Origin: a virus | Virus record (IMG/VR): IMGVR_UViG_3300029206_000002 | Direction: 5' to 3' (one strand) | DNA length: 64,000 nt | Part shown: in pieces, positions 1 to 64,000 of the stretch | Layout: every line of letters begins with the position of its first letter | How positions within the stretch are numbered: position 1 is the stretch's first letter | Made by a program: the position numbers and the translations under genes | The notes under the pieces: model-generated | Databases searched by the model: none | Seen by the model: only the letters and a program-made list of their open reading frames with translations | Told to the model about the DNA's origin: nothing

Positions 1-1049
1 AACAAAAAGGTTATTCAGATGCAATTAAAGCTGCTATAGAAATACTTAATAATGATAAATTAGTAGGTATGGATTATTTTGGTTTTAATTCTGAAAACAT
101 GCAGAATAATAACTTTACAGAGTTATTTACAGAAATAGCTAGAAATGCTTATAGAAATGATAAAATAGTTAAACCATATCAGTTAAGTAATTATGATAAT
201 AAGTATGGTACTCTAGTTCAAATAAAACCCGAATCTAAGCCAATACCAGCAGTATTTAGTAGTTGGAGAGCTAATCAACCGTTTATTAAGATTCAACTTA
301 ATCCTAATGACATCAATAGTTATATATTGTATCAGAAAGTAGCAACAGTATATCAAACTGATGAAAATGGTGATCCAGTAAAAAATACAAAACAATCTGT
401 ATATAAAATTATACCAGCTTTAGGTACTAAAGATGATAGAAAAGTTTACTATGAATATCAAAAACAATCTGGGGAACAATCTGCATTTGAAGAAAATGCT
501 TTACCTAAAGAAGCTATTTGGAACAATGGACAAATAGAACAATTAGTCTAGAAATTTTTTGAACCTATGACAAATAAAAATCATACCACTTTAGTGTATG
601 AATCTTCAGATGCTATAGTAATTAATACTGTAGAAAAACAAGAAATAGTTAGCTTTGAAGAGCCAGAAGTTACAACAGTAGGTTCAGATTTAGAAGCATC
701 TAATGAAATACATAATACAGAAGATACTTAGTCTTCTACTATTTATGGAGAAGTAGACGAACAAATTTCTACAATAACGGTAGGACAAGATGATTCTGTT
801 ACGTTATCAGATATGCAAGTAGATATGGAAGATGGAACTTAGACTATAATAAGTGACGATGTATTGAATTTTACAGAAATAACTGATGATGTGTTTGGAG
901 AAAGTCCGTACTTTGATTCTATATTAAATGCTGGTATTACTCAGTATGAATAGGTACAAGATATAATTACAGATATGAATACTGGGACTGATACTGTTCA
1001 AGATATGAAATTTAATGATGAAGCTTATAAAAACTGTAAAGGTAAATAA
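1..1049 (+). CDS. late-module protein, 5'-partial (codon phase from nt 3), TAG read as sense
   Basis: Frame 0 is continuous from the window edge through the track ORF 69..551 and on to TAA at 1047-1049. It is interrupted only by in-frame TAG (549, 729, 840, 951). Confidence 0.6.
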
Positions 1050-1051
1050 TT

Positions 1052-4000
1052 ATGATTATATGTCCAAATTTTAGTGATAAGAATGTCCTAAAAGAATTTA
1101 ATGAATTAAAAGAATTGGTAGGCGAAATTGGCGCCTACCATATCTGGAACGAAAACAATGGTAATCCTATTGATTAGACAAAAGATGGTAAGCCATCTAA
1201 GCTATTTTCAGACTTACTGTAGTATTATAATGGAGACAGAGCTGCTGCTATAAAAGGAAGAGCTAAAACCTTTACAGAAACGTTTAGTACGTGGTTTGAA
1301 GGATCTACCGCTATAGATGAAAACGGTGAACCTATTATTACAGAATTTGATGGAGATAGAGTGTTTGTTTCTGATCCAGAATATGATTCTACTAAAGAAT
1401 TAACAGAGTTAGATACATCTAAAATTAAATCTGTTGATAATACTGGTTCTTTTTCCGCTTCTGACAGTAGAATAAAAGGATCAGAGCTAGATGAATCATT
1501 GTAGTATTACTTAACTAATAGTCTAGATGAAAGGTATCAACAAGATGTACAAGAATATATAGAAGCATATAGATAGTATTTTGATAAATATGATTATGCT
1601 ACTAAAGAAAATCTTGAGAAAGAATTGGAAAAAGTAATACAGAAAATACACGATGGTCTTAAAGCTAGATTATATACTCTGAATAAAAAAGATACTAATG
1701 TTACAGATGAATTTAAAGCAGCTTTAACATTACAAATATCTGAATTAGAAAATAGAACAGTAGATAGGATTTAGAACATAACTAACTTTATATATAGTAC
1801 TAAATATGATATACTATCTACTATAAGACAAATCAGAGATGTAGTAAATGGAGTGTAGGATAAAATGACACTAAAGTAGTTGTTAGATCTAAAACAAGAT
1901 TTCTTTAATTTCTATTGTCCAATGTTAGATGAATGTGTTAATACTTTATCTGCTACAGAGGAATATAAATATATAGTTGGAGAAAATCTATATAGAAATT
2001 TATTAAAGGAAGCAAAAAGAATGCAGACTATTCTAAATGTAGGAGCTAACAATGTTAATAACATGATTACTAAGTAGTCTGCTGAAGAAATTAGAAGAAT
2101 TGGTATATCTGTTAATAGTCCAACTATAGAAAATTATATATAGGAACATCAAGAAACAGTAGGTAAAGATATATTAGCTATTACCGCTTGGGTAGGAGCT
2201 GGAGATAAAATTAATGACGAAGCTATTAGAGCTTTATTTCATATAACTCAAAATGCAGAATTTGAAGTTAATAGAGCTACTTACGAAAAGTATAATAAAC
2301 TAACAGAACTGTTAAAAAAAGCTGGTACTTTTAATCAAAAAAAATTAGTAGAGCTTGATGAAAATGGTTTACCTACTGGATATCTAGTCAGAAAAAGAAA
2401 CTATGGTAGATTTAATAATGACTATAAACAATTCTTAAAGTAGCTCAGAAGTGATTTAGGCATGTTAGATGTAGATGATTTACGTTCTGTAAATCCCACT
2501 ATACGTACAGAGTATAATAAAAGAAAAAACAAATGGTTATCAGAACATTGTGAAAGAAAATATACTCCTGAATACTATGAACTATTTAACAATCTATCGC
2601 CTTTAGCCGCTGATGCTAGAGAATTAGTACAAATCAAAATACACAAACTACTAGATACTGTAAAAGACGCTAATGGATTCTATGACACAAGTAAGTTATC
2701 AGAAGAAAATCAAAGTAAACTAAAGGATTTATATTTAGAAAAAAAATAGTTAGCTAGTATATATGGTATAGATGGAAAATTAAAACAAGGTGAAGAATAT
2801 GAAATAGCTGTAGAACTAGCTGCATTAAATGATAAGTTGTCTAAAGGTATGGTTTTAAAATCAAATAAAGCATTATTTGATAAAATCAAGGCTGAAAAAA
2901 AAGCAAATTTATCTGAAGCTCAGTATCAAAGATGGTTATAGTATAATTCTAGAGATGAATATACTCAAGAATTCTATGATGATCTTGCTAAAGTAGAAAG
3001 ATCTGAAATAAACAATGAATCAGATAAAAAGCTATATGAATAGTTGCAAGAAAGAAAAAGAGCTATACTTAAACAATTTAGAGATGATAAGACACATGAA
3101 ATTGAAAAGTTAATACCAGGAGTTGCTCAAGCTGAATTAGATAAAATAGATGTAGATTTATATAGGATAAGAAAAAGAAACGGTAAAAAGAAAACTACTG
3201 GATTAAAATTTAACGATATAGCTAAAGTGATACCGTCTAAGCTGTTCTATAAACTTAGAGCTGATGCCATTGCTAATGGAACTTTAGCAGAATTTGAAAT
3301 GACACATTGTAATAGAGATAGTCAAGGTAATATATATCCTAAATCTTATCTTACAACAGTTGTTCCAGTGAAAGAAAAATATATACTTAAAGAACAGCCA
3401 TCTATTTACTTTTCAGAGGTAGATTAGAATTCTCCATTTGTTAATAAGAACTACAAACCAGAAGTTGAAGACTAGGGAGAATACTATTTGCCTAAATTAG
3501 AACTATACGATAATTCAGAAGCATTTAATAAAGTATCTTCAAATGAAGATTTACATGAATTATACAAAGAATGTGTGAATACTCTTAAAGAATCAAATAG
3601 CAAACTTACTAATCTTACTAATTTAAGTTCATATAGATTGCCACAAATATCAGGTTCTATGTGGAGATATGTTAGAGCTAGAGGTTTTGAAGGTTTTAAA
3701 GAATATTGGAAAGATAAAGTATCTACTAGAAATGATGATACTGGTTTAAATGATGAAGTAGTAGATACTGGTACAGATAAATTATATTTTGTTCCACAGA
3801 ATTATGTTAAAAGTCTGGATGATCCTTCTACTATTACAGCTAATACTGTTGGCTCTATAGTAGAGTATTTTAAAATGGCTGAAAACTTTAGAATAAAAAG
3901 TGAACTCAAACCTAAAACAGAAGCTATCCTACAATTTATAGGTAATCGAGACGTCAAAAGTAAGTACAGAGGAAGGAGTAAAAAAGGGCAGGAATCTAAT

Positions 4001-5458
4001 ATATATAAGTTTGCTAAAAGTTTCGTAGAGATGAATATATATGACATTAAGACTAAATCTGCTATATGGGATATCAAAGAAAGAGATTATTCTATACTAG
4101 GATTTAAAGGTCATATAAAACCTAGAAAAGTTAATTTTACTAAATTAATGCTAGGTTTAAAAGCATTAGGAACTACTGTAAATCTAGGTTTAAACATTAT
4201 ATGTGCTACTACGGGTTTTTTTACAGCAGTCTATAATGATATAATTAATTCGCTTTCTGGTAGATATTATAGTTTTAGTGATAGTCTTAATGGTGCTAAA
4301 GCATTAATTGTAGACTTATTTAAAAACAATTTTAGTTTACTTAGTGATTATCATAATAGTACATAGATGAAGCTAATGGAATATTTTCAAGTAGGTGCTG
4401 AAATAAAAACAGATAGACTTAATCTATCTACTTTTCAAAAACAAATAGCTAGAAACTGGGCTTTTGGAGTATACTCTTTAAGTGATTATGTCGTAAAGGG
4501 TCATATACTAAATTCTGTTATGTACAACTATAGATACGTAAATGGAGAGTTTCTTAATAGCGAAGAATTTAAACGTAAATATAGTAACGACGAAGTAATG
4601 TTAAATCAATGGAATACATTTAGATCCTCTAGAGATTTAGTAGAGTATAAAAATGGAAATATCGTAACCAAAGACCCTGCTTATCAAAAAGCCTGGGATG
4701 CTAAAAAAGAAACCATTGGTAACACTGCTAGAAATTTAGCTCAATCTGCTGATGGTTAGCTTACTCCACTATAGAAAACTATGTTAAGTAGTAATATTAT
4801 AGGAAGTTTAGTAATGATGCATAGACAGTTTATGCCTATTATACTTCAAGAAAGATGGGTATAGAATAGACAATGGGATTATAGTTCTCAAAGATATAAA
4901 GAGGCTTTGTTTAGAGTTCCTTTTAGTATTATTTCTGCAATAAGAAGAGATACTAGGAATATTAGTTTATGGTAGAAGTATATGTAGAATTCTACATACG
5001 ATTAGCGTAGAGTAATAAGACAATTATCTTTAGAACTAATAGGTGTACATATATTGCATTTCTTCTTAATGCCAATAGCAAAGGCTTGGGCAGATGATGA
5101 TAAAGATAATATATTAAAACAATTATTAGCTTTTGCTTTAGTAAGAACAGATTTTGAAACTATGATGTCTTCTACCCCTTGGGCAATCCAAGACGCTATC
5201 TCAACTATCAAAACTCCATTCCCTATTTATAGTTATTATGATAACTTTTCTGGATTAATTTCTACTGTACCAGCATGGGTACATAATCTGATTAATAATG
5301 AAGATAAAAAAATAGATAGAGGCGCTTATAAAGGTTTTTCTCCTACTTTTAAATTTGGAATGAAAATAACTCCGTTTAAAAATATATGGGAATTATAGGA
5401 TATACCTTCTAAAAGAAGATATTACGAAACTCAAATTGCAAATAGAGATTCTGATTAA
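1052..5458 (+). CDS. giant late protein (~1468 aa), TAG read as sense; probable virion/tail component
   Basis: ATG at 1052 follows the TAA at 1049. One frame (pos mod 3 = 2) links track ORFs 1880, 2462, 3044, 3488, 4367 and 5054. All internal stops are TAG, and the gene ends at TAA 5456-5458. Confidence 0.65.
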
Positions 5459-5461
5459 TGT

Positions 5462-5488
5462 AAAAGGCTGGATTATTTCCAGCCTTTT
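5462..5488. terminator. bidirectional rho-independent terminator between convergent late (+) and early (-) modules
   Basis: aaaaGGCTGGAttatTTCCAGCCtttt: a perfect 7-bp GC-rich stem flanked by A-run and T-run, between gene ends at 5458 (+) and 5493 (-). Confidence 0.7.
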
Positions 5489-5492
5489 ATTT

Positions 5493-5930
5493 TTAACAAG
5501 TACAAGTATAATCAGAGCAAAAGTCATTTGACTTAAGCAAATCATCAAATTGATCTAAGTAGTCTTTCCAAATAACAACTAAATCTTTTACATCTAAATA
5601 ACTATCAGTAAATCTACCTTTTTTACAGAATTCTAATTCTTGTATTTTATCTTTACTAACTTTAAATGAAAAGACAATATAAGATTGTTTATTTATAGTA
5701 TAAGGAAACCAGTTATAATATGTTTTATTACAACTGATTTCCTCTATTTTTTTAGATAGTTCATAATGACTACTAAACTTATAAACTAAATATAATTTTC
5801 CTTCAGAATTGTCTCCTTTTAAATTTGTATACATATTTACAAATGCTGGACAATCAAAGTAAGATATCTTCGCTTCTATAAAATCACTTAAAAATATTAA
5901 GCATTTATTATAGTTTTTCAACACCATCAC
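5493..5930 (-). CDS. hypothetical protein
   Basis: 145-aa ORF in the standard code that overlaps the upstream gene by 23 nt. Confidence 0.5.
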   Translation of the reverse strand: MMVLKNYNKCLIFLSDFIEAKISYFDCPAFVNMYTNLKGDNSEGKLYLVYKFSSHYELSKKIEEISCNKTYYNWFPYTINKQSYIVFSFKVSKDKIQELEFCKKGRFTDSYLDVKDLVVIWKDYLDQFDDLLKSNDFCSDYTCTC

Positions 5931-6915
5931 CTTCGTAGTATTCTACTGAGTGATCCCATTGATCTGTACTGATATGATATGAAATTTTCTGTAAAGAATT
6001 GTTAATTAAATCAATTTTCTCACTGAGTATTTTATCATTTTTCATGTTAAACACTCTAATTTGATTTTCAGAATCTTTACCTATAGCAATAATATATGCT
6101 TCAAAATCATATTCTTCAGAATTAAGATTTAATATCTCTTGCATATACCATTGAATTGCTAATCCATAATAAGCAATTTGCCTATAATAATCGTATTCTT
6201 CTACTGAATGTGCAAAATCATAGACATTTACAGTAGTCTTTAAGTCAATTAGAATTATCTTCTTATTAACATGATCAAAACATACTCTATCTAGTAAAGA
6301 TTTACATTTAATATTATTGATTCTATTAACTTGCCAGTTAATATGAAATTCATTATGAGTTTCAAAAGTAGATGGTAAATTAAAAAGCAATTCATTTGCT
6401 TTCTTATGATTCTGAATATTTTCCTTAATCTTCTTAAGCATTTGTAAATCAGCAAAGCTAATTATCTTCTTATTATCATCTTTCTTACTCAAGTATTCTA
6501 AGTAATCTTGATAAATCATAATAAGACCTTCAGCTTCTTCAATACATTTCTCATCAGATTTCTTATTACTATAAGCTTTTTTATAAGCAGATAGTTTAAG
6601 CTTATCTTGAGATTCTAATGGATTTACTTGCATAAGTCTATGATACTCATCTAATAAATCCTTTTGCTGTTTTACTTTAGGTGTTGCAAAATCAAGAATA
6701 ATATAATCTTTCCAGAATTCGTCTGGTTGAAGTAAATATTCATGAATCATAGTTCCTTTTTCAAGAAAAGAAAAGTTCATTCCCTCTTCTTTTCCATCAA
6801 GCATATCACGAAAATACCTAGGACCTCTTTTAATAAACCATCCTATTGCAGAATTACTTACTCTGCTATTATCTTCGTAATAAGGAATACTAATATCCAT
6901 CTTATTCTTTAACAT
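5908..6915 (-). CDS. PD-(D/E)xK family nuclease (RecB/Cas4/YqaJ-like)
   Basis: Motifs ETH..DRVCFD..IILIDLKT (D...ExK-like core) and YYRQIAYY (the QxxxY motif of RecB-type nucleases). Confidence 0.5.
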   Translation of the reverse strand: MLKNKMDISIPYYEDNSRVSNSAIGWFIKRGPRYFRDMLDGKEEGMNFSFLEKGTMIHEYLLQPDEFWKDYIILDFATPKVKQQKDLLDEYHRLMQVNPLESQDKLKLSAYKKAYSNKKSDEKCIEEAEGLIMIYQDYLEYLSKKDDNKKIISFADLQMLKKIKENIQNHKKANELLFNLPSTFETHNEFHINWQVNRINNIKCKSLLDRVCFDHVNKKIILIDLKTTVNVYDFAHSVEEYDYYRQIAYYGLAIQWYMQEILNLNSEEYDFEAYIIAIGKDSENQIRVFNMKNDKILSEKIDLINNSLQKISYHISTDQWDHSVEYYEGDGVEKL

Positions 6916-7035
6916 ACTCTATAATTACTTTTTCTTCTATAGCTTGTATTTCTATAGTATCATCAATAACATTATTGAACATTGCTTCAATCACAATACG
7001 TTCATTATCTGTAACAATTCCTTCTACTTTCATAT

Positions 7036-7851
7036 TTAATCCTCCATGTCGCTAATTACAGCTGACTCAGGAACTTCTGCCGAAGTATCCCAAACTACTT
7101 CATCTTCTTTATCTTGTTGTAGTTCAACTTCTTTAAATGTCTTAAGCCAATCTGCTACATTATTATTGTATGCTTGACTAATAAGTTTATCTAAGAATGC
7201 TTGTTCTACTTGTTTCTTTTCTTTTTCTGTCATAATATCTAATACTACAAATTCATAATTCTTTTTAAAACTATAACAATTATTCAATCTAGAACAATTG
7301 TATCTTCCAGAATTTACATCACTAGATCCATCATGCCAATGCCCATATAAATGATATTTACTCTTTCCAAAGGAGAAAACATCTAGAGCTTCATTACAAA
7401 ATGGATTATCATGTGTTAGTAGTATATCACACTGTGGTATATCTTCATAAGTATCAAATCTACTAAATGCCCATCTGTCCTCTTGAAATTCAATTGGTTT
7501 AATCCAAGGAGATCCGTAGAATTTAATACCTTCATATATATACATTTCATCTATAAGAAATACTAATTTGCCTTTAGATAAAACTTGCATATAATCTTTA
7601 AAAGAATTCCATTCATTTAATTTATACTTATATTCTAAGTAAAAATCATGATTACCTGGTATGACAACTACCTTCTTACAAGGTAATTTATCTATCCATT
7701 TTATGAATTTTGTTTCCCACCAATGTTTAGATGCTTCAATATTTCTTTGAGCATTTAATGTTACTATATCACCACATATACATAGTACATCACACTCGGG
7801 TATATTCTCAATGAGATTACCATGTATATCACTTATACCGCATATTTTCAT
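7036..7851 (-). CDS. calcineurin-like metallophosphoesterase
   Basis: GISDIHG (GDxHG), CGDIV (GDxxD), IPGNHDF (GNHD/E), THDNP and GHWHDG motifs. Confidence 0.7.
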   Translation of the reverse strand: MKICGISDIHGNLIENIPECDVLCICGDIVTLNAQRNIEASKHWWETKFIKWIDKLPCKKVVVIPGNHDFYLEYKYKLNEWNSFKDYMQVLSKGKLVFLIDEMYIYEGIKFYGSPWIKPIEFQEDRWAFSRFDTYEDIPQCDILLTHDNPFCNEALDVFSFGKSKYHLYGHWHDGSSDVNSGRYNCSRLNNCYSFKKNYEFVVLDIMTEKEKKQVEQAFLDKLISQAYNNNVADWLKTFKEVELQQDKEDEVVWDTSAEVPESAVISDMED

Positions 7852-7867
7852 GTTTATATAAGTTAAA

Positions 7868-7888
7868 AGGCTAGAATATATCTAGCCT
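7868..7888 (-). terminator. hairpin terminator downstream of the AAA ATPase gene
   Basis: AGGCTAGaatatatCTAGCCT followed on the minus strand by a T-rich tract. Confidence 0.45.
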
Positions 7889-7897
7889 TATTTGTTC

Positions 7898-8776
7898 TCA
7901 CGCTGCATTACAACATTCACAATCGTCATATACATCATTACATTCGTCACAGTCATCACATTCATCATCGTATTCTACAGTATCACTAACTTTAGTTGGT
8001 ATGTTTTCAGTAGAGATATTCATAATGTTTATAATTTCCTGAAGGCTAATGTCTTCATCTTCTAGCATTTTGACTTCACTCATGAAAGAAACAATGTTAT
8101 CCATAGAAAGCAGTTTAATATTTTCTTTACAGAATTTTACCACTTCTTCTTTGTTCTTAATACCAAAATCATCAGCTATCATAGGTAAGAATGCAGCATT
8201 TTCATCAGGAGAATATCGACGTAAATAACGAACACGTGAACAACGATCTTGCATATACTGACTAACTTGGCTTAAGTCATTGCAAGTCATAATTACTAGT
8301 TTCTGTGCAGTCTTTTCAACTCCATCTAAGAAATCTAGCATATACTCAGTTTTGAAGTTCTTTTCAACTTCGTCAAACAAAACACATACTGGAGTAGTAA
8401 AGGACTTAAAAAACTTAATAAGTTTACCTTCTGGATAATCAGGATTAACTACAATAATAGGTAAACCTGATTCTTTAGCTAATATTTTTGCCATTACAGT
8501 CTTACCTGTACCTTTAGTACCAGCTAGCATTACACCAGTAGTATTTGTATTTGCTTTATTAAAATAGGTTATAATACGCTTCTTAAATACGTCATCAGTT
8601 TTAGTAGAATAGATTTTCTTTGGTAGATTTAATTCACCATTCTCCTTAAATATAGGTGAATCTTCCCATCTATTCCAACTCAGATCATATACTTTACCAG
8701 GTATCAAATCATAATCAGCACCTTTAGGTTTTGCAATTATCTGTTCTCCTATTTTAATAAATTCATTCTTTGCCAT
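7898..8776 (-). CDS. AAA+ ATPase with Cys/Asp-rich C-terminus
   Basis: Walker A GTKGTGKT, Walker B VLFDEVEK and sensor-1-like MTCND. The C-terminal tail is ECDDCDECNDVYDDCECC. Confidence 0.6.
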   Translation of the reverse strand: MAKNEFIKIGEQIIAKPKGADYDLIPGKVYDLSWNRWEDSPIFKENGELNLPKKIYSTKTDDVFKKRIITYFNKANTNTTGVMLAGTKGTGKTVMAKILAKESGLPIIVVNPDYPEGKLIKFFKSFTTPVCVLFDEVEKNFKTEYMLDFLDGVEKTAQKLVIMTCNDLSQVSQYMQDRCSRVRYLRRYSPDENAAFLPMIADDFGIKNKEEVVKFCKENIKLLSMDNIVSFMSEVKMLEDEDISLQEIINIMNISTENIPTKVSDTVEYDDECDDCDECNDVYDDCECCNAA

Positions 8777-9133
8777 AATCTGAAAATTTAAGATTTTAAT
8801 TTGTTGATTAATTCATCAACTTGTTTTTTATTCTTTACTAAGTAAAACTTAGTATCTGGTTCATTCAAGCTTAAATAATACTTGAATAGTTTTTCTCTGT
8901 TTGCCCAAGAATCTGTAGCAAATCCTTTGCATTCTATAACAAAACCATCTCCTACAAAATCTGGTAAATAAGTAATAGCTCTAACTGTAGAGTTATTATA
9001 TATAAACTTAGGAAGTAAAGTATATCTATGCTGTTCATATTCAGCTGATATACCTGCTTCCTTTAGTTTCTAATATGTATAAGCTTCTAATTTAGATCGA
9101 AATACTATTCCATCTATTTCTTGTTTAGTAGCA

Positions 9134-9472
9134 TTACGCACTTTCTTGTTTAAGACTTGTTTTAGCATAATTAATATAATGTTGCATACTATCACTAGTT
9201 ATTTTAAACGTTTCAATTCTTTCAGAAAAATTACCATTTTCATCTGTAAATCCTACTGAATGTAAGAAAGAATAATCTTTATTATGTTTAAAAGCTTTAA
9301 ACATTTCTTTAATTGAATTTACTATAAACTTACGTTTTTTATTCCATTCAGTAAATTCTCCATGCAACAATACACTCACTAATTTGATTGGAATTAATAA
9401 TAACTTTCCAAGTATTAGAGCTAAATCAAAAGGTAATGCTATTACTTTACCTATAGTTTTTAATAGTTTCAT
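9134..9472 (-). CDS. hypothetical membrane-associated protein
   Basis: 112-aa ORF with a hydrophobic segment. Confidence 0.4.
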   Translation of the reverse strand: MKLLKTIGKVIALPFDLALILGKLLLIPIKLVSVLLHGEFTEWNKKRKFIVNSIKEMFKAFKHNKDYSFLHSVGFTDENGNFSERIETFKITSDSMQHYINYAKTSLKQESA

Positions 9473-10427
9473 TTAACCAATTTTTTATTTCTTCAAAGCT
9501 ATTTGCTTTAACAGCATCAGATACATCTTTAGCTTTGAATTTTTTGTTAATAAACATTGCTTCTAAGCCTGTTTCTCGGCTTAATTTGCGACTTCTTTTT
9601 ACTCCAGCTACATCTCTATCAAAAAGTATTATAATACGCTTAAAACGCGTCTTAAGTTGCTCTAATACGTCTTTAGGTAGAAATGTACTCTCTGAAGATG
9701 GAGAAACTGCTGGTATACCCATCTCATGCAAACACATAACATCTTTCATGGACTTTGTGATAAATAATATATCACCTTTCTGAGGCAACTGCTCATAGCC
9801 TTGGATATCATAGTCTGTAAGATTGTTTCTCCATTTAGTATATTTATCTGCTAATGGTCTATATATCTTAAAGTTATTATAGACCTTATATGCATACATT
9901 GGATTTTCTCGTTTATAAGTACCCTTTACTATGCCATTACATAAATAATATTTAATACTATTTACATTGAATTTCTTTAGAGTATTTATAGAAATATTGA
10001 ACTGTTTCCAGTAATTGATATCTACATCAGTAAATTCTTGACGTACTACACCAATTACTGTTTCAGTTGGCGGTATATATTGCTTAGAGCTAACGAGTTT
10101 AGTGTTATTAGTAATGTTTAACTTATCTACTATATCAGATAGTATATCATTATATTCTGTCTTACCAGTAAATAATGATACAAATTTAATTACATTACCA
10201 CATTCACCTGTTCCATGATCTTTAAAAAGTAGTTGTTTAGTACGTTTACTATAGTAAATACCAAAGGATGGATTTTTATCCTTCCTAAATGGACTATTGT
10301 ATATCATACCTACTTTAAATTGACCTATATATTTTGCATATATATCATATTCTGTTACTTTAGAAAGTATCCAATCTAGAGTAATGTTATCTGGGAGTTT
10401 TGCTCGCTTTCTACTATACATATGCAA
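9447..10427 (-). CDS. DNA primase, DnaG-like (zinc-binding-like N-terminus + TOPRIM)
   Basis: SPFRKDKNPSF and GTGECGNVIKFV resemble the DnaG zinc-binding-domain motifs. IILFDRDVAG is a TOPRIM DxD motif. Confidence 0.65.
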   Translation of the reverse strand: MHMYSRKRAKLPDNITLDWILSKVTEYDIYAKYIGQFKVGMIYNSPFRKDKNPSFGIYYSKRTKQLLFKDHGTGECGNVIKFVSLFTGKTEYNDILSDIVDKLNITNNTKLVSSKQYIPPTETVIGVVRQEFTDVDINYWKQFNISINTLKKFNVNSIKYYLCNGIVKGTYKRENPMYAYKVYNNFKIYRPLADKYTKWRNNLTDYDIQGYEQLPQKGDILFITKSMKDVMCLHEMGIPAVSPSSESTFLPKDVLEQLKTRFKRIIILFDRDVAGVKRSRKLSRETGLEAMFINKKFKAKDVSDAVKANSFEEIKNWLNETIKNYR

Positions 10428-10440
10428 TCTGTTTTAGTTT

Positions 10441-10480
10441 GCTACTAGTCGTGGAATCGAACCACGCCTATCCAGAGATA
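10441..10480 (-). other. tRNA 3'-half-like element (T-arm plus acceptor 3' strand), no recognisable 5' half
   Basis: The minus strand reads GGCGTGG-TTCGATT-CCACG-ACTAGTA-G, a canonical T-arm. No D-arm, anticodon-arm or matching acceptor 5' strand could be found upstream. Confidence 0.3.
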
Positions 10481-10584
10481 GATTTTTATTTCTGCTGTGC
10501 AGGCTCACGCTTCCATAAATTATCTAATATCCTTAAATTGATAGTGCCATATAGGATTGTAACAGATCCTCCTAGTAGTTGAAA

Positions 10585-11382
10585 CTATTCTTCTTTATTA
10601 AATAGTTTCGATATTCTCTTTATAGTTCGTTCTGCATCTTCATCAGTTAAAGCTTCACCTGTCTGAATGTAGATATCAGAAGTTGTTTCTTTCTTCATTG
10701 GTCTAACTGAATGTCCGTATCCCCAATTCATTTTAAATTTAGCATTCCAGAATTTAAACATCCAGTATCTAAAGAACCAAGGAGATATTGCTGTAAGTAT
10801 TTGTCCTTTGATTAAAGGATCTTCAAACTTTTTAATTATAACTTCAACTCCAAGAAATCCTATAGGTTCTCCGTTAAAATAACCAGGATCTTCATTATCT
10901 GCATATGCAGATATTTGAACACGATATCCTTGGGATTCTAGCATATCTATTATTCTCATAGCAGTATATGCACGAATCATAAGATTTTTAGCTGAACACC
11001 AGCAATTCTCACATATAGAAATATGAAGTTTAACGAACTTACCAGTACCTATACCATGTGTAGGTATTCTTTTCTTTAGGCAAGGTAGACCTTCTATGTA
11101 CCGATCAAAGTTCATATCATCTCCATCAGAATCATCGTACTTATATTTATGTTTACGACCTCCTAGATTTATATCCTTTTCTATTTTCTTTAGATTATCT
11201 AAACCTTTGGTATAACTATATTTAGAATCATGTATTTCTGCTGTAGATAATCCTCTAAAACCAGGGTCATCGTGATTTTCAATATTATCTATTTCAGCAG
11301 GATTACCTCCTTCAATATTGTCACATTCTCTGTAAAATTCATCTAATGAATTTATATTAATGTTTAAATTCAGTTTTTTCAT
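10585..11382 (-). CDS. hypothetical protein (terminates with TAG)
   Basis: 265-aa ORF whose stop codon is TAG at 10585-10587. Confidence 0.5.
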   Translation of the reverse strand: MKKLNLNININSLDEFYRECDNIEGGNPAEIDNIENHDDPGFRGLSTAEIHDSKYSYTKGLDNLKKIEKDINLGGRKHKYKYDDSDGDDMNFDRYIEGLPCLKKRIPTHGIGTGKFVKLHISICENCWCSAKNLMIRAYTAMRIIDMLESQGYRVQISAYADNEDPGYFNGEPIGFLGVEVIIKKFEDPLIKGQILTAISPWFFRYWMFKFWNAKFKMNWGYGHSVRPMKKETTSDIYIQTGEALTDEDAERTIKRISKLFNKEE

Positions 11383-12761
11383 TACGCTGCCGTTTTAAAT
11401 TTTGTTGTTGCAGTAGAATTTAAAAAATCTTTACGTATAGATTCAATTATTGAAGCAGTACTTTGTTTAGTTTTATTTTCTTCTACTTTTTGAATATATT
11501 GTTTTACTATATTCTTTTCAGTATCAGACCAGTTAATAATAAGCATATCTTTCCAGTCTAACATACCTACTTTCTTCATCTTTTCTGCTGCTTGAATCAT
11601 ACGAGTAGATGCAATACGACGTAATGAATTTGTTTTAATGCAATTACGTAGTAAATAAATATAATCTACTACTTCTTGATCAAATTGTGACTCATATTTA
11701 ACAGAGTAATTTACTTCAATTATTGCTCCAGTAAAACGGTCAATTGTTGAAGCATCTAGTTGGTTATTAGCAACATACTGACGGTCTGCTCCATTACCAA
11801 AAGTATTTGATGTAGCAATAATAATACATTCAGGATGTCGTAAGACAGTACCTGTAGTAGTCTCTATTTCACCGTTTGCTAATGCTGCATTAATAACCTG
11901 TGCTACAGATGGATCGAGCGCAGTCATCTCATCTATAAGGATTATTGACTTCTTAGCATAGAATTCAGCAAACTTAGTTGCTTCACGAGTAGGATATTTA
12001 TATCCTGTAAATTCTGTTGCAGAAGTACCAATACCACAAGAAATACATAAGTAAGGAATATCTAGTTCTTTAGCTGTATTACGAGCTATAGTTGATTTGC
12101 CACAACCAGCTGGACCAACCATCCAGATGTTATTCATACCTGCTTTAATTAAACTTTTAAGCTTGTCTTCTGGTTCTAGTGAACTAAATGAGAATTGAAT
12201 TTTCTTTAATTCTTCTTTTTCCTTTTCTTTTTCCTCTTTCTTTTTAAATTCTTCTTTTAATTTGTTAAGCAATTCTTTGATTTCTGTTTTGCTTCCAAAT
12301 TGTTCTAGTGATTTTTTCTCTATTTGTTTCTTTTTTTTGAGATCTGTTATATTAGCTATTTTAATAGCTCCACTACACACTTTGTACTCTTGTCCAGTAC
12401 AATTTGTAATAGTATATTCTCGAGATTGTCCTCTCTTTCCTTTTACTTCTGAAGTTAATACTAAGAAAATACCTTGTTGTGCTTGTTGTTTTCCTTTAGA
12501 ATTATTATATTTTATACTACCATAAAATCTATTTCCAGGCTTTAAATCATGAACATCTGTATTATGATTAACTAAGGTGCTATCTTCATATATATTGTCT
12601 TCTTGATTTTCAATTTGTTCATCATGCTCTGTAGCTTCAGATGCATCAGTATCTTGAGTTTCTGTAGTTAAATCTTTAGGATCTTTTAGCTTCTGTTCTT
12701 TTGCACTAGACTTTGCAGGTTGATCTTTTTCTATATCTTGAATATGTTCTATTTCTACCAT
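11382..12761 (-). CDS. AAA+ ATPase (AAA_5/MoxR-like) with acidic low-complexity N-terminus
   Basis: Walker A GPAGCGKST, Walker B IILIDE, sensor-1 IIATSN. Confidence 0.55.
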   Translation of the reverse strand: MVEIEHIQDIEKDQPAKSSAKEQKLKDPKDLTTETQDTDASEATEHDEQIENQEDNIYEDSTLVNHNTDVHDLKPGNRFYGSIKYNNSKGKQQAQQGIFLVLTSEVKGKRGQSREYTITNCTGQEYKVCSGAIKIANITDLKKKKQIEKKSLEQFGSKTEIKELLNKLKEEFKKKEEKEKEKEELKKIQFSFSSLEPEDKLKSLIKAGMNNIWMVGPAGCGKSTIARNTAKELDIPYLCISCGIGTSATEFTGYKYPTREATKFAEFYAKKSIILIDEMTALDPSVAQVINAALANGEIETTTGTVLRHPECIIIATSNTFGNGADRQYVANNQLDASTIDRFTGAIIEVNYSVKYESQFDQEVVDYIYLLRNCIKTNSLRRIASTRMIQAAEKMKKVGMLDWKDMLIINWSDTEKNIVKQYIQKVEENKTKQSTASIIESIRKDFLNSTATTKFKTAA

Positions 12762-12789
12762 GATGATTTGTTTTAATGATTAAAAAAGA

Positions 12790-12817
12790 ATAAGGGTAGC
12801 TTTTACACTACCCTTAT
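12790..12817 (-). terminator. rho-independent terminator
   Basis: TAAGGGTAG-cttttaca-CTACCCTTA, followed on the minus strand by TTCTTTTTT. Confidence 0.55.
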
Positions 12818-12841
12818 TTATTAATAATGATCTACTTTATA

Positions 12842-13462
12842 TTAAAATGGTAGATCGTCTGTTTTATCTGTAAAAGCTTGTGTATTAGTAGTAGATGAAG
12901 TTGCACTAAACGGGTTATCGTTTTTTACTTCTTTATCTGCTACAACAGGCTTTGTAAATTGGTCAATATTTAGCATAGTAATAGAAGATGATTGACCTTC
13001 TGGCAATTCCATAGGCTCAATAAAAGTATACTTAGCATAATTAGGCAAAGTAGTATATCCTTTATCATTATATACTATTTTCGCTCTAAGTTTTTTACTC
13101 TTATCTACTTTGTTTAGCATATCAGTAATCCACTGAGCAAACTGTTCAAAGCTTTCTCCATTAAAGTCAAGCTCTTCATCTTTATAGTAACAATTAAGTA
13201 TCTGCAACATACGAGAATACTGCTTATCTATTTTTGTTTGAAGCTGTTCTTCCGTAGTTACAAATCCACCAAGTGTAGGTTTCCATTCTGTATGAGTTAA
13301 TGTTGCTCCATCTTTCTCAAAAACAATTTCTAAGAATTGATTACCATTAGGAGAAACCTCTGTTTTTACACTCTTCAATACTACATTTTCAATAATACCA
13401 GCGGGAATATACTTAATATCACTTTTGCTAATACTTGCTGCACGTTCTTTACTATATGTCAT
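12842..13462 (-). CDS. hypothetical protein
   Basis: 206-aa ORF. Confidence 0.5.
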   Translation of the reverse strand: MTYSKERAASISKSDIKYIPAGIIENVVLKSVKTEVSPNGNQFLEIVFEKDGATLTHTEWKPTLGGFVTTEEQLQTKIDKQYSRMLQILNCYYKDEELDFNGESFEQFAQWITDMLNKVDKSKKLRAKIVYNDKGYTTLPNYAKYTFIEPMELPEGQSSSITMLNIDQFTKPVVADKEVKNDNPFSATSSTTNTQAFTDKTDDLPF

Positions 13463-13488
13463 AATTTCAATATTTTTAAGTTTTTAAA

Positions 13489-14256
13489 TCAGGCTGCACA
13501 CTCGTCTAAATAAATTTTATCCCAGTGAACTTTAATATCATTATTTTCATCGCTTTCTGCGATAACTATCTTCTTACCTCGTAAGTGAGGAGCTCTAGCT
13601 TCTCTTACTGAATTATCTCCACCTTCAAAAGATATAATAGTTTCATTCTTTTTACGATAGACATAACCAACAGCATCTGCTTCACCACATACTATATCAC
13701 CTAGTTTTCCTACTAAATCTAGTGCCATTTCTGATAATTCTTCTCCTTCTTTATTAATCATTTTTTCTTTAGTATGACCAATAAGAATAAAATTATCACA
13801 TAGATTACGAAACATATCTATTACTTTTCTAACTGCCATGCGAAGATACATATATCCACTACCATTTGGTAATGTACGTATATCATCTCCATTATAGGAT
13901 TTACCCATTGGAGTTTGACGATATAATACCTTAGCATAACCTAGACACATTTCTTCTAATCTAGTAGCATTATCTATAGCAATATATTTGTAAGGTTTGT
14001 TACCAGTTTTAGCTGCTTCTTCACCAATTGCTCTAGATATATTACCTAAGTCTTCAATAGTACGAGCTTGAATAGAGAGAGCTTCTAGAAATTCTGAACC
14101 TCCCTCTAAGTCTATAATAAGACAGTTATCAAGCTTTGATAATAAAGTAGTTTTACCTGATTTAGGTCGACCAAACAAGATTAAGAATCTTGGATTGTTA
14201 ACCTTTGGTTTGTTTTTCTCTTTTGGTAGTATTAACATATTAAAATAGGTTAACAC
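13489..14256 (-). CDS. P-loop ATPase, RecA-like/Sak4-like (AAA_24-type)
   Basis: Walker A FGRPKSGKTT immediately after a hydrophobic strand, as in phage Sak4/AAA_24 proteins. Confidence 0.45.
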   Translation of the reverse strand: MLTYFNMLILPKEKNKPKVNNPRFLILFGRPKSGKTTLLSKLDNCLIIDLEGGSEFLEALSIQARTIEDLGNISRAIGEEAAKTGNKPYKYIAIDNATRLEEMCLGYAKVLYRQTPMGKSYNGDDIRTLPNGSGYMYLRMAVRKVIDMFRNLCDNFILIGHTKEKMINKEGEELSEMALDLVGKLGDIVCGEADAVGYVYRKKNETIISFEGGDNSVREARAPHLRGKKIVIAESDENNDIKVHWDKIYLDECAA

Positions 14257-14321
14257 TTTACCTGTGAGATTCTGAAATTATCTGACAAAAACTGAAATTT
14301 TACACAATGTAAAGTTATTCG

Positions 14322-14900
14322 TTATTCATTGTTGAGAATATTGTTAACAGTAGTACTGTTACTAATATTAATAATAACATTTACTATATTATTTTTATCT
14401 GCTTTACGATAGTTATTCAAAAACAGACTAGGATTATCAATAGGAATGATTGTATAACCAATCTGAATAAACTTCTGGTAAATACGTACAGGTTGACCCA
14501 TGTAAGTAAAATCGTAACCACGATCTTCTTCATAGTCTTCCATGATTTTAGCATATTCTGCTAGTCGTTTCAATGCTAAATCAAATTCTGAAATAGCATC
14601 ATATTGACGCAATTTAAATGCTCGATTTGCGAACGGACATGTAAGTGAATTATCATATGAACATGTCGGTCGATAATATTTTTTATTGAATGCAGAGAAA
14701 TGTGCATTTCGATTGCATCCAAAACATAGCAAGTCTTCAGGACCTGCATATGATACACTGTATTCCGGATCTTCCGGAGTGTGAATTCCATACCATTTAG
14801 CAAACGGTAAGCGGTTTTTAACTTCGTTTAATATACGATTTTTCAAAGAACCCTGAGGGTCAATATTTTGTTTCGGAAGTTTAATTGTAAAACCTTTCAT
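14322..14900 (-). CDS. hypothetical Cys-rich protein
   Basis: 192-aa ORF with a CFGCNRN...CSYDNSLTCPF cluster. Confidence 0.45.
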   Translation of the reverse strand: MKGFTIKLPKQNIDPQGSLKNRILNEVKNRLPFAKWYGIHTPEDPEYSVSYAGPEDLLCFGCNRNAHFSAFNKKYYRPTCSYDNSLTCPFANRAFKLRQYDAISEFDLALKRLAEYAKIMEDYEEDRGYDFTYMGQPVRIYQKFIQIGYTIIPIDNPSLFLNNYRKADKNNIVNVIINISNSTTVNNILNNE

Positions 14901-14902
14901 AA

Positions 14903-15886
14903 TCAGCCTTTTTTAATTTGTTTAAATACTACTTTTTGTTCTTCAGCACTTGCAGTATTTGTTTCAATTAGATTGCCATATTGAAGTTCGTTTTCAAATT
15001 CTAATATACAGGGTTCACCATCTCTTACTTTTAAGAAATGCATATAAACCTTATTTTTTACAGGTAGACGACGTACTCCATATATAGCTAGATTAAGTAT
15101 CTCTGGTCTGTGAACAGCAATAACAAAATCACTAGCTTGAAATATTGCATCAGATGCTGATAAATCACTTCTCATTGGAAAGTGAGTGCTTGGATTATTA
15201 ATTCTATCAGGACTTTCAATATTACGATTCATCTGTGAAAGCTGTATTATACTAGTATTAGAAAGTTTTTTCTTCTGTATAAACATTTTCTGTAAATCGA
15301 CTATTGTACTTCTTTCTCCACCTTCTCCATTTACTAAGAGAACATGGTCTAATACTACTATTAGCCAACGACCGTTAGCTACAGTATTATGAAAGTAATC
15401 TATAGTATTACCTATTTCTTCTACATTACATACTTTATCAACAAAGTATATATTGTATTTCTTAATGGTTTCAGCTGCCGATTCAGCTTTTAATAAGTCT
15501 TCATCACTAAGTGTTTCTACTGAACTATATAATTCAGATACAGTTTTCTTAGTTTTATTACTTATTACACGACCAACATTTCTGTAGTCTACCATTTCTA
15601 AACTAAAGTATAATACTACGATATCCTGATTAGGATTAAGATCAATCAAATCCATTACTAACATATTTGCAACTGAGCTCTTACCACTACCTGATATACC
15701 AGCTATAGTAAATATCATATTTGGTTCAATTCCACCAGTGGCTTTATTGAACTTATCCCATCTGGTTTTTAATGATACTATACTATGATTTTTTCTAGCT
15801 TTAATGTAGTTTATGGATTTATTTGCTACCTGAGATATTGACTCAAAAGGTAGTATTTTAACGGCATTCTGTTCCGTATTCTCCAT
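14903..15886 (-). CDS. replicative DNA helicase, DnaB-like C-terminal domain
   Basis: Walker A GISGSGKSS, H1a YFSLEM, H3 IIQLSQMNR and H4-like VIAVHRP. Confidence 0.75.
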   Translation of the reverse strand: MENTEQNAVKILPFESISQVANKSINYIKARKNHSIVSLKTRWDKFNKATGGIEPNMIFTIAGISGSGKSSVANMLVMDLIDLNPNQDIVVLYFSLEMVDYRNVGRVISNKTKKTVSELYSSVETLSDEDLLKAESAAETIKKYNIYFVDKVCNVEEIGNTIDYFHNTVANGRWLIVVLDHVLLVNGEGGERSTIVDLQKMFIQKKKLSNTSIIQLSQMNRNIESPDRINNPSTHFPMRSDLSASDAIFQASDFVIAVHRPEILNLAIYGVRRLPVKNKVYMHFLKVRDGEPCILEFENELQYGNLIETNTASAEEQKVVFKQIKKG

Positions 15887-16430
15887 AACTTACAGGTGTT
15901 TCAGATTCATAACTCATTTGCTCTTCAATAACCTCCCACTCATGTTGAGTGAGCCATTTCCACATCGTCTTCATATAACCTATTTTACCAGTTATCATTT
16001 TGTTTTCAATTTCATATTGAAGACATTGAAGAAGGTGTTCGTGCATTGCTCTAGATTTACCTACGATACGGTTATATTCTTTACGACATTTATTTATATT
16101 AGATCGTAAAAAACCTTTAGTACCATCTGGTCTTAAAACATACACTGGAAATACTTCATAGAACTCATCAAACCATGTCTTATCTTGTTTTGTACTTGAC
16201 AATAGCTTTTCTGTAGGACTATAAATTTTATTATCTCCTGAAGTAGTAAAGGAGATAAGGTCATTGTCGATTAACTCTTGTATGTCGTTTTCACTTATTC
16301 GGCTGAGAAACTTGTGAACGTCTTGATTATTACTTTGATTATCATTCAACACAAGAGTTAAAAATACTAACTGATTAATTGATATTTCTCCAAAAATATC
16401 TAATAATGTTGTATCTAATTCTAGTATCAT
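15858..16430 (-). CDS. hypothetical protein
   Basis: 190-aa ORF. Confidence 0.45.
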   Translation of the reverse strand: MILELDTTLLDIFGEISINQLVFLTLVLNDNQSNNQDVHKFLSRISENDIQELIDNDLISFTTSGDNKIYSPTEKLLSSTKQDKTWFDEFYEVFPVYVLRPDGTKGFLRSNINKCRKEYNRIVGKSRAMHEHLLQCLQYEIENKMITGKIGYMKTMWKWLTQHEWEVIEEQMSYESETPVSYGEYGTECR

Positions 16431-16478
16431 AATATAGTACTTTATGAACTAACTTTTGATACAATCTGGAAATATTTG

Positions 16479-18632
16479 TTAAAACAACGTTAGTTGTCTT
16501 GGTTTTAATTCTTCAACGATCTTTAACGCTTCCTTTAAATAGTAGCGATAATTGATCTTTCTTTCTTCTATAGGTTTATTATCAAATTTATTTAGTATAG
16601 TAACACCAGATGCAGTAAGTAGATTAGTATAGTCTACTCTAGTACCTTTAGTTATAATCTTTGAACTATAAGGTAATATCTGTTCTACATTAGAATTATA
16701 GTAAAACTGATTTGAATCTGTAGTTATTATACTTTCTCCTGTTTTGAGACATACAAGATATTGCGGTATCTCAACATCTCTATTTACTATTTTACATTTA
16801 TATAAATAAGGACCATTAGTAGATGCATAGAATCTATTGATTCTTTGTATCAGTTCTCCATTATATTCTACAGAGAATTTCTTATCTACTTTCTGGTAAG
16901 TAAGGAACTTCTTAATATCTTTACAATTGTAGATAGTATCTTTTACAGGAATACCATCAACAAAATAATCTCTAATAGCTTCTGGAATAATCTTTGCAGA
17001 CATTCCCTTACCAAGTAAAACCTTAGTAATAAACATACCTTTTTCTTTAATATAATCATCTTTAATCATATCTAAAGAAGTATAAGGCTTCTTTTTTTTA
17101 TTTAGAGCTTTTTCTGGTTCAGTTTCAAACAATTTCTTCATTGCTTGATAACCTTCTTTTACAGCTATATAATCATTAATAGCATACTGATACATAGCTT
17201 CAAAACGATCTTCCTCTAGGGTTAGTCTCGTTTGTTGTTCCCATTCCTTACATATACTTTGTAATTTTTCATACAGATTCTTCTTAAGAAGAACAAATAA
17301 ACCATCTGTATTTGCCTGTACTATTCTACAGCCAATATCAGATAATCTTTCTGCTAACATAAGTAGTAGTAATTGTCCGTTTATTCTAATCTGCATTACT
17401 GCAAATGGACTATAACAGAAATTATGTTCATTCTGTAGATTACCACTAAGACCATTTAATGCTAACTTAAGAGTTTTATCTTTAGTCTTAATACCGTTAT
17501 GTTTTGCTTCTATTCGTTCATCTTTAACTTGATTATAAACTTCTAGAAATTCAGGACCCAAATGTTTTGGGTAGAATTTATACTCTATTATCATACTAGG
17601 ATACAGAGATGCAACATCAATATCTATTAACATTTCATCTTCCCTAGGAACAATTATCTCAGGTTTATTTTCAGAGTGAATACCACCAACTCCTACAGAA
17701 TATTTTAATCCTCTAAATACGAATTTGTTTTCATATCCTTTTCTACCTGGTGATACTATCTGTTTCTTCATATCAGATAGTACATTACGAAGTATAGGAT
17801 CTTTATATTCTATATAAGGCAATATTACTTTGTTTAGGTCTATAACATCTGCTGGGCTTCTTAAATCTTTAATATCCCACCATGATAAACCAGTCTTTTC
17901 AAGATATTTCTGCGTTAGAATTTTCATTCCAATGTTTACTCCATCTTTACTTAGTACTCTTACTTTATATTCATCTTCGATAGCTATTCTTAATTCTATA
18001 TCTTCAGAACACAGATTTAATAATTTTTCAGTAGAATTAACGTCATTCACATTATACTCAATCATCTCTTCTATTCTATCTTCTTCTAGAAACTTATTAA
18101 AGTCTCCATTAAATTCTAGAACATTAGGATATTGCATAGTTACTTGCATTTCCTTCAATCCAACACGCAATTTCTGTGAATATAACATAGTAAGTATATC
18201 AAATGAATCATACCATACTTGATATTTCCATTTTTTCCACGCTTCTATGTTGTCATCTGCTTGAGATGTAGTTATAGTTCTACTTAAGTTAAAAATACTA
18301 TCACATATTCTTAGATATGGTTTATTTTTAAGTATATCATAATAATCTATTATATAGTTAATAATAGGATTATCATAATGTAAATTATTATATCCTGCAA
18401 AGATTTTATTTGAATCAATTTGAGTTTCAGTAGTATAGAGATCTCCAAATTTTAATGGTGCATTAATATTTGGTACACGAAAGAAATCAACTAATTCTGA
18501 TAATTGATCTTTTCTGCTTGATATCTCAAATTTATGAAACTTCCCTGATTCAGTATTCTTTGCTGTGCAATGAAATACATTTGGGAAAACTTCAATATCA
18601 TAGACATATACTGTTTTTCCTCTTATCTTCAT
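16479..18632 (-). CDS. DNA polymerase, family B, with 3'-5' exonuclease domain
   Basis: ExoI VYVYDIEVF (DxE) and ExoII-like YNNLHYDNP. Family-B motif A DIDVASLYPSMI (DxxSLYPS), motif B-like KLALNGLSGNLQN and motif C-like ANTDGLFV. Confidence 0.75.
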   Translation of the reverse strand: MKIRGKTVYVYDIEVFPNVFHCTAKNTESGKFHKFEISSRKDQLSELVDFFRVPNINAPLKFGDLYTTETQIDSNKIFAGYNNLHYDNPIINYIIDYYDILKNKPYLRICDSIFNLSRTITTSQADDNIEAWKKWKYQVWYDSFDILTMLYSQKLRVGLKEMQVTMQYPNVLEFNGDFNKFLEEDRIEEMIEYNVNDVNSTEKLLNLCSEDIELRIAIEDEYKVRVLSKDGVNIGMKILTQKYLEKTGLSWWDIKDLRSPADVIDLNKVILPYIEYKDPILRNVLSDMKKQIVSPGRKGYENKFVFRGLKYSVGVGGIHSENKPEIIVPREDEMLIDIDVASLYPSMIIEYKFYPKHLGPEFLEVYNQVKDERIEAKHNGIKTKDKTLKLALNGLSGNLQNEHNFCYSPFAVMQIRINGQLLLLMLAERLSDIGCRIVQANTDGLFVLLKKNLYEKLQSICKEWEQQTRLTLEEDRFEAMYQYAINDYIAVKEGYQAMKKLFETEPEKALNKKKKPYTSLDMIKDDYIKEKGMFITKVLLGKGMSAKIIPEAIRDYFVDGIPVKDTIYNCKDIKKFLTYQKVDKKFSVEYNGELIQRINRFYASTNGPYLYKCKIVNRDVEIPQYLVCLKTGESIITTDSNQFYYNSNVEQILPYSSKIITKGTRVDYTNLLTASGVTILNKFDNKPIEERKINYRYYLKEALKIVEELKPRQLTLF

Positions 18633-18649
18633 AGCGTATAAATTTAGTG

Positions 18650-18690
18650 GAGTATATGGGAATCGAACCCATGATGCCGATTGGTTGCAG
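18650..18690 (-). other. tRNA 3'-half-like element (T-arm plus acceptor 3' strand), no valid anticodon arm
   Basis: The minus strand reads CATGGG-TTCGATT-CCCATATACTCCA. A weak GGAGGAA 5' partner lies about 75 nt upstream, but no 7-nt anticodon loop can be formed. Confidence 0.3.
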
Positions 18691-18811
18691 CACTATAAAT
18701 AGTGTATTAGAGTCTCTCTAATATTCCTCCCTGTACCCTGCGCTTGCCTACTAGCTGAATACCCCATGAGGCAGGATTCTTTATAGACTATCCTGCTAAA
18801 AGTCTGTCGCT

Positions 18812-19531
18812 CTACGCTGCTTGCTTTATCTCTGGCAAATGTTTAGCAAAGCATTTCTTTTCTAAAGTTGCTCTATCTACTATTGTAATAGACTCATAAT
18901 TACTATACTTATCAGATAACTTTGTATTTAGTTTAGTAACTACTTCGGTAAGTTGTTCAATGGGTAGATTAGAGTAGCTTGTTTTAAACTCTTTATCGTT
19001 TGTAGTAGCTATAACTACTTTATACGGTCTTTGTTCTAAATACTGTAGCTTCTTAGACATCTTGAACTCTGCAAGTTGTTTAGCTACTTTCTTAATTTTC
19101 TCTTCATGAGCGGCTTTATAAGCTTGTTGTTTAGCAATACGTTCTGCTTTATTGCTACCATATAGATTCTGTACCAGTTCTTTATGGTAACCAGAATAAG
19201 GACGTTCTTCTAATAACTGTTTTTTATCCTTCTTATCAGACACCTGTATAGGTTTCTTAGGAATACTAGCTATACCTTTTTTAGCTTCATGATACTCCTT
19301 TCGTGCATTAGTAGCTTCAGGAGTCCACTTATAAGTATATACTTCTCTACTTACTATCTTATCATGACGACGAGTAGTTACAAATTCCTTTGTCATAGGC
19401 TTAATATTTTCTGACAAAGATATCCCTTTACTACACATAGTTTTATAATCTGAGGACTTAGTTAATCCATAACGTTTCTGTAAGTTTTGCTGGTATTTAG
19501 CATTTTTCTTATTTCTAGTTTCTTGATTCAT
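18812..19531 (-). CDS. hypothetical basic (Lys-rich) protein (terminates with TAG)
   Basis: 239-aa ORF whose stop codon is TAG. Confidence 0.5.
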   Translation of the reverse strand: MNQETRNKKNAKYQQNLQKRYGLTKSSDYKTMCSKGISLSENIKPMTKEFVTTRRHDKIVSREVYTYKWTPEATNARKEYHEAKKGIASIPKKPIQVSDKKDKKQLLEERPYSGYHKELVQNLYGSNKAERIAKQQAYKAAHEEKIKKVAKQLAEFKMSKKLQYLEQRPYKVVIATTNDKEFKTSYSNLPIEQLTEVVTKLNTKLSDKYSNYESITIVDRATLEKKCFAKHLPEIKQAA

Positions 19532-19629
19532 AACAATTGATTTTAATAGTTAAAAACTAAAGGAAGCTAAATAGGTTAATATTTTAAGATTTCCCGTACG
19601 TACTCTCCCTATCGCTTCCTTGTTATATT

Positions 19630-20124
19630 TTAAGCAGCTAAGCACATTGGAGCAGCAGAATCATCAAATTCTGTTTCTTCATTGAACTTAGTAAGTTTCT
19701 CTTTTAATTTCAGAATCTCTAAATCGAGTTCTTTTATTCGTGCTTTAACCCAGTTTGAAGTTAAAACTTCAGTCTTATTCAGAGCTTTTTTACCTTTCTT
19801 AGACTTAAGAACAGGGTTCAAAGTTCGTATACGACTTAGATGTACTTTCATTTCTTGCAATTCACATAGCTTAAATACATCCAATTGATTACAATCAGCT
19901 GGCAAATCACTAAATTTCTTTATACCCATATTGATACATAGTATCTTTAATTTAACAATTACTCGATCATCTGTAAGACCTTTAATTGTATTATAAAGTT
20001 CTTTCAAATCGTAAGTACGCTGATAATTACGATTTACTACATTCTCAATAGAAATAATATTCCAATACTTAGTAATATCTGCTGATAGTTTATCACGCTG
20101 TTCAATAAATTTATTTGCTTTCAT
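19630..20124 (-). CDS. hypothetical protein
   Basis: 164-aa ORF. Confidence 0.5.
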   Translation of the reverse strand: MKANKFIEQRDKLSADITKYWNIISIENVVNRNYQRTYDLKELYNTIKGLTDDRVIVKLKILCINMGIKKFSDLPADCNQLDVFKLCELQEMKVHLSRIRTLNPVLKSKKGKKALNKTEVLTSNWVKARIKELDLEILKLKEKLTKFNEETEFDDSAAPMCLAA

Positions 20125-20225
20125 ATATACTTGATTTTAATAATTTGACAATTAGTTAATTACATAGTATATTAGAAAGTCTACCTGTGTAGTTAATAGA
20201 CCGATCAAAGTCTAATAACTTAAAA

Positions 20226-20253
20226 TATCAGCTATCTTCACAGACCGCTGATA
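20226..20253 (-). promoter_or_regulatory. conserved-loop hairpin, copy 1 (loop TATCTTCACAGAC)
   Basis: TATCAGC-tatcttcacagacc-GCTGATA, followed on the minus strand by ATTTTAAG. Confidence 0.5.
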
Positions 20254-20393
20254 TGAATAACAATAAAATTAAGAAATAAGACAGACAAGATCAAAGAGTT
20301 AGCGCCTCTGTCACATCTCGATACGGCATCCGATTCTTCTTCTCTCGGCTTTCCAACACTTAGTTACCTTAGTAACATTATCAGAGGCAAGTA

Positions 20394-20496
20394 AGTAAGA
20401 GTATATACGAACCCAACCAAATGTATATACTCTTACTGATTTTATGTTGATTTTCAATTATTTTCTACTCAATACGAACCCAACCAAATGTATATA
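20394..20496 (-). repeat. two copies of a 25-nt element ATACGAACCCAACCAAATGTATATA; copy 1 sits in a 15-bp-stem hairpin
   Basis: Copies at 20405-20429 and 20472-20496. Copy 1 forms stem 20394-20408/20423-20437 with loop GAACCCAACCAAAT. Confidence 0.55.
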
Positions 20497-20501
20497 TTCG
20501 A

Positions 20502-21041
20502 TTATAAATCTCCTTCAACATGTAAACTGACAGGTATTCTTTCATACCCAAAATCTATGCAAGCATTTGCTACCCCAACCATTTTGCGTCGCTTGCTGTT
20601 GTTACCCATATTTTTATCAAAGCCTGGGTCATCTTTTGTAATATCATAGGTCAATTTCAATGGACTGTTTTCATCAAGTAATGTACAGTAATACAATAAT
20701 AACTCGATTACTTTTTCTTTTTCATCTTTCTTAAGTACTTTATCAATTGCTTCTGTCAGAAACCCAACCAAACCTGACTTATCACAATTGTTACTTTCTA
20801 CACCTGTGATGATAAAAGCTATTCTTTGTACTAAACTAAAAAAGTCTATTACATAATAGGAATTAAACCACTTATTTACCCAACCATATTTGTGGCGTCC
20901 TATTAATACTGTTCCATCATATCCAACTTTAATTGTTTTGCTCCCATCCATTAGCAAATTATTTTGAATACGAGGATCAGACATAATTAGCTGTAACATC
21001 TGCAAGTGATATGAATCTATTGGCTTTTTATTTGTTGCCAT
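20502..21041 (-). CDS. hypothetical protein
   Basis: 179-aa ORF. Confidence 0.5.
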   Translation of the reverse strand: MATNKKPIDSYHLQMLQLIMSDPRIQNNLLMDGSKTIKVGYDGTVLIGRHKYGWVNKWFNSYYVIDFFSLVQRIAFIITGVESNNCDKSGLVGFLTEAIDKVLKKDEKEKVIELLLYYCTLLDENSPLKLTYDITKDDPGFDKNMGNNSKRRKMVGVANACIDFGYERIPVSLHVEGDL

Positions 21042-21063
21042 AGCTTTATGTACTTAAGATTAA

Positions 21064-21642
21064 TTACTCGTCAATGCTCTTGTAGTAAGCAGTAGTGTCG
21101 TCCTTAGTAATCTTATTGATTTGTTCCAGAGAAGCTCCCTGATTTGCCAATTCATCAATAAAATTGTTAAGATCAGTCAAATTACTCTGATTCAACTGAG
21201 TGACAACTTCTGTTACCATCTTAACATTCCAGAACGGAGACCGTTCTCCAGTTGCTTCAAACTTCAAGATAGCATCTTGAACATCTTTCGGACCAGCTTT
21301 CAATACGATATCTACATCTGCCCGTAAATCAAACTGCAACTTTTCGTCATTATTAAACATAATAACAATCTTACCATTTGCAGTCCGCACGATATCTACG
21401 TTGAACAAATCAACAGTTTCAATCATATACTTCTTCATCGGATTTGCAAGTACAAGACCCGGCATATCACCAGCTAGTTTCTTCTTGTAATTCAAATCCA
21501 AATAATCACTTACGGGGATTGCCAACCGCCGACCAACTAAAGCACGGCTAAACGCAATTACTTTAGTACGTAACTGAGTAATTTCTTGCTGAGTAAAACC
21601 TTCTGGATTTTTGAACACGCTTTCATATTTTGTTGTTTCCAT
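21064..21642 (-). CDS. hypothetical protein
   Basis: 192-aa ORF, with AGGAG 8 nt upstream of the ATG. Confidence 0.5.
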   Translation of the reverse strand: METTKYESVFKNPEGFTQQEITQLRTKVIAFSRALVGRRLAIPVSDYLDLNYKKKLAGDMPGLVLANPMKKYMIETVDLFNVDIVRTANGKIVIMFNNDEKLQFDLRADVDIVLKAGPKDVQDAILKFEATGERSPFWNVKMVTEVVTQLNQSNLTDLNNFIDELANQGASLEQINKITKDDTTAYYKSIDE

Positions 21643-21649
21643 AATTTCT

Positions 21650-23795
21650 CCTTTCTTGATTCCGTGGTTGATTCCACCTATGGAGTAAGTTAATACTAAG
21701 TTAATTTAAAAAGTAAGCTATAGAGTTCTTTTATCTAAGTGGAATAGCATCTAATATCTATTCGTTTATTAAAAACTTAAAAACCACTTCTTGTATTCAA
21801 ACAGTAAAACTCTATAACGAAATTCTGCTAAGATTTGATAAGTAATCTGAAAAACTATAAGATAAGCTTTCGTATTATTAACATTACTACTAGAACGTGA
21901 TGTTATTACTTCACTCGGCATTCCCCGTAGGACTTTACTCATGAGACAGATGAGTCAGCCGTTCTTCATAAAATTATCAATACTAAACTATGAAAAGATA
22001 TGTAATTCGACATCTGAAAATCGAATGCTATGCTAGTTAATACCTAAAAAGGTACAACGGGACTCCAACGGTAGGAGATTTATACCCATCAAATAACATT
22101 ATAACTGAAATTATCTGAAAATCGAATGCTATGCTAGTTTCTGATTGTTTAAAGAGCCTAACAGTAACTATAACGTGCTCTTTTTCCTGTTATAGTAAGG
22201 AGTACTGTATATGGTTCATAACCTACAACTGTTACTTCACTATCGGTAATACTTCTACCGAATTTTATTTTGAGCTGTTTATGTTTCAAAACACCCACTC
22301 TATAGCCTAATAGTTTATTCTAAGGCTGCGTGTACTTACGACTTTGTTCTTATTCTGCACATAACTTTAGGATTTCCACCTATCATCCTTTAATGTAAGG
22401 AATCAGCGTCACTTTACATATATTGTTGCGCAATATACTTTAAATGTTTCAAATGTCAGCAATTATATTGTACAGTCGAGGGTGGCTCGGATTTACTTTC
22501 GTCTTCTTATCACTACTCGTCCTAAAACCTACCATTGAACTTCCTCATTAGTTAAATTAAACATGTTTATTCTCTCGTGAATAGAGACTTCCTAAATAGA
22601 TTTACATTCTGTCACTTCCCGTTAAGACTACTATTTAGTGCAATGCACAGATTTTTCTCCGGTCTGCTTCGTGTCCGTCTCTTAATGTGTCTGCTTCTCT
22701 TCAACCTAGGAGTAGGGCGATGCTCACTTTCACATATACTCTTAAGGATAGAGTATCGCACCTTGTGCAAATTTGATAAAACTCCAGTTATGCTTCTGGA
22801 TAAAATTATTTAGTACTTCTAAGCTTTATGTCTTCCGCTTAGTATTGAAATAGTGTTATTGCGCACTTCATCCGCTAGTTATCTTTATGTTCCTGTTGCA
22901 AAGCACTCTAGGTTTATACTCAGATAAGATAACAACTGAGTTTATTATAATACTACTTGAATTCACATACTCCTTATTTCCTAAAGAGGTCCGTTGCAGG
23001 ATTCCTTATTTATTAATATCGGATCATTGCTACTCAGCCAATAGGCACACAATCTACTACTCACTTTGTCACTCTATCCCTCTATACTGGAGTGTATAGT
23101 AATACAAGCTTAGGATTAGCTATGTACTGATTAACATAACATTGTGCATAGGCTTTACGCCTAATCCAGGTAATCTATCAATATTTTTTCAATAAGTAGT
23201 GCTATAATATTATAATTAAGTACCTTCATATATACTATCTCTAAACTTATTAAGTTACAATATAACTGTTTAGATAAGTATAGAACACTATACTGACATT
23301 TTTATATAGTCTATGCTATAAAGGGGAGTTTGGAGCTACCCTAGAGCGTTATATGCTCGATAATGTTCAGCACGTAGTCTTGGACACTACGATTTGTTGG
23401 GCATCATCGTGTTTATTACTCCTTCTTGATTCAAACTATGATAAGTCTGCGAGTAACTTAAGAGGATTTCGTTCCCCTTGTACTGTTTAATTTTGTAGAC
23501 TGCTCTCTACTAATTGCGTCTTCTGTTTCTGTCTCCAGTCGGTTCTCACCAAAAACAAGAGGGTTGTACACGCTCTCCCTCTATCTTATTGCCTCTTCAG
23601 TTTATAGATAGTATATAAACACAATAAGTTATTATACTTTCAGTAATAGCCTATAGTTGTAGCTATACTCTATTCCTACTAATATTCTGTACTATCTTAA
23701 TTTTAAGAAAGCAATCTAACCATTTACTTTCTAATCCTTTGATTTAGATATCTCTGGATATACACCATTATAGCTCTATAATCGCATTGGCTGTT
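21650..23795. other. 2.1-kb ORF-free region with shifted base composition (candidate structured RNA/origin region)
   Basis: Standard translation gives no ORF above 80 aa on either strand. The plus strand is pyrimidine-rich here, unlike the flanks, and the region contains long direct repeats. Confidence 0.4.
22012..22139. repeat. 27-nt perfect direct repeat ATCTGAAAATCGAATGCTATGCTAGTT x2
   Basis: Copies at 22012-22038 and 22113-22139, 101 nt apart. Confidence 0.7.
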
Positions 23796-24194
23796 CTAGT
23801 TGCGACTCAGATTTATCTTCTCTGATTGTTGTTGTTTCAGTCTTTGGAGAATATCCGTACAAGTGGTTTTATTCTCTTTAACTGATGGCAGTTCTCTTAC
23901 CTTAATGTATTTAGGTACTTCCTTCTCTACAACAGAAGTTAGATAGATGATACTGTCTTTCTTTTTGATTTCAACATTGATATTTTGTTCTGGGTTGCTT
24001 TGTCCATTTAATTTTATAGCGTTATTGTTCAAATTAATATCAATATTAAAGTCTTTTGTCCGAGGTACATCTGTGAACTTCGGAATCACATACTCGTGTG
24101 CGGTGGCGGTATTTGTATAGTTAGTTACAAATCCTACATATCCACCGAAAGCTAGCATTGCTAGCGTAAACAAAACTGTTGGTTTTTTACTCAT
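23796..24194 (-). CDS. hypothetical secreted/membrane-anchored protein (terminates with TAG)
   Basis: N-terminal hydrophobic segment MSKKPTVLFTLAMLAFGGYVGFV; stop codon is TAG. Confidence 0.5.
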   Translation of the reverse strand: MSKKPTVLFTLAMLAFGGYVGFVTNYTNTATAHEYVIPKFTDVPRTKDFNIDINLNNNAIKLNGQSNPEQNINVEIKKKDSIIYLTSVVEKEVPKYIKVRELPSVKENKTTCTDILQRLKQQQSEKINLSRN

Positions 24195-24213
24195 TTTGAT
24201 AATGCGTTAGTTG

Positions 24214-25929
24214 TTACTTTTTAGTAGCATACGCAGATTTCTCAATATAGAAAGTAAGAGGATTCAAAGAGGTTGATGTGTACAAGCTAGATACTTTCTG
24301 CATTACTTGTTTCAACATCTTGTCATTCATTTCTGCTCCATAAGCAATCCGCAGATTGTTTACAGTCTTTATTGCTGAAATGTGTTTACCTTTAAGATTC
24401 AGACCCTTGATTTCTGGATATACAAGTTTGTCTTCATCTTTACCTTCGTTATTAGCAGAAGTAATAATACGATTGATCAGATCGTCATTAGTTCCACTAA
24501 TTAATTGAGAATACCGTTTTGCTTCTTCTTCGTAGTTATTGTTTTTTGCAGTTTCATCAGCAATCTTCTTAGCTAAGAATACTTTCACAACATTAGCAAC
24601 TTGCGCATCGTTGTATGTTGTTAATTGATTCTTAAGCCAAGCATGAGATGCTAAAACTGACAAATTACCAGTTAAATTACCCCAAATAGCATTCGCACAA
24701 CCTTCAAGCAATGTAGCGTTTCGTCCTGCTTCCTTCATCTTAAGTAATACAGTTGCTAATACTTGTGCTGGTTCTGCATCTTTGTCAAGTTTATAGGCTT
24801 CCCGTGCAAATTCAATCATATTTGCTACGTTCTTACCTATACCTCCTGACTTCTGCTTGTGTCGCATGTTCATAATAGTACACATTGCTGCTACTTTCTG
24901 TTCATCTGTGACACATTCTTCAGGTTTTGGCATTTCCTGAGTCTGCGGAACTTTAGCATCTTGTTCTAAAGCTTTTTGCATTTCAGGATTTGTCTTTGCG
25001 ACAGCATCTTTGAAGTTAATCTCGAGCTGTCCATCAGATGTTTTGCTAGGAAGCAAATTAACACCGAGGAACAAAGAAGCTGTTTCATTCAAATATGCAA
25101 ACATTTCTTCGTTCACAGTAAAACCTTGTTCTTTTGCATCATTCTTGAACTGGTCATTCCATTTCTGAATTAATACAAACATCATAAGGTCTGCCTGTTT
25201 TCCTGTTGCTTGATACATTGCCCGATCATCTTTAATCTCTTCACGGCGTTTCAGAATTGCGTTCATCAAATCTACTGAGTGATTTGCATCAATTCTGTCA
25301 CTGTTCTGAGTTACAATGTTGGGCGCAGGAGCTGCGGCTGTTTTAATAGTAGGAGTATTGTTGATGTCAATTTCTTCAGCTTCTACTTCTTCTATCTTCT
25401 CCTTCTTCGACTTCTGCTGTTTAGGTTTCTTTTCAGTAGATGCGGGTTTAGGATCTTCCTTCTTTGGTTCTTCAACTGGTTTAGTTTCAGGAACTTTAGC
25501 AGGAATAGGATTCTTAATTCCTTCCTTAATCCGTTTAACGTCAATTCCGTCTCCCTTCTTTACATTAGATACTGGGAAGAGGACACTAGTAGTTTCACTA
25601 GTTTCGTTGTTCTTCCACTCGGCTTTGATATTTTCAATGCCTTTACTGTCTTTCTCAATCTTAAGAGAAAGTAGACTCATATACGGTGATTTTGTGCACA
25701 ACATATGAGTTTCATATGCTGATTTACCCATTGGAGTCTGATAAACGCCGCCTTTCTTTCGTTCAGCTGGTTTCTCTTCAGGCTTCTTTTCTTCTGGTTT
25801 AGAATCTTCTACTTTTGTTGTTTCTACTTTAGCTGAAGCTTCTACTGCTTCTTTAGCTTTTTTCAAAGCTTCTAAGTTTCTTGCTGCTTTTGCACTTGGA
25901 GTCTTTCCACCTTTATTTCTTTTTGCCAT
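24214..25929 (-). CDS. hypothetical protein with Lys/Glu/Pro-rich low-complexity N-terminal region
   Basis: 571-aa ORF. Confidence 0.5.
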   Translation of the reverse strand: MAKRNKGGKTPSAKAARNLEALKKAKEAVEASAKVETTKVEDSKPEEKKPEEKPAERKKGGVYQTPMGKSAYETHMLCTKSPYMSLLSLKIEKDSKGIENIKAEWKNNETSETTSVLFPVSNVKKGDGIDVKRIKEGIKNPIPAKVPETKPVEEPKKEDPKPASTEKKPKQQKSKKEKIEEVEAEEIDINNTPTIKTAAAPAPNIVTQNSDRIDANHSVDLMNAILKRREEIKDDRAMYQATGKQADLMMFVLIQKWNDQFKNDAKEQGFTVNEEMFAYLNETASLFLGVNLLPSKTSDGQLEINFKDAVAKTNPEMQKALEQDAKVPQTQEMPKPEECVTDEQKVAAMCTIMNMRHKQKSGGIGKNVANMIEFAREAYKLDKDAEPAQVLATVLLKMKEAGRNATLLEGCANAIWGNLTGNLSVLASHAWLKNQLTTYNDAQVANVVKVFLAKKIADETAKNNNYEEEAKRYSQLISGTNDDLINRIITSANNEGKDEDKLVYPEIKGLNLKGKHISAIKTVNNLRIAYGAEMNDKMLKQVMQKVSSLYTSTSLNPLTFYIEKSAYATKK

Positions 25930-25997
25930 ATTGATTATGTTTTAAATAAATTAATAACTTAACAATTAATACACTCAAATTATGAAATTAAGTGCAG

Positions 25998-26348
25998 TCA
26001 ACTGTCATCTTCTATCTCTGCATTGTTAGGCATGGTAGGTATATCTTCTCTATCGGTTGTTACTAACGTCTCACCTCCGTCTTCCTGACCCATTTCATAA
26101 GATTGGTTATCTACTGTCCCTACAAAAGCAGTAGAACCTTGAGATGTGGGATTAGGAGCCATAGTAACAACTAACTCTTGAGAAGGAGTATCTGAGGTAT
26201 TTGCAACTACCTTTTTTACTCCAGTACCTACAACAAAGCCTAGTAAAAGTACGCATACTAAGAATACGTACAAACTAGCACTTTTACACATTCTAGAAAT
26301 GATAAAAGATGCTAATGCTCCTAAAAGGAGTAAACAAAAACTAGTCAT
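25998..26348 (-). CDS. hypothetical membrane protein
   Basis: Two hydrophobic helices. Confidence 0.45.
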   Translation of the reverse strand: MTSFCLLLLGALASFIISRMCKSASLYVFLVCVLLLGFVVGTGVKKVVANTSDTPSQELVVTMAPNPTSQGSTAFVGTVDNQSYEMGQEDGGETLVTTDREDIPTMPNNAEIEDDS

Positions 26349-26365
26349 ATTGTTGAAAGTATTTG

Positions 26366-26911
26366 TTAATAATCTGTTTTCTGTTTAAGTTTTTGTCTTG
26401 CTTTGTTTAAATCACCTTTTACAGCTAATTCATTCATTGCAAGCTTACTGGCTATCTCTTTATAAGACATACCATCTATACGAGCATTAATTAAATCTCT
26501 ATATTTCTTCTTAAGAGTAGGTATAGCTTGTAAGACTATATCTAATTTTTCCTTTAGAATTAAATCTTCTTCAGGACTTCTCTCTAAAGCAGATAGTTGA
26601 ATTGGATTTTCATCCTCATCAACATAGTTATTTAATTGCTCTTTTTTGTTTCTACGTATATAGTCTATTGATGCATTAACAGCAATAGTCTTTAACCACA
26701 TATTAAATGAAATATGTTGAGTATACATAGATAATTTCTCATAAGCTTTAGTAAATACTACTGATGTTAAATCATCAGCAACATCTGTATTCTTAACTAC
26801 ACCCATAATAGTGTACCAAATATCAGTTTTATACTTATAGTATAACTTACTAAATGCTTTTTGAGAACCTTGTTTAGCTTGCTCCACTAGATCTATTATT
26901 TCTTGTGTCAT
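26366..26911 (-). CDS. RNA polymerase sigma factor, ECF/sigma-70 family
   Basis: Region-2-like AFSKLYYKYKTDIWYTIMGVV...FTKAYEKL and region-4 HTH GMSYKEIASKLAMNELAVKGDLNKARQKLK. Confidence 0.6.
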   Translation of the reverse strand: MTQEIIDLVEQAKQGSQKAFSKLYYKYKTDIWYTIMGVVKNTDVADDLTSVVFTKAYEKLSMYTQHISFNMWLKTIAVNASIDYIRRNKKEQLNNYVDEDENPIQLSALERSPEEDLILKEKLDIVLQAIPTLKKKYRDLINARIDGMSYKEIASKLAMNELAVKGDLNKARQKLKQKTDY

Positions 26912-26963
26912 ATAGCTAAATTTTAGTGGATTGTAGTTAACCCAATAACTACAATCCTTAAAT

Positions 26964-27410
26964 TCAGAAGGGAAGTTTTATAATTTCTTTGCAATAATAA
27001 TTATTTACTGCTAGACATCTTTTATAGAATACATCTGAGATATGTTCTCTCCATTCTTCTTTCTCTTCTTCATTGAGAGGATATGCCATTTTCAATGACA
27101 TATTAATAGCAATCCTTACTCTTACTAATCTTGTTTGAAGACTTAATATTTTATCTTCTAATAGATTATTAAGAATATCCATCCATAGTCTTCTATTTAT
27201 CCACTTATTGATACTTAGACAAGTGTTACTAGTAACTATCTTAGATTTTAAATCAGGTGGTATATTTGCCCAATCATCTAATACACTATCTGCATATCCT
27301 AATACTTTAGTATCAAAATTAGCAGAAGATACAATCTTGTCTAAAGTAAACCTATAAGGTTCCTCTAATTCAGCATTGAGTGCTTCAATAAGTCTCTTAA
27401 AATCGCTCAT
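26964..27410 (-). CDS. hypothetical protein
   Basis: 148-aa ORF. Confidence 0.45.
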   Translation of the reverse strand: MSDFKRLIEALNAELEEPYRFTLDKIVSSANFDTKVLGYADSVLDDWANIPPDLKSKIVTSNTCLSINKWINRRLWMDILNNLLEDKILSLQTRLVRVRIAINMSLKMAYPLNEEEKEEWREHISDVFYKRCLAVNNYYCKEIIKLPF

Positions 27411-27868
27411 TATGGTTCTCTGTTAAGTGCTTTACAAATTACAGTAAATACATAGTTAGCTTGAGACATTTTCAGGCTGTATTTCTTCTTTAAATGCAGT
27501 CTAGTTCTTACTTTGGCTTGTTCTATACCATATAATGGTAAAGTTGACTTATAATAGGCAATACCTTCTTCGATGATTTTATCTTTTCTAGAATCTTCTC
27601 CTAAGCCCTCTAGAGTTTGTAAATCACCAATACCTACATTATCAACTACTTCAGTAATAGATGGTAATGCGAATGTATACTTTTCAGGATACATCATAAT
27701 ATCTACTACTTCAGGACTGTCTTTAGTAAGATCTTTAGCTTTACCATTCTGTTTAAAGTAATTAAGATCAATTGCACCTACTACTTCTAATAATGGTTCT
27801 ACTCCGCTTAAAAGGAGTAATACATTAGTTTCTGGACCTTGTGCGATCCACATACCTGCTTTTAACAT
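27410..27868 (-). CDS. hypothetical protein
   Basis: 152-aa ORF. Confidence 0.45.
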   Translation of the reverse strand: MLKAGMWIAQGPETNVLLLLSGVEPLLEVVGAIDLNYFKQNGKAKDLTKDSPEVVDIMMYPEKYTFALPSITEVVDNVGIGDLQTLEGLGEDSRKDKIIEEGIAYYKSTLPLYGIEQAKVRTRLHLKKKYSLKMSQANYVFTVICKALNREP

Positions 27869-28065
27869 AATCCTTTTGTTTTAAGTATTTTGATAAATTC
27901 GTTTTTGAATCTTTTTACTACAACTGCTGCATCCATTGGACTAATGTTGAATTCAGAGGCTACTTTTTTTCTAAATTCCATTTCTCCACTGCATTGCTGC
28001 ATTACTTCTTGTAGTCTTTCTCGCTCTCCTGGTTCAGTCCAGCGAACATATTGAACAATTTCCAT
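27862..28065 (-). CDS. hypothetical small protein
   Basis: 67-aa ORF. Confidence 0.35.
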   Translation of the reverse strand: MEIVQYVRWTEPGERERLQEVMQQCSGEMEFRKKVASEFNISPMDAAVVVKRFKNEFIKILKTKGLC

Positions 28066-28066
28066 G

Positions 28067-28396
28067 TTAATTCATTTGATGTTCAAGATCTTTAATTTTA
28101 TTATAGACGCCTACCCAATATATCAAGCCTTCTTTACTCTTTTCAGCTTGAAACATTTCATAGATTTTGCATCTATTGTATCCGACTGTAATGTTATGTA
28201 CACCACGTCGCCAACCTCTACCTCCCTTCATTACTGATGGAGTTGATTCATATACATACTCAATGAACGCAGTAAGTTTACGTTCTCTTGTAAGAACAAT
28301 TTCCCAAGTCTTGGGCAATTTATTCCTAATAAAACCTCTTAAGCCTTTTTTATTCATGTTTATATTTAAATATTTTTGAATTATTTCCAAATTCAA
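28067..28396 (-). CDS. hypothetical protein
   Basis: 109-aa ORF. Confidence 0.4.
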   Translation of the reverse strand: MNLEIIQKYLNINMNKKGLRGFIRNKLPKTWEIVLTRERKLTAFIEYVYESTPSVMKGGRGWRRGVHNITVGYNRCKIYEMFQAEKSKEGLIYWVGVYNKIKDLEHQMN

Positions 28397-28691
28397 ATCT
28401 AATTGTATAGATCATATTTTTAATAGTTGCTTCATGAAGTGTTATTCTGATTTTACTCATAAAGCGATCAAGATAATACCTAGTATTAATATACCATGCA
28501 ACTATCTCATAATAGTCTCTTTCATCATTAACACTAATACTCGCTTTTGCATAATAATCATGTGTACTACATGCTAATATATCTTCACTTATTGCTAGTA
28601 ATCTATAAAGCTTTTTTTGTATAAAGTCTAAGATTTCTGCTTGAGTATTGAATCCTTTTTCTTTACTCTTTTTATGCCGACCACGATTCAT
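28350..28691 (-). CDS. hypothetical protein
   Basis: 113-aa ORF. Confidence 0.4.
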   Translation of the reverse strand: MNRGRHKKSKEKGFNTQAEILDFIQKKLYRLLAISEDILACSTHDYYAKASISVNDERDYYEIVAWYINTRYYLDRFMSKIRITLHEATIKNMIYTIRFEFGNNSKIFKYKHE

Positions 28692-28875
28692 AAGTAGTTT
28701 CTTTAATTGAAGATCTAAGTCTTTCTATAGCTGCCAACAGTGTATCTATTCTTATTACTACTTCTGTGTCTCTAACAAAATGTTTAATATGTTTCAGATT
28801 AGTAATCATACCAGCTAAAAGCATAAGAGATAGGTTTCTTCTACTTGCCTTTAATTGATTTAAAGTCTTTTTCAT
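28672..28875 (-). CDS. hypothetical small protein
   Basis: 67-aa ORF whose ATG overlaps the upstream TGA as ATGA. Confidence 0.4.
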   Translation of the reverse strand: MKKTLNQLKASRRNLSLMLLAGMITNLKHIKHFVRDTEVVIRIDTLLAAIERLRSSIKETTYESWSA

Positions 28876-29186
28876 CTACAAAATGTTTTTAAGTATTGTT
28901 CATAATATCTTTTTTCATTTATTGAAGCTAAAGCATCTAATTGATTATAATTCTTTTTAGTTAAAGTAAAATCATAATCTAATAATGCTTCTTTTAGACT
29001 GTAAAATACATTATAATCAAACAAATCTCTGTTGCTTATTTTGATTTGTTCAATGAGAGCTGTTTCAAATATAGCTAGTAATCTTAGAATATATTTATTA
29101 TTCTTTTTGACTGCTAGTCATAAACCTTTATCTCCTTTATTATAATCTAAAGGAATAATTGATACCTTGTTATAATCTATTCTCAT
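28872..29186 (-). pseudogene. 104-codon gene with one in-frame TGA (codon 23): readthrough/recoded gene or nonsense-disrupted gene
   Basis: ATG at 29186-29184 overlaps the upstream stop as ATGA. The same frame is open to TGA at 28874-28872, which overlaps the next ATG as ATGA. The only interruption is TGA at 29120-29118. Absent from the ORF track. Confidence 0.45.
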
Positions 29187-29734
29187 ACTCTAAAGTTTGT
29201 TTTATAATACTTTTTAATAATTCTTATAGCTTCATCAAATTCTTCTTTATTATCAAAAACATTACAAAAGGTGTAGCCATTCTTGTTTAAGAATATAGGA
29301 TGAAAATAAGCTACAAAGAATGTTTTAAATAATCTACTCTTTTTAATAGGAATTAAATTATCTAAAGTAATATCACTAGTTATACTTACTGTCCAAGCAA
29401 TATTTAGTTCAGGATCTATTTTATAGATTACTCCATAGTGTGCACTTGGACCTATTTTCGCTCTAATGATGTCATATTTTTGTAAAGGTATTTGATCTAT
29501 ACCTTGACCTAATATTTCTGTAGGTAAAACTATATTCTGTTTAGGAACACATGAAGATTGTTCAATTAAACTAGTAGATAAAGATGAACTAAATGCATCT
29601 ACTATACTTATTACATCTAATATTTTATTATCATCTGTATTTTTTAATTTAGAAGATGCTTTAGATCTTACAGAGTTTAAAAAGTTCTCTTTTTCTTCGA
29701 CAGATTTTTCTTTTAATAAATCTAATATGCTCAT
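29183..29734 (-). CDS. hypothetical protein
   Basis: 183-aa ORF. Confidence 0.5.
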   Translation of the reverse strand: MSILDLLKEKSVEEKENFLNSVRSKASSKLKNTDDNKILDVISIVDAFSSSLSTSLIEQSSCVPKQNIVLPTEILGQGIDQIPLQKYDIIRAKIGPSAHYGVIYKIDPELNIAWTVSITSDITLDNLIPIKKSRLFKTFFVAYFHPIFLNKNGYTFCNVFDNKEEFDEAIRIIKKYYKTNFRV

Positions 29735-29762
29735 ACTTTTTGTTTTTAATTTTGATAATTTG

Positions 29763-29836
29763 TAATACTAATAGGACTCGAACCTATAACTCAACCTTAT
29801 CAGTGTTGTGATGTTACCCGTTACATCCATAGTATT
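29763..29836 (-). tRNA. tRNA-Ile (anticodon GAU)
   Basis: Folded by hand: acceptor AATACTA/TAGTATT, D-arm GATG-taacgggtaa-CATC, anticodon arm CAACA-ctGATaa-GGTTG, T-arm ATAGG-TTCGAGT-CCTAT, discriminator A; 74 nt. Confidence 0.65.
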
Positions 29837-30056
29837 TCTTAACCAGCTTTTTACGACATTAGCTTAGCCGTTGACTTATCATATCACGCTGCAATATGAG
29901 TATAGTCTGTTACAAAAGATTTGTCATTTCTGACGTTATTGACCTATTCATTACTGTTTCTGCCAATCAATACATACATACCCCCTTGTTATTATTCTAT
30001 AGTGGAGGTAGAGTCGGCGAAGACTCGTCTTGCTCAGGCATATAATGACCTAACAG

Positions 30057-30443
30057 TCAATATACTTTTATTTCTATAGGATTATCTCCAAAACACATAT
30101 TTCTTTTATCAAATGGTACATAATGAGTATATAAGAATCCTGCATCATTAAATAGTTTAGCCGTACCTATTGGTACACTAATAGAATTATTATGTTTTGG
30201 ATCTATCCACCAACTTCTTTTTGTTGTTTCATGAACATATCTAACAGGTTTATTATAGAATAGATGTTCACCCCACATATCTGCTGCAATATAGCTCATG
30301 ATAAATAATTTTAAGTTGTAAATATAAAGAGTTTTGCACACCTCTGCGCCTTCATATCCTAGCAGACCGGATAACGCCTCAATTAGAGAGATATACATCA
30401 TACACGAGTTTTCATATATCATTGGGTTGATATAATAGTGCAA
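30057..30443 (-). CDS. hypothetical protein
   Basis: 128-aa ORF. Confidence 0.45.
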   Translation of the reverse strand: MHYYINPMIYENSCMMYISLIEALSGLLGYEGAEVCKTLYIYNLKLFIMSYIAADMWGEHLFYNKPVRYVHETTKRSWWIDPKHNNSISVPIGTAKLFNDAGFLYTHYVPFDKRNMCFGDNPIEIKVY

Positions 30444-30479
30444 TATACTCTTTTAGTAGTATAGAGAGTGATCAAACTC

Positions 30480-30965
30480 TCTATACTTGATATGTAATCC
30501 TAAAGTAATAGTATATACTGTTGATTATGAGCATAAAAGCATTAAATCTAGTATATAATAGCATAAAGCTGCTATTACTTTAGAATTTATAGTCTTTGAC
30601 AGAATACATATTATACCAAGTGCTCATCTAGCAAGCTAGAGACTCGATTGAAATATAGACATAAAAGTACTATATGTATATGTATTTTGATATACTTACT
30701 GTTTTTCGTCTATAAGACTATTCTTCAGGATTCTCCCCGAGAATCATTACCCTTGGAGCATAAAGCATACGGGGTGAAGAAACGATCTACTATAGCACAT
30801 GATCAGTAGGCATGTATTCCTATTATTAGCATAAAAGCATTAAATAGAACTGTCAATTCAGTTCGATCTACCCGAACTCCTTAATGCGACAATACGACTT
30901 ATATAGTTTGCGGTTAGACTTTTATTCTATTTTAGCATAAAAGCATTTAGAATACGGATGTTGAT
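30480..30965. repeat. intergenic region with 3 copies of TTAGCATAAAAGCATT(A/T)A and shorter AGCATAAAGC variants
   Basis: Copies at 30530-30547, 30828-30845 and 30933-30950; variants near 30561 and 30757. Confidence 0.55.
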
Positions 30966-31414
30966 TAAAGATAGATATTTTCGTATCTTGAACCAAAGAC
31001 TTCTTCTTTCGCTTTTGCGATAGCGTCATCTTTCTTGTCTGTAAGTTCTGAATACTTTTTGTCCCAAGCTTTGTAATCACCTGTAGATTCAAATTCAGCT
31101 TGAGCTTTCTTCAGTCCTTCAGAAAAGTCTTTCATAATGTTCTTGTGTTTTGATGCAAAACGTCCGTATCTTTCTGCTCTAGAAACAGCTTTTTCACAAT
31201 CCTGAATTCTACGTTTTACTTCACGAGATTCACGTTCAAGTTGTTCTTGTTGGATCTGTTTCTTTGCTTCAGTAACTGCTGATGCTTCAACTTTACCGTC
31301 TTTTTCTTCTTGTTTTTTCATACCAGCTTCAAAGTTGTAATTTTCATCAGTTGCTTTGTCACGTAACATTGCTACACCTAACATAATTGCAGTTAATTTC
31401 ATAAAATTCTTCAT
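30965..31414 (-). CDS. hypothetical secreted coiled-coil protein
   Basis: N-terminal signal-like MKNFMKLTAIMLGVAML followed by a charged helical region. Confidence 0.45.
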   Translation of the reverse strand: MKNFMKLTAIMLGVAMLRDKATDENYNFEAGMKKQEEKDGKVEASAVTEAKKQIQQEQLERESREVKRRIQDCEKAVSRAERYGRFASKHKNIMKDFSEGLKKAQAEFESTGDYKAWDKKYSELTDKKDDAIAKAKEEVFGSRYENIYL

Positions 31415-31925
31415 AATTTTTTGATTTTTAATTGTTAATAATTGATTTATTTAAGTGAATGAATTAATCTTAAAAAGTATCTAATAAGCTTCTGCGATAG
31501 ATTTCATCTCTTTCTTCTTTGATATCTATTTGCATTTTAATGATAATACTTATTAGTTCTTCTTTTGTTTTCTTTTTTAATTCTTTTTTTGTCCACATAA
31601 TAGTAAAGAAATAGAAAGTTATACTATCTATTCGTACGCCTTATTCGATAGCTAGCCCTTTTCCTTCTCCTGACCTTAAATAAGGTTGACCGTTGTATAG
31701 TCCGTAGGTATTAATCACCTTTAGGGGTCTGGCGTTATAACCTTCTGTGTTGATTGGATTCTATCATAACTACTTAATTAGTAATTCTTAGTTAAACAAT
31801 AGCTCTTTCCCTTTTATACGGTTGCATTTTAGAATGTCTAACTCTCTTTTTAGACTGATATTCAGCTGCTTTTCCTGATTGCTTAGAACCTGGAAAATGA
31901 GATTCTTTATAGGTCTTTCCCATGA

Positions 31926-32315
31926 TTATAACACTCTAATTGCTTGTACTAAAAGGTCAAAGATATAAGCGCATCCCTTTTTGTTGAGATACTCGATTGT
32001 AACTTCTTTTTCATCCAGCATCATCTCAATTTGTGGTCTAGTTAACTTACCATCTTCAATTAATTTCCAAAAATTGGCATTAATTGCAGCGATATTCATT
32101 AGACCAGCTGCTGTACACACAGTAATAACATCTTTCAAGATGTTTTCAATCATTTGTTTATTTGAAGAACTAGTTACAAATTTACTTGTTTCAAGTATTT
32201 CTGTATGTACTTCTGATAAACCAAGTTTTTTAGCCATAAGAGCTACTGCTGTTACAACACTTTCCTGATTAATTGATGCAGGAATTCCAATAATTACAAA
32301 GTTTAAAGATTTCAT
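31926..32315 (-). CDS. hypothetical protein
   Basis: 129-aa ORF. Confidence 0.45.
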   Translation of the reverse strand: MKSLNFVIIGIPASINQESVVTAVALMAKKLGLSEVHTEILETSKFVTSSSNKQMIENILKDVITVCTAAGLMNIAAINANFWKLIEDGKLTRPQIEMMLDEKEVTIEYLNKKGCAYIFDLLVQAIRVL

Positions 32316-32326
32316 TTGATATGAAT

Positions 32327-32596
32327 TTAAAGTTGTTTATAAATTTCTTGGCTATAGTACTTACCGCATCTTTCACAGTAAGTTCTTTTAGTAATAGGAA
32401 TGTTTAATTCATTGTTATTAGGCTCATTTTTCCATTTGTGCCCATGAATTAAACATTGTGAACGTAATGCAACTTCTTTTTGCTTTTTAGGATTGTCTAA
32501 TAATTCTAATTCAGCAAGTCGTTTAATGTTACTATGATAGGCTTTTAGCCTTCTGTAACTACTGATTTTCAGTTTGATTTTCTTAAAAATATTCAT
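32327..32596 (-). CDS. hypothetical zinc-ribbon protein
   Basis: CLIHGH...CERCGKYY. Confidence 0.4.
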   Translation of the reverse strand: MNIFKKIKLKISSYRRLKAYHSNIKRLAELELLDNPKKQKEVALRSQCLIHGHKWKNEPNNNELNIPITKRTYCERCGKYYSQEIYKQL

Positions 32597-33019
32597 TCTT
32601 TCATATTTAATAGTTTTAATTATACAATATTTTGAGGACGTCTAGCTGCAACTAGATGGTTTTATCAATCTTAATTATATATTAACACACAATTTTTACT
32701 GTACGCTTACAGTAAATAAAGAAGGTATGTAACAATTTATACAATATATTGCAGTATATTGCAGGCTTGACGATTCACATCGTTGTGTAACTTCTACACT
32801 AATACAGCTTAATTGAAATACTAATTAAAATGACTCTCACTTAGTTTTAACTCATAAGCAGATATAGCTGTCAAACTAATCTTATTGGAGTACATGGTTT
32901 TAACGTCTGCACTAATACTAATCTCCTCCACCTACCTTCAGACGACAGTAATACTGCCCTCTAAAATGATTAGATATAAGCCCCACATGTTTGTCACTGA
33001 TTCTCACAGTAAAGACGGC

Positions 33020-33045
33020 TACTTCTATCTTCACAGACTAAAGTA
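33020..33045 (-). promoter_or_regulatory. conserved-loop hairpin, copy 2 (loop TATCTTCACAGAC)
   Basis: TACTT-ctatcttcacagacta-AAGTA, 17 nt downstream of the stop of gene 33062..33484 (minus). Confidence 0.45.
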
Positions 33046-33061
33046 ACCTTCTCTTTTTACT

Positions 33062-33484
33062 CTAATAATTAATGGCTTGGTGAATTGTATCACTATTAAT
33101 TTGTGGTAATGAGGACCTTGGCATACTATCTGGTATATATTCTTTTTGTATATCCATACTCCTCTTTATTAATTTATCATAAAAGTCTTTATTACTAATA
33201 TAAATAGAAACAATTTCATGATTTGATAAATCTGTACCTTTAGTAACAAGTATTTGAGTTAGTACTTGTTCTGGCATAACCAAGAATACACTATCTACAT
33301 ACTTGTCTAATCTCATATTTTCACGCCATTGTAGCACTTCTTGTACTGTTGGTGCTACTACTTGTTCAATTGTGTCCGTTTCAGGGATTTGTTTTTCTTT
33401 AGGACTACGAGGTCTTGCACAACTGATAAAAATTGCTAATGCTACTATTGCTGCAATTAGCCAAAATACGTATTTACTTTTCAT
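33062..33484 (-). CDS. putative lipoprotein
   Basis: N-terminus MKSKYVFWLIAAIVALAIFISCA (signal peptide plus lipobox-like ISC). Confidence 0.45.
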   Translation of the reverse strand: MKSKYVFWLIAAIVALAIFISCARPRSPKEKQIPETDTIEQVVAPTVQEVLQWRENMRLDKYVDSVFLVMPEQVLTQILVTKGTDLSNHEIVSIYISNKDFYDKLIKRSMDIQKEYIPDSMPRSSLPQINSDTIHQAINY

Positions 33485-33617
33485 TTTTGATAAATGTTTT
33501 TAAGTTAACACTAAGTATATAAATGCTATCAATATTGCATCTATTACAATTAATACTCTTGTTACTGGATGTGTTTCATACCAGTTTTCAAATTTATCCC
33601 ACCATATGTCTGCTAAA

Positions 33618-33875
33618 TCAGCTTGGTTTGATTTCTTTGTATCCATCGTCTTTATCTTTATATCCACTACCAAGTGTATATACAAAAGATAATACGCAGA
33701 ATATAAATAGTGCGATTATCACTACTTTAGAGTAATACCAATAATTCCAGTAATCGGTATATAACAGTCCGTACACTTCTTCATCAAAGAAATATATTCC
33801 TTGATGTTCAATAATCATCACAGCTGCAAATAATGCAGTTATGAGTCCAAATAAAAAATACATTAACTTTTGCAT
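33618..33875 (-). CDS. small membrane protein with two predicted TM helices
   Basis: 85-aa ORF that overlaps ORF 33500..33685 in another frame. Confidence 0.4.
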   Translation of the reverse strand: MQKLMYFLFGLITALFAAVMIIEHQGIYFFDEEVYGLLYTDYWNYWYYSKVVIIALFIFCVLSFVYTLGSGYKDKDDGYKEIKPS

Positions 33876-33953
33876 AATAATTATTTATTGATTAAATACT
33901 ATTTGCTACAAATACTATTGTTACTACTATTGCTAATAATATTAGTAAGTATA

Positions 33954-34271
33954 CTAATAATCTGATAGTAATAACAATGCGCCAGAATCGTTCATTTCCC
34001 ATATACTTTTATACTTATTGTTGAGTTTTTGCCAAAAATGATGTCCTTCTTTTGTATGTCTCCATATAAGTGTACATTCAATTGCCATACTAGGAACTCT
34101 TAATTTTGTATAAAATGGTTCTAGGTTTATTTTTTTATCGTGAGCATATTTACTACTGCCGTCTAAAAAGCTATCTAATACTTTTTCTTTAATAAGAAAC
34201 GTAAGCAATAAATAAGGCATATTAAATAATATTTGCCTTCTGACTTTTTGTTGTTCTGTTAACTTTTTCAT
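33954..34271 (-). CDS. hypothetical protein
   Basis: 105-aa ORF. Confidence 0.4.
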   Translation of the reverse strand: MKKLTEQQKVRRQILFNMPYLLLTFLIKEKVLDSFLDGSSKYAHDKKINLEPFYTKLRVPSMAIECTLIWRHTKEGHHFWQKLNNKYKSIWEMNDSGALLLLSDY

Positions 34272-34570
34272 TGATTGAATTGTACTTTTTTATGAACTTT
34301 AAATGTTACTTCAGTATCACTTTTAACTTCAATGGTAAAATGAGGAGATGATTTACTATCTATTCTTCGTTTGATCCATTTAACTACGTAATCCGCAGTT
34401 AATACTTCAAATTGCAAATAGCTACGCCATTTTCCACTCTTACCGATGTGTAGTTTTAGATTTCCTCTGTCAATATTAGTAACAGGGTTAACGCGACTTT
34501 GTTTTGAGTTAACTAATTTAGCTACTACTATGTCGCCGATTTTAAGATTCTGAAATTGTTCTAATGTCAT
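34268..34570 (-). CDS. hypothetical protein
   Basis: 100-aa ORF with ATGA overlap. Confidence 0.4.
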   Translation of the reverse strand: MTLEQFQNLKIGDIVVAKLVNSKQSRVNPVTNIDRGNLKLHIGKSGKWRSYLQFEVLTADYVVKWIKRRIDSKSSPHFTIEVKSDTEVTFKVHKKVQFNQ

Positions 34571-35057
34571 TTGATAAAGTTTTAAGTTTATTGTTTAAAT
34601 TTTCAATAGTTCCTAATAAATCTTTTAGTATATGTTTACTCTTCTGTAACTCTATAAGATCCTTTCTATGAATAATGACAAATTCTTCTTTTAGTGCTTC
34701 TTCAATTGTAACTGAAGTGTTAGTTGTACTTCTATTTATTGACTCAAGTTTTTTGTTTTCAGGTTTAATTGATATATCATGTTCAAAGGTTTTGTCATTA
34801 ATTTGACAAGTAAACGATACGTCAGAAAGTGCTATTTTTAGTTTCTTAAACATATCTTCTTCTGTATATTTATCAGGAAAGTCTAGTTCAAAATCTATGG
34901 CTCTAAAGTAAACTAGTTCTGCTATGTATGCAATATCTAGCAGGTTATTAGTTTCTTGCATAGGTATGCTAAAATACCTATTCATATATTTTATGATTTT
35001 GTTTCTTTCTTCTTTTGTGTTCTTAATTGCAAAAGATATTGTTACTAATTGTTGCAT
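34542..35057 (-). CDS. hypothetical protein
   Basis: 171-aa ORF. Confidence 0.45.
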   Translation of the reverse strand: MQQLVTISFAIKNTKEERNKIIKYMNRYFSIPMQETNNLLDIAYIAELVYFRAIDFELDFPDKYTEEDMFKKLKIALSDVSFTCQINDKTFEHDISIKPENKKLESINRSTTNTSVTIEEALKEEFVIIHRKDLIELQKSKHILKDLLGTIENLNNKLKTLSNDIRTISES

Positions 35058-35398
35058 ATACTTTAGTTTATTGATTAAACATATAAAGAGGACAGCTAAC
35101 GCTGTCCCCTACTATTTACGTATAGTTACGTTGTCATTCTTTGTTCATCTAATGACAGATGCTCAGAACTATTTTTCAAATCTAAAATAGTGAAAACTCC
35201 TTCATACTGAGTTTAGATAGTGCTTACAATAATCGTACCACACACTACGATGATACTAATACTACATGTAGTTGGCTCTGCATTTACAGGCTTGCCACTG
35301 TCTATGGCTGCATTACTATTGTAGTATAAATAACTCTAAGTTAGTTTGAATACATCTTGCTAAGAGTTCGTACTTTCTGATAAAGTGTTTTCTTGTTT

Positions 35399-35674
35399 TC
35401 ATAATGTTGATTTTAATGGAAATTTGTTTTTATTATGTTTTATATACTTTAAAACATTCAAATAATTATTAGCATTTAAGAAACAAAGCTTACACATAGA
35501 TATATCTGCACAAGGCTTATAATAAGCGCAACTACTTCTATTATCATGTGCTCTTATAGCACATAAATTTGTAAGTTCAAGTTTGCTTATTTCTTTATAA
35601 GCTTTCTTAGACTTTAATACTACTCCACTTTGTATTATATTGTCTATCATTACTGGTTTAATTAATTTAGTCAT
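35399..35674 (-). CDS. hypothetical Cys-rich small protein
   Basis: CAIRAH...CAYYKPCADISMCKLC. Confidence 0.4.
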   Translation of the reverse strand: MTKLIKPVMIDNIIQSGVVLKSKKAYKEISKLELTNLCAIRAHDNRSSCAYYKPCADISMCKLCFLNANNYLNVLKYIKHNKNKFPLKSTL

Positions 35675-35712
35675 TTCATTTTATCTTAATTTAAGTTAAT
35701 AATCAGTTTAAA

Positions 35713-35740
35713 ACACTACTATCTTCACAGACTGTAGTGT
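35713..35740 (-). promoter_or_regulatory. conserved-loop hairpin, copy 3 (loop TATCTTCACAGAC)
   Basis: ACACTAC-tatcttcacagact-GTAGTGT, about 40 nt upstream of the start of gene 35399..35674. Confidence 0.5.
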
Positions 35741-36392
35741 GTGGTTAAGTAATAATAAAGTAAAGGATAGTATGGCTGTATCCTTACAATATAGAAATAA
35801 ATAATTAGCATTTTACACCTAAAACTTATATCGCAAGGAGTATGTTCGACCTCTCATGCGTAACATATAAGAAACTGGTGTCCTCAATGTCTTGGAAAGT
35901 TATTGAGTTTTTTAAAAAGCATCTGTTTTTCTAGATTGCTTTAAACTCTTATATTAAGAGTTTACTATCTTAATACCTAGGATAAGATAGTAGATTATTT
36001 AAAATAATAGTATAATCTTCCAAAACTATACTATTATTTTGTGTTATCAACACTCACTATTACACACAGTAGCTAATTGTGTTTATTTAGTGACTAGATT
36101 CATAGTGGAAATGATTCCTTATGAGAATCCTACTTACTAGCTAGACTCTTGCGCTCGATACCGTTATTTATAATAACAATATTTTTCACAATCGAGGGTC
36201 TTATTTCTCGGCAACTCCTACTTTATATACTTGATCAGTATGTATATATCTATGCTTCTTACTTTCTGAGTGAGTTTGCGATTCTCAGATTTCATATTTT
36301 CTATTACCACGCATAGGCTAATTAGAAGAGCCTAATTAAATTATGTTAGAATAACATAATTTTGCACAGTTTGTTTAGTTAATAAATGACTA

Positions 36393-36431
36393 ACCAGTCT
36401 GTGACTAACTTCTGGTTAGTCTTAATTTAAT
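36393..36431. promoter_or_regulatory. 10-bp-stem hairpin GACTAACCAG...CTGGTTAGTC with internal GACTAAC repeat
   Basis: Seen directly in the 800-nt intergenic region 35700-36480. Confidence 0.4.
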
Positions 36432-36485
36432 TGCTAGTCTTTACAGCGCTAGCTCTCTGTTTAGTTACTATAAAGATAATCAAAT

Positions 36486-36719
36486 CTAGATAGTATTGTT
36501 AATTCTATTAAGATAGGATATTACTATTACTGTAAATAATATTGTATCAATCTTTATCGTTATATTTTGCATACGTATATAGTCATACATATTTGTTATT
36601 GTTGCCAAATCGTCTACATTTTTAATAAACGTAATTAATACAAATAATATAAATATTGATATAGCACAACATCCTAATAATATTATAATTTGTGTTATAT
36701 TATTTATAAGCTTTATCAT
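36486..36719 (-). CDS. hypothetical small membrane protein
   Basis: 77-aa hydrophobic ORF. Confidence 0.35.
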   Translation of the reverse strand: MIKLINNITQIIILLGCCAISIFILFVLITFIKNVDDLATITNMYDYIRMQNITIKIDTILFTVIVISYLNRINNTI

Positions 36720-37070
36720 ACTTTATCTAATAGTAATAATATTATCCATAGAATAAATTGACCAAGTACCACAATCAATGTTAATAGTGTCATTAAATTG
36801 TTTTTTTGTCTTTTATCCATCTCTAATTTTATATTAAATCCCATTCAATTAACGCTTCGATTGGTGACATACCTTGTTTGATGCATTCGGTTACTTCTGC
36901 TTCAAGATGATATTCTTTTGCTATTATGAGAGCTTCACTAACTGTAATTTTTGGTGTTTCCATAATATATATTTTTATTGATAAATAAAATTGCTATAAT
37001 GGTGACTCAATTGGTTTGAAACGGTAAACCATAGCTCCCACAGTTAGACTGCAAGAGCTATATATTAGGT

Positions 37071-37760
37071 TTACTCGTCATCGTCCTCGTCATCAGTTTG
37101 TTGAGTTTTTTCAGGTTCTGAAACAGGATTACCAACACTTTCATTTGCTTCTGGTTTATTGACACGTTTCTCATACCAATATGAACCGTTAGCAATGTTT
37201 GCATTTGCGTTCCTTGTAATTACTTCAATATAAGTTCCTCCGTTGAGGTCATTATCCCATTCGTTTGAGTCCTTATAATCAGTAATTTCGCCCGTCTTTT
37301 CGTCAACAATCATCTCAAGACGTGAATACCCAACTGCATTAAGTTGTGTTAATTCCTTTTGTTCACCATTTGCATCAGCATAGTAAATTTTACTTACACC
37401 TAAAACCTCACTAACCGGCAAGGTCTTATATACCAGCGGCAAAGAAAATTCACAATCTGACAACTTAATTACTTCTCCCTTCTTTGTTGTAAAGGTTTTT
37501 GAATCGCTTTCCATACACTTAATAAATCTGTCAAGATTTTTCTTGTATGCTTTGGCGGTTTCGTCCTCAGTGGGAAACAAACATTTAACAAGATTAATGT
37601 TGCGTATTGCAGCCGCTTGGGGATTCAATACTTTAACGCCTCCAATCGTAATGAATGTAGGCGCGTCCTTAGCTCCCTGTGAGTAACTGAATGTACACAC
37701 GTAGAACTCATCGCCATTAGTGCGAGTTCTTTTTTCTGCTGAAATCAATTTGCTTAACAT
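37071..37760 (-). CDS. putative single-stranded DNA-binding protein (acidic C-terminal tail)
   Basis: C-terminus ...TDDEDDDE, as in SSB proteins. First minus-strand gene beside the divergent switch region. Confidence 0.35.
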   Translation of the reverse strand: MLSKLISAEKRTRTNGDEFYVCTFSYSQGAKDAPTFITIGGVKVLNPQAAAIRNINLVKCLFPTEDETAKAYKKNLDRFIKCMESDSKTFTTKKGEVIKLSDCEFSLPLVYKTLPVSEVLGVSKIYYADANGEQKELTQLNAVGYSRLEMIVDEKTGEITDYKDSNEWDNDLNGGTYIEVITRNANANIANGSYWYEKRVNKPEANESVGNPVSEPEKTQQTDDEDDDE

Positions 37761-38854
37761 GATTTTTTCTCCTTTCTTGATTTTTATTAAATTAATATAA
37801 TAAGCGCATTTTTTAACGAGCCGTATTTTTTTGCAAAATAGGTCATATTAGACTTAGGATATATCCACCAAATAAAAGAATTATCCCGTATGCTAAAGTG
37901 ATTACTCAAACATTCATGAATGTTTAGCAATACAATGGTACATATTAACTTAACTTTTTCCATATTTTTGATTTACTTGTTACTTGTGTGGAATAGCCCA
38001 ACAGATACAAGCCCGTAGGGGTGTTCCACTCCGATACAAGGTAGAGGGGTGTGAATTTTTGCTGGTTCCCACACACAGATTTCTTCACCAAAAAAATTTT
38101 TTTATATATTTTTATTTTAAATAATGTTAAAAAATAGCTATTAAACTTAAATAAATATTCATAATAAATGTTAATAATAATAACCAATATAGTTAAATAT
38201 ACGTTACTGTATACAGTAGATACAGTTAAATACAGTATGAATACAGAAGACATATTAGAAGAATTAACTAAAGTAGATGATGTAAGCCCCATTACTTTAG
38301 AATTACTATTAACTTATTATTAACAATATGTACTCAAATGATGATATAAACTTTATTGCAAATGAAGTATATAAACTAAGTTCTTCTACTTAGTAGAATC
38401 TAATGAGATTGTATGGATTTATAATAACAGAAGCATGAATTACTATTTCATAAGACAAAGAGATTAGCAGTATTCTAATTGTCTTTACTTAAGTAAGATA
38501 AGTAAGAACTATAAATTAAATGATAATTATAGATCCTTTACTTTACCAGGACAAATAGAATATACTTTTTCTGAAGATTTATATAAACAGTTTAAGAAAG
38601 AAATAAATACAGTTAAATGACAGAATTTACTGCACTATGTTTAGTAGGTATGTTAGGATGTCTAGCTTATATCATACTAAATAAATTAACAAAGTAATGT
38701 GCCCTAAGTACACGGGATCGTAGTACATTCCACGCTTAAAGAAGTTACCATAAGGTAGAAGCGCACCAGGGAATCCTAATCGTAAGTAGGCTCAGTTTAG
38801 CTACCTTTCTGACGGTCGTTGAATAAAAAAGGTAGCCCCTAAAACGGTATTACT
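37761..38854. promoter_or_regulatory. divergent switch region between minus-strand and plus-strand modules; candidate origin/promoter region
   Basis: No convincing ORF. A7T7 tract at 38090-38110, the 14-bp palindrome TACTGTATACAGTA at 38204-38217 and four ATACAG(T/A) repeats at about 10-nt spacing (38211-38247). Confidence 0.45.
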
Positions 38855-39061
38855 ATGGAAAAGAACGAACAAAAAAAAGCAGATAGAATTGAGTATGTTT
38901 TCAGGAATAAAACTTATATAGCTACTCCTGAACTTAGTAAAGGTTGTTGTGTGGGTTGTGCGTTTGTTAATAATATGAATTGCGCTAACTTTAAAGATAG
39001 AATGGATATATGTCATAAAGGATATATATTTAAGCGCAAATTTAATCATATAGATGAGTAA
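38855..39061 (+). CDS. small Cys-rich (zinc-finger-like) protein
   Basis: CCVGCAFV...CANFKDRMDICHKGY. Confidence 0.45.
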   Translation: MEKNEQKKADRIEYVFRNKTYIATPELSKGCCVGCAFVNNMNCANFKDRMDICHKGYIFKRKFNHIDE

Positions 39062-39106
39062 CCTTACTTTACTTACTGCGTTAATAGATATTATAAAGTA
39101 AATATT

Positions 39107-39460
39107 ATGGAAGATAAAGTACTAGAAACAGTGGTAAACGGATTGGAATATAGTTTTGAAAAAGATATATTGGTAAAACCTTTAGCTCCTATCATGGTTA
39201 CTAAAGAATATACAGAGCAAATTCCTACTGGTGAAAAGGATGAAGAAGGTTTTAATAAGTATGAAGTAAAAACTCATACTAAAGAAGTTGAATCAGATTT
39301 TGCAAAAGGTATTGTTCTATCTATTCCAATCGGTACTGATAGTACCATTAAGGTTGGTGATACTATAGTATACCCTAAGAAATTTGCTAAAGACTTTGAT
39401 CTATTTAAAGACTCACAATTAGTTAAACCATACGACGTTGTAGCTAAAGTCGTTAAATAA
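39107..39460 (+). CDS. GroES-like co-chaperonin (phage gp31-like)
   Basis: Pattern LVKPLAPIMVTK...GIVLSIP...KVGDTIVYPK...KDSQLVKPYDVVAKV matches the GroES fold signature, followed by a terminator. Confidence 0.4.
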   Translation: MEDKVLETVVNGLEYSFEKDILVKPLAPIMVTKEYTEQIPTGEKDEEGFNKYEVKTHTKEVESDFAKGIVLSIPIGTDSTIKVGDTIVYPKKFAKDFDLFKDSQLVKPYDVVAKVVK

Positions 39461-39488
39461 GCTATCATAATACCTTGTTGAATAAGTT

Positions 39489-39518
39489 ACCCTGCCATCA
39501 AAGCAGGGTTTCTTTTTG
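39489..39518 (+). terminator. rho-independent terminator
   Basis: ACCCTGC-catcaaa-GCAGGGT followed by TTCTTTTTG. Confidence 0.65.
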
Positions 39519-39592
39519 TCATTACTTTACTAAACCTTAATAAATGTTAAATATTTTAAACACTTATTATATTAATACGTTTTAAGGGCATT

Positions 39593-39787
39593 ATGGGAAC
39601 AATAATAATAGTACTTGTGAGTATTATTGGTTTTGGTACTCTTACTTATCGTCAAGGAAAGAAAGAAGGTTATGACCAAGGTAGAATTGATGGTTATGAA
39701 GAGTGTAAGAAGAACTTTAACAGAATACAAGAATTTAAACAAAAGATATTAAATAAAAAGTTAGACATATGGAAGGATACAAAGTAA
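39593..39787 (+). CDS. small membrane protein
   Basis: N-terminal TM segment MGTIIIVLVSIIGFGTLTY. Confidence 0.45.
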   Translation: MGTIIIVLVSIIGFGTLTYRQGKKEGYDQGRIDGYEECKKNFNRIQEFKQKILNKKLDIWKDTK

Positions 39788-40191
39788 TTAAGGATTTTAG
39801 CTTCGCTGAAAAAGGTGATGTGTTTACTAAAGTTGAAGATTTAAACTTGTGGGAACTTCAGAAATCTGAAGTAGTATCAGATACAGAAACTTATACTTCA
39901 ATGGCATTTGATTCTTCTACTATGGAAGAATTAGCCAATAAAGATTATGTAATTTGGTACAGTGAAGAAGCACAAGAAGGTGTGGATGAATGTGAATGCT
40001 GTTGCGATAAGTTAGAGAAAGTAAAAGAATACGTTAATACTTTGATTGATACATATACCAAAGATTATAACGAATTGATGAAGGATTATAATGAAGGCAA
40101 TGTTCAACAGTGTGTTAAAGTAGAAGCAGAAACTGTATACCATAATTTAAATAAAGTTCTCAATAGTATTAAAGATTTGTTAGATGAATAA
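39769..40191 (+). CDS. hypothetical protein
   Basis: 140-aa ORF. Confidence 0.5.
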   Translation: MEGYKVIKDFSFAEKGDVFTKVEDLNLWELQKSEVVSDTETYTSMAFDSSTMEELANKDYVIWYSEEAQEGVDECECCCDKLEKVKEYVNTLIDTYTKDYNELMKDYNEGNVQQCVKVEAETVYHNLNKVLNSIKDLLDE

Positions 40192-40552
40192 ATTAGTAAA
40201 GACTGTTAATAAAGGCAATCTTTACTATGAATACCTTAACGCTTTAAATGGTATACTACAACTTACAAATAGGGAATTGGAGTTACTTACTAAGTTCGTT
40301 GAATTAGATGTGAACTTTACTCCAATACCTGGTGTAAGTAAAAATGTAGCCAATACTGACAATCGTAGAATGATTAAAAGTACTATGGGTATTACTCCAG
40401 ATAACTTAAGTAGATATATAAGTAAGTTCAAGAAAGAGGGTCTTTTAGTACAGGGAAAAGCAGAAGATGAATTAGTAGTTAATAAGATACTAATTCCAGA
40501 GATAATAAAAGATAGGGTGCAAATAACATTAATACTAAGAGTAAATGAATAA
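40184..40552 (+). CDS. hypothetical protein, possible HTH DNA-binding
   Basis: 122-aa ORF with TPDNLSRYISKFKKEGLL. Confidence 0.4.
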   Translation: MNKLVKTVNKGNLYYEYLNALNGILQLTNRELELLTKFVELDVNFTPIPGVSKNVANTDNRRMIKSTMGITPDNLSRYISKFKKEGLLVQGKAEDELVVNKILIPEIIKDRVQITLILRVNE

Positions 40553-40907
40553 TAAAATAAATAATAAACATTTCTATATGATCTTTGACAATGGGCATAT
40601 AGTACATGTAGAGAATAGAAGTAATAGGTTAGTACGGTATTTCAGACATCTTTTTAACTTACGTTCTAATCTGAAATTAACTTCTTTTGTCCCAAAGAAA
40701 CCTTACTCTAATAAAGAAATCAAGAAATTATCTGATATACTATACAGAAATCGCGATTTAGATGAATCTGATATTGTAGTAATAATAAATTCTATTAGAC
40801 CTAATACTATCAGAGAATCTTTAACAGAGTTAGAAACTAGTGAATATTATATAAATGCAACAGCAAAAAAAGATATCAATTTACTCAAGTCTGGCAAACA
40901 AATATAA
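40545..40907 (+). CDS. hypothetical protein
   Basis: 120-aa ORF. Confidence 0.45.
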   Translation: MNNKINNKHFYMIFDNGHIVHVENRSNRLVRYFRHLFNLRSNLKLTSFVPKKPYSNKEIKKLSDILYRNRDLDESDIVVIINSIRPNTIRESLTELETSEYYINATAKKDINLLKSGKQI

Positions 40908-41051
40908 TTTACCTTATCCTGTTATAGAAGTAATATGCAATAGTCCATTTAAGTTTGCTAAAGAAGTAATGTCAAATGATGAAGATACTAAAGATATTAT
41001 GTTTGCTTACTTATTTAAACTTAAATTAAAAAAGAGATATAAAGAAACAAA

Positions 41052-41189
41052 ATGAGACAGTTTATTGAAGAATGCTTAACACCTAATTATAAGATTCACT
41101 GGTTAGATTCTATTTACTTTGATCCTGTATTACTTAACAATATACAGATGTATATAGCAATTAATGACAGTAGACTATTAAGAATATGA
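41052..41189 (+). CDS. hypothetical small protein (45 aa)
   Basis: ATGA overlaps at both ends (41052/41055 and 41186/41189). Not in the ORF track. Confidence 0.35.
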   Translation: MRQFIEECLTPNYKIHWLDSIYFDPVLLNNIQMYIAINDSRLLRI

Positions 41190-41620
41190 TACTAAGAAAG
41201 TTTGATAATATATATCCTAGAACACTTTGGATAGCTATAGTAGAGAGTGAGGAAGATATACAGTTTCTATGCAAGAAGTTCTCTATATTAGAGATTACTC
41301 CAGAATTCAATAAGATACTAGAAAATGCTCAAGATGCAATGACCAATGCTTATCATTATGATGTAGTAGCTGAATGTAGACCTGTTATTCAAAACTTTAA
41401 CTATTTTGCTGGAATACTGTGTATAATATATAAGCCAGAGTTAGTAGATAGTGCTAACATAGCCCATGAATCTGTTCACATTTCTGACTATTACTTTGAA
41501 ATTACAGGTATGAATAATGAAGATTTTTCAACTGGTGGCAATGAAGGATATGCTTACTTAGTTGGTTGGGTTGCTGGATGTTTTGTTAAAGTAATGAAAG
41601 AATATGGAAAGACAAAGTAA
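41186..41620 (+). CDS. hypothetical protein with HExxH motif (possible small metallopeptidase)
   Basis: IAHESVHISDYY. Confidence 0.35.
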   Translation: MILRKFDNIYPRTLWIAIVESEEDIQFLCKKFSILEITPEFNKILENAQDAMTNAYHYDVVAECRPVIQNFNYFAGILCIIYKPELVDSANIAHESVHISDYYFEITGMNNEDFSTGGNEGYAYLVGWVAGCFVKVMKEYGKTK

Positions 41621-41882
41621 AGAAGATTCATTAGCTCTATGGGAGTTTGAGAAGAACAATACTAAACAGTTAGGTTCTAATATTAGTGAAGAGTTAAAGA
41701 AGTTAATGGAAGTTGCAGATAAGAAGATCAACAACTATTCCTTAACATACAATGAATTCATGGATGATATTCTAGAAGGTTTAGCTAAGTTGAAAGATAC
41801 AGATAGTATTGAAACTAGACAGTTACAGATAAAAGGATTGTACAACTGTTTAACTAATAAGTATATTGAAGATGGAGAATGA
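41604..41882 (+). CDS. hypothetical protein
   Basis: 92-aa ORF. Confidence 0.45.
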   Translation: MERQSKEDSLALWEFEKNNTKQLGSNISEELKKLMEVADKKINNYSLTYNEFMDDILEGLAKLKDTDSIETRQLQIKGLYNCLTNKYIEDGE

Positions 41883-42201
41883 CGGTAAGAAATACGATTG
41901 TGGTAAAGTAAGAATGGATTTGATTCCATTAGATGTAGTTGAGAATATTGGTAAGGTACTTACTTATGGAGCTCAGAAATACTCAGATAATAGTTGGCAA
42001 AATCTTCCAGATTTTTGGAAAAGATATAAAGCAGCATTACTAAGACATCTTACTGCTATAGATAAAGGAGAATTAATAGATCCTGAAAGTGGACTACCTC
42101 ATATAGATCATGTACTTTGTAATACGGTATTCTTAGATTGGGGATTTCATCATGGTAAAGCGATTAGTATTAACACAAAAGATATTGAACAAGATAAATA
42201 A
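41866..42201 (+). CDS. dATP/dGTP pyrophosphohydrolase-like protein (N-terminal-domain family)
   Basis: KYDCGKVRMDLIP...GAQKYSDNSW...RHLTAIDKGELIDPESGLPHIDHVLCNTVFL recalled as the phage dATP/dGTP diphosphohydrolase N-domain signature. Lies next to dUTPase. Confidence 0.4.
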   Translation: MKMENDGKKYDCGKVRMDLIPLDVVENIGKVLTYGAQKYSDNSWQNLPDFWKRYKAALLRHLTAIDKGELIDPESGLPHIDHVLCNTVFLDWGFHHGKAISINTKDIEQDK

Positions 42202-42203
42202 TT

Positions 42204-42719
42204 ATGGAACAATTGAAATTTAAAAAGTTAGATTACTCAGTAAAGAAAGAAGACGGCACAGAAGAGATTAAAAAATCTGAAGGTAAGTTGCCTATTAGAG
42301 CTACTAGTAGCAGTGCGGGATTAGATCTATATACTACTCGTATTACTCAAGAAGTAGATAATAGTGGCAAGTTAGTACTAGTATATCACACTGATATTGC
42401 TGTAGAAATTCCTGAAGGATATGTTGGATTTATCTGTATGAAATCATCTATCTCTAAAAGATCTATTATTATGTGTAATGGTATTGGAGTGATTGATTCT
42501 GATTATCGTGGAGAGTTAATGGCTAAATTTAAAGTAACTACAGATGCTATTCCTACAGTATATACTACAGATGAACCATTTGCTCAGTTAGTCATTGTTC
42601 CTTGTTCTATATTAGAACCTACTTTGGTAGAAGAATTGAGTGAAACAGAAAGAGGAGAAAAAGGATTCGGAGAAGCTACAGCAGAACAAAATAATGAAAT
42701 TAAAGAAGTAAAAGAATAA
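42204..42719 (+). CDS. dut: dUTP diphosphatase (dUTPase)
   Basis: RATSSSAGLDLY (motif II) and GVIDSDYRGEL (motif III). Confidence 0.8.
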   Translation: MEQLKFKKLDYSVKKEDGTEEIKKSEGKLPIRATSSSAGLDLYTTRITQEVDNSGKLVLVYHTDIAVEIPEGYVGFICMKSSISKRSIIMCNGIGVIDSDYRGELMAKFKVTTDAIPTVYTTDEPFAQLVIVPCSILEPTLVEELSETERGEKGFGEATAEQNNEIKEVKE

Positions 42720-42721
42720 TT

Positions 42722-43039
42722 ATGGAAAATTTAAATATTACAATTACTCCAGTAAGTGCATCAGGGGTTGGAAGTTTTATAGAAGTGGTTATCGGTGATA
42801 GTAGATATAAGACCGATATTGTCCAAGGAGAATTCACAGAGGATGTAATGAAGGAGTTAATGAATAAATTAATCACTAATCAGATTCCTGCTGAACAACA
42901 AGAAGCGGTAGAATTGAAATTCTATCAACTATTAGACGCTATTACTAATACTAAAGCAGAAGAAGAATATAGAGCTCAGCATCCTGAAGAATTCATGCCA
43001 GAGAATTTTGAACCTAGTGTTGAAGAAGTAATTGAGTAA
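42722..43039 (+). CDS. hypothetical acidic protein
   Basis: 105-aa ORF. Confidence 0.45.
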   Translation: MENLNITITPVSASGVGSFIEVVIGDSRYKTDIVQGEFTEDVMKELMNKLITNQIPAEQQEAVELKFYQLLDAITNTKAEEEYRAQHPEEFMPENFEPSVEEVIE

Positions 43040-43041
43040 TT

Positions 43042-43383
43042 ATGAAGAAAGTTTTAATAAGTAATGAATGTTATCCTATTGAATTAGATAACAATTTGAA
43101 TCCAGCACCATTGGGGTCTAACAGCCTTCTTAGAAATGCATATTGTATAAAAGAAGAGAGCGAAGTATATATTAATGGTGAACATAAATATACAGCTAAA
43201 CCTGGAGATATAATAATCAGTTTTTATGGTATTGAAGATAGATACAATAAAACAGAATATTTTTTAGTACCGGGAAAATTATTTGAAGATTACTTTGTAA
43301 GACTAGAAAAATATGAAGCTAGTAAGCAAAGCGAAATTAATAACGAAGGATTATGCTGTGATTGTTGTGAACCCATACGATGA
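43042..43383 (+). CDS. hypothetical protein
   Basis: 113-aa ORF with C-terminal CCDCCEP. Confidence 0.45.
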   Translation: MKKVLISNECYPIELDNNLNPAPLGSNSLLRNAYCIKEESEVYINGEHKYTAKPGDIIISFYGIEDRYNKTEYFLVPGKLFEDYFVRLEKYEASKQSEINNEGLCCDCCEPIR

Positions 43384-43907
43384 AACTATTTGATATAAAC
43401 GGTGGTAAAGTAGTAATACACCCTGATGCTTTAGGTCTCCCGTTCTTTAAAAAGTTGTGGGAGGCTGATAAGCCAGATAAACAACAAGCTACAAATGTAA
43501 TAAGTTATATAGTACTTATGTGGTATTTTAAATCTCCATATGTACTTCAGCTAGAACCAGATATCAGAGAAAAGAAGCTTAAGTAGTTATACTTTGGTGA
43601 TGAGAATTATAATCTTACTGTAGAAGAAAAGTCTTGTGAAGATGATTATAAGAAGCTAATATATACTAGAAATCTAAGAATGCTTGATAGTATGAGAAAC
43701 AAAGTAGATACTATTAGTAAGTATTATGAAGATTCTCTAGAAGAGCAACTAGATGAAAAGAAGATTAAAGATCTATTAGCTGGTATGGAAAAAGTAAAAG
43801 CTACTTTTCAGACACTAGATTTCCTCGAAAAAGCAGTTAAAGCTGAAGAAGTTAGTACTACTAAAGTACGTGGAGATGCTCAGATTAATCCTTATGAATT
43901 AGCTTAA
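43380..43907 (+). CDS. first TAG-containing late gene (176 aa)
   Basis: Track ORFs 43380..43586 and 43680..43907 are in the same frame and joined by a single in-frame TAG at 43584; the gene ends in TAA. Confidence 0.5.
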
Positions 43908-43958
43908 TTTGTGCAAATTATACACAAGTTTATAACAATAAATTAATGAGTACGTTAT

Positions 43959-44198
43959 ATGAATATAAATAAAGAAACTATGAAGAAAGTACTTGATTTA
44001 ACAAAATGCAATAGCACTGAAGAAATTTGTGATGTGCTTGAAAAAGAAATTGATAACAAACGAAAAGCAGATGCTTATCTTAAAGAAGTCGGTGAATATT
44101 TGGTTGTAGAATATAAGAAAGAAGCAGTAGCTGAACCTAAGAAGAAAGGTATTATTAAGCGTACTATTCATTGGCTAAAGAGTTTGTTTAAGAAATAA
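43959..44198 (+). CDS. hypothetical protein
   Basis: 79-aa ORF. Confidence 0.4.
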   Translation: MNINKETMKKVLDLTKCNSTEEICDVLEKEIDNKRKADAYLKEVGEYLVVEYKKEAVAEPKKKGIIKRTIHWLKSLFKK

Positions 44199-44255
44199 TC
44201 TCGTTGAACTGATAGAGAGGTCTGACAGGGACAGACGTTAAATATTCCCTGGCAC

Positions 44256-44330
44256 TCTCCTGTGATGTAAAGGTAACATACTGAGCTCTAACCTCAGAAT
44301 TGTCCGTTCGAGTCGAGACCGGGAGGACCA
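44256..44330 (+). tRNA. amber suppressor tRNA (anticodon CUA, reads UAG); class-I, isotype unresolved
   Basis: Folded by hand: acceptor TCTCCTG/CGGGAGG (U1.G72 and U6.G67 wobbles), U8, D-arm ATGT-aaaGGta-ACAT, anticodon arm CTGAG-cTCTAac-CTCAG, 4-nt variable loop, T-arm GTCCG-TTCGAGT-CGAG(A)AC with a bulged A, discriminator A, CCA encoded. A terminator follows at 44386-44425. Confidence 0.75.
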
Positions 44331-44385
44331 ATTAAAAAAGCTGATTTATGGATAAAGTGTACACAACCAAAATCGCTTATGACTA

Positions 44386-44425
44386 GGGTTACAGAGTACA
44401 AAAAGACGGCTCTGTAACCCTTTTT
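44386..44425 (+). terminator. rho-independent terminator
   Basis: GGGTTACAGAG-13 nt-CTCTGTAACCC followed by TTTTT. Confidence 0.7.
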
Positions 44426-44515
44426 AATAAGCCTGTAAATAAAATTCTTCTTAAAAAGAAAAATAATAATAGAAACCTACTAGCGTTCCACATAAATGGA
44501 AGTCAATTAGTATAT

Positions 44516-45037
44516 GTGTCTAAACTTCAAGCTTACCAAAAATTTGGAGAAAAGGCTTTGAATGAAAATTGTTTTTATGTAGATGGAGATACTACTAATT
44601 GTTCTTTTGATAACATTGAATTAAAAAGTACGTATAAAAATTCTTTAGAATTAAAGAATGTATACAGATGTTCTAAATGTGGTAAAGAACTATCTGAAAA
44701 ATACTTTTATAAAACTGATTTAAAAAACAAAGCTATAAAAAATAGAATATGTATTTGTAAAAATTGCCTTAAAGAAAAAAGAAACAATACTCATGAATAC
44801 ATACAAAGATTTAAAGACAAATGCATATGCTGTGGAGAATCTGATGTAGCATGCTTAGATTTTCATCACTTAAATGATAAGTATGAATCTTTATCTCATA
44901 TGAATTCTCATTCTGCTGATACTATAAATAAAGAAATAAATAAATGCATTATATTGTGTGCTAACTGCCATAGAAAACTACACTACTATAAGTGTAATGT
45001 AGATGAATTAAAAACAAAAATACATGATAGACTTTAA
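44516..45037 (+). CDS. HNH homing-type endonuclease
   Basis: CxxC...DFHHLNDK...N...CANCH zinc-HNH arrangement. No in-frame TAG; the 3' end overlaps the TerL start. Confidence 0.65.
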   Translation: MSKLQAYQKFGEKALNENCFYVDGDTTNCSFDNIELKSTYKNSLELKNVYRCSKCGKELSEKYFYKTDLKNKAIKNRICICKNCLKEKRNNTHEYIQRFKDKCICCGESDVACLDFHHLNDKYESLSHMNSHSADTINKEINKCIILCANCHRKLHYYKCNVDELKTKIHDRL

Positions 45038-47084
45038 TAAAAAAATTAAAAATTCTGATAAATTTAGATAGCCAGCACTAGAATTTATTAAAACTGGAAA
45101 GTACTGTCAATATCCTGCTGGCTGTACTGAATATTACACATACTGGGACGAATAGAAAGATCGTTGCATTAATGGTTATACCGCAGAGGATGGAGATTAC
45201 ATCACTGGGTATAACTATTTTTATATCAATTTCTGTCCAATGCAACGTATAGTTAACACTGTTACTAAACTACCTAACGGAGAAACTAAAGTAAAAAGAG
45301 ATAGTGTAGTAACATTCCCTGATTTCTATGATTATGACTATTTCTACTTCTAGGCAGTACAAGAAGCAGAAGATAAAGGAAAACACATATGTTTACTTAA
45401 ATCACGCCGTAAAGGATATAGTTACAAAGGTGGAGCTATGGCATGTCGTAATTATTATTTGATACCTAATAGCAAAACATATATATATGCTTCTAATAAA
45501 CAGTATCTTACGGAAGATGGTATCCTTACTAAAGCTTGGGACTATATGGACTTTATAGATAAGAATACAGCTTGGGGTAAGAAACGATCTGTTAACAGTA
45601 CTATGCGTAAACGAGCTGGATTCTGGACTAAAGATGAATTTGGCAATGAAGTAGAAATGGGTTATAAATCAGAAATTATTGGCGTTACTTTGAAAGATAA
45701 TCCTGATGTAGTACGTGGTAAACGTGCCAAATTAATTCTATTTGAAGAAGGAGGTTCATTCTCAGAATTAGGTGCTGCGTGGCAAATTGCTAGACCATCT
45801 GTAGAACAAGACGGTGTAGCGTTTGGTACTATGATTGTATGGGGAACTGGTGGTGACGAAGGCTCTGCATTTGAAACTATGAAAGATATGTTCTATAATC
45901 CAGATGGATACAATTGTTTAGGATTTGAGAACATATGGGATAGTACACCTACAGATAAATTGTGTGGATTCTTTGTTCCATAGTATACTAATCTAGATAC
46001 TAGAGATGATGATGGTAATAGAATATACATGGATGATGATGGTAATACTATTACTAAACCTTCCCTTGAATTTATATTAGATGAACGTAGAAAGGTAATA
46101 AGTACAGCTACTAATACTACAGCTATAGACCGTTATGTTGCAGAGCGTCCTATTACTCCACAAGAAGCAATGCTAGAATTTAACGGTAATATATTTCCTA
46201 AGAAAGAATTACAGGAGCAATTAGGACTTATTCGTACTAATACTTAGTTATAGAATCATAAACAAGTAGGTGATTTAATATTTGATGAGTCTGGCAATAT
46301 CAAATGGATACCTAAGAAACATGGTGATGTTACCAAGTACCCACTTGGTAAAGACGATGATCCTACTGGCTCAATAGTTATATGGGAACATCCAGCTAAA
46401 GATGCAACAGCTGGATTATATATAATAGGTGTAGACCCTTATGATCATGACTAGTCTGGTACTAATTCATTAGGATCATCTATAGTATATAAGAGATTTT
46501 AGAACTTTGAAGAGTATTACGATATTATAGTAGCTGAATACACTGGTAGACCTGCAACAGCTGAAGAGTATTATGAGAATTTACGTAAGTTAGCATTATA
46601 CTACAATGCACGTATAATGTATGAAAATGAACGCAAAGGTCTATTCCCTTACTTTACTGCTAAACATTGCGATTACTTATTAGCTGATCAGCCTGATATT
46701 ATTAACGATATAGTTAGTAATTCTAAAGTACAAAGAAGAAAAGGTTGTCATATGAATAAGTAGATAAAACAATGGGGTGAAGGTATGATCAAAGAATGGT
46801 TAAATGAAGAGTATGCTCCAGGTAAGAAAAACCTAACTAGGATACTATCAGAGCCGCTATTAGAAGAGCTAATAAGCTATAATGATACAGGTAACTTTGA
46901 CCGAGTGATGGCGTTGATGTAGGTTATGATATATAGAGAACAACTGTATAATGTAGTTGTTAAAAAGAAAGAAAAAGAAAATAAATAGAAGATGCTCTTT
47001 GATGGACCAATTTTTGCGCAGAGTTGGTTCAATGACGATACTCCTAGAGTATTTTCTAATGACGATAATGTATATACATTTTAA
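45024..47084 (+). CDS. terminase large subunit (TerL), TAG read as sense
   Basis: One frame from ATG 45024 to TAA 47082 with about 9 in-frame TAG. Deviant Walker A LLKSRRKGYS, Walker B KLILFEEGG and coupling motif MIVWGTGGD. Nuclease-domain acidic motifs LYIIGVDPYDHD and IMYENERKG. Confidence 0.7.
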
Positions 47085-47086
47085 CT

Positions 47087-49612
47087 ATGAAGAATACTAA
47101 AAGTTTCCCTGCACAGAAACTACCAATGTCAAAGAAGACACAAGCCTGGAAAGAAGCCTGCGTAGACTATGTAGTAGGCGCTGGAGATTCAGGATTTGGT
47201 GGTAATGGTAGATCTAGATCTGACGAGATGTAGACTTACTATGATTTATATAATAGCATATATAATGAAAAGGATCTTAAATATGTAACCAATCCGTTTA
47301 AACAAGATGATGGATTTCCTGCTATGGCATAGGATTATAATATCATCAAACCATATGTAGATCAGTTACTTGGTGAAGAAACTAAGAGACCTTTTAATTT
47401 TCATCCACAACGTACAAGTGATATAGCTGCTAGTGAAATGTAGGAAAAGGCTAAAGAAATGTTAATGGATTATATTCAAGCTACTATAGCAAGTAAGTTA
47501 AGCCCAGAACAAGCAGCTAGATATGAACAAGCATTAGCTACAGGAGAAATCTAGACTCCAGAAGCTATAGCTAAGTATCTATAGAAAGATTATAAAGATA
47601 TAGCAGAAACTGAAGCTTATCATGCATTACAATTTCTAAAGAGAAAATTAAATCTTACTCATGAGTTTTATAAAGGTTGGAAAGACGCTTTAATAGGTGG
47701 AGAAGAAATATACTACATAGGTGTAATCAATGGAGATCCTTATGTAGAAAGAGTAAACCCTATGTATTTTGATTATGAGCATTCTTTAGACTTAGAATTC
47801 ATAGATGATGCAGCATGGTGTCGTAGAAAGATGATTATGTCTGCTACTGAGATATACGATAGATTCTATGATAAAATGTCTGAAAGACAACTAAATGAAT
47901 TATTAGAACTTATTGATCAAAGACCTGGAGCAGGTAATAATCCAGAGATAAGAAAGACTAGTATAGATTATGAATCTATTAAGCTACATAAGATTAATAG
48001 TTTTACAGATAATCCATTTGATATAGATCATATAGTAGTATATCATTGCTGTTGGAAATCTTTCAAAAAGATAGGATTTGTTACTTTACTAAACCCAGAA
48101 ACTGGAGAAGCTGAAGAATTTCAAGTAGATGAAGATTATAAAGTAACAGGTACTGAACAATCTGTAGAATGGGATTGGATTATTGAAGTATGGGAAGGAT
48201 ATAGAATCGGTGATGATATGTACATAGGGATCCAGCCTATTGAATATCAACATATATCTGCTGATAATCCTAATTCATAGAAATTACCTTACACTGGTGT
48301 AGTGTATAACAATACTAATAGTAAGCCTAGATCATTAGTAAGTATGATGAAACCATTACAGTATATGTATATTGTAGTATGGTATAGACTTGAATTAGCA
48401 TTATCTAGAGATAAAGGTAAAGTAGCAGTAATGGATATTACTTAGATACCTAAATCTATGAACATTGATGTTAATAAGTGGATGCATTACTTAAGTGCAC
48501 TAGGTGTAGCTTTTATTAATCCTTATGATGAAGGATGGGATATACCAGGACGTGAAGGAGGTAAACCATCTCAATTCAACTAGTTATCCTCTTGGGACTT
48601 AACTATGAGTAATGTAATAGCTGAGTATATTCAATTGATGCAGAAGATTGAAGATATGGTAGCTAAACTTACTGGTATTACTCCACAGAGACAAGGATAG
48701 ATTGCTGCTAGTGAATTAGTAAGTAACGCTAATACTGCTGTTAATATGTCTTATCATATTACTGAACCTTGGTTCTGGAATCATAATTAGGTGAAGAGAA
48801 GAGTATTAACAATGCTATTGAATACTTCTAAAGCAGCTTGGAAAGATAATAAGAGATACTTGAATTATATATTAGATGATGCTACCAGAGCATTTGTACA
48901 ATTATCTGATAATTTCTTCTATGAAGATATGGATATATTTGTAGATGATAGCACTAAGAATCAACAATATATAGATCAATTAAAGCAACTGTTACAACCT
49001 GCTATGTAGAATGGTGCTAGTCTATTAGATATTGCTGAAATCATTACTTTAGATAATATGAGTATAATTAAGAATAGACTTGAGGAAATTGAACAGAAAA
49101 GAATGGAACAAATGCAGCAACAGCAGCAAGCTGAACAACAAGCACAACAGCAAATGGCAGAACAACAGAATCAGCTTAAAGAAGAAGAACTTATGCTTAA
49201 GGAAGCTGAACTGGATCTTGAAAAATATAAAGTAGACCAAGACAGATATAAAGCAGAACAAGATAATGCTACTAAAATTACTGTAGCACAAATTAATTCT
49301 TATCGTGGTGCTGAGAATATGGATCAAGATATGAATGGAATTCCTGATCCAATTGAAATAGGAAAGCAAGCTCTAGAATAGCAGAAGATAAATTCTGATA
49401 TTGCTACTAAACAATTAGAACTTAACAATAAGCGTAGAGAAATAGAGCAGAAGAGAGAAGCTGAAAATAAGAAGATACAGCTTGAAAAAGATAGAATGAA
49501 GCATGAAACTGAATTACAACGTATGTCTGATAAAGCTGCTATGGATAGAGAGAAGCTAAAGGCAAAGACAGCTTTGAGAAATAAAGTAGTAGGCGAATCT
49601 AAATCTAAATAA
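47087..49612 (+). CDS. putative portal protein (~841 aa) with Q-rich coiled-coil C-terminus, TAG read as sense
   Basis: Single frame from ATG 47087 to TAA 49610, interrupted only by TAG. Position immediately after TerL and size fit a crAss-like portal. Confidence 0.5.
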
Positions 49613-49614
49613 CT

Positions 49615-50064
49615 ATGAACTGGTTTAAAGAAACATGGTGGTTAGTAAAACAATTATTTACTACTACTAAGAATAAAGATAAAGTATAGTATAAACATAT
49701 GGATCATTATCCTTTTAGTGGATACTCTGCCATGAGTTGGTGCGGGTATATTTTAACTAAAAAGAAAGAATCTAATATTAAAACTACTACTTGGAATCAC
49801 GAAAATATACATTTACAGTAGGCTAAGAATAAGGGTAGTTGGTTAAAGTATTATGCTGATTATGTATGGGAGTGGATCAAAGGCAATCCTATTACTTACC
49901 CAGCATCTTCTGCATACTATACAATACCTTATGAAATGGAAGCATACGCAAATGAAGATAAATCTGATTACGAAATTAATACGGATAAGTATAAAATAAA
50001 AAATCGTAAAAAGATCTATAGAGAGAATAAGAAAAATTGGTTTAACTATATTAAAAATTTATAA
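49615..50064 (+). CDS. hypothetical late protein (149 aa), TAG read as sense
   Basis: In-frame TAG at 2 positions; ends in TAA. Confidence 0.45.
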
Positions 50065-50131
50065 TTATGGCATGTGGTGGAAAGAAAAGTGGCAAGAAGT
50101 CATCTAAAAGTGGAAAGAAAAATAAATAACT

Positions 50132-51604
50132 ATGGAACGTGAAGCATTTAGATAGAGAATGCAACAGTATAAGTAGGCTAGGGAGAATAATCCCTAGCTG
50201 AAGTACTGGGATTGGAAAAAAGAAAATGATTTAGGCTACTAGCTATATAAAAATAATCTTCCAAGTAATCTACAAGTAGAAACAGATGATTATGATTTAT
50301 ATGGAGCTTATGAATCTAATATGCAGCCTGAACTAAATGAAGATGGTACTTATCATTTAGGTAGTAGAGATCCTTACACTGGTAGAATTCTAAAAAGTAA
50401 ATAGCATCCGACATATTAGAAGGCAATAGAATCTGAAATATCTGCTGGTTATTTTCCATATGAAAAGAATAATATTACATATACTAAAACTTATTCTCCT
50501 GTTGATATAAGCGGATATGCAGATGGTGGCATTATAGATGAAGATCCACCATAGAGTACTAGTGAAAGACCTATTACTAACTTTGACCCTAAAGGAGATC
50601 CATATAATCCTACATATGGATATAACCCAGGTGCAGGTTATGTTTCAAATTCAGATCCATTAGGTAGTTTATATGTAGAAGGAGCTTTACTTAATCCAGT
50701 ATTTAAATTAGCAGGTAATGCAGTATCTAATGTAGCTAGAGGATTAACTAAATACTCTTCTAAATATGTACCAGAAGTAAGAAGAACTGTGTAGGATAAA
50801 ATAAATAGTTTGTTCCGTAGAGAAGCTGAAGATAAAGCTCGTACATATAAATTATATGATGATGCTATAGAATCTAGAAATAGAATAATTGAAGATCTAT
50901 ATTCTAATCCAGCTTATATGGAAAGAGCTAGATAGATTTAGAATACATATGGCGATGATTACGCTAAAGTATATGAAGATATAATTAATTAGTATAATAC
51001 TAATTATTGGAATTTACCTAATCCTGTTATAAAACAGTTAGACGCTAAGGCTAAAATGTAGGCTAAAGATGCAGCTGTAAATAGGTATATTACTAGAAGA
51101 CAGCCAGCAGGATATGATGATTTTGAGTATTAGATAAATAGAAATCTTACAGAGATAGATTATCCTACTACTAGACACGAACTAGGACACTATGTAGATT
51201 TTAATTTAGCCAAAAGTTCAAATCCTGATTATAGCAACTCTATGTTTGCAGAGTTAAAAAGAGATTTATCAAAATAGAAGAATCCATTATTTCCAGATAA
51301 AACTGATTATTATAGTAAAGGTACAGAATAGAAGTCTTATATGAATACTCTTAGAGAGTATATGTTTAAGAATGGTATGATTAATAATATAGGAGATAAG
51401 GTAACTTCTAGATAGATTAAGAAAGCTATAAGATCATTACCTAAAGATATGAGATCTATTGAAGCTGCTTATCTTCAATTTGCTACACCTGGATAGTATA
51501 CAAAATGGTTTAACAAGATACCTTTACTTGGTACTTATCCAATAGTAAATAAACAATTTTAGAATTATGAAGAAGATAAAGATAAAGCCAGAGAATAGAG
51601 GTAA
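50132..51604 (+). CDS. late structural protein (~490 aa) with very high TAG density (19 in-frame TAG)
   Basis: Read codon by codon from ATG 50132 to TAA 51602; the only interruptions are TAG. Confidence 0.5.
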
Positions 51605-51761
51605 GTTCAATGCAACTAAAAAGAAAACAGGAAAGACAACCGAAGAACTAACTCACAGTAAGAATCCTGTAACAAGAAAGAGAGCAATATTCGCTTAGAA
51701 TGCTGCTAAATGGAATAAAGGTAAAAAGAAGAAAAAATAAATCTAATTAAATATTTTAATT

Positions 51762-52940
51762 ATGGATAAAAAAATGACATTAGGTGGATTTGAAGCTGTA
51801 CTAGATAGCTTTATCCCTAATCCAGATGGTGGTTTTAGAAATTCAAATATTGATGAAAACGTTAATGTCAATGCTGATGAATTTGAATCACTAGACGATG
51901 AAGAATTGGAAGATATTAAAAAGAACAATATCGAAGTAAAGAATAATAAAGAAAATCCAGTAGAGGAAGATACTGAGGAAGAAGAAATCGAAGAAGAAGA
52001 TATTGAAGATAAACCAAAACGTAAGCCTGGTAGACCTCGTAAAGAAGAAACTATTGAGGAAGAAACAGAAGAGGAAGAAGAGGTTGAAGATAATAATGAA
52101 GAAAACGTTGTTACTAACTTCTTTGATGCTATGGCTGAAAAACTCAATTGGGAATTTGAAGAAGGTGAAGACAAACCCAAGAATGTAGATGAGTTAATTA
52201 ATTACTTCCAAAATGTCATTGAAGAAAATAGTAAGCCTGAATACTCTAGTGAAGAAGTTGAAGCACTAGATAATTTCGTAAAACAAGGTGGAGATTTAAA
52301 GAAGTATTTGACTATTGATGCTGAATTAGATTTAGATGATATTGACATTGAAGATGAAACTAATCAGAAATTGGTAGTAAAACAACTACTTAAAGAGAAG
52401 GGATTCTCTACTAAGAAGATTGATAAGTTAGTAAGTAGATACGAAGAAGCTGGATTACTTGAAGATGAAGCACAAGACGCTTTAGAAGATCTTAAAGAGA
52501 TTAAAGAGGAAAAGAAGAAACAGCTATTAGAGGATCAGAAAAAGGCTTATCAGATATAGTTGCAGAGACAACAGCAATTCTACGATAACGTTGTTAGCGA
52601 AATAAAAGGCTTAAAGAATATACGTGGTATTACAGTCCCTGAAAAAGATAAAAAGGTTTTAATGGATTATATACTTAAGCCAGACACAGACGGTAAAACA
52701 AAGTACCAAAAGGACTATGCTAAGGGTGGTGTTAAGAATCTGATAGAATCAGCATACTTTACAATGAATGCTGACAAACTTATTGAGGCTGCTAAACGTG
52801 AAGGAAATAATTCAGCTATTGATAAGTTTAGACGAAGTTTAAAATCTAGTAGTATTACTACTAAATCTAGAAAACAAGCTACGGGTTCTGATGATGATCC
52901 AATTTGGTTCTCAGCTGCACGACAACTGCGTATATCATAA
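51762..52940 (+). CDS. acidic E-rich protein (393 aa), possible scaffold, one in-frame TAG
   Basis: Track ORFs 51762..52559 and 52560..52940 are in the same frame and joined by TAG at 52557. Lies immediately upstream of the putative MCP. Confidence 0.45.
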
Positions 52941-52982
52941 TAATTAATTATATAAATAAAAAAATTAAATTACTAGTATTTT

Positions 52983-54449
52983 ATGGATAATAATATTCTT
53001 AATAACCTCCAATTATACAAAGGTAAATGGTTTTCTGATTTGATCGACACTAATAAGATTAGTCTCGCTTCTCAGCAAAGACCTTATGAGGTATCTACTA
53101 TCCTGTCATACGTATTTGGTACTAAAGATAATGGTTACAGTACTTCTCTTGATATGTTGACAGGTGGTCTTGGAAATGTAATGACTATTGATCAGCCTTC
53201 ATTTGAATGGGGTGTTATGATCGACCAAGATAGAGCTGTTACAATTCGTGACGCTAAATGGAATGGTGCTGCAATTAATGAAAATTCTACTCCAGGTTTG
53301 GGTAATACACCTATCACTTTGTGGTTGGAAGATGCATGGTTTGGTCCTGGTGCTACTATCGAATTTGATGATAAGAGTCAAGCACGTATTCAGGACGCTC
53401 CGTATCAAGATGGCAATCTGTATGTTTATACAGTATTTGTATCTAATGGTAGTCCCGCTTCTTATATTGACCCGGCTGTTTTAGCTTCTGGTTGCCAAGT
53501 AAACCGTTTGGCTTCTGCTTATGAAGAATACAGTGAAGAGGCTGATATCCTGAATTACAATACTCACTTCAAGATGCGTAACTATTTGACTACAGTACGT
53601 CTGTCTTATGATATCACAGGTTCTGCTTACTCTACAGTTATGGCAGTAGCTTTGAAAGATCCTAAGACTGGTAAAACTTCTTACTTGTGGTCTACATTCC
53701 AGGAATGGGTTGCAATGCGTGAGTGGTACAAACGTCTTGAAAGAGCTTTGGTATACAATCAGAACAACGTAAACAAAGATGGTTCTTGTAATCTGAAAGG
53801 TAAAAATGGTCGTCCTGCATTTATTGGTGCTGGTTTGTTGGAACAGATTGCTCCATCTAACAGACGTTACTACACTCGTTTGACAGCTGAATTGTTGGAA
53901 GACTTCTTGTTTGACCTGTCTTACAATGTATTGGGTACTAATGAACGTAAGTTCGTTGCCTTGACTGGTGAAATGGGTATGCGTGAATTTGACCGTGTAC
54001 TTAAAGAAAAGATGGCTAACATGAACTTGATTGACACAGTATTCGTAACTGGTTCTGGTGATAATTTGAAGTTTGGTGGTCAGTTTAAGACTTACGCAAT
54101 GTCTAATGGTATTGAATTGACTTTGAAGTATTTCCCGTTGTATGACAATACTACTTACAATCGTCAGTTGCATCCTGTTACTTTGAAACCGTTGGAGTCT
54201 TACCGTATGACATTCTTGGATTTGGGTCGTCGTGATGGTGAAGCTAACATTGTTAAAGTAGTTCGTAAAGATCGTGAATTCGTTAACTGGTGTACAGCTG
54301 GTTCTGTAACTCCTGCTGGTTACGCTCACTCTAACACAGAAGTTCGTTCTAACGCTAAGGATGGTTACTCAGTACACTTCTTGGGTGAAGTAGGTATTAT
54401 GTTACGTGATCCTAGGGCATGTGGAGAATTGATCATGATGGCTGAGTAA
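52983..54449 (+). CDS. putative major capsid protein (488 aa), TAG-free
   Basis: Largest TAG-free ORF in the late block, with higher GC and a hairpin at 54466-54493 after it. Size and position fit a crAss-like MCP. No motif confirmation was possible. Confidence 0.5.
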   Translation: MDNNILNNLQLYKGKWFSDLIDTNKISLASQQRPYEVSTILSYVFGTKDNGYSTSLDMLTGGLGNVMTIDQPSFEWGVMIDQDRAVTIRDAKWNGAAINENSTPGLGNTPITLWLEDAWFGPGATIEFDDKSQARIQDAPYQDGNLYVYTVFVSNGSPASYIDPAVLASGCQVNRLASAYEEYSEEADILNYNTHFKMRNYLTTVRLSYDITGSAYSTVMAVALKDPKTGKTSYLWSTFQEWVAMREWYKRLERALVYNQNNVNKDGSCNLKGKNGRPAFIGAGLLEQIAPSNRRYYTRLTAELLEDFLFDLSYNVLGTNERKFVALTGEMGMREFDRVLKEKMANMNLIDTVFVTGSGDNLKFGGQFKTYAMSNGIELTLKYFPLYDNTTYNRQLHPVTLKPLESYRMTFLDLGRRDGEANIVKVVRKDREFVNWCTAGSVTPAGYAHSNTEVRSNAKDGYSVHFLGEVGIMLRDPRACGELIMMAE

Positions 54450-54525
54450 TTCAGTTAAAAAATATTAGGGGCTTGAATGCTAGCGAGCCCCTATAATACT
54501 AACTTGATAATCTAATTTTATAATT

Positions 54526-55278
54526 ATGGAAGTAATCGTTAGAATGACAAAAGTAAATCCTTGGACAGGATTGATTAAATGGTCTAACTGCTTTGATTTT
54601 ATTAGTTCTTACTGGACTAGATCTGGTAGTAGATACACTGGTTTAAAAGCAGACAAAGCTAGAGAACTAGAACAGAAAATGGGTAAAGCTGAAGGAGAAT
54701 TAGATCCTGATAGCACATTTTGGGATACATTTGCAATTAAGATTGGTAAGAAAGAATTAGTAATTAATACTGATAGACCTGAAGGAGAATTGCAATATTT
54801 ATTCCTATTAGGACATAAGAGAGTAGCAAATGGCATTGATAAAGTAACTCCATCTACTGATTATGTACTTATAAATAAAGAAGCTGAAGCAGAACAAATT
54901 AATAAAGCTAACAAAGTTAAACGTGATGCTTATAGAGCATTAGATAAGATGAGTCTTGAAGATATGCGCAAATGTCTTAGACTTCTTGGAATTAAAGCTG
55001 ACACTATGTCTAATGAATTGGTTGAAGCTAGACTTGGTGAAAACGTAGAAGCTGATCCAGCAAGATTTATTAGAATTTGGGTAGATAATCCTAATAAAGA
55101 AATTAACTTTGTAATTGAAGAAGCTTTAAGTAAAAATATTATTCGTAAGAACAGAGCATCATATTACTTTGGTACTGATCTTATTGGTAACGGTCTTGAA
55201 GATGTAATTGCATATTTGAAAGACAAAAAGAATCAAGATATTTACTTAAGTATTATGTCTGAAATAAAATCTAAATAA
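54526..55278 (+). CDS. late structural protein (250 aa), TAG-free
   Basis: Intact ORF directly after the MCP. Confidence 0.5.
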   Translation: MEVIVRMTKVNPWTGLIKWSNCFDFISSYWTRSGSRYTGLKADKARELEQKMGKAEGELDPDSTFWDTFAIKIGKKELVINTDRPEGELQYLFLLGHKRVANGIDKVTPSTDYVLINKEAEAEQINKANKVKRDAYRALDKMSLEDMRKCLRLLGIKADTMSNELVEARLGENVEADPARFIRIWVDNPNKEINFVIEEALSKNIIRKNRASYYFGTDLIGNGLEDVIAYLKDKKNQDIYLSIMSEIKSK

Positions 55279-55955
55279 TGACTAGAGAACAATTTCACTC
55301 ATATTTTAAAGTAGCAATGGACAAGAACTCTCAAAGCGTAGCCTTTGGGGGTTGTCCTGCTTTCTTACCAGAAGAAATAGATTACTGGTTAGATCAAGGT
55401 TTATACCAAGAAATCAGTAATAAGTTTACTGGTAATAACTACTTAAAGACTAGCTTTGAAGGATCTGTAAAACGTATTCACGATTTAGAAAAATTAGTAC
55501 GTACAGATGTTAACGTTGTTGCTAATACTGAAACAAATTCAAATAGATGTTATGTTACTAACTTATTCAATGGTGACAGAATGTTCTTTGTAGATGCAGT
55601 GTTAAACTTCAATAGTAACAAAGCTACTATAAAATTAATAGATCATTCTGACGCTACTAAGTTCAAGAAGACTTACAATAACAATCCTTGGATAGAAGAT
55701 CCAGTAGCTGTAATAGAAGATAATACTCTATATATCTATTATGATTACTTAGCTATGAGTAGTAATAGCTATTCTGTAGATATTACCTATGTTAAGTTTC
55801 CTACTAAGATAGAAGACTTACCAGCTGAAGGTATGAGTGAAATACCAGAGTATATGTAGTTTGAAGTAATTAACAGAGCTGTAGAACTAGCATTAGAAGA
55901 TATTGAGTCTAAGAGAATATAGACTAAATCACAGTTAAACCAAATAGATGAATGA
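55278..55955 (+). CDS. late structural protein (225 aa), TAG read as sense
   Basis: Track ORF 55278..55859 continues through 2 TAG to TGA 55953-55955. Confidence 0.5.
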
Positions 55956-55957
55956 TT

Positions 55958-56692
55958 ATGACAAATCGTGGATTTCAAATCGAGTTTGAACGTAGGCTAT
56001 AGTTAATGGATCCTAATTTAGTTATTAAGGATAAGCTATCCTCAGACACTATTATATCATTCATTAATGAGGCAATTGATAAATTTTATAAAACAAGATA
56101 CTCAGGTATTAACTTTAAAGCTCAAGGATTTGAGTAGACAGAAAAGCGTATAGATGATTTGCGTACTTTAGTTCGTAAAAAGAACTATTCTAACACTTAG
56201 ATAATTAAAGGAGTTAGAAACTCATACTCAGTAGAATTACCAGATGATTATGTATTATTACTTGGAGATACTGCTGGTATACAGCCGAGTGATGAATATC
56301 CTAACGAATGCTGGGAAAAAGACGATTTAGGTGCATATATAGTTAAGTATACAGATACGTTAGAATCTACGATTGAAACATTAGATAGACAATTAAGTAA
56401 TTCACTATCTGAACACAAATTAAAATATTGTCAAGCTAGACCTTTAAAGTTAATTCAAGATAATAATGTAATATTATACACAGACGGTAAATATAAAGTA
56501 AGTGAATATGAGATTACATACTTAGCTAAGCCATCTAAAATTAATTCAAGTAATATTACTAATACCGAATATACAGATTTGCCAGAACATACACATATGG
56601 AAATTGTGAAAATGGCAATCTAGATTTATCTTGCTACTAAACCAATGTAGCACTATAATGCTTATTCCAACGAAATTGCTTCAATGGAATAA
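55958..56692 (+). CDS. late structural protein (244 aa), TAG read as sense
   Basis: ATG 55958 to TAA 56690 with 5 in-frame TAG. Confidence 0.5.
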
Positions 56693-56798
56693 CAAATAAA
56701 TTAATGCGTTTGTCTGACCTGGAAATCTGAAATAAGGAAAGTAGAAGGACAAACTAGACTAGCGCTAAGTCTAACAATTAATTATTTTTATATAAACT

Positions 56799-57779
56799 AT
56801 GATTACACGCGTTGATACCGTATTAATCGGAAAGAAATGCCCTACAGCCTATACTACTGTAGATGCTTTGGCTAAAGGGGACGTTGCTTTATTTGACTAG
56901 AATAAAGCACTAATTACAACTGCTGCTAATGCAGTAAATGCATCTACTGTTTATGTAGGTGTAGCTGGGGATAATATGACAATTACTCTGCCCAACGGTA
57001 CTACTGCAACAAAGAGAATGGTAGAATACTCTAACGCCATTCAAAAAGCTTCTAAACCTTCGTATGTACAAGGTGATTATGTTGCACCAGTTCAAGAGAA
57101 AATCGAAATTGATTTAACTAGTGCTACTGTTGTTATCGGTCACAGATATGTTTTACGCATTGTTTATAAAGACTTATATGAAGCTCCAGGACAGTTTACT
57201 CATACTTATGAAGTAATTGCTTCAACTGAGACTGCTGATGATTTGGGAAATGCACTTTTAGCTAAAATTAACAAACACGCTAATCGTAGAGTAAGTGCTA
57301 CATTTGCAAGTCATAAGTTAACTTTAACTGCAATGGAAAAAGATGACAATGAAGGAGTCAATTCTTTGAATGAATACTCTGTAGTTTCTATGGAAGCTTC
57401 TCTGTACGTTACTATTCCTGGTGCATTATTGTCTAATGTTCCTGAAGCAGTTCCTGGTGCAACTATTACTAAGACTGCTGGTAAACCTGGTAAAGGTTAC
57501 TGGAAACAGGTACGTGATATGGAAGTACGTATGTTGGGTTATAAGGGTCATGTATTCACAGATGCGTATCCTGCAATTGAACCAAAACGCAATGTTGAAG
57601 AAGGTTCTACATACGATTACTTTACTATTGAAAATGATAATCTGTATTTGAGTCCTGATAATCAGTATATTAAGACTACTCCGTTGACTACAGAAGTATA
57701 TATTGAACACAATGCTACTAATAAAACTTCTGTATTCGCTAAGGCTCTTGAGGCATTTATTACAGGTGAAGCAGAATAA
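56799..57779 (+). CDS. abundant late structural protein (326 aa), one in-frame TAG
   Basis: ATG 56799, TAG at 56898, then continuous with track ORF 56976..57779. Higher GC, and a strong terminator follows. Confidence 0.5.
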
Positions 57780-57803
57780 TACACGGTTTCTTTATTTAAA
57801 CCC

Positions 57804-57845
57804 AGGCGAGGTTGAGGTTTATCCTCGGCTTCGCCTTTTTAATTT
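57804..57845 (+). terminator. strong rho-independent terminator
   Basis: AGGCGAGGTTGAGG-tttat-CCTCGGCTTCGCCT followed by TTTTT. Confidence 0.75.
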
Positions 57846-57854
57846 TTTGTAGAT

Positions 57855-58388
57855 ATGAAAATAATTAATGCAACATTAAAGAACGATACTATAACTATAA
57901 CTTTAGATGCTAAGGCTAATGTACATAAGATTTATCTAGATTCAATAATAAATCAAAAGAATATGTATTCTGATGAAGATGATAAACACACTCATGTAAT
58001 ATCTGACTTTGTTGCTTAGGATAATACTGTTATTGTTGATATTACTGAGTATAATGAAACTTCTTTTATAGTAAGCGTTCTTACATCAGAGGGTAATAGA
58101 GATGAAGCTATAGCAATAGATCAGAATGAATTATATTTAGCTAAAGTAAATCTACTTACTACATATTGTAATACATGTTTAGATAAACATTAGAAGCATA
58201 TAATAATGATGTGTGATTTTAGATCATAGTTATTGTAGTATGCTTTAGAGCACAATCTTACTAAAGACGCTATTGAACATTACATAGATCTTAGTAGAAT
58301 GTTAGGTATGATAGATTATCATAATTGTAGTAAGTGCCTATCTCCTAATAAAGTGTGTAAATGTTGTAATGGTATGTGTGCGCTATGA
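57855..58388 (+). CDS. late protein (177 aa) with C-terminal Cys cluster, TAG read as sense
   Basis: 4 in-frame TAG; ...CSKCLSPNKVCKCCNGMCAL; ends in TGA, which overlaps the next ATG. Confidence 0.45.
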
Positions 58389-58924
58389 TAAAAGAAGAAT
58401 ATAAAAATGGATGCAGATTGAAAGAATAGGTAAAGTATAACATTGATTATGATGATTGCCAAATTCTTAATCTAACCTGTGCTAATTACATATATGATTT
58501 AGTATAGGAATCTTCTAAATATGAAACAAAATTAGAAGACATTAAAAAGATGTTATATATGATAGAAAAGTTATTAGGACACGAAGTACAATATGATATT
58601 CCAGAATATCATGGAGATAATAAAAAATGTTATTTTGGTGTAGTATCAGATAATTTTGTTATTAATGAAGATAATATAAAACAATTAGATTATGTACTAC
58701 AAGATACAAAAGAATTTGTTAAAAGCTTTAGTACTGATTATCAAAAGATATTATATTGTTATCCTAATGAATTTGGAGATATAAATAGCATAAAAGATCA
58801 AAATCAATTTGAGATAAAAGAGTCATTTTAGAGGAATGCTGTAACTATAGATGGTATATTATATAATGTATATATACTGAAAGACGCATCCACAGTAGAT
58901 AATTATAAAATATATTTTATATGA
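58385..58924 (+). CDS. late protein (179 aa), TAG read as sense
   Basis: ATGA overlaps at both ends; 3 in-frame TAG. Confidence 0.45.
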
Positions 58925-61900
58925 TACAGGTAGCTGATAATTTTAACTATAGAGGAAAAAAGCCTAACTTTGATAGAGATAGTTTTGATACATTGTAGGA
59001 TATGAAGAACTATTCTGAAAATAGTTTAGATGATGGTCATATATCTTATTGTAAAGAAACTGATAAACATTATAAGTTTAATTCTAATAATCAGTCAGAT
59101 CCTACTACTGGTAAATGGGTAGAATAGCACGAAGCTGTTCCAGCTGATGAAGAAGATATAACTGAACAAAATGGCACTCTATAGTTAGCAAATAAAACTT
59201 ATGATAAACAGTCTTTCAGTGGTTTGGGTAGAGTATATCTAAGAAAGAATATAGTAGGTGATAAGAATGTTCTTACTTAGGCTATGATCAATAAAGCTAA
59301 TACTATATATGTTATTCAGTATGATTATGATTTAAAAGAAGCTAGTATAAATATTCCGGAAAATTGTGTTTTATAGTTTGATGGTGGAAGTTTGAGTAAT
59401 GGTACAATTGTAGGTAATAATACTAAGATTAAAACTGAATTAGAAAAGATATTTAACAATATAACTATAGACGGAGATTGGAACGTAGTTGAAGCACACC
59501 CAGAATGGTTTGGAGCACTACCAGATGGAATATATGATTGCACAGATGCTATATAGAAAACTATTAATAGTTTTGATGTTACTAAGCTAAATAACGGAGT
59601 TTATTTTATAAATGGTACTATTCAGTTAAGGAGTCATGTAGTTATATTTGGAGAAAAAGGTAAAACTACTATAAAATCTCCAGTAACTAAAGAATTTGAT
59701 GTAAATGATTTACCAGATGCAAATACTCTTCCCTACGTTTTTTATTCTGAGAAAGCTGTAAAAGTTTTATTTAAAGGCATTTCTTTTATGCTTGGCGATT
59801 ATTACAACGGTATAGGTTTTAAACAGACCGTTAACGGTAATACAGATGAATGGGATGCTAAAATATACATAGATAATTGTCATTTTGAGCATGGGTATAG
59901 AGCTGTAAGTATTGAAAGGACCTATAGAGAATGTAGAATAATAGATTCTATTTCATATTACGCATGTGGTGACTATGCTTTTTTTATGGAAGGAACCGAT
60001 AATTCTATTCATAACAGTACGGTTGGGAGTTGTCAACAAGGAGGTATTTATTTATCTCAAAATTCAAGAATATCTAATTGTAAAGTTTTTATTGCTAATA
60101 AAGCTTGGAGATATAAATATGATGATGTTACTCCTAGAAGTAAATACGCAGTTTATATAAGTGGTAGTTATTGTAATGTAACAGGTCTAGATATATAGCA
60201 AAATTGTGCTAATGGTATTTATATAGAAGGGCATGATAACTATGTTCAAGCTATTTTAAACGCTAATGGGTATTAGAGAGATAAACAGTCGTCAGTATTA
60301 TGTGCAAATGCTGTTTTAAAATGTAGTAATAGCATACTATTATTCACTTCAACTACAGGTTTTTTAAATAGTTATGTATCGCACTATTTATATTCTATTG
60401 GGAATCCAGCTTATGCAGTTAAAGGTAATTATATAAATATAAATACTCACGATGAACCTGGTGAAAATACACCTTATGTATTAAGTAACTTTTCAGCCTT
60501 TAATAGTATAATATTTAATGGAGTAAATATAACTAAAAATCATAATTTACCAGATGATTTCGTTAAAAATAATATTCATTCTGATAATGTATCTAAAGGA
60601 GAAAGAATGTATGTTACAGTTAATTCTGGTAAAACTGTTTCTTTTGATTTAGACGTTACAACTTTTATTACACAATATACTGTTGTACATCAATATCTAA
60701 CTTTTATGATTAATCCATCATTAGCAATAGTAGACACTCCTTTATATGAAGTAGGTAAATACAAATTGATAATAACTATTAATGATGTAGATTATATTTT
60801 AAAATCAGATATATTTTAGAATGGATTAGTATCAATAGAATCTATTAAATATTTATATGATATAATACCAGATCCAAAAGATTCGCAATGTAAGTTAAGG
60901 TATGAATTAACAAATACTAGTGATTCAGCTGTAAATATAGCAATTGATTATCCTATAATCGAGATATACAAAAACAATACTGGCTATGGTAGTAGTTATA
61001 AAACTAATATTATTCCAACTGATTTAAGTAAAGATTTTTGTAAGGACAACAAGGGTATTTATGGAAAAGTAGGGAATAACACATATGACATTAACTTAGG
61101 AATTGTTAGATTTAATAATGCTGCTTCTGATTCTTCAGAATCTTATGAATATATCAAAATAACTAAAATTCCTACAAGTGGTTTTACTTTTTTATATTCA
61201 ACATATAACATATTAAGTAAGTATTCTCTGTTATATTTAGATAATAAATTGTATATATTATCTGATGTATATGATACTGGCAATGATTCTTTTCTGAATA
61301 TAAAATATTTATTTGATTCTATATCTTATACATTAGATATTTATATTAAAGTTCCAACAAAATATGGAAAATTAATAGTTAGAGATACTAAATGGGCTAA
61401 TCTTAATACTTATTAGTGGTATTCTAAAAATACAGATCCATATCCATCAGAAGCCGTTGATGCTGAATTTATTTCTTCTAATGTACTTACTTTACCAAAT
61501 ACTTTAATTGGTACAAAAACATATGATAAATTTGGCAATGAATTAACTTGGTCTAAATCCGATTGGCTAAATCCAGACGGGTCTCTAGTTACAAAAGTTA
61601 TTTTTGCAAGCAAATTAAATGATTTTACTAAAAATAACACTATATATAATATTGTTAGATATATAGATTTAAAAGGAGAAACTCTTACTATTCCTGAAAA
61701 CAGTGTACTTAATTTTATCGGAGGCGCCATTGGAAATGGAACTATAATTGGAAATAAAACTAAAGTCATAAATCTAAATGTTGATAGAATTATTTTATCA
61801 GGTACTTGGTTTGATTCAGGAATTACTTCTAATAGACCTACTAACGTTTTAGTAGGATTTCAATACTTTGATACTACTGTAAACAAACCAATTTTTTGGG

Positions 61901-61941
61901 ATGGATCTAAATGGGTAGATGCTACAGGAGCTACTGTATAA
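58921..61941 (+). CDS. tail fibre/tailspike-like protein (~1006 aa) with beta-helix-type repeats, TAG read as sense
   Basis: Single frame from ATG 58921 to TAA 61939 with about 12 in-frame TAG. Repeated NGTIVGNNTKI and GGAIGNGTIIGNKTKV motifs typical of right-handed beta-helix (pectate-lyase-like) tailspikes. Confidence 0.5.
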
Positions 61942-61959
61942 CAATAAAATAATTAAGAT

Positions 61960-64000
61960 ATGGCATAGTATGCAACTAAAGATGAATTAAATGAACTCAC
62001 AGGATTAGTAAGAACATTGTAGGGTAATGTATAGACTCTAGATACTAGTGTTGGTGAGCTTGATACATTAGTTGAAAGAATTAATCATTTAGCTACTCTT
62101 AAAGATGTCACTATTACTTATATTACAGAAGGAGATTTACTGTAGTATGCTAGTGATGGTACATGGCACAATATCCAACCATCAGCATTAGGTATTGGTG
62201 GTGGTGAAGGCGGTGGTGTAGTAGATACTTCTGTAGTAAAAGCTTTGATTAAATCTGAAGGTAGTAAGCTGTTTATAAGTAAACTATATGATGATGTATC
62301 TTCAGGTATAATTACTTTCAACGGTGGTTTAAGAAGTAATAAAATGACTTATCTAAATCAAGGAGTTTAGATGGGTACTTTTGTTACTGGTATGATTGGT
62401 GGTACAGGTGCTCAAATAGATAAAGATGGTAGAGGAGAAATGACCAGCCTTATTCTTAGAGAGTTCTTAGAAGTACCGGAATTAAGATTTAATAAGATAG
62501 ATGTAGTAAGTGGTGAGCTATGGAATTCAATTGCATTTGGTACAGTTGAAGATGTAGATCTAGTTAACCAAATTGTTACATTAAAATTAGAAGATGGTGA
62601 GTATAGTGGTATACATGTAAATGATATATGTAGAGGTATATTCCATAATTTTGATGGAGTTAATAATACTGAAACTGGTACTGACGATTGTGGGTTTGAT
62701 AAAGTACAAGGATTCTCTACAGCTTATTTTACACCTATAGAAGTACTAGATGCTAGAGGTAAACAGTTTAGGTATTCATTAAAACAAGGTACTACACAGC
62801 ATCCTTGTAAGGCAATGAAGTTTGCCGTTTATGGTAACTTTACTGATGAAACTAGAAGATCTAGTGCTTATGCTACTCGTACATATAAACGATATTTAAA
62901 GGATGTAAATACTTGGGCTCTGAACTATACTAATATAGCTTCACAGTTTGGTAACCTAAACGGTCTTACTATACCAGGTGCTCCTAATAATGGTCAATTA
63001 CAAGGTGATGGTGCATACTTGACTAATGTATATATGACTGGTTCTATTATTGAATTTACACCAGAATAGTTAGACCAATTACATGGACAAGATGCTTACG
63101 CTGTTTCACTTAGTAGTGAGTTTGGTACAGTAATTGTAGATAATGAATTTAACATTATTGAAGATTATAACCAAACCAAATCTCTTACTTTTGCTGTACA
63201 AGCTTGGAAAGGTAAAACAGAATTAACATATAGTACAGTATATAATGAAGGAAGTTACTTTGTAGAGTATACTCCAACAGGTGTAGAATGTACTATGCAA
63301 GATGGTGTATTCAAAGTAACTAAGATAACTAATATCAATGATATGCGAATTGATTTAGTTATTAACTGTGAAGGAGCTATATCAGTAAATAGAAGATACA
63401 ATATGAGTTACCAACTTGAAGCTAACGGATTGTGGGTAACTTATAATGATAATGATGCTACACCAGATAGACCTGTTGGTGATGGTACTTCTTATGGATG
63501 GCATAGAAACTATACAGCTTCAGCAATTTGGATGTCTACTAAGAGTTCTCGTAAAGTAGATGAAGGAGAGTGGGGAGATCCGAATAGATTCCGCGGTGCT
63601 TCAGTAGAAGGTGCTGATGGTCAATACACAGTGTTCTGTTATACTAATTCTAGTGTACAACCACCTAAGCCTACTAGTTCACAAATACCTCCTGTAGATG
63701 ATAACTATACTTGGTACATGTATCCACCTAATAGAGAAACTAAGGAAGTATTTACTTGGATGATTCAAGCTACTGTATATGCAGATAAATCATTATCTGG
63801 TTGGACAGATCCTATTAGACTTACTGGGGAAACAGGTGAAGACGGTTCTGATGGAACTAAGTTAGAATTCATTTACAAAGTAACCAGTGCAAGTGATGCT
63901 CCTGATAAACCAGATACATCTTAGCAAGATGATTATATACCATTTGGTTGGTCAGACAGTCCTCAAGGAGTATCTAAAGATATGATGTATGAGTGGGTAT
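61960..64000 (+). CDS. large tail-associated protein, 3'-partial, TAG read as sense
   Basis: ATG 61960. The frame is shared with track ORFs 62371 and 63295, with in-frame TAG at 61966, 62035, 62143, 62368, 63067 and 63922, and runs past the window end. Confidence 0.5.

Follow-up and report, generated by a model that had tools for sequence, protein, structure and literature searches.

What places the same 13 nucleotides in three hairpins whose stems are unrelated in sequence? The question is raised by a window of 64,000 nucleotides from a crAss-like phage with about 96% identity to cr6_1. In it the motif TATCTTCACAGAC on the plus strand, which reads GTCTGTGAAGATA on the minus strand, occurs as three exact copies (20233-20245, 33026-33038 and 35720-35732), compared with none in 100 dinucleotide-preserving shuffles. 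A sequence-only reading had described one 13-mer flanked by unrelated complementary arms, and this description holds. It had also drawn the 13-mer as an open loop, which must be revised: a hairpin was the minimum-energy structure for all three copies in RNA folding, and within it the 13-mer forms a 4-bp inner helix (GUCU/AGAU), a GUGA tetraloop and an unpaired 3' A. The arms pair as proposed, although the stems are slightly longer than first described, at 8, 9 and 7 bp for copies 1 to 3.

Copy 1 (20225-20254, minus strand) has an 8-bp outer stem, AUAUCAGC/GCUGAUAU, and an unpaired 5' G below an apex of inner helix GUCU/AGAU, tetraloop GUGA and 3' unpaired A. It scored 44.4 bits (E 7e-11) with the covariance model and folds with -14.2 kcal/mol (z -3.7). 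ORF 20502-21041 ends about 245 nt before it, and the ATG of ORF 19630-20124 comes about 100 nt after it; UUUAAG (20224-20219) is directly 3' of the stem. Copy 3 (35713-35740, minus strand) places the identical apex on a 7-bp outer stem, ACACUAC/GUAGUGU, with an unpaired 5' A (43.5 bits; -11.8 kcal/mol). It is followed directly by UUUAAAC (35712-35706) and lies 38 nt ahead of the ATG of ORF 35399-35674 and about 250 nt downstream of a RAGATH-14 RNA (35989-36219). Both copies are kept in cr6_1, and both consist of a hairpin and then only a short UUU(U)A, with four U when the last U of the stem is included. Neither was listed by a generic terminator scan, whose loop limit of 3-8 excludes the architecture of these hairpins.

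Copy 2 (33017-33048, minus strand) again has the same apex, here on a 9-bp outer stem that includes a U·G pair, GGUUACUUU/GAAGUAGCC, with an unpaired 5' A (34.4 bits; -19.8 kcal/mol, z -5.6). Its stem pairs are changed in the orthologues in cr6_1 and in two further contigs (L078 and L117). Measured from the extended stem or from the one first proposed, its start lies about 14-17 nt past the stop of ORF 33062-33484. No U-tract is present; a Hatchet self-cleaving ribozyme (32892-33016, minus strand; Rfam RF02678, 102.2 bits against a gathering score of 51) follows directly. No Hatchet or other Rfam ribozyme was found directly 3' of copies 1 and 3. The T-rich tract that had been described after every copy is thus confined to copies 1 and 3, where it is short, while the distances to neighbouring genes were read correctly: copy 2 begins about 16-17 nt beyond the stop codon of ORF 33062-33484, and copy 3 precedes the ATG at 35674 by about 38 nt. 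Pfam searches of the flanking ORFs were uninformative; one ECF-type sigma factor is encoded elsewhere in the window.

The covariance-model search that had been proposed as a check gave no further copy in the window above background (filters off; next best 13 bits), and an architecture scan of the window returned five weak matches against 2.5 expected. The three window hairpins are instances of an RNA module widespread in Bacteroidales and their phages. It is composed of an outer stem of variable sequence, a 1x1 internal loop in which a variable 5' nucleotide lies opposite a conserved 3' A, a 4-bp inner helix, most often GUCU/AGAU, whose first pair is a G·U wobble, and a GYGA tetraloop, represented in the window by GUGA, which is of the GNRA type. 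The outer stem is 7-9 bp long, a range found in 86 of the 111 distinct phage copies.

Across 58 distinct copies, 99.5% of the cells at paired positions were paired, and each of six outer-stem pairs was represented by five to six pair types. The covariation score was 0.83; shuffles gave 0.17, and slid partners no more than 0.17. Compensatory changes are not limited to the outer helix, as the inner helix also occurs in the covarying variants GUUU/AAAU, GUAU/AUAU, GCCU/AGGU, GUCC/GGAU, GUUC/GAAU and GCUU/AAGU. Some variants have an isosteric A·C in place of the G·U, and the tetraloop is GNGA or GUAA in every case. The suggestion of a genuine family, conserved at the apex and covarying in structure, is borne out by well over 100 hairpins that carry the module on different stems. 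The apex itself is A/U-rich, includes the G·U pair and contributes only -1.3 kcal/mol when folded alone. The inner-helix G·U and many U·G closing pairs are possible in the sense strand only, so the structure of the module is strand-specific, in agreement with the claim that the element acts on the transcribed minus strand of the window. The copies run in the direction of transcription, and their orientation was always that of the neighbouring tRNAs and ribozymes.

More than 100 module copies with different stems were found in gut phage contigs and more than 100 in Bacteroidales genomes. The same 13-mer occurs on unrelated stems in Prevotella, Bacteroides, Parabacteroides, Dysgonomonas and crAss-like phages, with a single copy in crAss001, a phage of Bacteroides intestinalis. 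This crAss001 hairpin lies at 1877-1910, 7 nt ahead of tRNA-Glu. The module is common to crAss-like phages and Bacteroidales chromosomes and is not specific to the phage of the window or to its relatives. The motif-seeded scans demanded an exact 13-14-mer and the genome scan demanded TTTT as well, so that the dominance of the consensus and the frequency of U-tracts in hosts are biased upward. About 95% of the copies are intergenic: 5% of the phage copies lie inside ORFs of at least 100 aa compared with 57% of random positions, and the corresponding values for bacterial copies are 4% and 68%. At the bacterial loci the nearest upstream ORF of at least 100 aa on the same strand is often distant (median 182 nt). 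From reading of the translations, chromosomal copies in Bacteroidales trail genes resembling SufS, a PfkB kinase, a TonB-dependent receptor and Wzc.

What follows the module falls into a few kinds. A T-rich tail lies directly 3' of the stem in 55 of the 111 distinct phage copies, compared with 9.7% in the control, and nearly all host copies, from a genome scan that required TTTT, have canonical U-tracts. Of the copies that have no U-tract, most are followed after 2-11 nt by the 5' end of a tRNA or by a self-cleaving ribozyme. A tRNA 5' end was located 2-11 nt downstream of 17 copies, where about 0.1 would be expected (128 tRNAs in 0.94 Mb). Other copies precede tRNA-like sequences that were not called by ARAGORN. 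In four loci (L046, L019, L024 and L050) a full U-tract is present only 7-11 nt before a tRNA; these tRNAs need read-through, so termination cannot be efficient at every copy. A Hatchet follows the module in the window and in three other contigs (L078, L017 and L070), and a hammerhead ribozyme follows it in two (L085 and L095). The link to termination or processing first suggested for the three hairpins is thus supported by U-tracts, tRNA 5' ends or ribozyme cleavage sites just downstream; nothing was found in support of an operator, which had been offered as a further option.

In Bacteroidales the module also forms the terminator hairpin of FopS small RNAs (Rfam RF04319), which in Parabacteroides, Phocaeicola and Bacteroides reads GGCU-GUCUGUGAAGAU-AGCC and is followed by a U-run. 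FopS RNAs end at hairpins of this kind (RbpB preprint; Rfam matches), which gives indirect support to transcript 3' ends at the U-tracts. All RF04319 matches were in bacterial loci, and an Rfam scan of the window gave no match to FopS, with its conserved single-stranded 5' seed and terminator. The FopS Rfam consensus differs in its apex, ggcugcc-GUGAA-ggcagcc, and the window copies are without the FopS 5' seed region. RbpB as the reader of the hairpin is not supported, since its published binding to FopS is at the single-stranded 5' part and not at the hairpin (RbpB preprint).

The adjacent Hatchet has copy 2 as its P0 hairpin: copy 2 ends at 33017 and the Hatchet match starts at 33016, a placement found for this copy only. 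P0 has been described as a hairpin that precedes the cleavage site, is separated from P1 by a few nucleotides, is dispensable for catalysis in vitro (PMC4604424) and has no sequence conservation (Weinberg et al., 2015; Li et al., 2015, PMC4604424). In a sample of 56 distinct hatchets collected independently, by seeding on the hatchet core and not on the module motif, the module was present as P0 in 37. When the conserved UC ahead of P1 is aligned with C(-1)/U1 of Ht-1 (PMC4604424), the cleavage site of the window Hatchet would fall between C33014 and U33013. An upstream RNA cleaved there would end in the copy 2 hairpin plus GUC with a 2',3'-cyclic phosphate. Within the window, the likeness to P0 is limited to this copy, a hairpin a few nucleotides 5' of P1 and the cleavage site. 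The module differs from P0 as described in having a defined apex and in occurring without a Hatchet at terminators and before tRNAs, and copies 1 and 3 have no downstream ribozyme.

Taken together, the module is probably a hairpin that becomes the 3' terminus of the RNA upstream of it, either through termination or through cleavage, and whose apex is read by a factor. It would act in the transcript, at an RNA 3' end with a tail of a few nucleotides, and two routes could lead there. Where a U-tract follows, as at copies 1 and 3, most host copies and the FopS terminators, the end would be formed by intrinsic termination. Where none follows, the end would be formed by cleavage a few nucleotides downstream, which fits copy 2 with its Hatchet, RNase P acting at the 5' ends of tRNAs, and the other ribozymes. 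With a hairpin at its 3' terminus, the upstream RNA would be shielded from 3' exonucleases in vivo and insulated from structured RNA downstream. Against this reading stand the short U-tracts of copies 1 and 3, the full U-tracts just ahead of some tRNAs, the often distant upstream ORFs at bacterial loci and the published binding site of RbpB outside the hairpin. The strong conservation of an apex with such weak stability suggests that it is read by a host component, which might be an RNA-binding protein or RNase, or RNA polymerase/NusA; recognition by a protein is plausible. More tentatively, the apex may be a tag by which a putative RNA-binding protein or ribonuclease of Bacteroidales, active on the 3' ends of RNAs and co-opted by phages, recognises its targets.

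Several of these observations would also be expected of an ordinary intrinsic terminator, in which the apex would be a fast-folding nucleation unit favoured by the Bacteroidales RNA polymerase, no trans-acting factor would be needed, and copies beside tRNAs or ribozymes would simply end the preceding unit and abut the next gene by chance. GNRA tetraloops are common in terminators, and the canonical U-tracts, carried by half of the copies in phages and by nearly all of those in hosts, agree with such a role, as does the module in FopS terminators. We nevertheless consider this explanation unlikely, as roughly half of the phage copies keep the exact apex where there is no U-tract, and both the spacing of 2-11 nt to tRNAs and the juxtaposition with Hatchet P1 are too regular for accident. 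Moreover, terminators a few nucleotides ahead of tRNAs would silence those tRNAs, and a weak, A/U-rich apex with a G·U pair is unlike the product of selection for stability alone.

The tight gap to tRNA 5' ends, the position of P0 a few nucleotides from Hatchet P1 and the narrow range of outer-stem lengths could instead indicate an element that helps in cis, insulating the downstream tRNA or ribozyme or guiding its folding or cleavage, for example as a landmark from whose tetraloop RNase P or another endonuclease would measure a fixed distance. This appears rather improbable given that Hatchet cleavage in vitro does not need P0 (PMC4604424) and that half of the copies, and nearly all of those in hosts, are followed by a U-tract only and then by a gene or nothing structured. 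Furthermore, most phage tRNAs have no such hairpin; crAss001 has one copy against 23 annotated tRNAs in the region.

An element acting as DNA, whether an N4-type hairpin promoter, a replication or recombination site or a mobile repeat, is very improbable. A conserved centre within an inverted repeat is a usual feature of DNA sites, crAss-like phages have unusual RNA polymerases (crAss001 annotation), and the tRNAs and ribozymes that begin just downstream give a promoter-like picture; however, the obligatory G·U pairs would become C·A mismatches on the opposite strand, the module with canonical U-tracts is present after chromosomal genes and small RNAs in hosts that have no phage polymerase, and the ribozyme would serve no purpose if the Hatchet transcript began at the very site where it cleaves. 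In an N4 promoter the DNA hairpin has a stem of 5-7 bp and a loop of 3 nt and is used by the virion RNA polymerase upstream of early genes. Such a promoter was rejected on its different geometry (the module has a 4-bp inner helix and a tetraloop), the strand-specific G·U and the occurrence of the module at host gene ends. The complete difference of the stems between copies argues against a transposed repeat, and a dispersed REP- or MITE-like repeat was ruled out on the same unrelated arms. A sigma-70 or ECF promoter was dismissed because the variable 3' arm cannot hold a conserved -10 and the element is present in hosts that do not have the phage sigma factor, and a K-turn or K-loop, sarcin-ricin motif, box C/D, tRNA-arm mimic and CRISPR-repeat mimic were rejected by inspection since a GA/AG tandem, AGUA/GAA or repeat-like conserved stems are absent.

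Among known systems, intrinsic terminators resemble the module as stem-loops with U-tracts at the ends of genes and small RNAs, but they are defined by shape whereas the module is defined by its conserved apex, and a U-tract is missing from half of its phage copies. Phage T4 has intercistronic C(UUCG)G hairpins, reportedly described by Tuerk and colleagues in 1988, which are likewise abundant near gene ends and conserved in sequence; T4 conserves only an ultra-stable 6-nt loop, in contrast to the weak 13-nt apex found here. The TRIT hairpins of Mycobacterium tuberculosis are also abundant, sequence-conserved and close to gene ends (RNIE paper, PMC3152330), but it is their stem sequence that is conserved, while in the module the stem is free and the weakly stable 13-nt apex is kept. 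The conservation of TRIT and T4 hairpins has raised the idea of an extra factor or special stability; the module differs from both in being common to hosts and phages and in being coupled to cleavage sites. Lambda boxB, with its GNRA-like loop, and the MS2 and PP7 operators, with a bulged A, are small hairpins in which this loop or this A contacts a protein while the stem is free, but they serve as an antitermination site or at a translational start and are present as a single copy per genome. No boxA-like partner or cognate protein was found for the module, and this likeness is architectural only.

The module is apparently undescribed in Rfam and the literature. No Rfam 15 family overlapped the three window copies at the gathering score or at E values up to 10, and a phage region with three copies (L085, 1-420) gave weak overlaps below the gathering score, the clearest being a BTnc201 terminator (20.7 bits, E 0.28). 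A full-text literature search found the 13-mer in no paper, as RNA or as DNA string. The papers on Bacteroides transcriptomes, RbpB, RNIE and theta ribozymes and the survey of 224 motifs do not describe the module, and nothing on it was found in the literature on crAss with terminators or hatchets.

The finding joins, in one RNA module, elements so far regarded as separate: the Hatchet P0, the hairpins leading phage tRNAs and a subset of Bacteroidales gene and FopS terminators. For P0, so far without function, it offers a concrete hypothesis, namely that P0 caps the upstream cleavage fragment at its 3' end. The module can be annotated easily, and its covariance model could mark transcript boundaries in crAss-like phages. 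It is also a short, mutable bait for a 3'-end-binding factor in Bacteroidales, whose global RNA chaperones are poorly known, and cultured systems are at hand in crAss001 on Bacteroides intestinalis and in the Parabacteroides FopS genes that carry the module. The phylum to which Bacteroidales belong is not known to have Hfq or ProQ. If the proposed recognition is true, the apex-reading factor would be a functional counterpart of Hfq and ProQ binding to terminator hairpins, and crAss-like and other gut phages would attach this tag behind genes, ahead of tRNAs and, as P0, to hatchets, and leave the handling of their processed transcripts to the host factor.

The 13-mer that reads GTCTGTGAAGATA on the minus strand was found exactly three times in the window (exact matches at 20233-20245, 33026-33038 and 35720-35732, all minus strand), and was absent from all 100 dinucleotide-preserving shuffles of it. 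The sequence-only reading had described a single motif on unrelated stems, and this was borne out, as each copy is enclosed by complementary arms that differ between all three. It had also taken the 13-mer for an open hairpin loop, which it is not. In RNA sense the element runs outer stem, N, GUCU, GUGA, AGAU, A, outer stem; the supposed loop is therefore a 4-bp inner helix (G·U, U-A, C-G and U-A pairs) capped by a GNRA-type tetraloop, with a 1x1 internal loop between inner helix and outer stem. This GUCU/AGAU-GUGA architecture was both the MFE and the centroid structure in ViennaRNA for all three window copies and for that of the cultured phage crAss001, and the folds correct the hairpin spans to 20225-20254, 33017-33048 and 35713-35740 (copies 1, 2 and 3; minus strand). 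All genes between about 5.5 and 39 kb lie on the minus strand, so the motif stands in the sense of transcription, as had been proposed. A further hairpin at about 16985-17007 (minus strand), GGAAU-GUCU-GCAA-AGAU-U-AUUCC, has the inner helix of the module with a GCAA tetraloop and an outer stem of just 5 bp; it lies within an ORF (16479-18632) and does not exceed the background rate of the architecture scan.

The window region is about 96% identical to the uncultured crAss-like phage cr6_1 (NC_055894.1; Crassvirales, Suoliviridae, Afonbuvirus), where copy 2 shows altered stem pairs that remain paired. Rfam scans revealed a same-strand group of phage non-coding RNAs, namely RAGATH-7-assoc (30326-30453), RAGATH-9 (31612-31757), Hatchet (32892-33016) and RAGATH-14 (35989-36219), which together with a tRNA-Ile(GAU) (29762-29836) form a dense minus-strand run at 29762-36219, interspersed with small ORFs. 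None of these RNAs is annotated in the RefSeq record of cr6_1, and no Rfam family matched the hairpins in scans of the window copies and of a phage locus. Between ORFs 34542-35057 and 35399-35674, a stretch on the minus strand (35270-35319) matches type-P1 twister below threshold (28.1 bits, gathering score 67.2, E 0.02) and may be a twister that is degenerate or has diverged. Elsewhere, a suppressor tRNA with anticodon CUA (44256-44330, plus strand; called tRNA-Pyl by ARAGORN) and gaps in the ORF map, e.g. 21642-23796 and 45983-47762, suggest that the TAG stop codon is reassigned in part of this genome. A phage-encoded ECF-type sigma factor was recognized at 26366-26911 (minus strand; Sigma70_r2 E 2e-10, Sigma70_r4_2 E 5e-10), matching the cr6_1 annotation 'RNA polymerase sigma factor'.

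Two exact copies of ACATTTGGTTGGGTTCGTAT (20405-20424 and 20472-20491, minus strand), 67 nt apart, lie in the 245 nt that separate ORF 20502-21041 from hairpin copy 1; a perfect hairpin of 14 bp (GTAAGAGTATATAC...GTATATACTCTTAC) encloses the second. Around 60 related crAss-like contigs keep the pair at unchanged spacing, and the hairpin module follows within 300 nt in 60 of 61. Read within small ORFs, both copies would give the peptide YTFGWVRI, and a 16-mer of the repeat occurs in apparently coding sequence (FGWVRKKDGYRRF) of unrelated phages. The pair may represent a non-coding RNA, small ORFs or a gene remnant.

Scanning of viral contigs for GTCTGTGAAGATAG gave at least 120 loci. About 85% of the occurrences among the matches listed sit between inverted-repeat arms of 4-11 bp that pair perfectly or nearly so, keep a constant register and have a different sequence each time. 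Across 58 distinct aligned copies, 99.5% of cells were paired, a value inflated because copies were picked for at least six pairs; the diversity of pair types, five to six at each of six outer-stem pairs, is not inflated. The covariation score was 0.83, whereas shuffles gave 0.17 and slid partners no more than 0.17; this upholds the structural covariation proposed from the sequence, with an apex (the part above the outer stem) that is conserved. A covariance model built from the copies, a check of the kind suggested, recovered about 30 variant apexes in the same viral loci. All three window hairpins are also present in cr6_1. The variants include compensatory inner helices (GUUU/AAAU, GUAU/AUAU, GCCU/AGGU and GUCC/GGAU) and isosteric A·C in place of the basal G·U; the GNGA loop is retained, the 3' A mostly so, and the 5' N is unconstrained.

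The hairpins are intergenic as a rule: phage copies lie inside ORFs of at least 100 aa in 5% of cases against 57% of random positions, and bacterial copies in 4% against 68%. A T-rich tail directly 3' of the stem was found in 55 of 111 distinct phage copies, compared with 9.7% in the control, and most phage copies without it have a processed RNA within a few nt downstream. Seventeen tRNA 5' ends (ARAGORN) lie 2-11 nt downstream of phage copies, against an expectation of about 0.1 for 128 tRNAs in 0.94 Mb, and several more tRNA-like sequences, some with long insertions, follow other phage copies; the single crAss001 copy is 7 nt upstream of tRNA-Glu, within a tRNA array. Hatchet ribozymes follow the hairpin in the window and in three phage loci (L078, L017 and L070), and hammerhead ribozymes in two (L085 and L095). 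A T-rich tract had been reported after every window copy; it is present, though short, after copies 1 and 3, and copy 2 is followed by Hatchet instead. The proposed role as terminator or processing site stands in part, favoured by the tailed phage copies, the terminators of the small RNA FopS and the tRNA and ribozyme ends, and weakened by the short U-tracts of copies 1 and 3. A simple terminator whose nucleation loop is favoured would suit the tailed copies but leaves unexplained the regular distance to cleavage sites and the copies that lack a U-tract. Some U-tract copies are only 7-11 nt upstream of tRNAs, where read-through is required.

Some phage tRNA genes right after the hairpin are of unusual length, at 123-155 nt by Rfam, or escape ARAGORN while looking like class II tRNAs (GGTGGTATGGCGGAAT..AGACGC); such genes lie in L022 (3232-3354) and L071 (10477-10631), both on the minus strand, and also in L009, L008, L024 and L065, and may carry insertions or introns. 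Another recurrent sequence, ..CCATGGTTGGTNCTGTCTAAGG.., lies within a few nt after variant hairpins with the apex GUAU-GUGA-AUAU (L090 about 7520-7550, minus; L003 about 6909-6940, plus; L016 about 4654-4685, plus; L064 about 865-895, minus) and had no Rfam match at gathering score.

Copy 2 is the P0 hairpin of the Hatchet ribozyme, a hairpin described as lacking sequence conservation and dispensable for catalysis (Li et al., PMC4604424). In a motif-independent sample, obtained by searching viral contigs with the 3' core of Hatchet, GTGCAGACGTTAAAA, and inspecting the 5' flanks, P0 carries the module in 37 of 56 distinct hatchets (66%); thus P0 is frequently an instance of a broader module. 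The inner helix of these 37 begins with G and ends with U without exception, the tetraloop is GUGA apart from two GCGA and one GUAA, and the 3' A is usually there. The remaining 19 belong to another P1 subtype with unrelated P0 hairpins. Alignment to the Hatchet consensus predicts cleavage between C33014 and U33013, so that the mRNA of ORF 33062-33484 would carry the hairpin and GUC at its 3' end, with a cyclic phosphate. Two facts contradict the idea that the hairpin is a helper of the downstream RNA: P0 is dispensable, and many copies have nothing structured downstream.

The element is not phage-specific. A prokaryote scan (one genome per species; motif, 5-9 nt gap and TTTT) gave, among the matches listed, overwhelmingly Bacteroidales, type strains included (Prevotella, Bacteroides, Parabacteroides, Phocaeicola, Dysgonomonas, Muribaculaceae and Rikenellaceae), with perfect outer stems of 6-12 bp in about 100 of the 130 listed; motif-seeded scans favour the consensus apex, and this one U-tracts too. 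Non-Bacteroidota matches listed were mostly without a stem or were crAss contamination identical to window copies. Phage or mobile genes occur upstream alongside ordinary chromosomal ones that, judged by reading translations, resemble SufS, PfkB kinase, a TonB-dependent receptor and Wzc. Among host copies, the terminator hairpins of FopS (RF04319; 9 matches), a multicopy, RbpB-associated small-RNA family of Bacteroides, form a recurrent group. Only about eight additional copies were found in 0.69 Mb of 8-kb bacterial loci, which makes the module a minority type among host terminators. A phage copy in L085 (131-210, plus strand) weakly matches the terminator of the Bacteroides small RNA BTnc201 (RF04177; 20.7 bits, E 0.28), whose consensus loop guCUGGUGUGauag has the GUCUG....GAUAG frame in common with the module, and the middle hairpin of GibS (RF04182), GCUU-GUGA-UAAGU, is also module-like. 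A DNA-level site or hairpin promoter is contradicted by these host positions at the ends of genes and small RNAs and by the G·U pairs, which permit the structure in the sense strand only. A dispersed repeat was ruled out by the unrelated arms.

One reading would cover all contexts, namely that the hairpin serves to close the upstream RNA, standing at its 3' end with a short tail behind it. This end would be made by intrinsic termination at U-tracts and elsewhere by cleavage just downstream, through ribozyme self-cleavage or RNase P at the tRNA 5' end; the hairpin would then block 3' exonucleases and insulate adjoining structured RNAs. The apex by itself contributes only -1.3 kcal/mol (ViennaRNA) yet is nearly invariant on unrelated stems in hosts and phages alike, so selection for stability alone does not explain its conservation. 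Recognition by a putative host component is the most economical inference; the protein-recognised element proposed earlier is to this extent plausible, given the conservation, with the factor itself putative. As a separate observation, crAss001 encodes the TROVE-domain (Ro60-like) protein Gp96 (L243 46870-48288); members of this family bind structured RNAs as well as RNA 3' ends.

The closest known systems are Hatchet P0, intrinsic terminators including that of FopS, and TRIT of M. tuberculosis, a sequence-conserved terminator or stability hairpin. The C(UUCG)G hairpins of T4 are of a similar kind. None of these comprises a free stem with this defined apex, linked to cleavage sites and present in both Bacteroidales and their phages, and the module sequence was not found in full-text literature searches. 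The module gives Hatchet P0 a testable role and can serve as a bait for a putative RNA 3'-end factor in Bacteroidales.

Follow-up and report, generated by a model that had tools for sequence, protein, structure and literature searches.

A conserved ORF-free island of crAss-like phages is a candidate gene for a very large, multi-domain structured RNA

We lean towards reading an ORF-free island of 2153 nt in a crAss-like phage as a minus-strand gene whose product is a structured non-coding RNA of very large size with several domains, a reading based on sequence comparison. A large structured RNA had been one of several candidates in an earlier reading of this DNA (the sequence-only reading), and it is supported by the family-wide size and position of the island, by purifying selection, by compensatory changes and by pseudoknots. 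Transcription of the island would proceed on the minus strand, as it does for the early/middle genes around it. A core of about 1.45 kb (23696-22236) would then fold into at least three domains, D1, D2 and D3, with many short helices, at least three pseudoknots, hairpins resembling GNRA and T-loop motifs, and long-range helices that are nested. On its 3' side, this core would give way to 0.6 kb of exchangeable structured modules (A, B and C).

The source phage shares about 98% identity with cr6_1 (Suoliviridae, Afonbuvirus faecalis). No member of the Suoliviridae had been brought into culture by 2023 (PMC10136315). Phages of Prevotella/Segatella that could supply a phage-host pair are now being reported. 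Within the 64,000 nt analysed (the window), the island extends from the start of the minus-strand gene 21064..21642 to the stop of 23796..24194 and is flanked by homologues of hypothetical proteins of about 130 and 190 aa. Neither flanking protein had a match in Pfam, PHROG or PDB sequences that would suggest an RNA partner. The island lies directly upstream of the replication block (192-aa gene, then DNA polymerase), in the same orientation as the genes, and a phage sigma-factor gene is located about 2.6 kb upstream of it. As the sequence-only reading had claimed, no ORF above 80 aa occurs on either strand; the longest have 78 and 70 aa and none reaches 80 aa. By our own rough estimate, random sequence of such composition would also give about 2.1 kb free of ORFs. 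What is unusual is that 2.1 kb are non-coding at all in a gene-dense phage genome, and that this is so in all relatives. The claimed shift in base composition turned out not to be distinctive. The GC content of the island (0.32-0.37) overlaps that of the flanks (0.28-0.39), and the negative plus-strand GC and AT skews are common to the entire minus-strand gene block from 5.5 to 38 kb. Annotation pipelines leave the locus blank or place spurious small ORFs there; in cr114_1, a 162-nt 'hypothetical protein' is annotated inside the equivalent of the island.

Related loci, of which more than 279 are sigma-linked, were gathered with sigma-factor alignments. The collection holds 184 distinct sequences and 22 lineages of less than 80% identity. 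The comparison with related phages that the sequence-only reading had proposed revealed a syntenic, ORF-free gap of 1.95-2.5 kb in every relative examined. These relatives represent four Suoliviridae subfamilies and include cr6_1, cr114_1, cr115_1, cr4_1, cr60_1 and cr55_1. A gap of 1.9-2.3 kb was found in 282 of the 307 fetched loci, and nearly all remaining loci stop short of it. The island retains nucleotide blocks of 75-85% identity despite the divergence of the flanking 192-aa protein, for which identity between subfamilies is only 19-25%. A pattern scan of 185,579 species' genomes yielded one real extra match, on a contig of 100.9 kb; it is binned as a Mollicutes MAG and probably represents a phage. 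Seven further matches were read as chance because the other motifs were missing. The element was thus found only in Suoliviridae crAss-like phages, and no description of it was found in literature searches.

Compensatory changes were analysed in alignments of 19-39 lineages, using MAFFT alignments and simple controls. Strict family-wide helices numbered 12-14 compared with 0-0.7 in column-permuted nulls, controls that ignore phylogeny, and about 30 helices carried compensatory changes. In a cross-validation, the structure derived from 12 sequences held in 27 others, with 61% canonical double changes versus 40% in the control. Read in minus-strand orientation, the best helices contained 88 G-U and 9 A-C combinations, which indicates that the RNA lies on the minus strand and runs in the direction of the genes. 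Local MFE z-scores in sliding windows were uninformative, with an unremarkable island mean of -0.6 versus -1.2 in the flanks. The features of the locus are collected in Table 1.

Table 1. Predicted features of the island and its edges (helices and pseudoknots as 5' arm / 3' arm)
Feature	Position	Strand	Basis or remark
Whole ORF-free island, putative non-coding RNA locus	21643..23795	-	synteny, low variability, no codon periodicity
Near-palindromic ATTATAGAGCTATAATGG	23765..23782	-	just past upstream stop codon
Domain D1	23415..23696	-	covariation
PK1	23696-23690 / 23613-23607	-	D1
D1 helix	23685-82 / 23637-34	-	
D1 hairpin, loop GCUACAAC	23667-63 / 23656-52	-	
D1 helix	23628-22 / 23591-85	-	
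D1 helix	23620-15 / 23605-00	-	
D1 hairpin	23582-77 / 23563-58	-	
PK2	23573-70 / 23519-16	-	loop of hairpin 23582-77 / 23563-58 pairs with 23519-16
Near-invariant UGAGAACCG block in D1	23548-23540	-	
D1 helix	23515-12 / 23492-89	-	
D1 helix	23457-51 / 23421-15	-	
Domain D2	22767..23342	-	covariation
D2 hairpin	23342-23322	-	
LR2, long-range helix	23298-95 / 22830-27	-	span ~470 nt
D2 helix	23294-90 / 23223-19	-	
LR1, long-range helix, 11-13 bp	23216-23204 / 22956-22944	-	span ~260 nt
D2 hairpins	23162-50, 22941-18, 22912-22892, 22872-22847	-	
D2 hairpin	22800-22783	-	
PK3	22793-89 / 22771-67	-	by eye; loop of hairpin 22800-22783 pairs with 22771-67
Domain D3	22236..22620	-	most conserved primary sequence; conserved blocks and compensatory changes
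D3 block GGAAGUUCAAUGGUAG	22544-22529	-	
D3 block GCCACCCUCGACUGU	22487-22473	-	
D3 xGCAA (GNRA-like) hairpin	22438-22418	-	
D3 CGCUGA	22408-22403	-	
D3 T-loop-like UGGAAAU hairpin	22381-22369	-	
D3 hairpins	22297-22271, 22254-22237	-	
3' module A: hairpin GAGCAC...ACUGUUAGGCUC, then UUAAAYAAUCAG	22140..22228	-	recurs in several clades
27-nt direct repeat, copy 2; RNA strand = AACUAGCAUAGCAUUCGAUUUUCAGAU	22113..22139	.	
3' module B: GGG-UAUAWAU-CUCC-UACCGUU-GGAG-U-CCC and variable hairpin with U-run loop	22040..22089	-	
27-nt direct repeat, copy 1	22012..22038	.	
3' module C: ~85-nt multi-stem element, invariant AGUAAAGUCCUACGGGGAAUGC junction and loop	21882..21972	-	alifold
Conserved leader and ribosome-binding region of downstream 192-aa gene	21649..21693	-	

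Two of the pseudoknots, PK1 and PK2, were tested by covariation and the third, PK3, was read by eye. For D1, the alignment fold gave 22 pairs, 18 of them compensatory. With PK1 and PK2 included, D1 comprises 61 pairs (47 compensatory), and 86% of the cells were paired versus 37-46% in slid controls. Double-change cells in D1 amounted to 378, compared with 29-69 in slid controls, and a shuffle test gave 0/500. In D2, 29 of 37 pairs were compensatory, pairing reached 95.1% versus 33-51% in slid controls, and the covariation score was 0.588 versus about 0.1. The arms of LR1 differ in sequence from lineage to lineage yet stay complementary, and PK3, as judged by eye, is present in 15 of 19 sequences in 8 sequence variants. 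In D3, an NGG/CCN helix (GC23/AU11/UA3) ties the two conserved blocks, and an 8-bp hairpin shows compensatory changes. A further candidate helix, 23421-17 / 23287-83, was rejected because 23421-15 already belongs to a strongly supported helix. A tRNA-like reading of the D-loop-like AGUUCAAUGGUAG block together with the T-loop-like hairpin was likewise rejected, as there was no match to the tRNA model. D1 is recognisable in Boorivirinae cr55_1. Loutivirinae have no PK1, and LR1 is not evident there.

No covariation-supported helix joining D1, D2 and D3, or the 5' to the 3' end, was found, and the sole candidate for such a pairing is an invariant GAAC/GUUC pair. End-joining helices with a span above 1 kb were rejected, since the top candidates were non-homologous between lineages and did not exceed a block-shuffle null. 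With no supported helix between domains, the island could be several RNAs. It could thus be an array of independent structured RNAs (for example D1, D2, D3 and modules A-C), each with its own function and perhaps co-transcribed and processed, an explanation that we regard as serious though doubtful. The mobility of the 3' modules speaks for it: modules A, B and C shift place and order between clades, being in altered order in lineage L134, while module C is located within D1 in L137 and directly follows D1 in L268 and L270. Other intergenic gaps of this phage also harbour four or more distinct small RNAs of Rfam families (RAGATH-7-assoc, RAGATH-9, RAGATH-14 and Hatchet). In addition, Boorivirinae keep D1, but exact-pattern searches recovered there neither TGAGAACC nor any of the D3 motifs looked for. 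The architecture of the core argues in the other direction. The order of the conserved D3 blocks and their spacing relative to D1 (900-1020 nt) are constant in all clades, total island length is held at 1.95-2.3 kb in three subfamilies, and the nested 260- and 470-nt long-range helices imply units far exceeding ordinary small RNAs. Conserved internal promoters or terminators were not seen in the island: sigma-70 matches were no commoner than in shuffles, so that no promoter was assigned, and the intrinsic-terminator candidates were pseudoknot or hairpin elements without conserved U-tails, so that no terminator was assigned either. A self-cleaving ribozyme that could serve processing was not detected in the island by Rfam searches.

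In the reading towards which we lean, the domains would belong to one transcript. The RNA would act in trans as a folded RNA during infection rather than as a regulator of one neighbouring gene, and may serve as an RNA scaffold, assembly or ribozyme, like GOLLD and ROOL. A bolder version, which we hold to be less likely than not, is that a single RNA molecule comprises the whole core or even all 2.1 kb and is an RNA machine in crAss-like phage infection. In this version the machine would be a ribozyme, or an RNA-only or RNP assembly acting on host translation or defence, and would represent a new class unrelated to GOLLD, ROOL, OLE or introns.

A long cis-acting leader or spacer of a polycistronic middle transcript, controlling stability, processing or translation of the downstream replication genes, appears improbable to us. 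The orientation of the island and its place directly upstream of the replication block would suit such a role, and so would the conserved 44-nt leader that adjoins the downstream start codon. This leader shares 91% identity over 44 nt with Boorivirinae cr55_1 and cr1_1 and is probably not part of the RNA. A conserved, pseudoknotted structure of 1.5-2 kb, however, far exceeds the needs of any known leader. Moreover, the stretch closest to the downstream gene (21602-21801) is the fastest-evolving and least conserved of the island, and over 600 nt separate the conserved core from the start codon. At the opposite edge, relatives show a TATA..CTAYAAT-like motif at the position of ATTATAGAGCTATAATGG, of which no second copy occurs in the window; this site is a possible promoter or boundary element.

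The 3' modules are structured in their own right. Module B occurs in 68 places, with 17 distinct sequences among them, and its second hairpin shows covariation; a reading of it as a terminator was rejected because the U-run is the hairpin loop. Module C shows compensatory changes in its alifold structure, had no Rfam match, and its covariance model R1 finds one copy per genome with up to 113 bits. Module B is enclosed by the 27-nt repeat ATCTGAAAATCGAATGCTATGCTAGTT. In agreement with the sequence-only reading, exactly two perfect copies occur in the window, at 22012 and 22113 and hence 101 nt apart; two such copies in 64 kb are far beyond chance. The prominence given to the repeat did not survive comparison with relatives. 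Only relatives with at least about 97% identity have it in perfect form, and lineage L042 has three copies, which corresponds to one extra 101-nt unit. The repeat is a lineage-specific tandem duplication flanking module B, outside the conserved core, and in the proposed scheme would be the scar of that event.

This direct repeat with its varying copy number, together with a non-coding stretch adjoining replication genes, might point to a DNA-level element, such as a replication origin (as the sequence-only reading had considered), a packaging site or terminal-repeat region, or a protein-binding platform. We consider this very unlikely and largely contradicted by the data. The compensatory changes, the 88:9 excess of G-U over A-C and the pseudoknots indicate selection on a single-stranded RNA fold, cumulative GC skew changes direction at the strand switches (about 5.5 and 38 kb) and nowhere else, so that the island shows no inflection, and the repeat is confined to one lineage in two copies.

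Substitution patterns bear on the coding alternatives. Among close relatives, the fraction of variable sites was 0.08-0.125 in the island versus 0.12-0.24 in most flanking-CDS windows. Island substitutions were spread over the codon phases as 68/62/67 (p=0.85), compared with 75/41/203 and 16/7/78 in neighbouring genes, and a third-position bias was absent from every 300-nt window of the island. An island less variable than its flanks and free of codon periodicity is constrained but non-coding in any code, and these comparisons indicate purifying selection stronger than on the flanking genes. The decayed gene that the sequence-only reading had listed does not fit an island that is more conserved than its coding neighbours and that stays ORF-free where flanking proteins share only about 20% identity. 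Hidden coding sequence with a recoded stop, frameshifts, intron-split exons or many micro-ORFs is contradicted and scarcely credible: the phage encodes a suppressor tRNA(CUA), TAG is apparently recoded in its late genes, and delta-group crAss-like phages have group I introns in core genes (PMC7886860), but all three stop codons are dense in six frames, recoding of TAG, TGA, TAA or combinations gives no convincing ORF (118 aa at most with TAG or TGA recoded), and the flanking ORFs are complete, separately conserved proteins.

The Rfam/Infernal scan for introns, riboswitches and ncRNAs, also proposed beforehand, assigned no family to the island. Neither cmscan of the whole window at gathering thresholds nor searches at E<=10 over the full island (21500-23900), nor those of three sub-stretches under laxer filter settings, matched any family inside it, intron models included. 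Matches to snoRNAs, IMES-1 and REN-SRE were dismissed as noise, as all were far under their thresholds. ARAGORN detected no tRNA in the island, its window tRNAs being only at 29762 and 44256, and the Rfam tRNA model likewise had no island match. The GOLLD and ROOL covariance models had no match in window, island or sub-stretches, even at E<=10.

By description, the putative island RNA would nevertheless belong to the large ornate phage ncRNAs, being phage-encoded, with many covariation-supported helices and pseudoknots. Its closest analogues may be GOLLD and ROOL, with which it shares phage origin, a very large size for a non-ribosomal RNA, dense covarying helices, several pseudoknots and no associated protein gene of known function. 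ROOL is about 580 nt long. GOLLD exceeds 800 nt, and both occur in phages near tRNA genes and form RNA nanocages (PMC12286853). In relatives of our phage, tRNA genes likewise lie 1-1.5 kb downstream of the island. The division into a universally conserved half and a variable one is shared with GOLLD (PMC12286853); the conserved part is 5' in the island, in contrast to 3' in GOLLD. The island is also about 2-3 times longer (core 1.45 kb, locus 2.15 kb), and GOLLD and ROOL are homo-oligomeric RNA-only assemblies. Covarying palindromic loops mark homo-oligomers in GOLLD and OLE. The RAGATH and Hatchet RNAs share genome, strand, location in early/middle-block gaps and a structured nature with mostly unknown function. 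However, they are single motifs of 125-230 nt, none matches inside the island, and the island exceeds them in size about tenfold and has long-range helices that close domains. Group I and II introns, common in delta and zeta crAss-like phages, are likewise large structured phage RNAs. Unlike them, the island is not inserted in a gene, its two flanking ORFs being distinct, and has no homing-endonuclease or maturase ORF. A more speculative analogy is the ColE1 RNA II primer and phage origin transcripts, also structured transcripts adjoining replication genes; the island is 3-4 times longer than RNA II and has no origin signature, skew inflection included.

In summary, a candidate structured RNA locus has been identified that matches no Rfam family and of which literature searches found no description. 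Very large structured RNAs have repeatedly proved to be ribozymes or unexpected assemblies. With an example of 1.5-2 kb, the sizes reached by such RNAs would extend two- to three-fold; if it is one molecule, no structured non-ribosomal RNA known from a phage or bacterium would be larger. The locus offers a concrete, sequence-rich target for cryo-EM, probing and metatranscriptomics. In all four sampled subfamilies, about 2% of the genome is taken up by this element, which is under tighter conservation than the neighbouring proteins and is therefore very likely important for infection.

The interval 21500-23900 matched uncultured phage cr6_1 (NC_055894.1; Crassvirales, Suoliviridae, Bearivirinae, Afonbuvirus faecalis) over its full length with 98.2% identity, and the corresponding region of that record has no annotated gene. 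All genes from ~5.5 to 38.3 kb lie on the minus strand. As the sequence-only reading had stated, the island contains no sizeable ORF (longest 78 and 70 aa in 2153 nt), and the perfect 27-nt direct repeat is present at positions 22012 and 22113; the rest of the window has no further copy. The shifted composition also claimed proved weak: the GC ranges of island (0.32-0.37) and flanks (0.28-0.39) overlap, and the island's negative GC and AT skew extends over the entire minus-strand block. No Pfam, PHROG or PDB-sequence relatives of the flanking proteins were found.

Island and other features located in the window
Feature	Position	Strand	Remark
Island	21643-23795 (2153 nt)	minus-strand block	start codon of 192-aa gene to stop codon of 132-aa gene
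192-aa gene	21064..21642	minus	island boundary (start codon)
132-aa gene	23796..24194	minus	island boundary (stop codon)
PK1 (pseudoknot)	23696-90	minus	pairs inside loop of helix 23620/23600
PK2 (pseudoknot)	23582-58 / 23519-16	minus	D1; conserved loop AGAGCGUG of hairpin 23582-58 with GACGC at 23519-16
LR2 (long-range helix)	23298-95 / 22830-27	minus	span ~470 nt
LR1 (long-range helix)	23216-04 / 22956-44	minus	11-13 bp helix
D3 conserved elements		minus	primary sequence: GGAAGUUCAAUGGUAG, GCCACCCUCGACUGU, CGCUGA, xGCAA hairpin, T-loop-like UGGAAAU hairpin
Module A	22228-22140	minus	recurs in other clades
Module B	22089-22040	minus	recurs in other clades
Module C	21972-21882	minus	recurs in other clades
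tRNA-Ile	29762-29836	minus	intergenic gap
RAGATH-7-assoc	30326-30453	minus	intergenic gap, Rfam
RAGATH-9	31612-31757	minus	intergenic gap, Rfam
Hatchet ribozyme	32892-33016	minus	intergenic gap, Rfam
RAGATH-14	35989-36219	minus	intergenic gap, Rfam
Suppressor tRNA, anticodon CUA	44256-44330	+	ARAGORN, called tRNA-Pyl

Coding in a non-standard code or frame had been proposed for the island. Its six frames are densely interrupted by all three stop codons, and reassignment of TAG or TGA opened no ORF longer than 118 aa. Codon phase was analyzed in an alignment of 19 relatives (89-97% identity). Variable sites by codon position numbered 75/41/203 in the 571-aa gene, 16/7/78 in the 192-aa gene and 23/10/62 in the sigma factor, a strong position-3 bias in each. 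Island substitutions were unbiased, both overall (68/62/67, p=0.85) and within every 300-nt sub-window. Per 200 nt, the variable-site fraction was 0.08-0.125 in the island versus 0.12-0.24 in most flanking-CDS windows; fast evolution (0.24) was limited to the final 200 nt before the downstream gene. Low variability and missing codon phase thus identify the island as a constrained non-coding element. A decayed gene is ruled out, since the island is less variable than most coding neighbours and lacks codon bias. An origin of replication was not borne out either, the cumulative GC skew turning only at two strand switches.

The island is conserved in related phages. A 1.85-2.5 kb gap was found at the same position in annotated genomes of three further subfamilies (Uncouvirinae cr114_1 and cr115_1, Loutivirinae cr4_1 and cr60_1, Boorivirinae cr55_1). 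It is flanked by the ~130-aa and ~190-aa protein homologues, and the sigma-factor gene lies a few genes upstream of it. Using the 571-aa protein and three sigma-factor alignments, we collected 306 related loci (IMG/VR contigs and five annotated GenBank records). With the window itself, 282 of the 307 loci had a largest same-strand ORF-free gap of 1.9-2.3 kb; nearly all others stop short of the gap. Clustering of the 184 distinct island sequences at 80% identity left 22 groups. The island keeps blocks that are 75-85% identical in nucleotide sequence, although the flanking 192-aa protein shares just 19-25% identity between subfamilies. Blastn against 50,697 phage records gave matches in only 16; those with names belong to the cr series, and the taxonomy was Suoliviridae in every case looked up. 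In a motif scan of 185,579 prokaryotic species (one genome each), the element was found only in a 100.9-kb contig assigned to a Mollicutes MAG (MSHB01000026.1, 100,908 bp; 'MAG: Mollicutes bacterium Phil14'). This contig carries the RNA core motifs in the correct order, is as long as a crAss-like genome and probably comes from a phage binned in error. In cr114_1 (locus L002, 5596-5757), a 162-nt 'hypothetical protein', gp096, is annotated within the homologous island and is most likely not a genuine ORF. Immediately before the start of the 192-aa gene, 44 nt (21649-21693) with the hairpin GGUGGAAUCAACCAC and AAGGAG share 91% identity with Boorivirinae cr55_1 and cr1_1, unlike the highly divergent 192-aa proteins, and may serve as a conserved leader or in translation control.

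Covariation upheld the proposed large structured non-coding RNA. Stacked covarying pairs in a 40-sequence alignment formed 12 helices, compared with ~0.7 in column-permuted controls, and a stricter windowed scan gave 14 non-redundant helices versus 0. Windowed RNAalifold returned ~30 helices with compensatory changes from 23685 to 22236, and no family-wide helices in 22236-21810. Read on the minus strand, the best helices had 88 G-U pairs versus 9 A-C mismatches (leaving out two single positions, constant A-C and simply unpaired). Therefore, the RNA is co-directional with the genes. In a non-circular test, structures predicted from 12 Bearivirinae-side sequences were scored on 27 Uncouvirinae and Loutivirinae sequences. 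Among cases with both partners changed relative to the training pair, 61% were still canonical versus 40% in slid controls, in which pairing partners are displaced. Local folding energies of the island were unremarkable.

The core (23696-22236) comprises at least three domains. For D1 (23696-23415), the alignment fold of 39 sequences had 22 pairs, 18 of them compensatory. An extended structure made by hand has 61 pairs in 13 helices, with 86% paired cells (37-46% slid), 378 double-change cells (29-69) and a covariation score of 0.385 (0.07-0.09) reached by 0 of 500 shuffles. D1 holds two pseudoknots, and one position of PK2 shows all four Watson-Crick combinations (CG 23, AU 10, GC 3, UA 1). 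D2 (23342-22767) has 37 pairs, 29 compensatory, in 19 non-Loutivirinae sequences, with 95.1% paired cells versus 33-51% slid and a covariation score of 0.588 versus ~0.1. The arms of LR1, the same element as inverted repeat I5 found in the window, are complementary throughout although their sequence differs in nearly every lineage. Hairpin 22800-22783 looked like a terminator, but its loop pairs with 22771-67 to form a third pseudoknot, PK3, read by eye in 15 of the 19 sequences in eight sequence versions. Primary-sequence conservation is strongest in D3 (22620-22236). Alifold recovered only 11 pairs there, 9 compensatory, because MAFFT aligns clades poorly in this domain. The D1 block UGAGAACC and the D3 block GGAAGUYCAAUG are 900-1020 nt apart in every clade.

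The 27-nt repeat is explained by the modular make-up of the 3' 0.6 kb. Modules A, B and C are each structured, with covarying stems and invariant loops, and have 70-94% identity in other clades; their order differs in L134. The covariance model of module C found exactly one copy per genome (up to 113 bits), within D1 in L137 and right after D1 in L268 and L270, and none in Loutivirinae or cr55_1. The two 27-nt copies lie exactly on either side of module B, a third copy in L042 (~9770-10010) represents one additional 101-nt unit of module B plus repeat, and the repeat is imperfect in 88-94% relatives. Thus it marks a recent tandem duplication that affected a peripheral module, and it is not an iteron. 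The L042 variant, a module C copy with a ~65-nt insertion in L239 (12627-12781) and a module-C-like element inserted within D1 of L137 (5860-5934) are structural polymorphisms of the RNA. The ~2.1-kb gap of L270 (IMGVR_UViG_3300045988_075635, Uncouvirinae-like) failed to align with the other gaps in either D1 or D3 and gave a weak module-C match (34 bits); it may hold a replaced or highly divergent version.

Rfam 15, which includes GOLLD, ROOL, RAGATH, ribozyme, intron and tRNA models, gave no match at E<=10 to the whole island or to three sub-regions scanned with laxer filters. ARAGORN detected no tRNA there. GOLLD and ROOL are large pseudoknotted phage RNAs near tRNA genes; they lack a protein partner and form RNA cages (PMC12286853). 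They are the nearest analogues, but the element belongs to neither family. All entries of a phage structured-RNA catalogue are <=151 nt (PMC10690425). An ncRNA at this locus is mentioned neither in that catalogue nor in a crAss-like genome survey (PMC7886860) or the 2023 Crassvirales review (PMC10136315), and keyword searches of the literature found none described.

Elsewhere in the window, the Rfam scan detected RAGATH-14, RAGATH-7-assoc, RAGATH-9, Hatchet and two tRNAs. On the minus strand, tRNA-Ile, Hatchet and the three RAGATH RNAs lie in intergenic gaps (320-811 nt) within 28692-37070, and the phage is unusually rich in structured RNAs. RAGATH-7-assoc overlaps the mechanically called ORF 30057..30443, which may not be genuine. 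Downstream of the tRNA(CUA), standard-code ORFs of plus-strand genes beyond ~45 kb are fragmented. Both features fit TAG reassignment in late genes, which has been described for delta-group crAss-like phages. In a 377-nt intergenic gap (20125-20501), two copies of a 28-nt direct repeat with 96% identity lie at 20405-20432 and 20472-20499 (spacing 67); no tRNA was detected in the gap, and cr114_1 and cr115_1 have tRNA-Leu at the corresponding position.

The product of the locus may be a single RNA of 1.5-2.1 kb or several RNAs in fixed order. No supported pairing that links D1, D2 and D3 to each other, or one island end to the other, was found in the alignments. A single multi-domain RNA carrying exchangeable modules at its periphery is favoured, with only moderate confidence, because order and spacing are constant, total length is conserved, long-range helices are nested and conserved internal terminators are absent. 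In summary, the island is a genuine non-coding RNA locus under strong constraint and with abundant structure, new as far as available libraries show and unusually large.

Follow-up and report, generated by a model that had tools for sequence, protein, structure and literature searches.

The locus examined here raises the question of whether a single phage genome reads TAG as an amino acid in its late genes while its early genes stay compatible with the standard code, which residue TAG would stand for, and where along the genome the change takes place. The window, i.e., the whole 64-kb stretch of DNA that was analyzed, very probably (we put this at roughly 93%) belongs to a crAss-like member of the Suoliviridae that is related to cr6_1 at the strain level, in which early genes are devoid of internal TAG, late genes use TAG for glutamine (Gln), and a phage tRNA with the anticodon CUA presumably gates late translation. 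It should be noted that TAG-to-Gln recoding of this late block is already known, as it is published, and annotated for the near-identical genome NC_055894.1.

Block-wise amber recoding in crAss-like phages has been described by Yutin 2021 (PMC7886860), Borges 2021 (bioRxiv 10.1101/2021.08.26.457843), and Pfennig 2022 (bioRxiv 10.1101/2022.06.29.495998), and a metaproteomic study detected Gln-containing peptides at TAG in two such phages (Peters 2022, PMC9523058). The window resembles the published code 15 crAss-like phages in that TAG is used as Gln in the late structural block only, replication genes being standard-code or dual-coded; in that the recoded strand block has a Sup-CTA tRNA close to its 5' end; and in that code 15 raises the coding density, with a few gene families preferring TAG over CAA/CAG. 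We found no difference in kind; the switch in the window is located 4.5 kb beyond the strand switch.

Placement of the window

The window and the RefSeq genome NC_055894.1 of the uncultured phage cr6_1 (Afonbuvirus faecalis; Crassvirales, Suoliviridae, Bearivirinae) are collinear, with 93-97% nucleotide identity across most of the length of the window. This identity, together with the crAss-type terminase large subunit (TerL), portal, and major capsid protein, places the window in Crassvirales and Suoliviridae; PF23898 (Crass_capsid) was found on the L141 capsid protein, which is homologous to the major capsid protein of the window. The cr6_1 record already contains full-length TerL, portal, and tail proteins, as well as a "tRNA-Gln" annotated between the same two flanking genes as the tRNA of the window. 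The two genomes differ in that cr6_1 is missing gene 49615-50064 and most of gene 50132-51604, is without the DUF7192 and AAA+ gene pair found at 10465-12804 of the window, diverges in a segment of the DNA polymerase, and has a different central part of the 1006-aa tail protein. The main features of the window are listed in Table 1.

Table 1. Features of the window discussed in the text
Feature	Position	Strand	In-frame TAG	Remarks
3' end of giant gene	3-1049	+	4	Late-block downstream end; cr6_1 gp36 equivalent
1468-aa gene	1052-5458	+	23	Late-block downstream end; cr6_1 gp37 equivalent
Early and replication block	5493-38292	-	0 internal	
13 middle genes	38855-43383	+	0	Stops TAA/TGA; include chaperonin-like gene, transcriptional regulator, dUTPase
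First recoded gene, 175 aa	43380-43907	+	1	TAG at 43584-43586; function unassigned
Small gene, 79 aa	43959-44198	+	0	Hypothetical protein in cr6_1 annotation; between first recoded gene and tRNA
Amber suppressor tRNA	44256-44330	+		Anticodon CUA, Gln-type body, CCA encoded; ARAGORN, Rfam
HNH homing endonuclease, 229 aa	44348-45037	+	1	PHROG 2255 HNH endonuclease, E=2e-23; directly after tRNA
TerL, 686 aa	45024-47084	+	11	TAA stop
Portal, 841 aa	47087-49612	+	12	TAA stop
Small zincin-like protease	49615-50064	+	2	PHROG 15610 protease, E=2e-15
Metalloprotease-like gene, 490 aa	50132-51604	+	19	HExxH motif
Acidic scaffold-like protein, 392 aa	51762-52940	+	1	
Major capsid protein, 488 aa	52983-54449	+	0	PHROG 11589 major head protein, E=1e-131
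Late gene	54526-55278	+	0	
Late gene	55278-55955	+	2	
Late gene	55952-56692	+	5	
Late gene	56799-57779	+	1	
Late gene	57855-58388	+	4	
Late gene	58385-58924	+	3	
Tail protein, 1006 aa	58921-61941	+	10	Central part (59408-61912) without cr6_1 counterpart
Large tail-fibre protein	61960-64000	+	at least 7	Cut at window end; cr6_1 gp08 "straight fibre tail protein"

In-frame TAG codons in the late genes

An earlier note, made from the sequence alone, had claimed that the late reading frames (43380 to the end of the window, and its start to 5458) are interrupted by TAG only, and that the genes end in TAA or TGA. Both observations hold. The 19 plus-strand gene models of this block (43380-64000 and 3-5458) contain 106 in-frame TAG, but not a single TAA or TGA, in 8434 codons, and all 18 complete genes terminate at TAA (15 genes) or TGA (three genes). 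The two off-frames of the same genes contain 986 TAA, 626 TGA, and 561 TAG in 16866 codons, so that TAA and TGA together account for ~9.6% there. The pattern is far beyond chance, and the use of TAG as a sense codon in the late genes is confirmed. The number of TAG codons given earlier for gene 50132-51604 was exact; TerL and the 1006-codon tail gene carry 11 and 10, instead of about 9 and about 12.

We also compared the fraction of the late block covered by ATG-started ORFs of at least 60 aa, a simple measure of cover that is not equivalent to a Prodigal prediction. The cover was 44% under code 11, 45% with TGA as a sense codon, and 97% with TAG as a sense codon; the increase expected by the earlier note is thus obtained with TAG only. 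The gain is above the 10% in coding density that Peters 2022 and Borges 2021 use as the criterion for code 15.

The frames bridged by TAG correspond to conserved proteins. TerL aligns to full-length proteins over 100% of its 686 aa, not merely over fragments bounded by TAG, and it aligns to standard-code phage genomes as well; in TerL and portal the homology runs through every TAG. Hundreds of contigs encode the same full-length late proteins, and seven other recoded genomes display the same TAG pattern. The first recoded gene falls into two pieces under code 11 (43380-43586 and 43680-43907); a tblastn match to the standard-code genome cr10_1 spans its TAG at 50% identity, with AAA opposite the TAG, and this TAG is kept in cr6_1. 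The gene richest in TAG is 50132-51604 (19 TAG vs 8 CAA/CAG), full-length homologues of which are present on many contigs of ~100 kb; a homologue with 81% identity retains 14 of the 18 aligned TAGs and has CAA/CAG at three. The major capsid protein is free of TAG in the window, in cr6_1, and in L141. PHROG and Pfam searches returned no family for genes 43380-43907 and 50132-51604 and for several other late genes, the HExxH motif of 50132-51604 being the only clue.

Early and middle genes and the block boundary

No internal TAG was found in 29 minus-strand ORFs at 5493-29734 (6683 codons) or in 1431 middle codons, vs 106 in the late block, in agreement with the earlier claim that these genes are compatible with the standard code. 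The stops of the 44 minus-strand ORFs in our ORF model are TAA in 28 cases, TGA in 10, and TAG in six (10585-11382, 18812-19531, 23796-24194, 33062-33484, 33954-34271, and 36486-36719); the previous figure of three early genes ending in TAG was too low. Gene 43380-43907 is indeed the first recoded gene, but its placement one gene ahead of the tRNA is only approximate because two ORFs, 43380-43907 and 43959-44198, separate the start of the boundary from the tRNA. The code switch lies 4.5 kb further in than the strand switch (~38.4-38.8 kb), past the 13 TAG-free plus-strand genes.

TAG could, in principle, be a sense codon across the whole genome and throughout infection, with no switch at all: the early genes would simply avoid TAG ("dual-coded"), and translation would pass through the apparent TAG stops of the six ORFs as far as the following TAA or TGA. 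We consider this unlikely, even though no other alternative fares as well. In the RefSeq annotation of cr6_1, at least three of the six are read through (gp56, gp60, and gp77), Pfennig 2022 makes the case for a dual-coded early block as opposed to one strictly in code 11, and treating TAG as sense slightly increases the early-block ORF cover, from 82% to 86%. The extensions that such read-through would produce tell against it. The TAG of ORF 10585-11382 coincides with the end of its standard-code cr10_1 homologue, and the 32-codon extension lacks homology; the extension of ORF 33062-33484 runs into a Hatchet ribozyme (32892-33016); the extension of ORF 18812-19531 meets another TAG within 8 codons, and its composition is atypical, being rich in G, R, W, and L. 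Furthermore, a standard-code host is expected, a suppressor tRNA has to be transcribed first, and the code-11 region yielded no recoded peptides in Peters 2022. The homologue length and the ribozyme overlap, respectively, suggest that at least two early TAGs, those of ORFs 10585-11382 and 33062-33484, act as real stops, whereas the other four fit a stop or read-through equally well.

Two minus-strand ORFs that appear when TAG is treated as sense, 32900-33499 (4 TAG) and 34542-35144 (2 TAG), were considered as recoded early genes and rejected: the former consists of a 140-aa standard ORF and an extension into the Hatchet ribozyme, and structured RNAs abound in the region.

The residue encoded by TAG

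Homologues in protein databases have Q at nearly all conserved TAG positions. This comparison was discarded as circular because the database had evidently translated TAG as Q (full-length 686-aa proteins with 98% identity). Instead, the identity of the residue was judged from the DNA codons of relatives. Four Suoliviridae from the subfamily Boorivirinae (cr10_1, cr50_1, cr1_1, and cr55_1) have their genes arranged as in the window in the region of TerL, portal, and major capsid protein, and their TerL and portal proteins are 61-65% identical to those of the window; they differ in having CAA or CAG at the TAG sites of the window and no CTA tRNA upstream of TerL. An important property of these genomes is that TerL and portal contain no TAG while the portal gene itself stops at TAG, and therefore they are genuinely standard-code references.

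The earlier note presumed that TAG stands for Gln, and the comparison with standard-code homologues supports this. Among the 23 TAG sites of TerL and portal, the corresponding cr10_1 codon is CAA or CAG in 16 (binomial p ~1e-18 at the background Gln frequency of 3.6%); for all late genes alignable with cr10_1, Gln is present at 18 of 50 sites. Likewise, when the TAG columns of eight recoded genomes are taken together (89 columns), 37% of the Boorivirinae residues are Gln, vs 5.6% in the background. The comparison of the window with cr6_1 (96% identity) involves 79 conserved TAGs and 17 changes, 11 of which are TAG to or from CAG/CAA; GAG was involved once and AAG never. The poorly conserved 1468-aa protein (25% identity to cr10_1) shows Gln at none of 14 aligned TAG sites, and tblastn against cr10_1 gave no match for genes 50132-51604, 58921-61941, 61960-end, and 3-1049.

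Glu and Lys are the next commonest residues at TAG-aligned positions, as would be seen if TAG encoded one of them; however, Gln is usually replaced by Glu, Lys, or Arg, the enrichment of Gln is 6- to 20-fold above background, and the BLOSUM62 sums at TAG sites are highest for Q (101, compared to 70 for E and 39 for K). Together with the codon exchanges between the 96%-identical genomes and the Gln found by proteomics in related phages, this makes a residue other than Gln very improbable. An equally improbable variant of this alternative, namely that a Met-derived tRNA body inserts some other residue, concerns the tRNA itself.

The suppressor tRNA

The window tRNA immediately precedes the TerL region, at the head of the recoded block and ~5.4 kb from the start of the plus-strand block. 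Its D-arm motif, GTGRTGTAAWGGTARCAY, points to Gln: 101 of the 110 cellular tRNAs that carry this motif (92%) are tRNA-Gln. U1 and A73 are as in Bacteroidales tRNA-Gln, whereas A10 and C2-G71 differ from the G10 and G2-C71 of these host tRNAs. A BLAST search of phage records returned a single match, typed Met(CAT), which would be in line with a Met-derived body; it should be noted that the cr6_1 suppressor was not recovered by this search, and we relate the result to allele replacement rather than to the isotype. The Rfam match is weak (33.1 bits vs a gathering score of 29), compared to 45-55 bits for the alleles of three relatives. The cloverleaf is given by ARAGORN and Rfam; minimum free energy folding, which does not produce it (z=0.23), is uninformative. 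In two other assemblies a G-to-A change converts the U6-G67 wobble into a U-A pair and preserves the structure. Taken together, the tRNA appears Gln-like in character, while its charging with Gln is only plausible, short of proof, because of the weak Rfam score, an imperfect T-stem, A10, C2-G71, and the Met(CAT) nearest match. No phage release factor or aminoacyl-tRNA synthetase, including GlnRS, was found among the proteins scanned, which included part of the early ORFs, or in the cr6_1 annotation.

That the TAGs are genuine stops, and the late genes pseudogenized fragments of a defective genome or an assembly or sequencing artefact, would agree with the fragmentation of the late block under code 11, but is extremely improbable given that a single type of stop codon is involved, that 79 sites are conserved in an independent assembly and the pattern recurs in the other recoded genomes, and that homology extends through the TAGs into full-length proteins. 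The standard code loses or fragments more than half of the late block; therefore, the window must be annotated with TAG = Gln from 43380 onward.

Replacement at the tRNA locus

cr6_1 lacks a counterpart of the segment 44257-45023, which extends from the first tRNA base to the start codon of TerL. In the same slot, cr6_1 carries an unrelated tRNA-CTA allele (49% identity) followed by a GIY-YIG endonuclease, vs the HNH endonuclease in the window, and in a third assembly the tRNA allele of the window is followed by a different gene again. Alleles and homing endonucleases are thus replaced at the suppressor tRNA locus, which is a hotspot in this respect, and this wholesale difference from cr6_1 is the only item that we regard as mildly new.

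In phage T4, the homing endonuclease SegB is associated with the tRNA gene region, and the tRNAs are not known to act as code-changing suppressors. The window is similar in that a homing endonuclease gene resides in or beside a phage tRNA locus, and it could drive the preferential inheritance or replacement of the locus; the difference is that the window tRNA is a suppressor. Homing at the locus of the window is suggested by allele replacement. A tentative and rather doubtful extension is that the code-switch device may be a mobile, replaceable cassette, with homing endonucleases causing crAss-like phages to exchange suppressor tRNAs horizontally; our literature search, which was not exhaustive, found no statement of such exchange.

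Proposed mechanism and implications

We propose that the early genes and the first 13 plus-strand genes would be readable by the unmodified machinery of a standard-code Bacteroidales host, with TAG probably being a true stop in at least some early genes. From 43380 on, and further around the genome through 3-5458, TAG stands for Gln in the genes for packaging, head, and tail, 1-23 times per TAG-bearing gene. The CUA tRNA would presumably receive Gln from the glutaminyl-tRNA synthetase of the host and compete with release factor 1 at UAG, such that full-length late proteins may be made only after the suppressor tRNA accumulates, and late-gene translation would be gated. Gene order and the literature suggest that the suppressor acts only late in infection. 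The major capsid protein, the most abundant virion protein, makes no use of TAG, and a few genes, such as 50132-51604, prefer it.

The window is probably one more case of a strategy that is well documented for gut crAss-like phages, namely the gating of late genes by stop-codon recoding, and poses no new question. Its added value is that the comparison with standard-code sister phages demonstrates TAG = Gln cleanly at the codon level, along with evidence for at least two early TAGs as real stops and for the suppressor tRNA locus as a replacement hotspot. If the exchange of suppressor-tRNA cassettes does occur, it could account for the gain and loss of amber recoding over short phylogenetic distances.

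Amber codons in the late genes

The window has a G+C content of 30.9%. A megablast search of phage records with segment 45012-52000 gave a 96% identical match in NC_055894.1, the genome of crAss-like phage cr6_1 (Afonbuvirus faecalis; Crassvirales, Suoliviridae, Bearivirinae). By whole-window BLAST, the window is collinear with reverse-complemented cr6_1: most segments are 93-97% identical, with a few replacements in between. The nearest public genome thus has the recoding annotated already, since the cr6_1 record gives the 'terminase large subunit', the 'portal protein' and the 'major head protein' at full length and places a 'tRNA-Gln' between the genes that also flank the window's tRNA.

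When only TAA and TGA were taken as stops, the plus strand showed long stop-to-stop frames at 3-5458 and from 43371 onward to the end of the window, and several TAGs lie in each of them. The 19 late gene models, each started at the first ATG, include 106 in-frame TAG, no TAA and no TGA in 8434 codons; the two off-frames of the same genes (16866 codons) include 986 TAA, 626 TGA and 561 TAG. Chance is excluded, since the off-frame TAA+TGA rate is ~9.6% per codon. ORFs cover 44% of the late block under the standard code, 97% with TAG as sense, and only 45% with TGA as sense. The 18 complete late genes all end in TAA (15) or TGA (3). These results confirm the observation of the earlier note that late genes read TAG as sense and end in TAA or TGA, and support its interpretation as recoding. 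Its TAG counts were approximate: the 19 in gene 50132-51604 was exact, whereas ~9 in TerL and ~12 in the tail gene become 11 and 10.

Coordinates of the features discussed
Feature	Sequence	Coordinates	Strand	In-frame TAG	Remark
Large late gene	window	1052-5458	+	23	
TerL	window	45024-47084	+	11	
Portal	window	47087-49612	+	12	
HExxH protein	window	50132-51604	+	19	
Major capsid protein	window	52983-54449	+	0	
Tail gene	window	58921-61941	+	10	
Homologue of 50132-51604	contig L141	3001-5151		20	81% identical
Major capsid protein	contig L141	6528-7994		0	
Suppressor tRNA	window	44256-44330	+		75 nt, anticodon CTA
tRNA-Ile(GAU)	window	29762-29836	-		Rfam 52.8 bits
tRNA match	cr60_1 (L002)	2585-2687			103 nt, Rfam 35.2 bits
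DUF7192 gene	window	10585-11382	-		
AAA_5-type ATPase gene	window	11382-12761	-		
DNA polymerase gene	window	16479-18632	-		717 aa (616 aa in cr6_1)
RAGATH-7-assoc	window	30326-30453	-		Rfam 140 bits
RAGATH-9	window	31612-31757	-		Rfam 123 bits
Hatchet ribozyme	window	32892-33016	-		Rfam 102 bits; also cr6_1, L001:1365-1483
RAGATH-14	window	35989-36219	-		Rfam 169 bits

The residue encoded by TAG

Protein-database homologues carry Q at conserved TAG positions; this was rejected as a test for Gln because it is circular, the 686-aa entries (98% identical to the window TerL) being themselves translated with TAG as Q. Therefore, we rely on a codon-level test that used TerL-portal DNA from 13 crAss-like phages. 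TerL and portal are free of in-frame TAG in the four Boorivirinae (cr10_1, cr50_1, cr1_1 and cr55_1) and in crAss001, as is TerL, the only gene compared, in Azobacteroides phage ProJPt-Bp1. The Boorivirinae portal gene stops at TAG, with no CTA tRNA upstream of TerL, and these four phages are standard-code controls. In cr10_1, CAA or CAG stands opposite 16 of the 23 TAGs of TerL and portal (binomial p ~1e-18, background Gln 3.6%). Across all late genes, cr10_1 has Gln at 18 of 50 TAG sites, Glu at 9, Lys at 5 and Arg at 3, and the BLOSUM62 sums were highest for Q (101), compared to 70 for E and 39 for K. At the 89 columns with TAG in any of eight recoded genomes, Gln makes up 37% of Boorivirinae residues (background 5.6%).

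Between the window and cr6_1, 79 TAG sites are kept, and 11 of the 17 that differ show an interchange of TAG with CAG/CAA; between gene 50132-51604 and its L141 homologue, TAG is kept at 14 of 18 aligned sites, with CAA/CAG at three and AAG at one. The expectation that standard-code homologues have Gln at TAG was thus borne out, and we observed neither homologues matching TAG-bounded fragments only nor gaps at TAG positions.

The code boundary and the early block

Gene 43380-43907 holds the first in-frame TAG (43584-43586). It is a single gene because its standard-code homologue in cr10_1 continues across the site at 50% identity and has Lys in that position. The boundary had been placed at this gene, one gene ahead of the suppressor tRNA; the gene holds, but the spacing is only approximate, because a TAG-free 79-aa gene also lies before the tRNA. 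The boundary falls 4.5 kb inside the plus-strand block, apart from the strand switch near 38.4-38.8 kb, which is consistent with the 5'-proximal position of Sup-CTA tRNAs on the code-15 strand reported by Pfennig 2022 (bioRxiv 10.1101/2022.06.29.495998).

The 13 middle genes (38855-43383, plus strand) contain no TAG. On the minus strand at 5493-29734, the 29 ORFs, with 6683 codons in all, are likewise free of internal TAG, and TAG as sense raises the cover there only from 82% to 86%. The 44 minus-strand standard ORFs end in TAA (28), TGA (10) or TAG (6); the earlier claim of intact early genes stands, with six rather than three TAG-ended ORFs. For two of the six, TAG as a stop has independent support: the stop of 10585-11382 coincides with the end of its cr10_1 homologue, its 32-codon read-through extension having no homology, and the extension of 33062-33484 would enter the Hatchet ribozyme. 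In the cr6_1 record, at least three of these six ORFs are given as read through (gp56, gp60 and gp77), apparently because one translation table covered the whole genome.

Several other features of the early block were recorded. The DUF7192 and AAA_5-type genes form a segment (10465-12804) that is absent from cr6_1 and found in the more distant cr10_1 (6796-8926). Polymerase segment 17365-18402 has just 65% identity to cr6_1, in a genome otherwise at 96%, and may reflect a swap of polymerase alleles such as crAss-like phages are reported to undergo. Four Rfam structured RNAs sit in a gene-poor portion. Region 21950-23790 (~1.85 kb; unannotated gap 45796-47875 in cr6_1) has no ORF above 78 aa and no Rfam match at the gathering score, and it contains a 27-nt direct repeat with identical copies at 22012 and 22113; it could be a replication origin or an undescribed RNA.

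The suppressor tRNA and its locus

The suppressor tRNA was called by ARAGORN, whose 'Pyl' label rests on the anticodon alone. Its Rfam score, 33.1 bits (gathering score 29), is exceeded by the alleles of relatives (cr6_1, 54.5; cr60_1, 53.8; cr4_1, 44.7), and its T-stem is imperfect. The D-arm matches the motif GTGRTGTAAWGGTARCAY, which a scan of cellular genomes found at 120 loci; 101 of the 110 tRNAs with the motif are tRNA-Gln (52 UUG, 49 CUG). In Bacteroidales tRNA-Gln genes the first two pairs are U1-A72 and G2-C71 and the discriminator is A73; U1 and A73 are common to all five phage suppressors compared, whereas A10 and C2-G71 set the window allele apart from host tRNA-Gln. In two IMG/VR assemblies the sole change in this allele is G67 to A; the U6-G67 wobble thereby becomes a U-A pair, which would be expected of a functional stem. 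The tRNA body is therefore Gln-like, and we infer that it would be charged with Gln; such charging is favored by U35, a base known to weigh heavily when E. coli GlnRS recognizes its tRNA. Neither the cr6_1 annotation nor the scanned window proteins include a release factor or aminoacyl-tRNA synthetase. The window's only other tRNA is the early-block tRNA-Ile. In cr60_1, the tRNA match directly upstream of the suppressor is not called by ARAGORN and may be a tRNA with an intron or a long arm.

Segment 44257-45023, which comprises the suppressor tRNA and an HNH homing endonuclease, is swapped relative to cr6_1 although the two genomes are 96% identical, with nearly identical flanks and break points exactly at the first tRNA base and the TerL start codon. 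The cr6_1 slot (L001:10959-12000) instead holds a different CTA tRNA (allele B, 49% identity to window allele A) and a GIY-YIG endonuclease. The arrangement of the window recurs in IMG/VR contig L019; the related 98-kb contig L020 has allele A followed by a different gene. L020 also has a ~1 kb insertion inside TerL, at the equivalent of 45418/45419, that is missing in the window and is probably an intron or intein. In the 1006-aa tail protein, both ends are conserved in cr6_1 while the middle (59408-61912) has no counterpart there, which looks like a receptor-binding region swap.

Discussion

The window shows all defining features of amber recoding that are testable here. Yutin 2021 (PMC7886860) is among the papers that describe this arrangement, and further published work covers late and lysis-gene recoding with a regulatory hypothesis (Borges 2021, bioRxiv 10.1101/2021.08.26.457843), block structure, dual-coded early blocks and tRNA position (Pfennig 2022), and Gln-at-TAG peptides from two crAss-like phages (Peters 2022, PMC9523058). 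The late-block recoding is thus already known and ordinary for the phage family, and its interest is therefore low. The best-supported account is the published mechanism, in which TAG-free early and middle genes would be translated by host machinery, phage tRNA-Gln(CUA) would build up and suppress UAG, and packaging, head and tail proteins would be completed only thereafter; we infer the regulatory role and timing.

TAG use differs among genes. The major capsid protein is TAG-free in the window, cr6_1 and L141, whereas TAG makes up 70% (19/27) of presumed Gln codons in 50132-51604 (CAA/CAG, 8), a bias shared by the L141 homologue (20 TAG versus 15 CAA/CAG). Both the avoidance and the preference fit incomplete suppression efficiency, and they also parallel the preference of particular genes for TAG that Borges 2021 reported.

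The one item beyond a repeat of known recoding is replacement at the suppressor locus. Since the slot is swapped relative to cr6_1, the downstream gene differs in L020, and an endonuclease gene adjoins the suppressor tRNA in four of five recoded relatives examined, the comparison suggests, with modest probability, that this locus may be a hotspot of homing-endonuclease-driven replacement.

Follow-up and report, generated by a model that had tools for sequence, protein, structure and literature searches.

A probable glutamine-charged amber-suppressor tRNA in an exchangeable slot ahead of the terminase gene of a Suoliviridae crAss-like phage

[quoted passage not shown] These phages share with the locus described here a phage-encoded tRNA(CUA), early genes in the standard code and TAG-rich late genes, and in both cases TAG corresponds to Gln and the host is presumed to do the charging (PMC7886860; 10.1101/2021.08.26.457843; PMC9523058). 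The assignment of TAG to Gln has been made by metaproteomics in crAss-like phages, one member of the Suoliviridae included (PMC9523058; PMC10136315), and a late-gene regulation model has been put forward (Yutin 2021, PMC7886860; Borges 2021, 10.1101/2021.08.26.457843). The suppressor function itself, with UAG read as Gln in late genes, is thus already established for crAss-like phages. The code-15 studies, in their accessible text, score genomes for presence or absence of the suppressor, with detection in only ~40% of those that are TAG-recoded. Compared with those descriptions, as far as that text goes, the lineage examined here differs in having a fixed suppressor slot that holds mostly non-canonical alleles, which are replaced among near-identical genomes.

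The DNA analysed (hereafter the window) is a stretch of 64,000 nucleotides from IMG/VR record IMGVR_UViG_3300029206_000002, and its genome is that of a Suoliviridae crAss-like phage with 95.8% DNA identity to cr6_1 (NC_055894.1, Afonbuvirus faecalis). TerL and portal are syntenic between the two, and the window TerL DNA is 95.7% identical to that of cr6_1. The window covers 64 kb of a ~97-kb genome, which is one weak point of the analysis; the marginal Rfam score of the tRNA is another. The locus has the features of the TAG-recoded (code 15) crAss-like suppressor class, namely a cloverleaf with a CUA anticodon, TAG codons in late genes, TAG columns aligned with Gln and affiliation with the Crassvirales.

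Structure and family of the tRNA

The amber-suppressor tRNA(CUA), an allele that we term 'type D', occupies 44256..44330 on the + strand and is identified by ARAGORN, Rfam and covariation. ARAGORN makes a single call, a 75-nt tRNA with anticodon CTA over exactly this span, and Rfam RF00005 matches 44257-44325 at 33.1 bits, narrowly above the gathering score of 29. The first-pass annotation had proposed a 75-nt class-I tRNA(CUA) at the same place on the + strand, and had named a minus-strand fold as the competing reading; ARAGORN finds no tRNA on the minus strand of 44256-44330. The structural details given at that time, i.e. the wobbles, A73 with CCA, the loops and the bulged A, all hold on re-reading of the sequence. 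The acceptor stem (UCUCCUG/CGGGAGG) contains U1.G72 and U6.G67 wobbles and is followed by discriminator A73 and an encoded CCA; the D-loop is AAAGGUA, the anticodon loop CUCUAAC (U33, C34 U35 A36, A37), the variable loop AAUU (4 nt) and the T-loop UUCGAGU, on a T-stem of GUCCG/CG[A]GAC. The Rfam alignment independently treats the extra A as inserted into the 3' half of the T-stem (UCGaGAC), between tRNA positions 62 and 63. The window copy of type D is thus a class I cloverleaf that combines U1.G72, C2-G71 and A73 with a variable loop of 4 nt and a single bulged A. It is not a canonical RF00005 class I tRNA, as the T-stem is interrupted and its 33.1 bits are not comfortably above threshold, the cr6_1 allele reaching 54.5 and the window's own tRNA-Ile 52.8.

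ARAGORN labels the gene tRNA-Pyl because any CUA anticodon gets that label. We take the hallmarks of tRNA-Pyl to be a 3-nt variable loop, a 6-bp anticodon stem and a small D-loop lacking G18G19, together with the lack of a T-psi-C consensus and the presence of pylS/pylBCD genes alongside. The label was rejected given the 4-nt variable loop, 5-bp anticodon stem, GG in the D-loop and UUCGAGU T-loop, and it also lacks gene support, with no Pyl genes annotated in the near-identical cr6_1.

The minimum free energy fold of the lone tRNA sequence is not the cloverleaf (z = 0.23), and thermodynamics alone gives no support for the call; as this fold was uninformative, covariation was relied on instead. 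A blastn search of GenBank phages with the cassette 44256-45040 gave no match, and relatives were therefore drawn from IMG/VR and metagenomes, where the type D family was found in 46 contig stretches, in lineages covering about 70-100% TerL identity. Among 14 distinct members of the family, taken from viral and metagenome contigs, standard pairs occupy 294 of 294 cells and compensatory double changes occur at 11 of the 21 pairs, with all four stems covarying. None of 500 shuffles matched this covariation, slid controls were 34-52% paired, and the tRNA call is beyond chance. U1 and A73 are kept in every recovered member, the 1-72 pair is U.G in 13/14, and C2-G71 is found in the window and in 13/14 members. 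The bulged T-stem A recurs in all 14, under a search pattern that fixed the T-arm and its bulge. Position 6-67 varies (U.G in the window, U-A in some other members and, once, C-G), and the encoded CCA is not conserved, CUA being ~2x commoner than CCA in other type D copies; U6.G67 and the encoded CCA are window-specific rather than features of the family.

The code boundary and the amino acid at UAG

The tRNA stands where the code of the genome changes, as first suggested by its reading as an amber suppressor heading a recoded block, a reading with which both the restoration of open reading frames and the TAG census agree. Readthrough of TAG restores long ORFs in the + strand block at 44.3-64 kb and 1-5.5 kb. 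The 15 genes of this late block contain 97 in-frame TAG and 215 CAA/CAG, with TAG making up ~31% of Gln-equivalent codons; the nine + strand genes directly upstream of the tRNA hold one TAG between them, and the real - strand genes ~0. The tRNA had been placed between the first TAG-containing gene and the HNH and TerL genes, both of which do lie downstream. The single upstream TAG (43584-43586) falls in a 175-codon gene (43380..43907, +), annotated as one CDS in cr6_1. Among 67 relatives this codon is CAG in 26, TAG in 26, AAG in nine and CAA in two, and the TAG is a sense codon. TerL (45024..47084, +; assigned by its translation and identity to cr6_1) is the first heavily recoded gene, with 11 in-frame TAG, and the rest of the recoded late block, comprising portal, head and virion genes according to ORF maps, the TAG census and the cr6_1 annotation, extends over 47087..64000 and continues at 1-5458 (+). 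No second CUA tRNA candidate was found in the 64-kb window, even at a relaxed threshold, and cr6_1 annotates one tRNA only, in the same slot. The cr6_1 annotation contains no aminoacyl-tRNA synthetase, release factor or amidotransferase, and a phage-encoded charging enzyme or release factor was rejected on this basis.

The first-pass annotation expected Gln by analogy but left the residue open among Gln, Trp, Glu and Lys; the expectation stands, and the openness gives way to codon evidence strongly in favour of Gln. When TAG sites were followed through the TerL and portal alignments, as had been suggested, TAG in conserved columns aligned with Q only (e.g. in columns of 34, 64 and 51 sequences). 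Of the 52 window TAG sites that are informative, 22 have Q as the majority residue other than TAG, the next residue reaching five, and a BLOSUM62 ranking of TAG partners also puts Q first. Between genomes in pairs at least 93% identical, TAG-to-codon events involved CAG 64 times and CAA 41 times, together 105 of 142 events, with E (10), W (6) and K (4) as other partners; the partner was CAG or CAA in 20/24 events when both genomes carried type D, and in 49/59 for pairs including the window. The alignment of gene 50126-51604 was gappy (788 columns for 492 residues), and the conclusions therefore rest on TerL, portal and the close-pair comparisons. Because tRNA alleles among close relatives are replaced faster than codons change, the TAG-to-Gln evidence reflects the history of the whole allele pool, and cannot be attributed strictly to type D. 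On these comparisons, Gln appears as the best-supported amino acid at UAG.

A73 had been regarded as atypical for bacterial tRNA-Gln, which is refuted for the relevant hosts: sampled Bacteroidales tRNA-Gln genes have A73 in 42/42, U1-A72 in 40/42 and G2-C71 in 41/42, in a layout with U8-G9, a 7-nt D-loop AAUGGUA and a 4-nt variable loop. The window tRNA shares with chromosomal Bacteroidales tRNA-Gln(UUG/CUG) U1, A73, U8-G9, U11-A24, G12-C23, a 7-nt D-loop AA(A/U)GGUA, the 4-nt variable loop and overall length. These host tRNAs have U1-A72, G2-C71, G37 and G10-C25, and their 5-bp T-stem is regular; in the phage tRNA the corresponding features are U1.G72, C2-G71, A36-A37 and a T-stem interrupted by a bulged A, with A10-U25 in the window copy; a weak 1-72 pair is kept (G72 in the window, A72 in Bacteroidales), whereas the host G2-C71 is absent. 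Given these departures in the acceptor and D-stem, efficient recognition by glutaminyl-tRNA synthetase (GlnRS) is assumed. The window D-arm UGAUGUAAAGGUAACAU departs from the Bacteroidales tRNA-Gln motif UGGUGUAAUGGUAGCAC at 4/17 positions, and two members of the type D family (L068 and L087), with D-arms 1-2 bases from UGGUGUAAUGGUAGCAC, link it to that motif. This motif, from which the L068 D-arm is one base off, is that of allele types A and E and, with the anticodon left free, belongs to tRNA-Gln in 111/120 bacterial tRNAs, in a sample that was chosen by its Gln-like D-arm and is not an unbiased isotype classifier. Assignment of isotype by pairwise identity to bacterial tRNAs was rejected as non-discriminating in this motif-selected sample, which was kept for feature comparison only.

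In E. coli supE (glnV/glnX amber), the CUA anticodon differs from the CUG of tRNA-Gln at position 36, and GlnRS, which reads C34/U35 together with a weak 1-72 pair, mischarges tRNAs with CUA anticodons. The supE suppressor arose by point mutation from a cellular tRNA-Gln and has G73, G2-C71, G3-C70 and G10, all absent from the window tRNA. The same mode of recognition of CUA by GlnRS is also the rationale given for phage suppressors in Borges 2021.

It is improbable that the tRNA is a functional amber suppressor that inserts a residue other than Gln, of which Lys or Glu would be the most plausible. A73 with U35 fits the rules of E. coli LysRS, and C2-G71, U.G72 and A10 differ from the acceptor and D-stem pattern of Bacteroidales tRNA-Gln. 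Many tRNAs given a CUA anticodon are reportedly charged with Lys or Gln in E. coli, as Normanly and colleagues are said to have found in 1990. E and K do rank second and third among TAG partners in divergent columns, but in close pairs they account for only 10 and 4 events against 105 of 142 for Q (20/24 in type D pairs), and TAG coincides with the invariant Q columns of TerL and portal. A non-Gln residue at >100 sites in essential proteins would moreover be strongly counter-selected, yet type D is found in lineages covering about 70-100% TerL identity.

Alleles, flanks and neighbours of the suppressor slot

In cr6_1, the tRNA-Gln(CUA) KNV52_gt01 lies in the same slot as the window tRNA, behind the same leader and on the same side of TerL. 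Both have the CUCUAAC loop, U1 and A73, and presumably the same function; unlike the window tRNA, KNV52_gt01 has U1-A72, G2-C71, G3-C70, a regular T-arm and an unrelated body. The amber suppressor recognised in the first-pass annotation therefore stands, but its status as an allele, which was not visible from one genome, is revealed by the different tRNA(CUA) of cr6_1. At least eight tRNA(CUA) body types occur in this one slot between the same conserved flanks, and types differ even among genomes with TerL 99.4-100% identical. They share little beyond U1, A73, a U.G or U-A 1-72 pair (with one exception) and the CUCUAA anticodon loop. Different types average 62% pairwise identity; the window tRNA has 56% identity to unrelated bacterial tRNAs. 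Most are non-canonical, with bulged or mismatched T-stems, T-loops of 6 nt or without the T-psi-C consensus, or a D-loop without GG, and one allele has a long arm. When scored with Rfam, one allele was canonical, two reached 32-36 bits and three fell below threshold, of which one was called by ARAGORN at a relaxed setting only.

Upstream of the tRNA, comparison with cr6_1 defines a conserved 5' leader (44199..44255, +) containing a small hairpin, GTCTGACAGGGACAGAC, at 44220-44236. The leader has 1 mismatch in 57 nt to that of cr6_1, up to the first tRNA base. Among backbone-similar genomes with different tRNA types it is 98.5% identical (TerL 5' end, 89.5%), and it is nearly unchanged in a lineage with 78% TerL identity; it forms the left boundary of the exchangeable segment, and may serve as a promoter or a processing signal. 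Downstream, folding identifies a terminator-like hairpin with a 13-bp stem, an 11-nt loop and a U-run (44385..44425, +). The hairpin proper (44385-44421) starts 55 nt past the tRNA, as originally noted, and its fold is strong (z = -5.3 vs shuffles). A consensus terminator scan missed it, presumably because the 11-nt loop exceeds the 3-8 nt limit of the scan. A hairpin this strong, placed behind the tRNA and ahead of the late genes, makes the transcription unit ambiguous. It accompanies the same HNH module next to types D, C and A but is missing where a slot lacks the module, and so belongs to the HNH module and not to the tRNA allele.

The ORF at 44516..45037 (+; 173 aa, GTG start, no in-frame TAG) is a predicted free-standing HNH homing endonuclease, matching the PHROG HNH endonuclease phrog_2255 (E = 7.5e-23) and no Pfam family at 0.01, and its end overlaps the start of TerL. 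Close relatives keep this HNH ORF in the slot, lack it or have a different endonuclease ORF in its place, with cr6_1 carrying a GIY-YIG/NUMOD1 endonuclease instead; slots lacking the HNH include the 93-nt and 108-nt alleles. Type D is seen with three other downstream contexts, or none, besides the HNH module. Movement of tRNA and endonuclease as one cassette was rejected as the sole model, since one HNH module occurs beside all of types A, C and D. The tRNA body appears to be exchanged among co-circulating phages without regard to the backbone and, to some extent, to the homing endonuclease beside it.

In phages, free-standing homing endonuclease genes are found beside tRNA genes, where they drive local gene conversion, SegB of the T4 tRNA cluster being an example. 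Within crAss-like phages, PolA and PolB are swapped in situ, and replacement of essential genes has been attributed to defence pressure (PMC10136315). Unlike in either system, the unit exchanged at the window slot is a single 72-nt tRNA body, with flanks conserved to its very ends, and the same HNH module is found with three tRNA types. Our search of the literature, of incomplete coverage, found no earlier report of suppressor allele swapping.

Proposed mechanism and implications

It is very probable that the window tRNA is a functional phage amber suppressor charged with Gln, and one allele (type D) of an exchanged suppressor slot. For its expression, processing, charging enzyme and timing, we infer the following course. 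Transcription of the tRNA would take place at the end of the + strand middle-gene cluster, directly ahead of the late module, and host enzymes would mature it, with RNase P cutting at U1; the window copy encodes its CCA, and most other copies, with CUA, would need CCA addition. Charging with Gln would fall to the GlnRS of the host (Bacteroidales), for which C34-U35, the weak U1.G72 terminal pair and A73 are likely recognition elements. The charged tRNA would decode UAG in competition with release factor 1, so that ~100 or more in-frame TAG of terminase, portal, capsid and tail genes could be read as Gln, and late proteins would be possible only once the suppressor tRNA is present. More speculatively, and with some doubt on our part, the suppressor may be the vulnerable point of a recoded phage, as a single RNA that gates all late expression, with diversifying or balancing selection acting on its body and driven by escape from cleaving or sequestering factors. 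Such factors, of host or rival-phage origin, would recognise a particular suppressor tRNA, and exchange would come from repair of double-strand breaks triggered by the adjacent homing endonucleases.

A main role in host interference, either by UAG readthrough of defence proteins or as decoy or replacement against tRNA-targeting nucleases, with recoding as a secondary matter, seems most unlikely. Recoding as anti-defence was proposed by Yutin 2021 (PMC7886860), Zeta crAss-like phages retain CUA suppressors without TAG recoding (PMC12386605), phage tRNAs counter tRNA-cleaving defences (PMC10264068, PMC11464382, PMC11555353), and the fast turnover of alleles resembles an arms race; however, with TAG at ~31% of the Gln-equivalent codons in 15 late genes, decoding is indispensable regardless, and the window itself contains no identified host target. 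A decaying or non-functional tRNA-like remnant, with suppression supplied by another tRNA of the genome or host, is scarcely credible despite an Rfam score barely above threshold, an irregular T-stem and 33 kb of genome outside the window, as full pairing with 11 compensatory pairs in 14 variants is incompatible with decay, the bulge recurs in 14/14 recovered members (though the search pattern required it), cr6_1 has a single tRNA in the same slot, the window has no further CUA candidate and Bacteroidales hosts use the standard code (Borges 2021).

What is new here, judging from genome comparisons, is that near-identical phages carry, in the identical slot, at least eight tRNA(CUA) bodies that are not related to one another. 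This bears on the 'missing suppressor' problem, in which a 2026 preprint again describes a reassigned Crassvirales phage without a CUA tRNA. In the lineage studied here, the suppressor consistently occupies a single slot upstream of TerL. If the speculative reading of a suppressor body under selection is true, the 'missing' suppressors of many TAG-recoded phages would be present, but too non-canonical for tRNAscan or ARAGORN at default settings. An essential component of translation is exchanged like a cassette among near-clonal phages, making selection on suppressor identity testable, be it through defence evasion, matching of GlnRS to host range or endonuclease drive. The allele series represents a natural library of diverse amber suppressors, presumably all working with Bacteroidales GlnRS, which could serve both to define the identity rules of GlnRS and to develop genetic-code tools in gut Bacteroidota.

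The suppressor tRNA and the code boundary

ARAGORN returned two tRNAs in the window, one of them at 44256-44330 (+) with anticodon CTA, exactly where the first-pass annotation had folded an amber suppressor by hand; its label 'Pyl' is one that the program gives to any CUA tRNA. The general tRNA model of Rfam matched 44257-44325 at 33.1 bits (gathering score 29). Read from the sequence as UCUCCUG-UG-AUGU-AAAGGUA-ACAU-A-CUGAG-CUCUAAC-CUCAG-AAUU-GUCCG-UUCGAGU-CG[A]GAC-CGGGAGG-A-CCA, the tRNA carries the features that had been described for it: U1.G72 and U6.G67 wobbles, GG in the D-loop (AAAGGUA), U33, C34 U35 A36 and A37 in the anticodon loop, a short variable loop (AAUU), A73 followed by an encoded CCA, and a bulged A in the T-stem, placed by the Rfam alignment as an insertion in the 3' strand. 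The hairpin 55 nt 3' of the tRNA, annotated as a terminator, is also real (44385-44421; 13 bp, then a U-run) and very stable (z = -5.3).

Folded alone, the tRNA gives no cloverleaf (z = 0.23), and the case therefore rests on comparative evidence. A pattern search that prescribed nothing but the CUA loop and the odd T-arm found this tRNA's family in 16 IMG/VR and 21 metagenome stretches, as 14 distinct 72-nt sequences in 46 occurrences. On a cloverleaf with the bulged A, these 14 sequences form standard pairs in 294/294 cells, with both-side changes in 11 of the 21 pairs (44 cells); none of 500 shuffles reached the observed pairing or compensation values, and pairing fell to 34-52% in a control with the 3' partners slid. 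Compensatory changes are located in the acceptor, D and anticodon stems and in T-stem pair 50-64, the invariance of the T-arm being partly ascertainment because the pattern searched for already set the rest of that arm. All 14 members have U1, U11-A24, the bulged A and A73, and 13 have U1.G72 and C2-G71. The window's U6.G67 is unconserved, the pair being U-A or C-G in other members, as is its CCA: CUA follows A73 about twice as frequently across family copies, so that most copies need post-transcriptional CCA addition.

The window derives from a crAss-like phage; across the 5 kb compared, it matches cr6_1 (NC_055894.1, Afonbuvirus faecalis, Suoliviridae) at 95.8% identity. When TAG is treated as a sense codon, long ORFs reappear specifically in the + strand block, which runs from 44.3 kb to the end of the window and also covers 1-5.5 kb. 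There are 97 in-frame TAG against 215 CAA/CAG in 15 late genes, a single TAG in total in the nine + strand genes directly upstream of the tRNA, and essentially none in genuine - strand genes, which places the tRNA at the code boundary. This single upstream TAG, at 43584, is a sense codon, relatives having CAG or CAA (28/67) or TAG (26/67). As annotated, the tRNA precedes the HNH and TerL genes, both on the + strand: a 173-aa HNH endonuclease ORF (PHROG E = 7.5e-23) without in-frame TAG, then TerL, which starts at 45024 and has 11. Relaxing the ARAGORN threshold revealed no second CUA candidate in the window, and no synthetase, amidotransferase or release factor is annotated in the cr6_1 record. 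The annotated amber suppressor is real and was correctly interpreted.

Other elements were observed outside this locus. The ORF-poor 28-39 kb stretch holds four structured RNAs on the - strand, all above Rfam gathering thresholds: RAGATH-7-assoc (30326-30453; 139.6 bits), RAGATH-9 (31612-31757; 122.6 bits), a Hatchet ribozyme (32892-33016; 102.2 bits) and RAGATH-14 (35989-36219; 168.9 bits). RAGATH-7 and Hatchet are also present in relatives, and the set points to an early region rich in non-coding RNA. A canonical tRNA-Ile(GAU) at 29762-29836 (-; Rfam 52.8 bits) is unannotated in the cr6_1 RefSeq record, which lists the suppressor only. That record annotates a reverse transcriptase (gp25, 'intron reverse transcriptase') at 94135-95163, adjoining lysis genes.

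Glutamine as the probable inserted residue

Codon-level alignments of ten late genes from 80 TerL-anchored IMG/VR loci gave 226 well-occupied TAG-containing columns, with Gln in 146, Glu in 74 and Lys in 57. At conserved positions the TAG-to-Q signal is pure: non-TAG sequences have Q in 34/34 cases at TerL column 360, in all 64 at portal column 410 and in all 51 at portal column 654. The inserted amino acid had been left open between Gln, Trp, Glu and Lys, and codon evidence now strongly favours Gln: in pairs of sequences with an identity of at least 93%, which align unambiguously, CAG (64) or CAA (41) accounts for 105 of the 142 distinct TAG-to-codon differences, followed by Glu (10) and Trp (6). 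This share is 20/24 for pairs in which each genome has the tRNA type of the window and 49/59 for pairs including the window, and BLOSUM62 scoring of TAG sites also ranked Q first. Mutational proximity fails to explain the pattern, because many of the exchanges are TAG/CAA, requiring two substitutions each. Metaproteomics has also shown that TAG is read as Gln in crAss-like phages, a Suoliviridae member among them (PMC9523058; PMC10136315). The gene at 50126-51604 has the highest TAG density among the window's large late genes (19/27 Gln-equivalent codons, 70%), and its alignment to relatives is very gappy.

The D-arm motif of two other suppressor alleles, types A and E, was scanned in one genome per bacterial species with the anticodon unconstrained; the D-arm of the relative locus L068 is one base off this motif. 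Among the 120 loci found, 111 motif-bearing tRNAs were tRNA-Gln. A73, previously considered atypical for bacterial tRNA-Gln, is the norm in the host order, being present in 42/42 motif-selected Bacteroidales genes, which have U1-A72 in 40/42 and share G2-C71, U8-G9, a 7-nt D-loop (AAUGGUA) and a 4-nt variable loop. The window tRNA appears to have this tRNA-Gln layout, but differs in G at position 72, C-G at 2-71, A-U at 10-25 (G-C in several relatives), A rather than G at position 37, and the T-stem bulge. In E. coli, the CUA-anticodon tRNA of supE is accepted by GlnRS. Charging of the window tRNA by host GlnRS may reasonably be inferred, and is consistent with the known susceptibility of GlnRS to CUA anticodons (Borges 2021, 10.1101/2021.08.26.457843).

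A polymorphic suppressor slot

Homology between the window and cr6_1 ends precisely at 44256 and picks up again at 45024, where TerL starts; between these boundaries cr6_1 has a different tRNA(CUA), annotated as tRNA-Gln, and a GIY-YIG/NUMOD1 endonuclease. Window 44256-45040 had no blastn match among 50,697 GenBank phage records. Across TerL-anchored loci this slot holds 77 tRNA(CUA) genes in nine clusters at 80% identity, including type A (30 loci), type B (20, and cr6_1), type C (8), the window's type D, to whose family the L068 singleton belongs by its T-arm, types E and F, and two singletons, one being the 91-nt long-arm tRNA of L064. A further type, G, detected only at the relaxed ARAGORN setting -ps90, lies about 0.85-1.2 kb upstream of TerL in L066, L080 and L082. 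U1 and A73 are common to all tabulated representative alleles (a set without the L064 long-arm allele and type G), with U.G or U-A at 1-72 except in L070 and an anticodon loop of CUCUAA(C/A) except in L073 (UUCUAGC).

Among 37 genomes with TerL proteins at least 95% identical, pairs of different tRNA type were 98.5% identical over the 98 nt upstream and 89.5% over the first 300 nt of TerL, and 62% in the tRNA body; the window tRNA is 56% identical to unrelated bacterial tRNAs. The window and L035 (both type D), L004 (C) and L007 (A) have a common leader up to ...CCCUGGCA and a common downstream sequence from A73, including the hairpin and HNH gene (86-97% identity); only the tRNA body differs. 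Four suppressor types occupy the slot within the sublineage L064-L068, where TerL is 99.4-100% nt-identical, and the loci nearest to the window by TerL (97.1-97.6%) have type C. Slots are between 93 nt (tRNA alone) and about 2 kb long, with at least six different endonuclease ORFs across loci. Endonuclease and tRNA type are partly linked: type B is in every case followed by an endonuclease-type ORF (of 309, 272/273 or 213 aa; in cr6_1 the 309-aa ORF is GIY-YIG), and the HNH module is found with types A, C and D.

Several features accompany the slot. The 57-nt leader at 44199-44255, including the hairpin GTCTGACAGGGACAGAC at 44220-44236, is 98.5% conserved against 89.5% for adjacent TerL coding sequence and almost constant in a lineage whose TerL identity is only 78%; it may act as a promoter or as a processing signal. 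The L064 tRNA (9131-9221; C1-G72, A73) is of class II, as are Leu, Ser and Tyr tRNAs; if it functions, it might add an amino acid other than Gln. At the nucleotide level, the TerL of L064 is 100% identical to the TerL of L068, a locus with a type-D-family tRNA. Type G lacks GG in its D-loop and has T-loop AGCAGAA; its acceptor stem (UCUCCUG/CGGGAGG) and A73 are those of the window tRNA, and its T-stem has one change from U.G to U-A. An extra 103-nt tRNA-like element between leader and suppressor in L068 (9139-9241; Rfam 34.9 bits, 32-nt insertion in the anticodon region), with a homologous stretch in L066, could be an intron-containing or degenerate tRNA. A canonical tRNA-Met(CAU) (60-68 bits) lies directly upstream of TerL, 3' of suppressor and endonuclease, in L064-L068 (9912-9985), the lineage with 78% TerL identity, and also occurs in L074 and L076. 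About ten relatives (L053-L059, L061, L062) have a ~1 kb TerL insertion at about window 45419 (TerL codon ~132), holding a 346-aa ORF in most carriers; their TerL homology begins at residue 133, and that of L060 matches full-length. The insertion agrees with the intein/intron described for TerL of the Delta group (PMC10136315).

Allele turnover and suppressor detection

The best explanation, which we consider highly probable, is a functional amber suppressor that a host enzyme would charge with Gln and that would gate translation of the late genes. Variability of the tRNA body has three candidate causes: diversifying or balancing selection, for example through evasion of defences aimed at tRNAs, of which other phages offer well-documented cases (PMC10264068, PMC11464382, PMC11555353); gene conversion that neighbouring homing endonucleases would drive; or matching to the GlnRS of different hosts. 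Allele boundaries are sharp at the mature tRNA ends, irregular T-arms recur among alleles, and U1.G72 is near-universal where hosts have U1-A72.

Suppressor tRNAs are already known as a kind, of which the window's is a structurally unusual member. No prior description of suppressor allele exchange was found in the searchable literature, whose coverage is incomplete, and the population-level behaviour of the slot is, as far as can be told, new. Rfam RF00005 scores type B at 54.5 bits, type A at 35.1 and the D family at 32.3-35.9, and leaves types C and G and the L064 long-arm allele unreported at its 29-bit threshold. Yutin et al. applied a 35-bit tRNAscan cut-off and noted that some recoded genomes had no detectable suppressor (PMC7886860), Borges et al. 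detected one in about 40% of the genomes with TAG recoding (10.1101/2021.08.26.457843), and a 2026 preprint describes a Crassvirales genome with reassigned amber codons that lacks a CUA tRNA but has two 'pseudo' tRNAs of low score (10.64898/2026.08.21.746148). The allele series shows how such failures of suppressor detection can arise.
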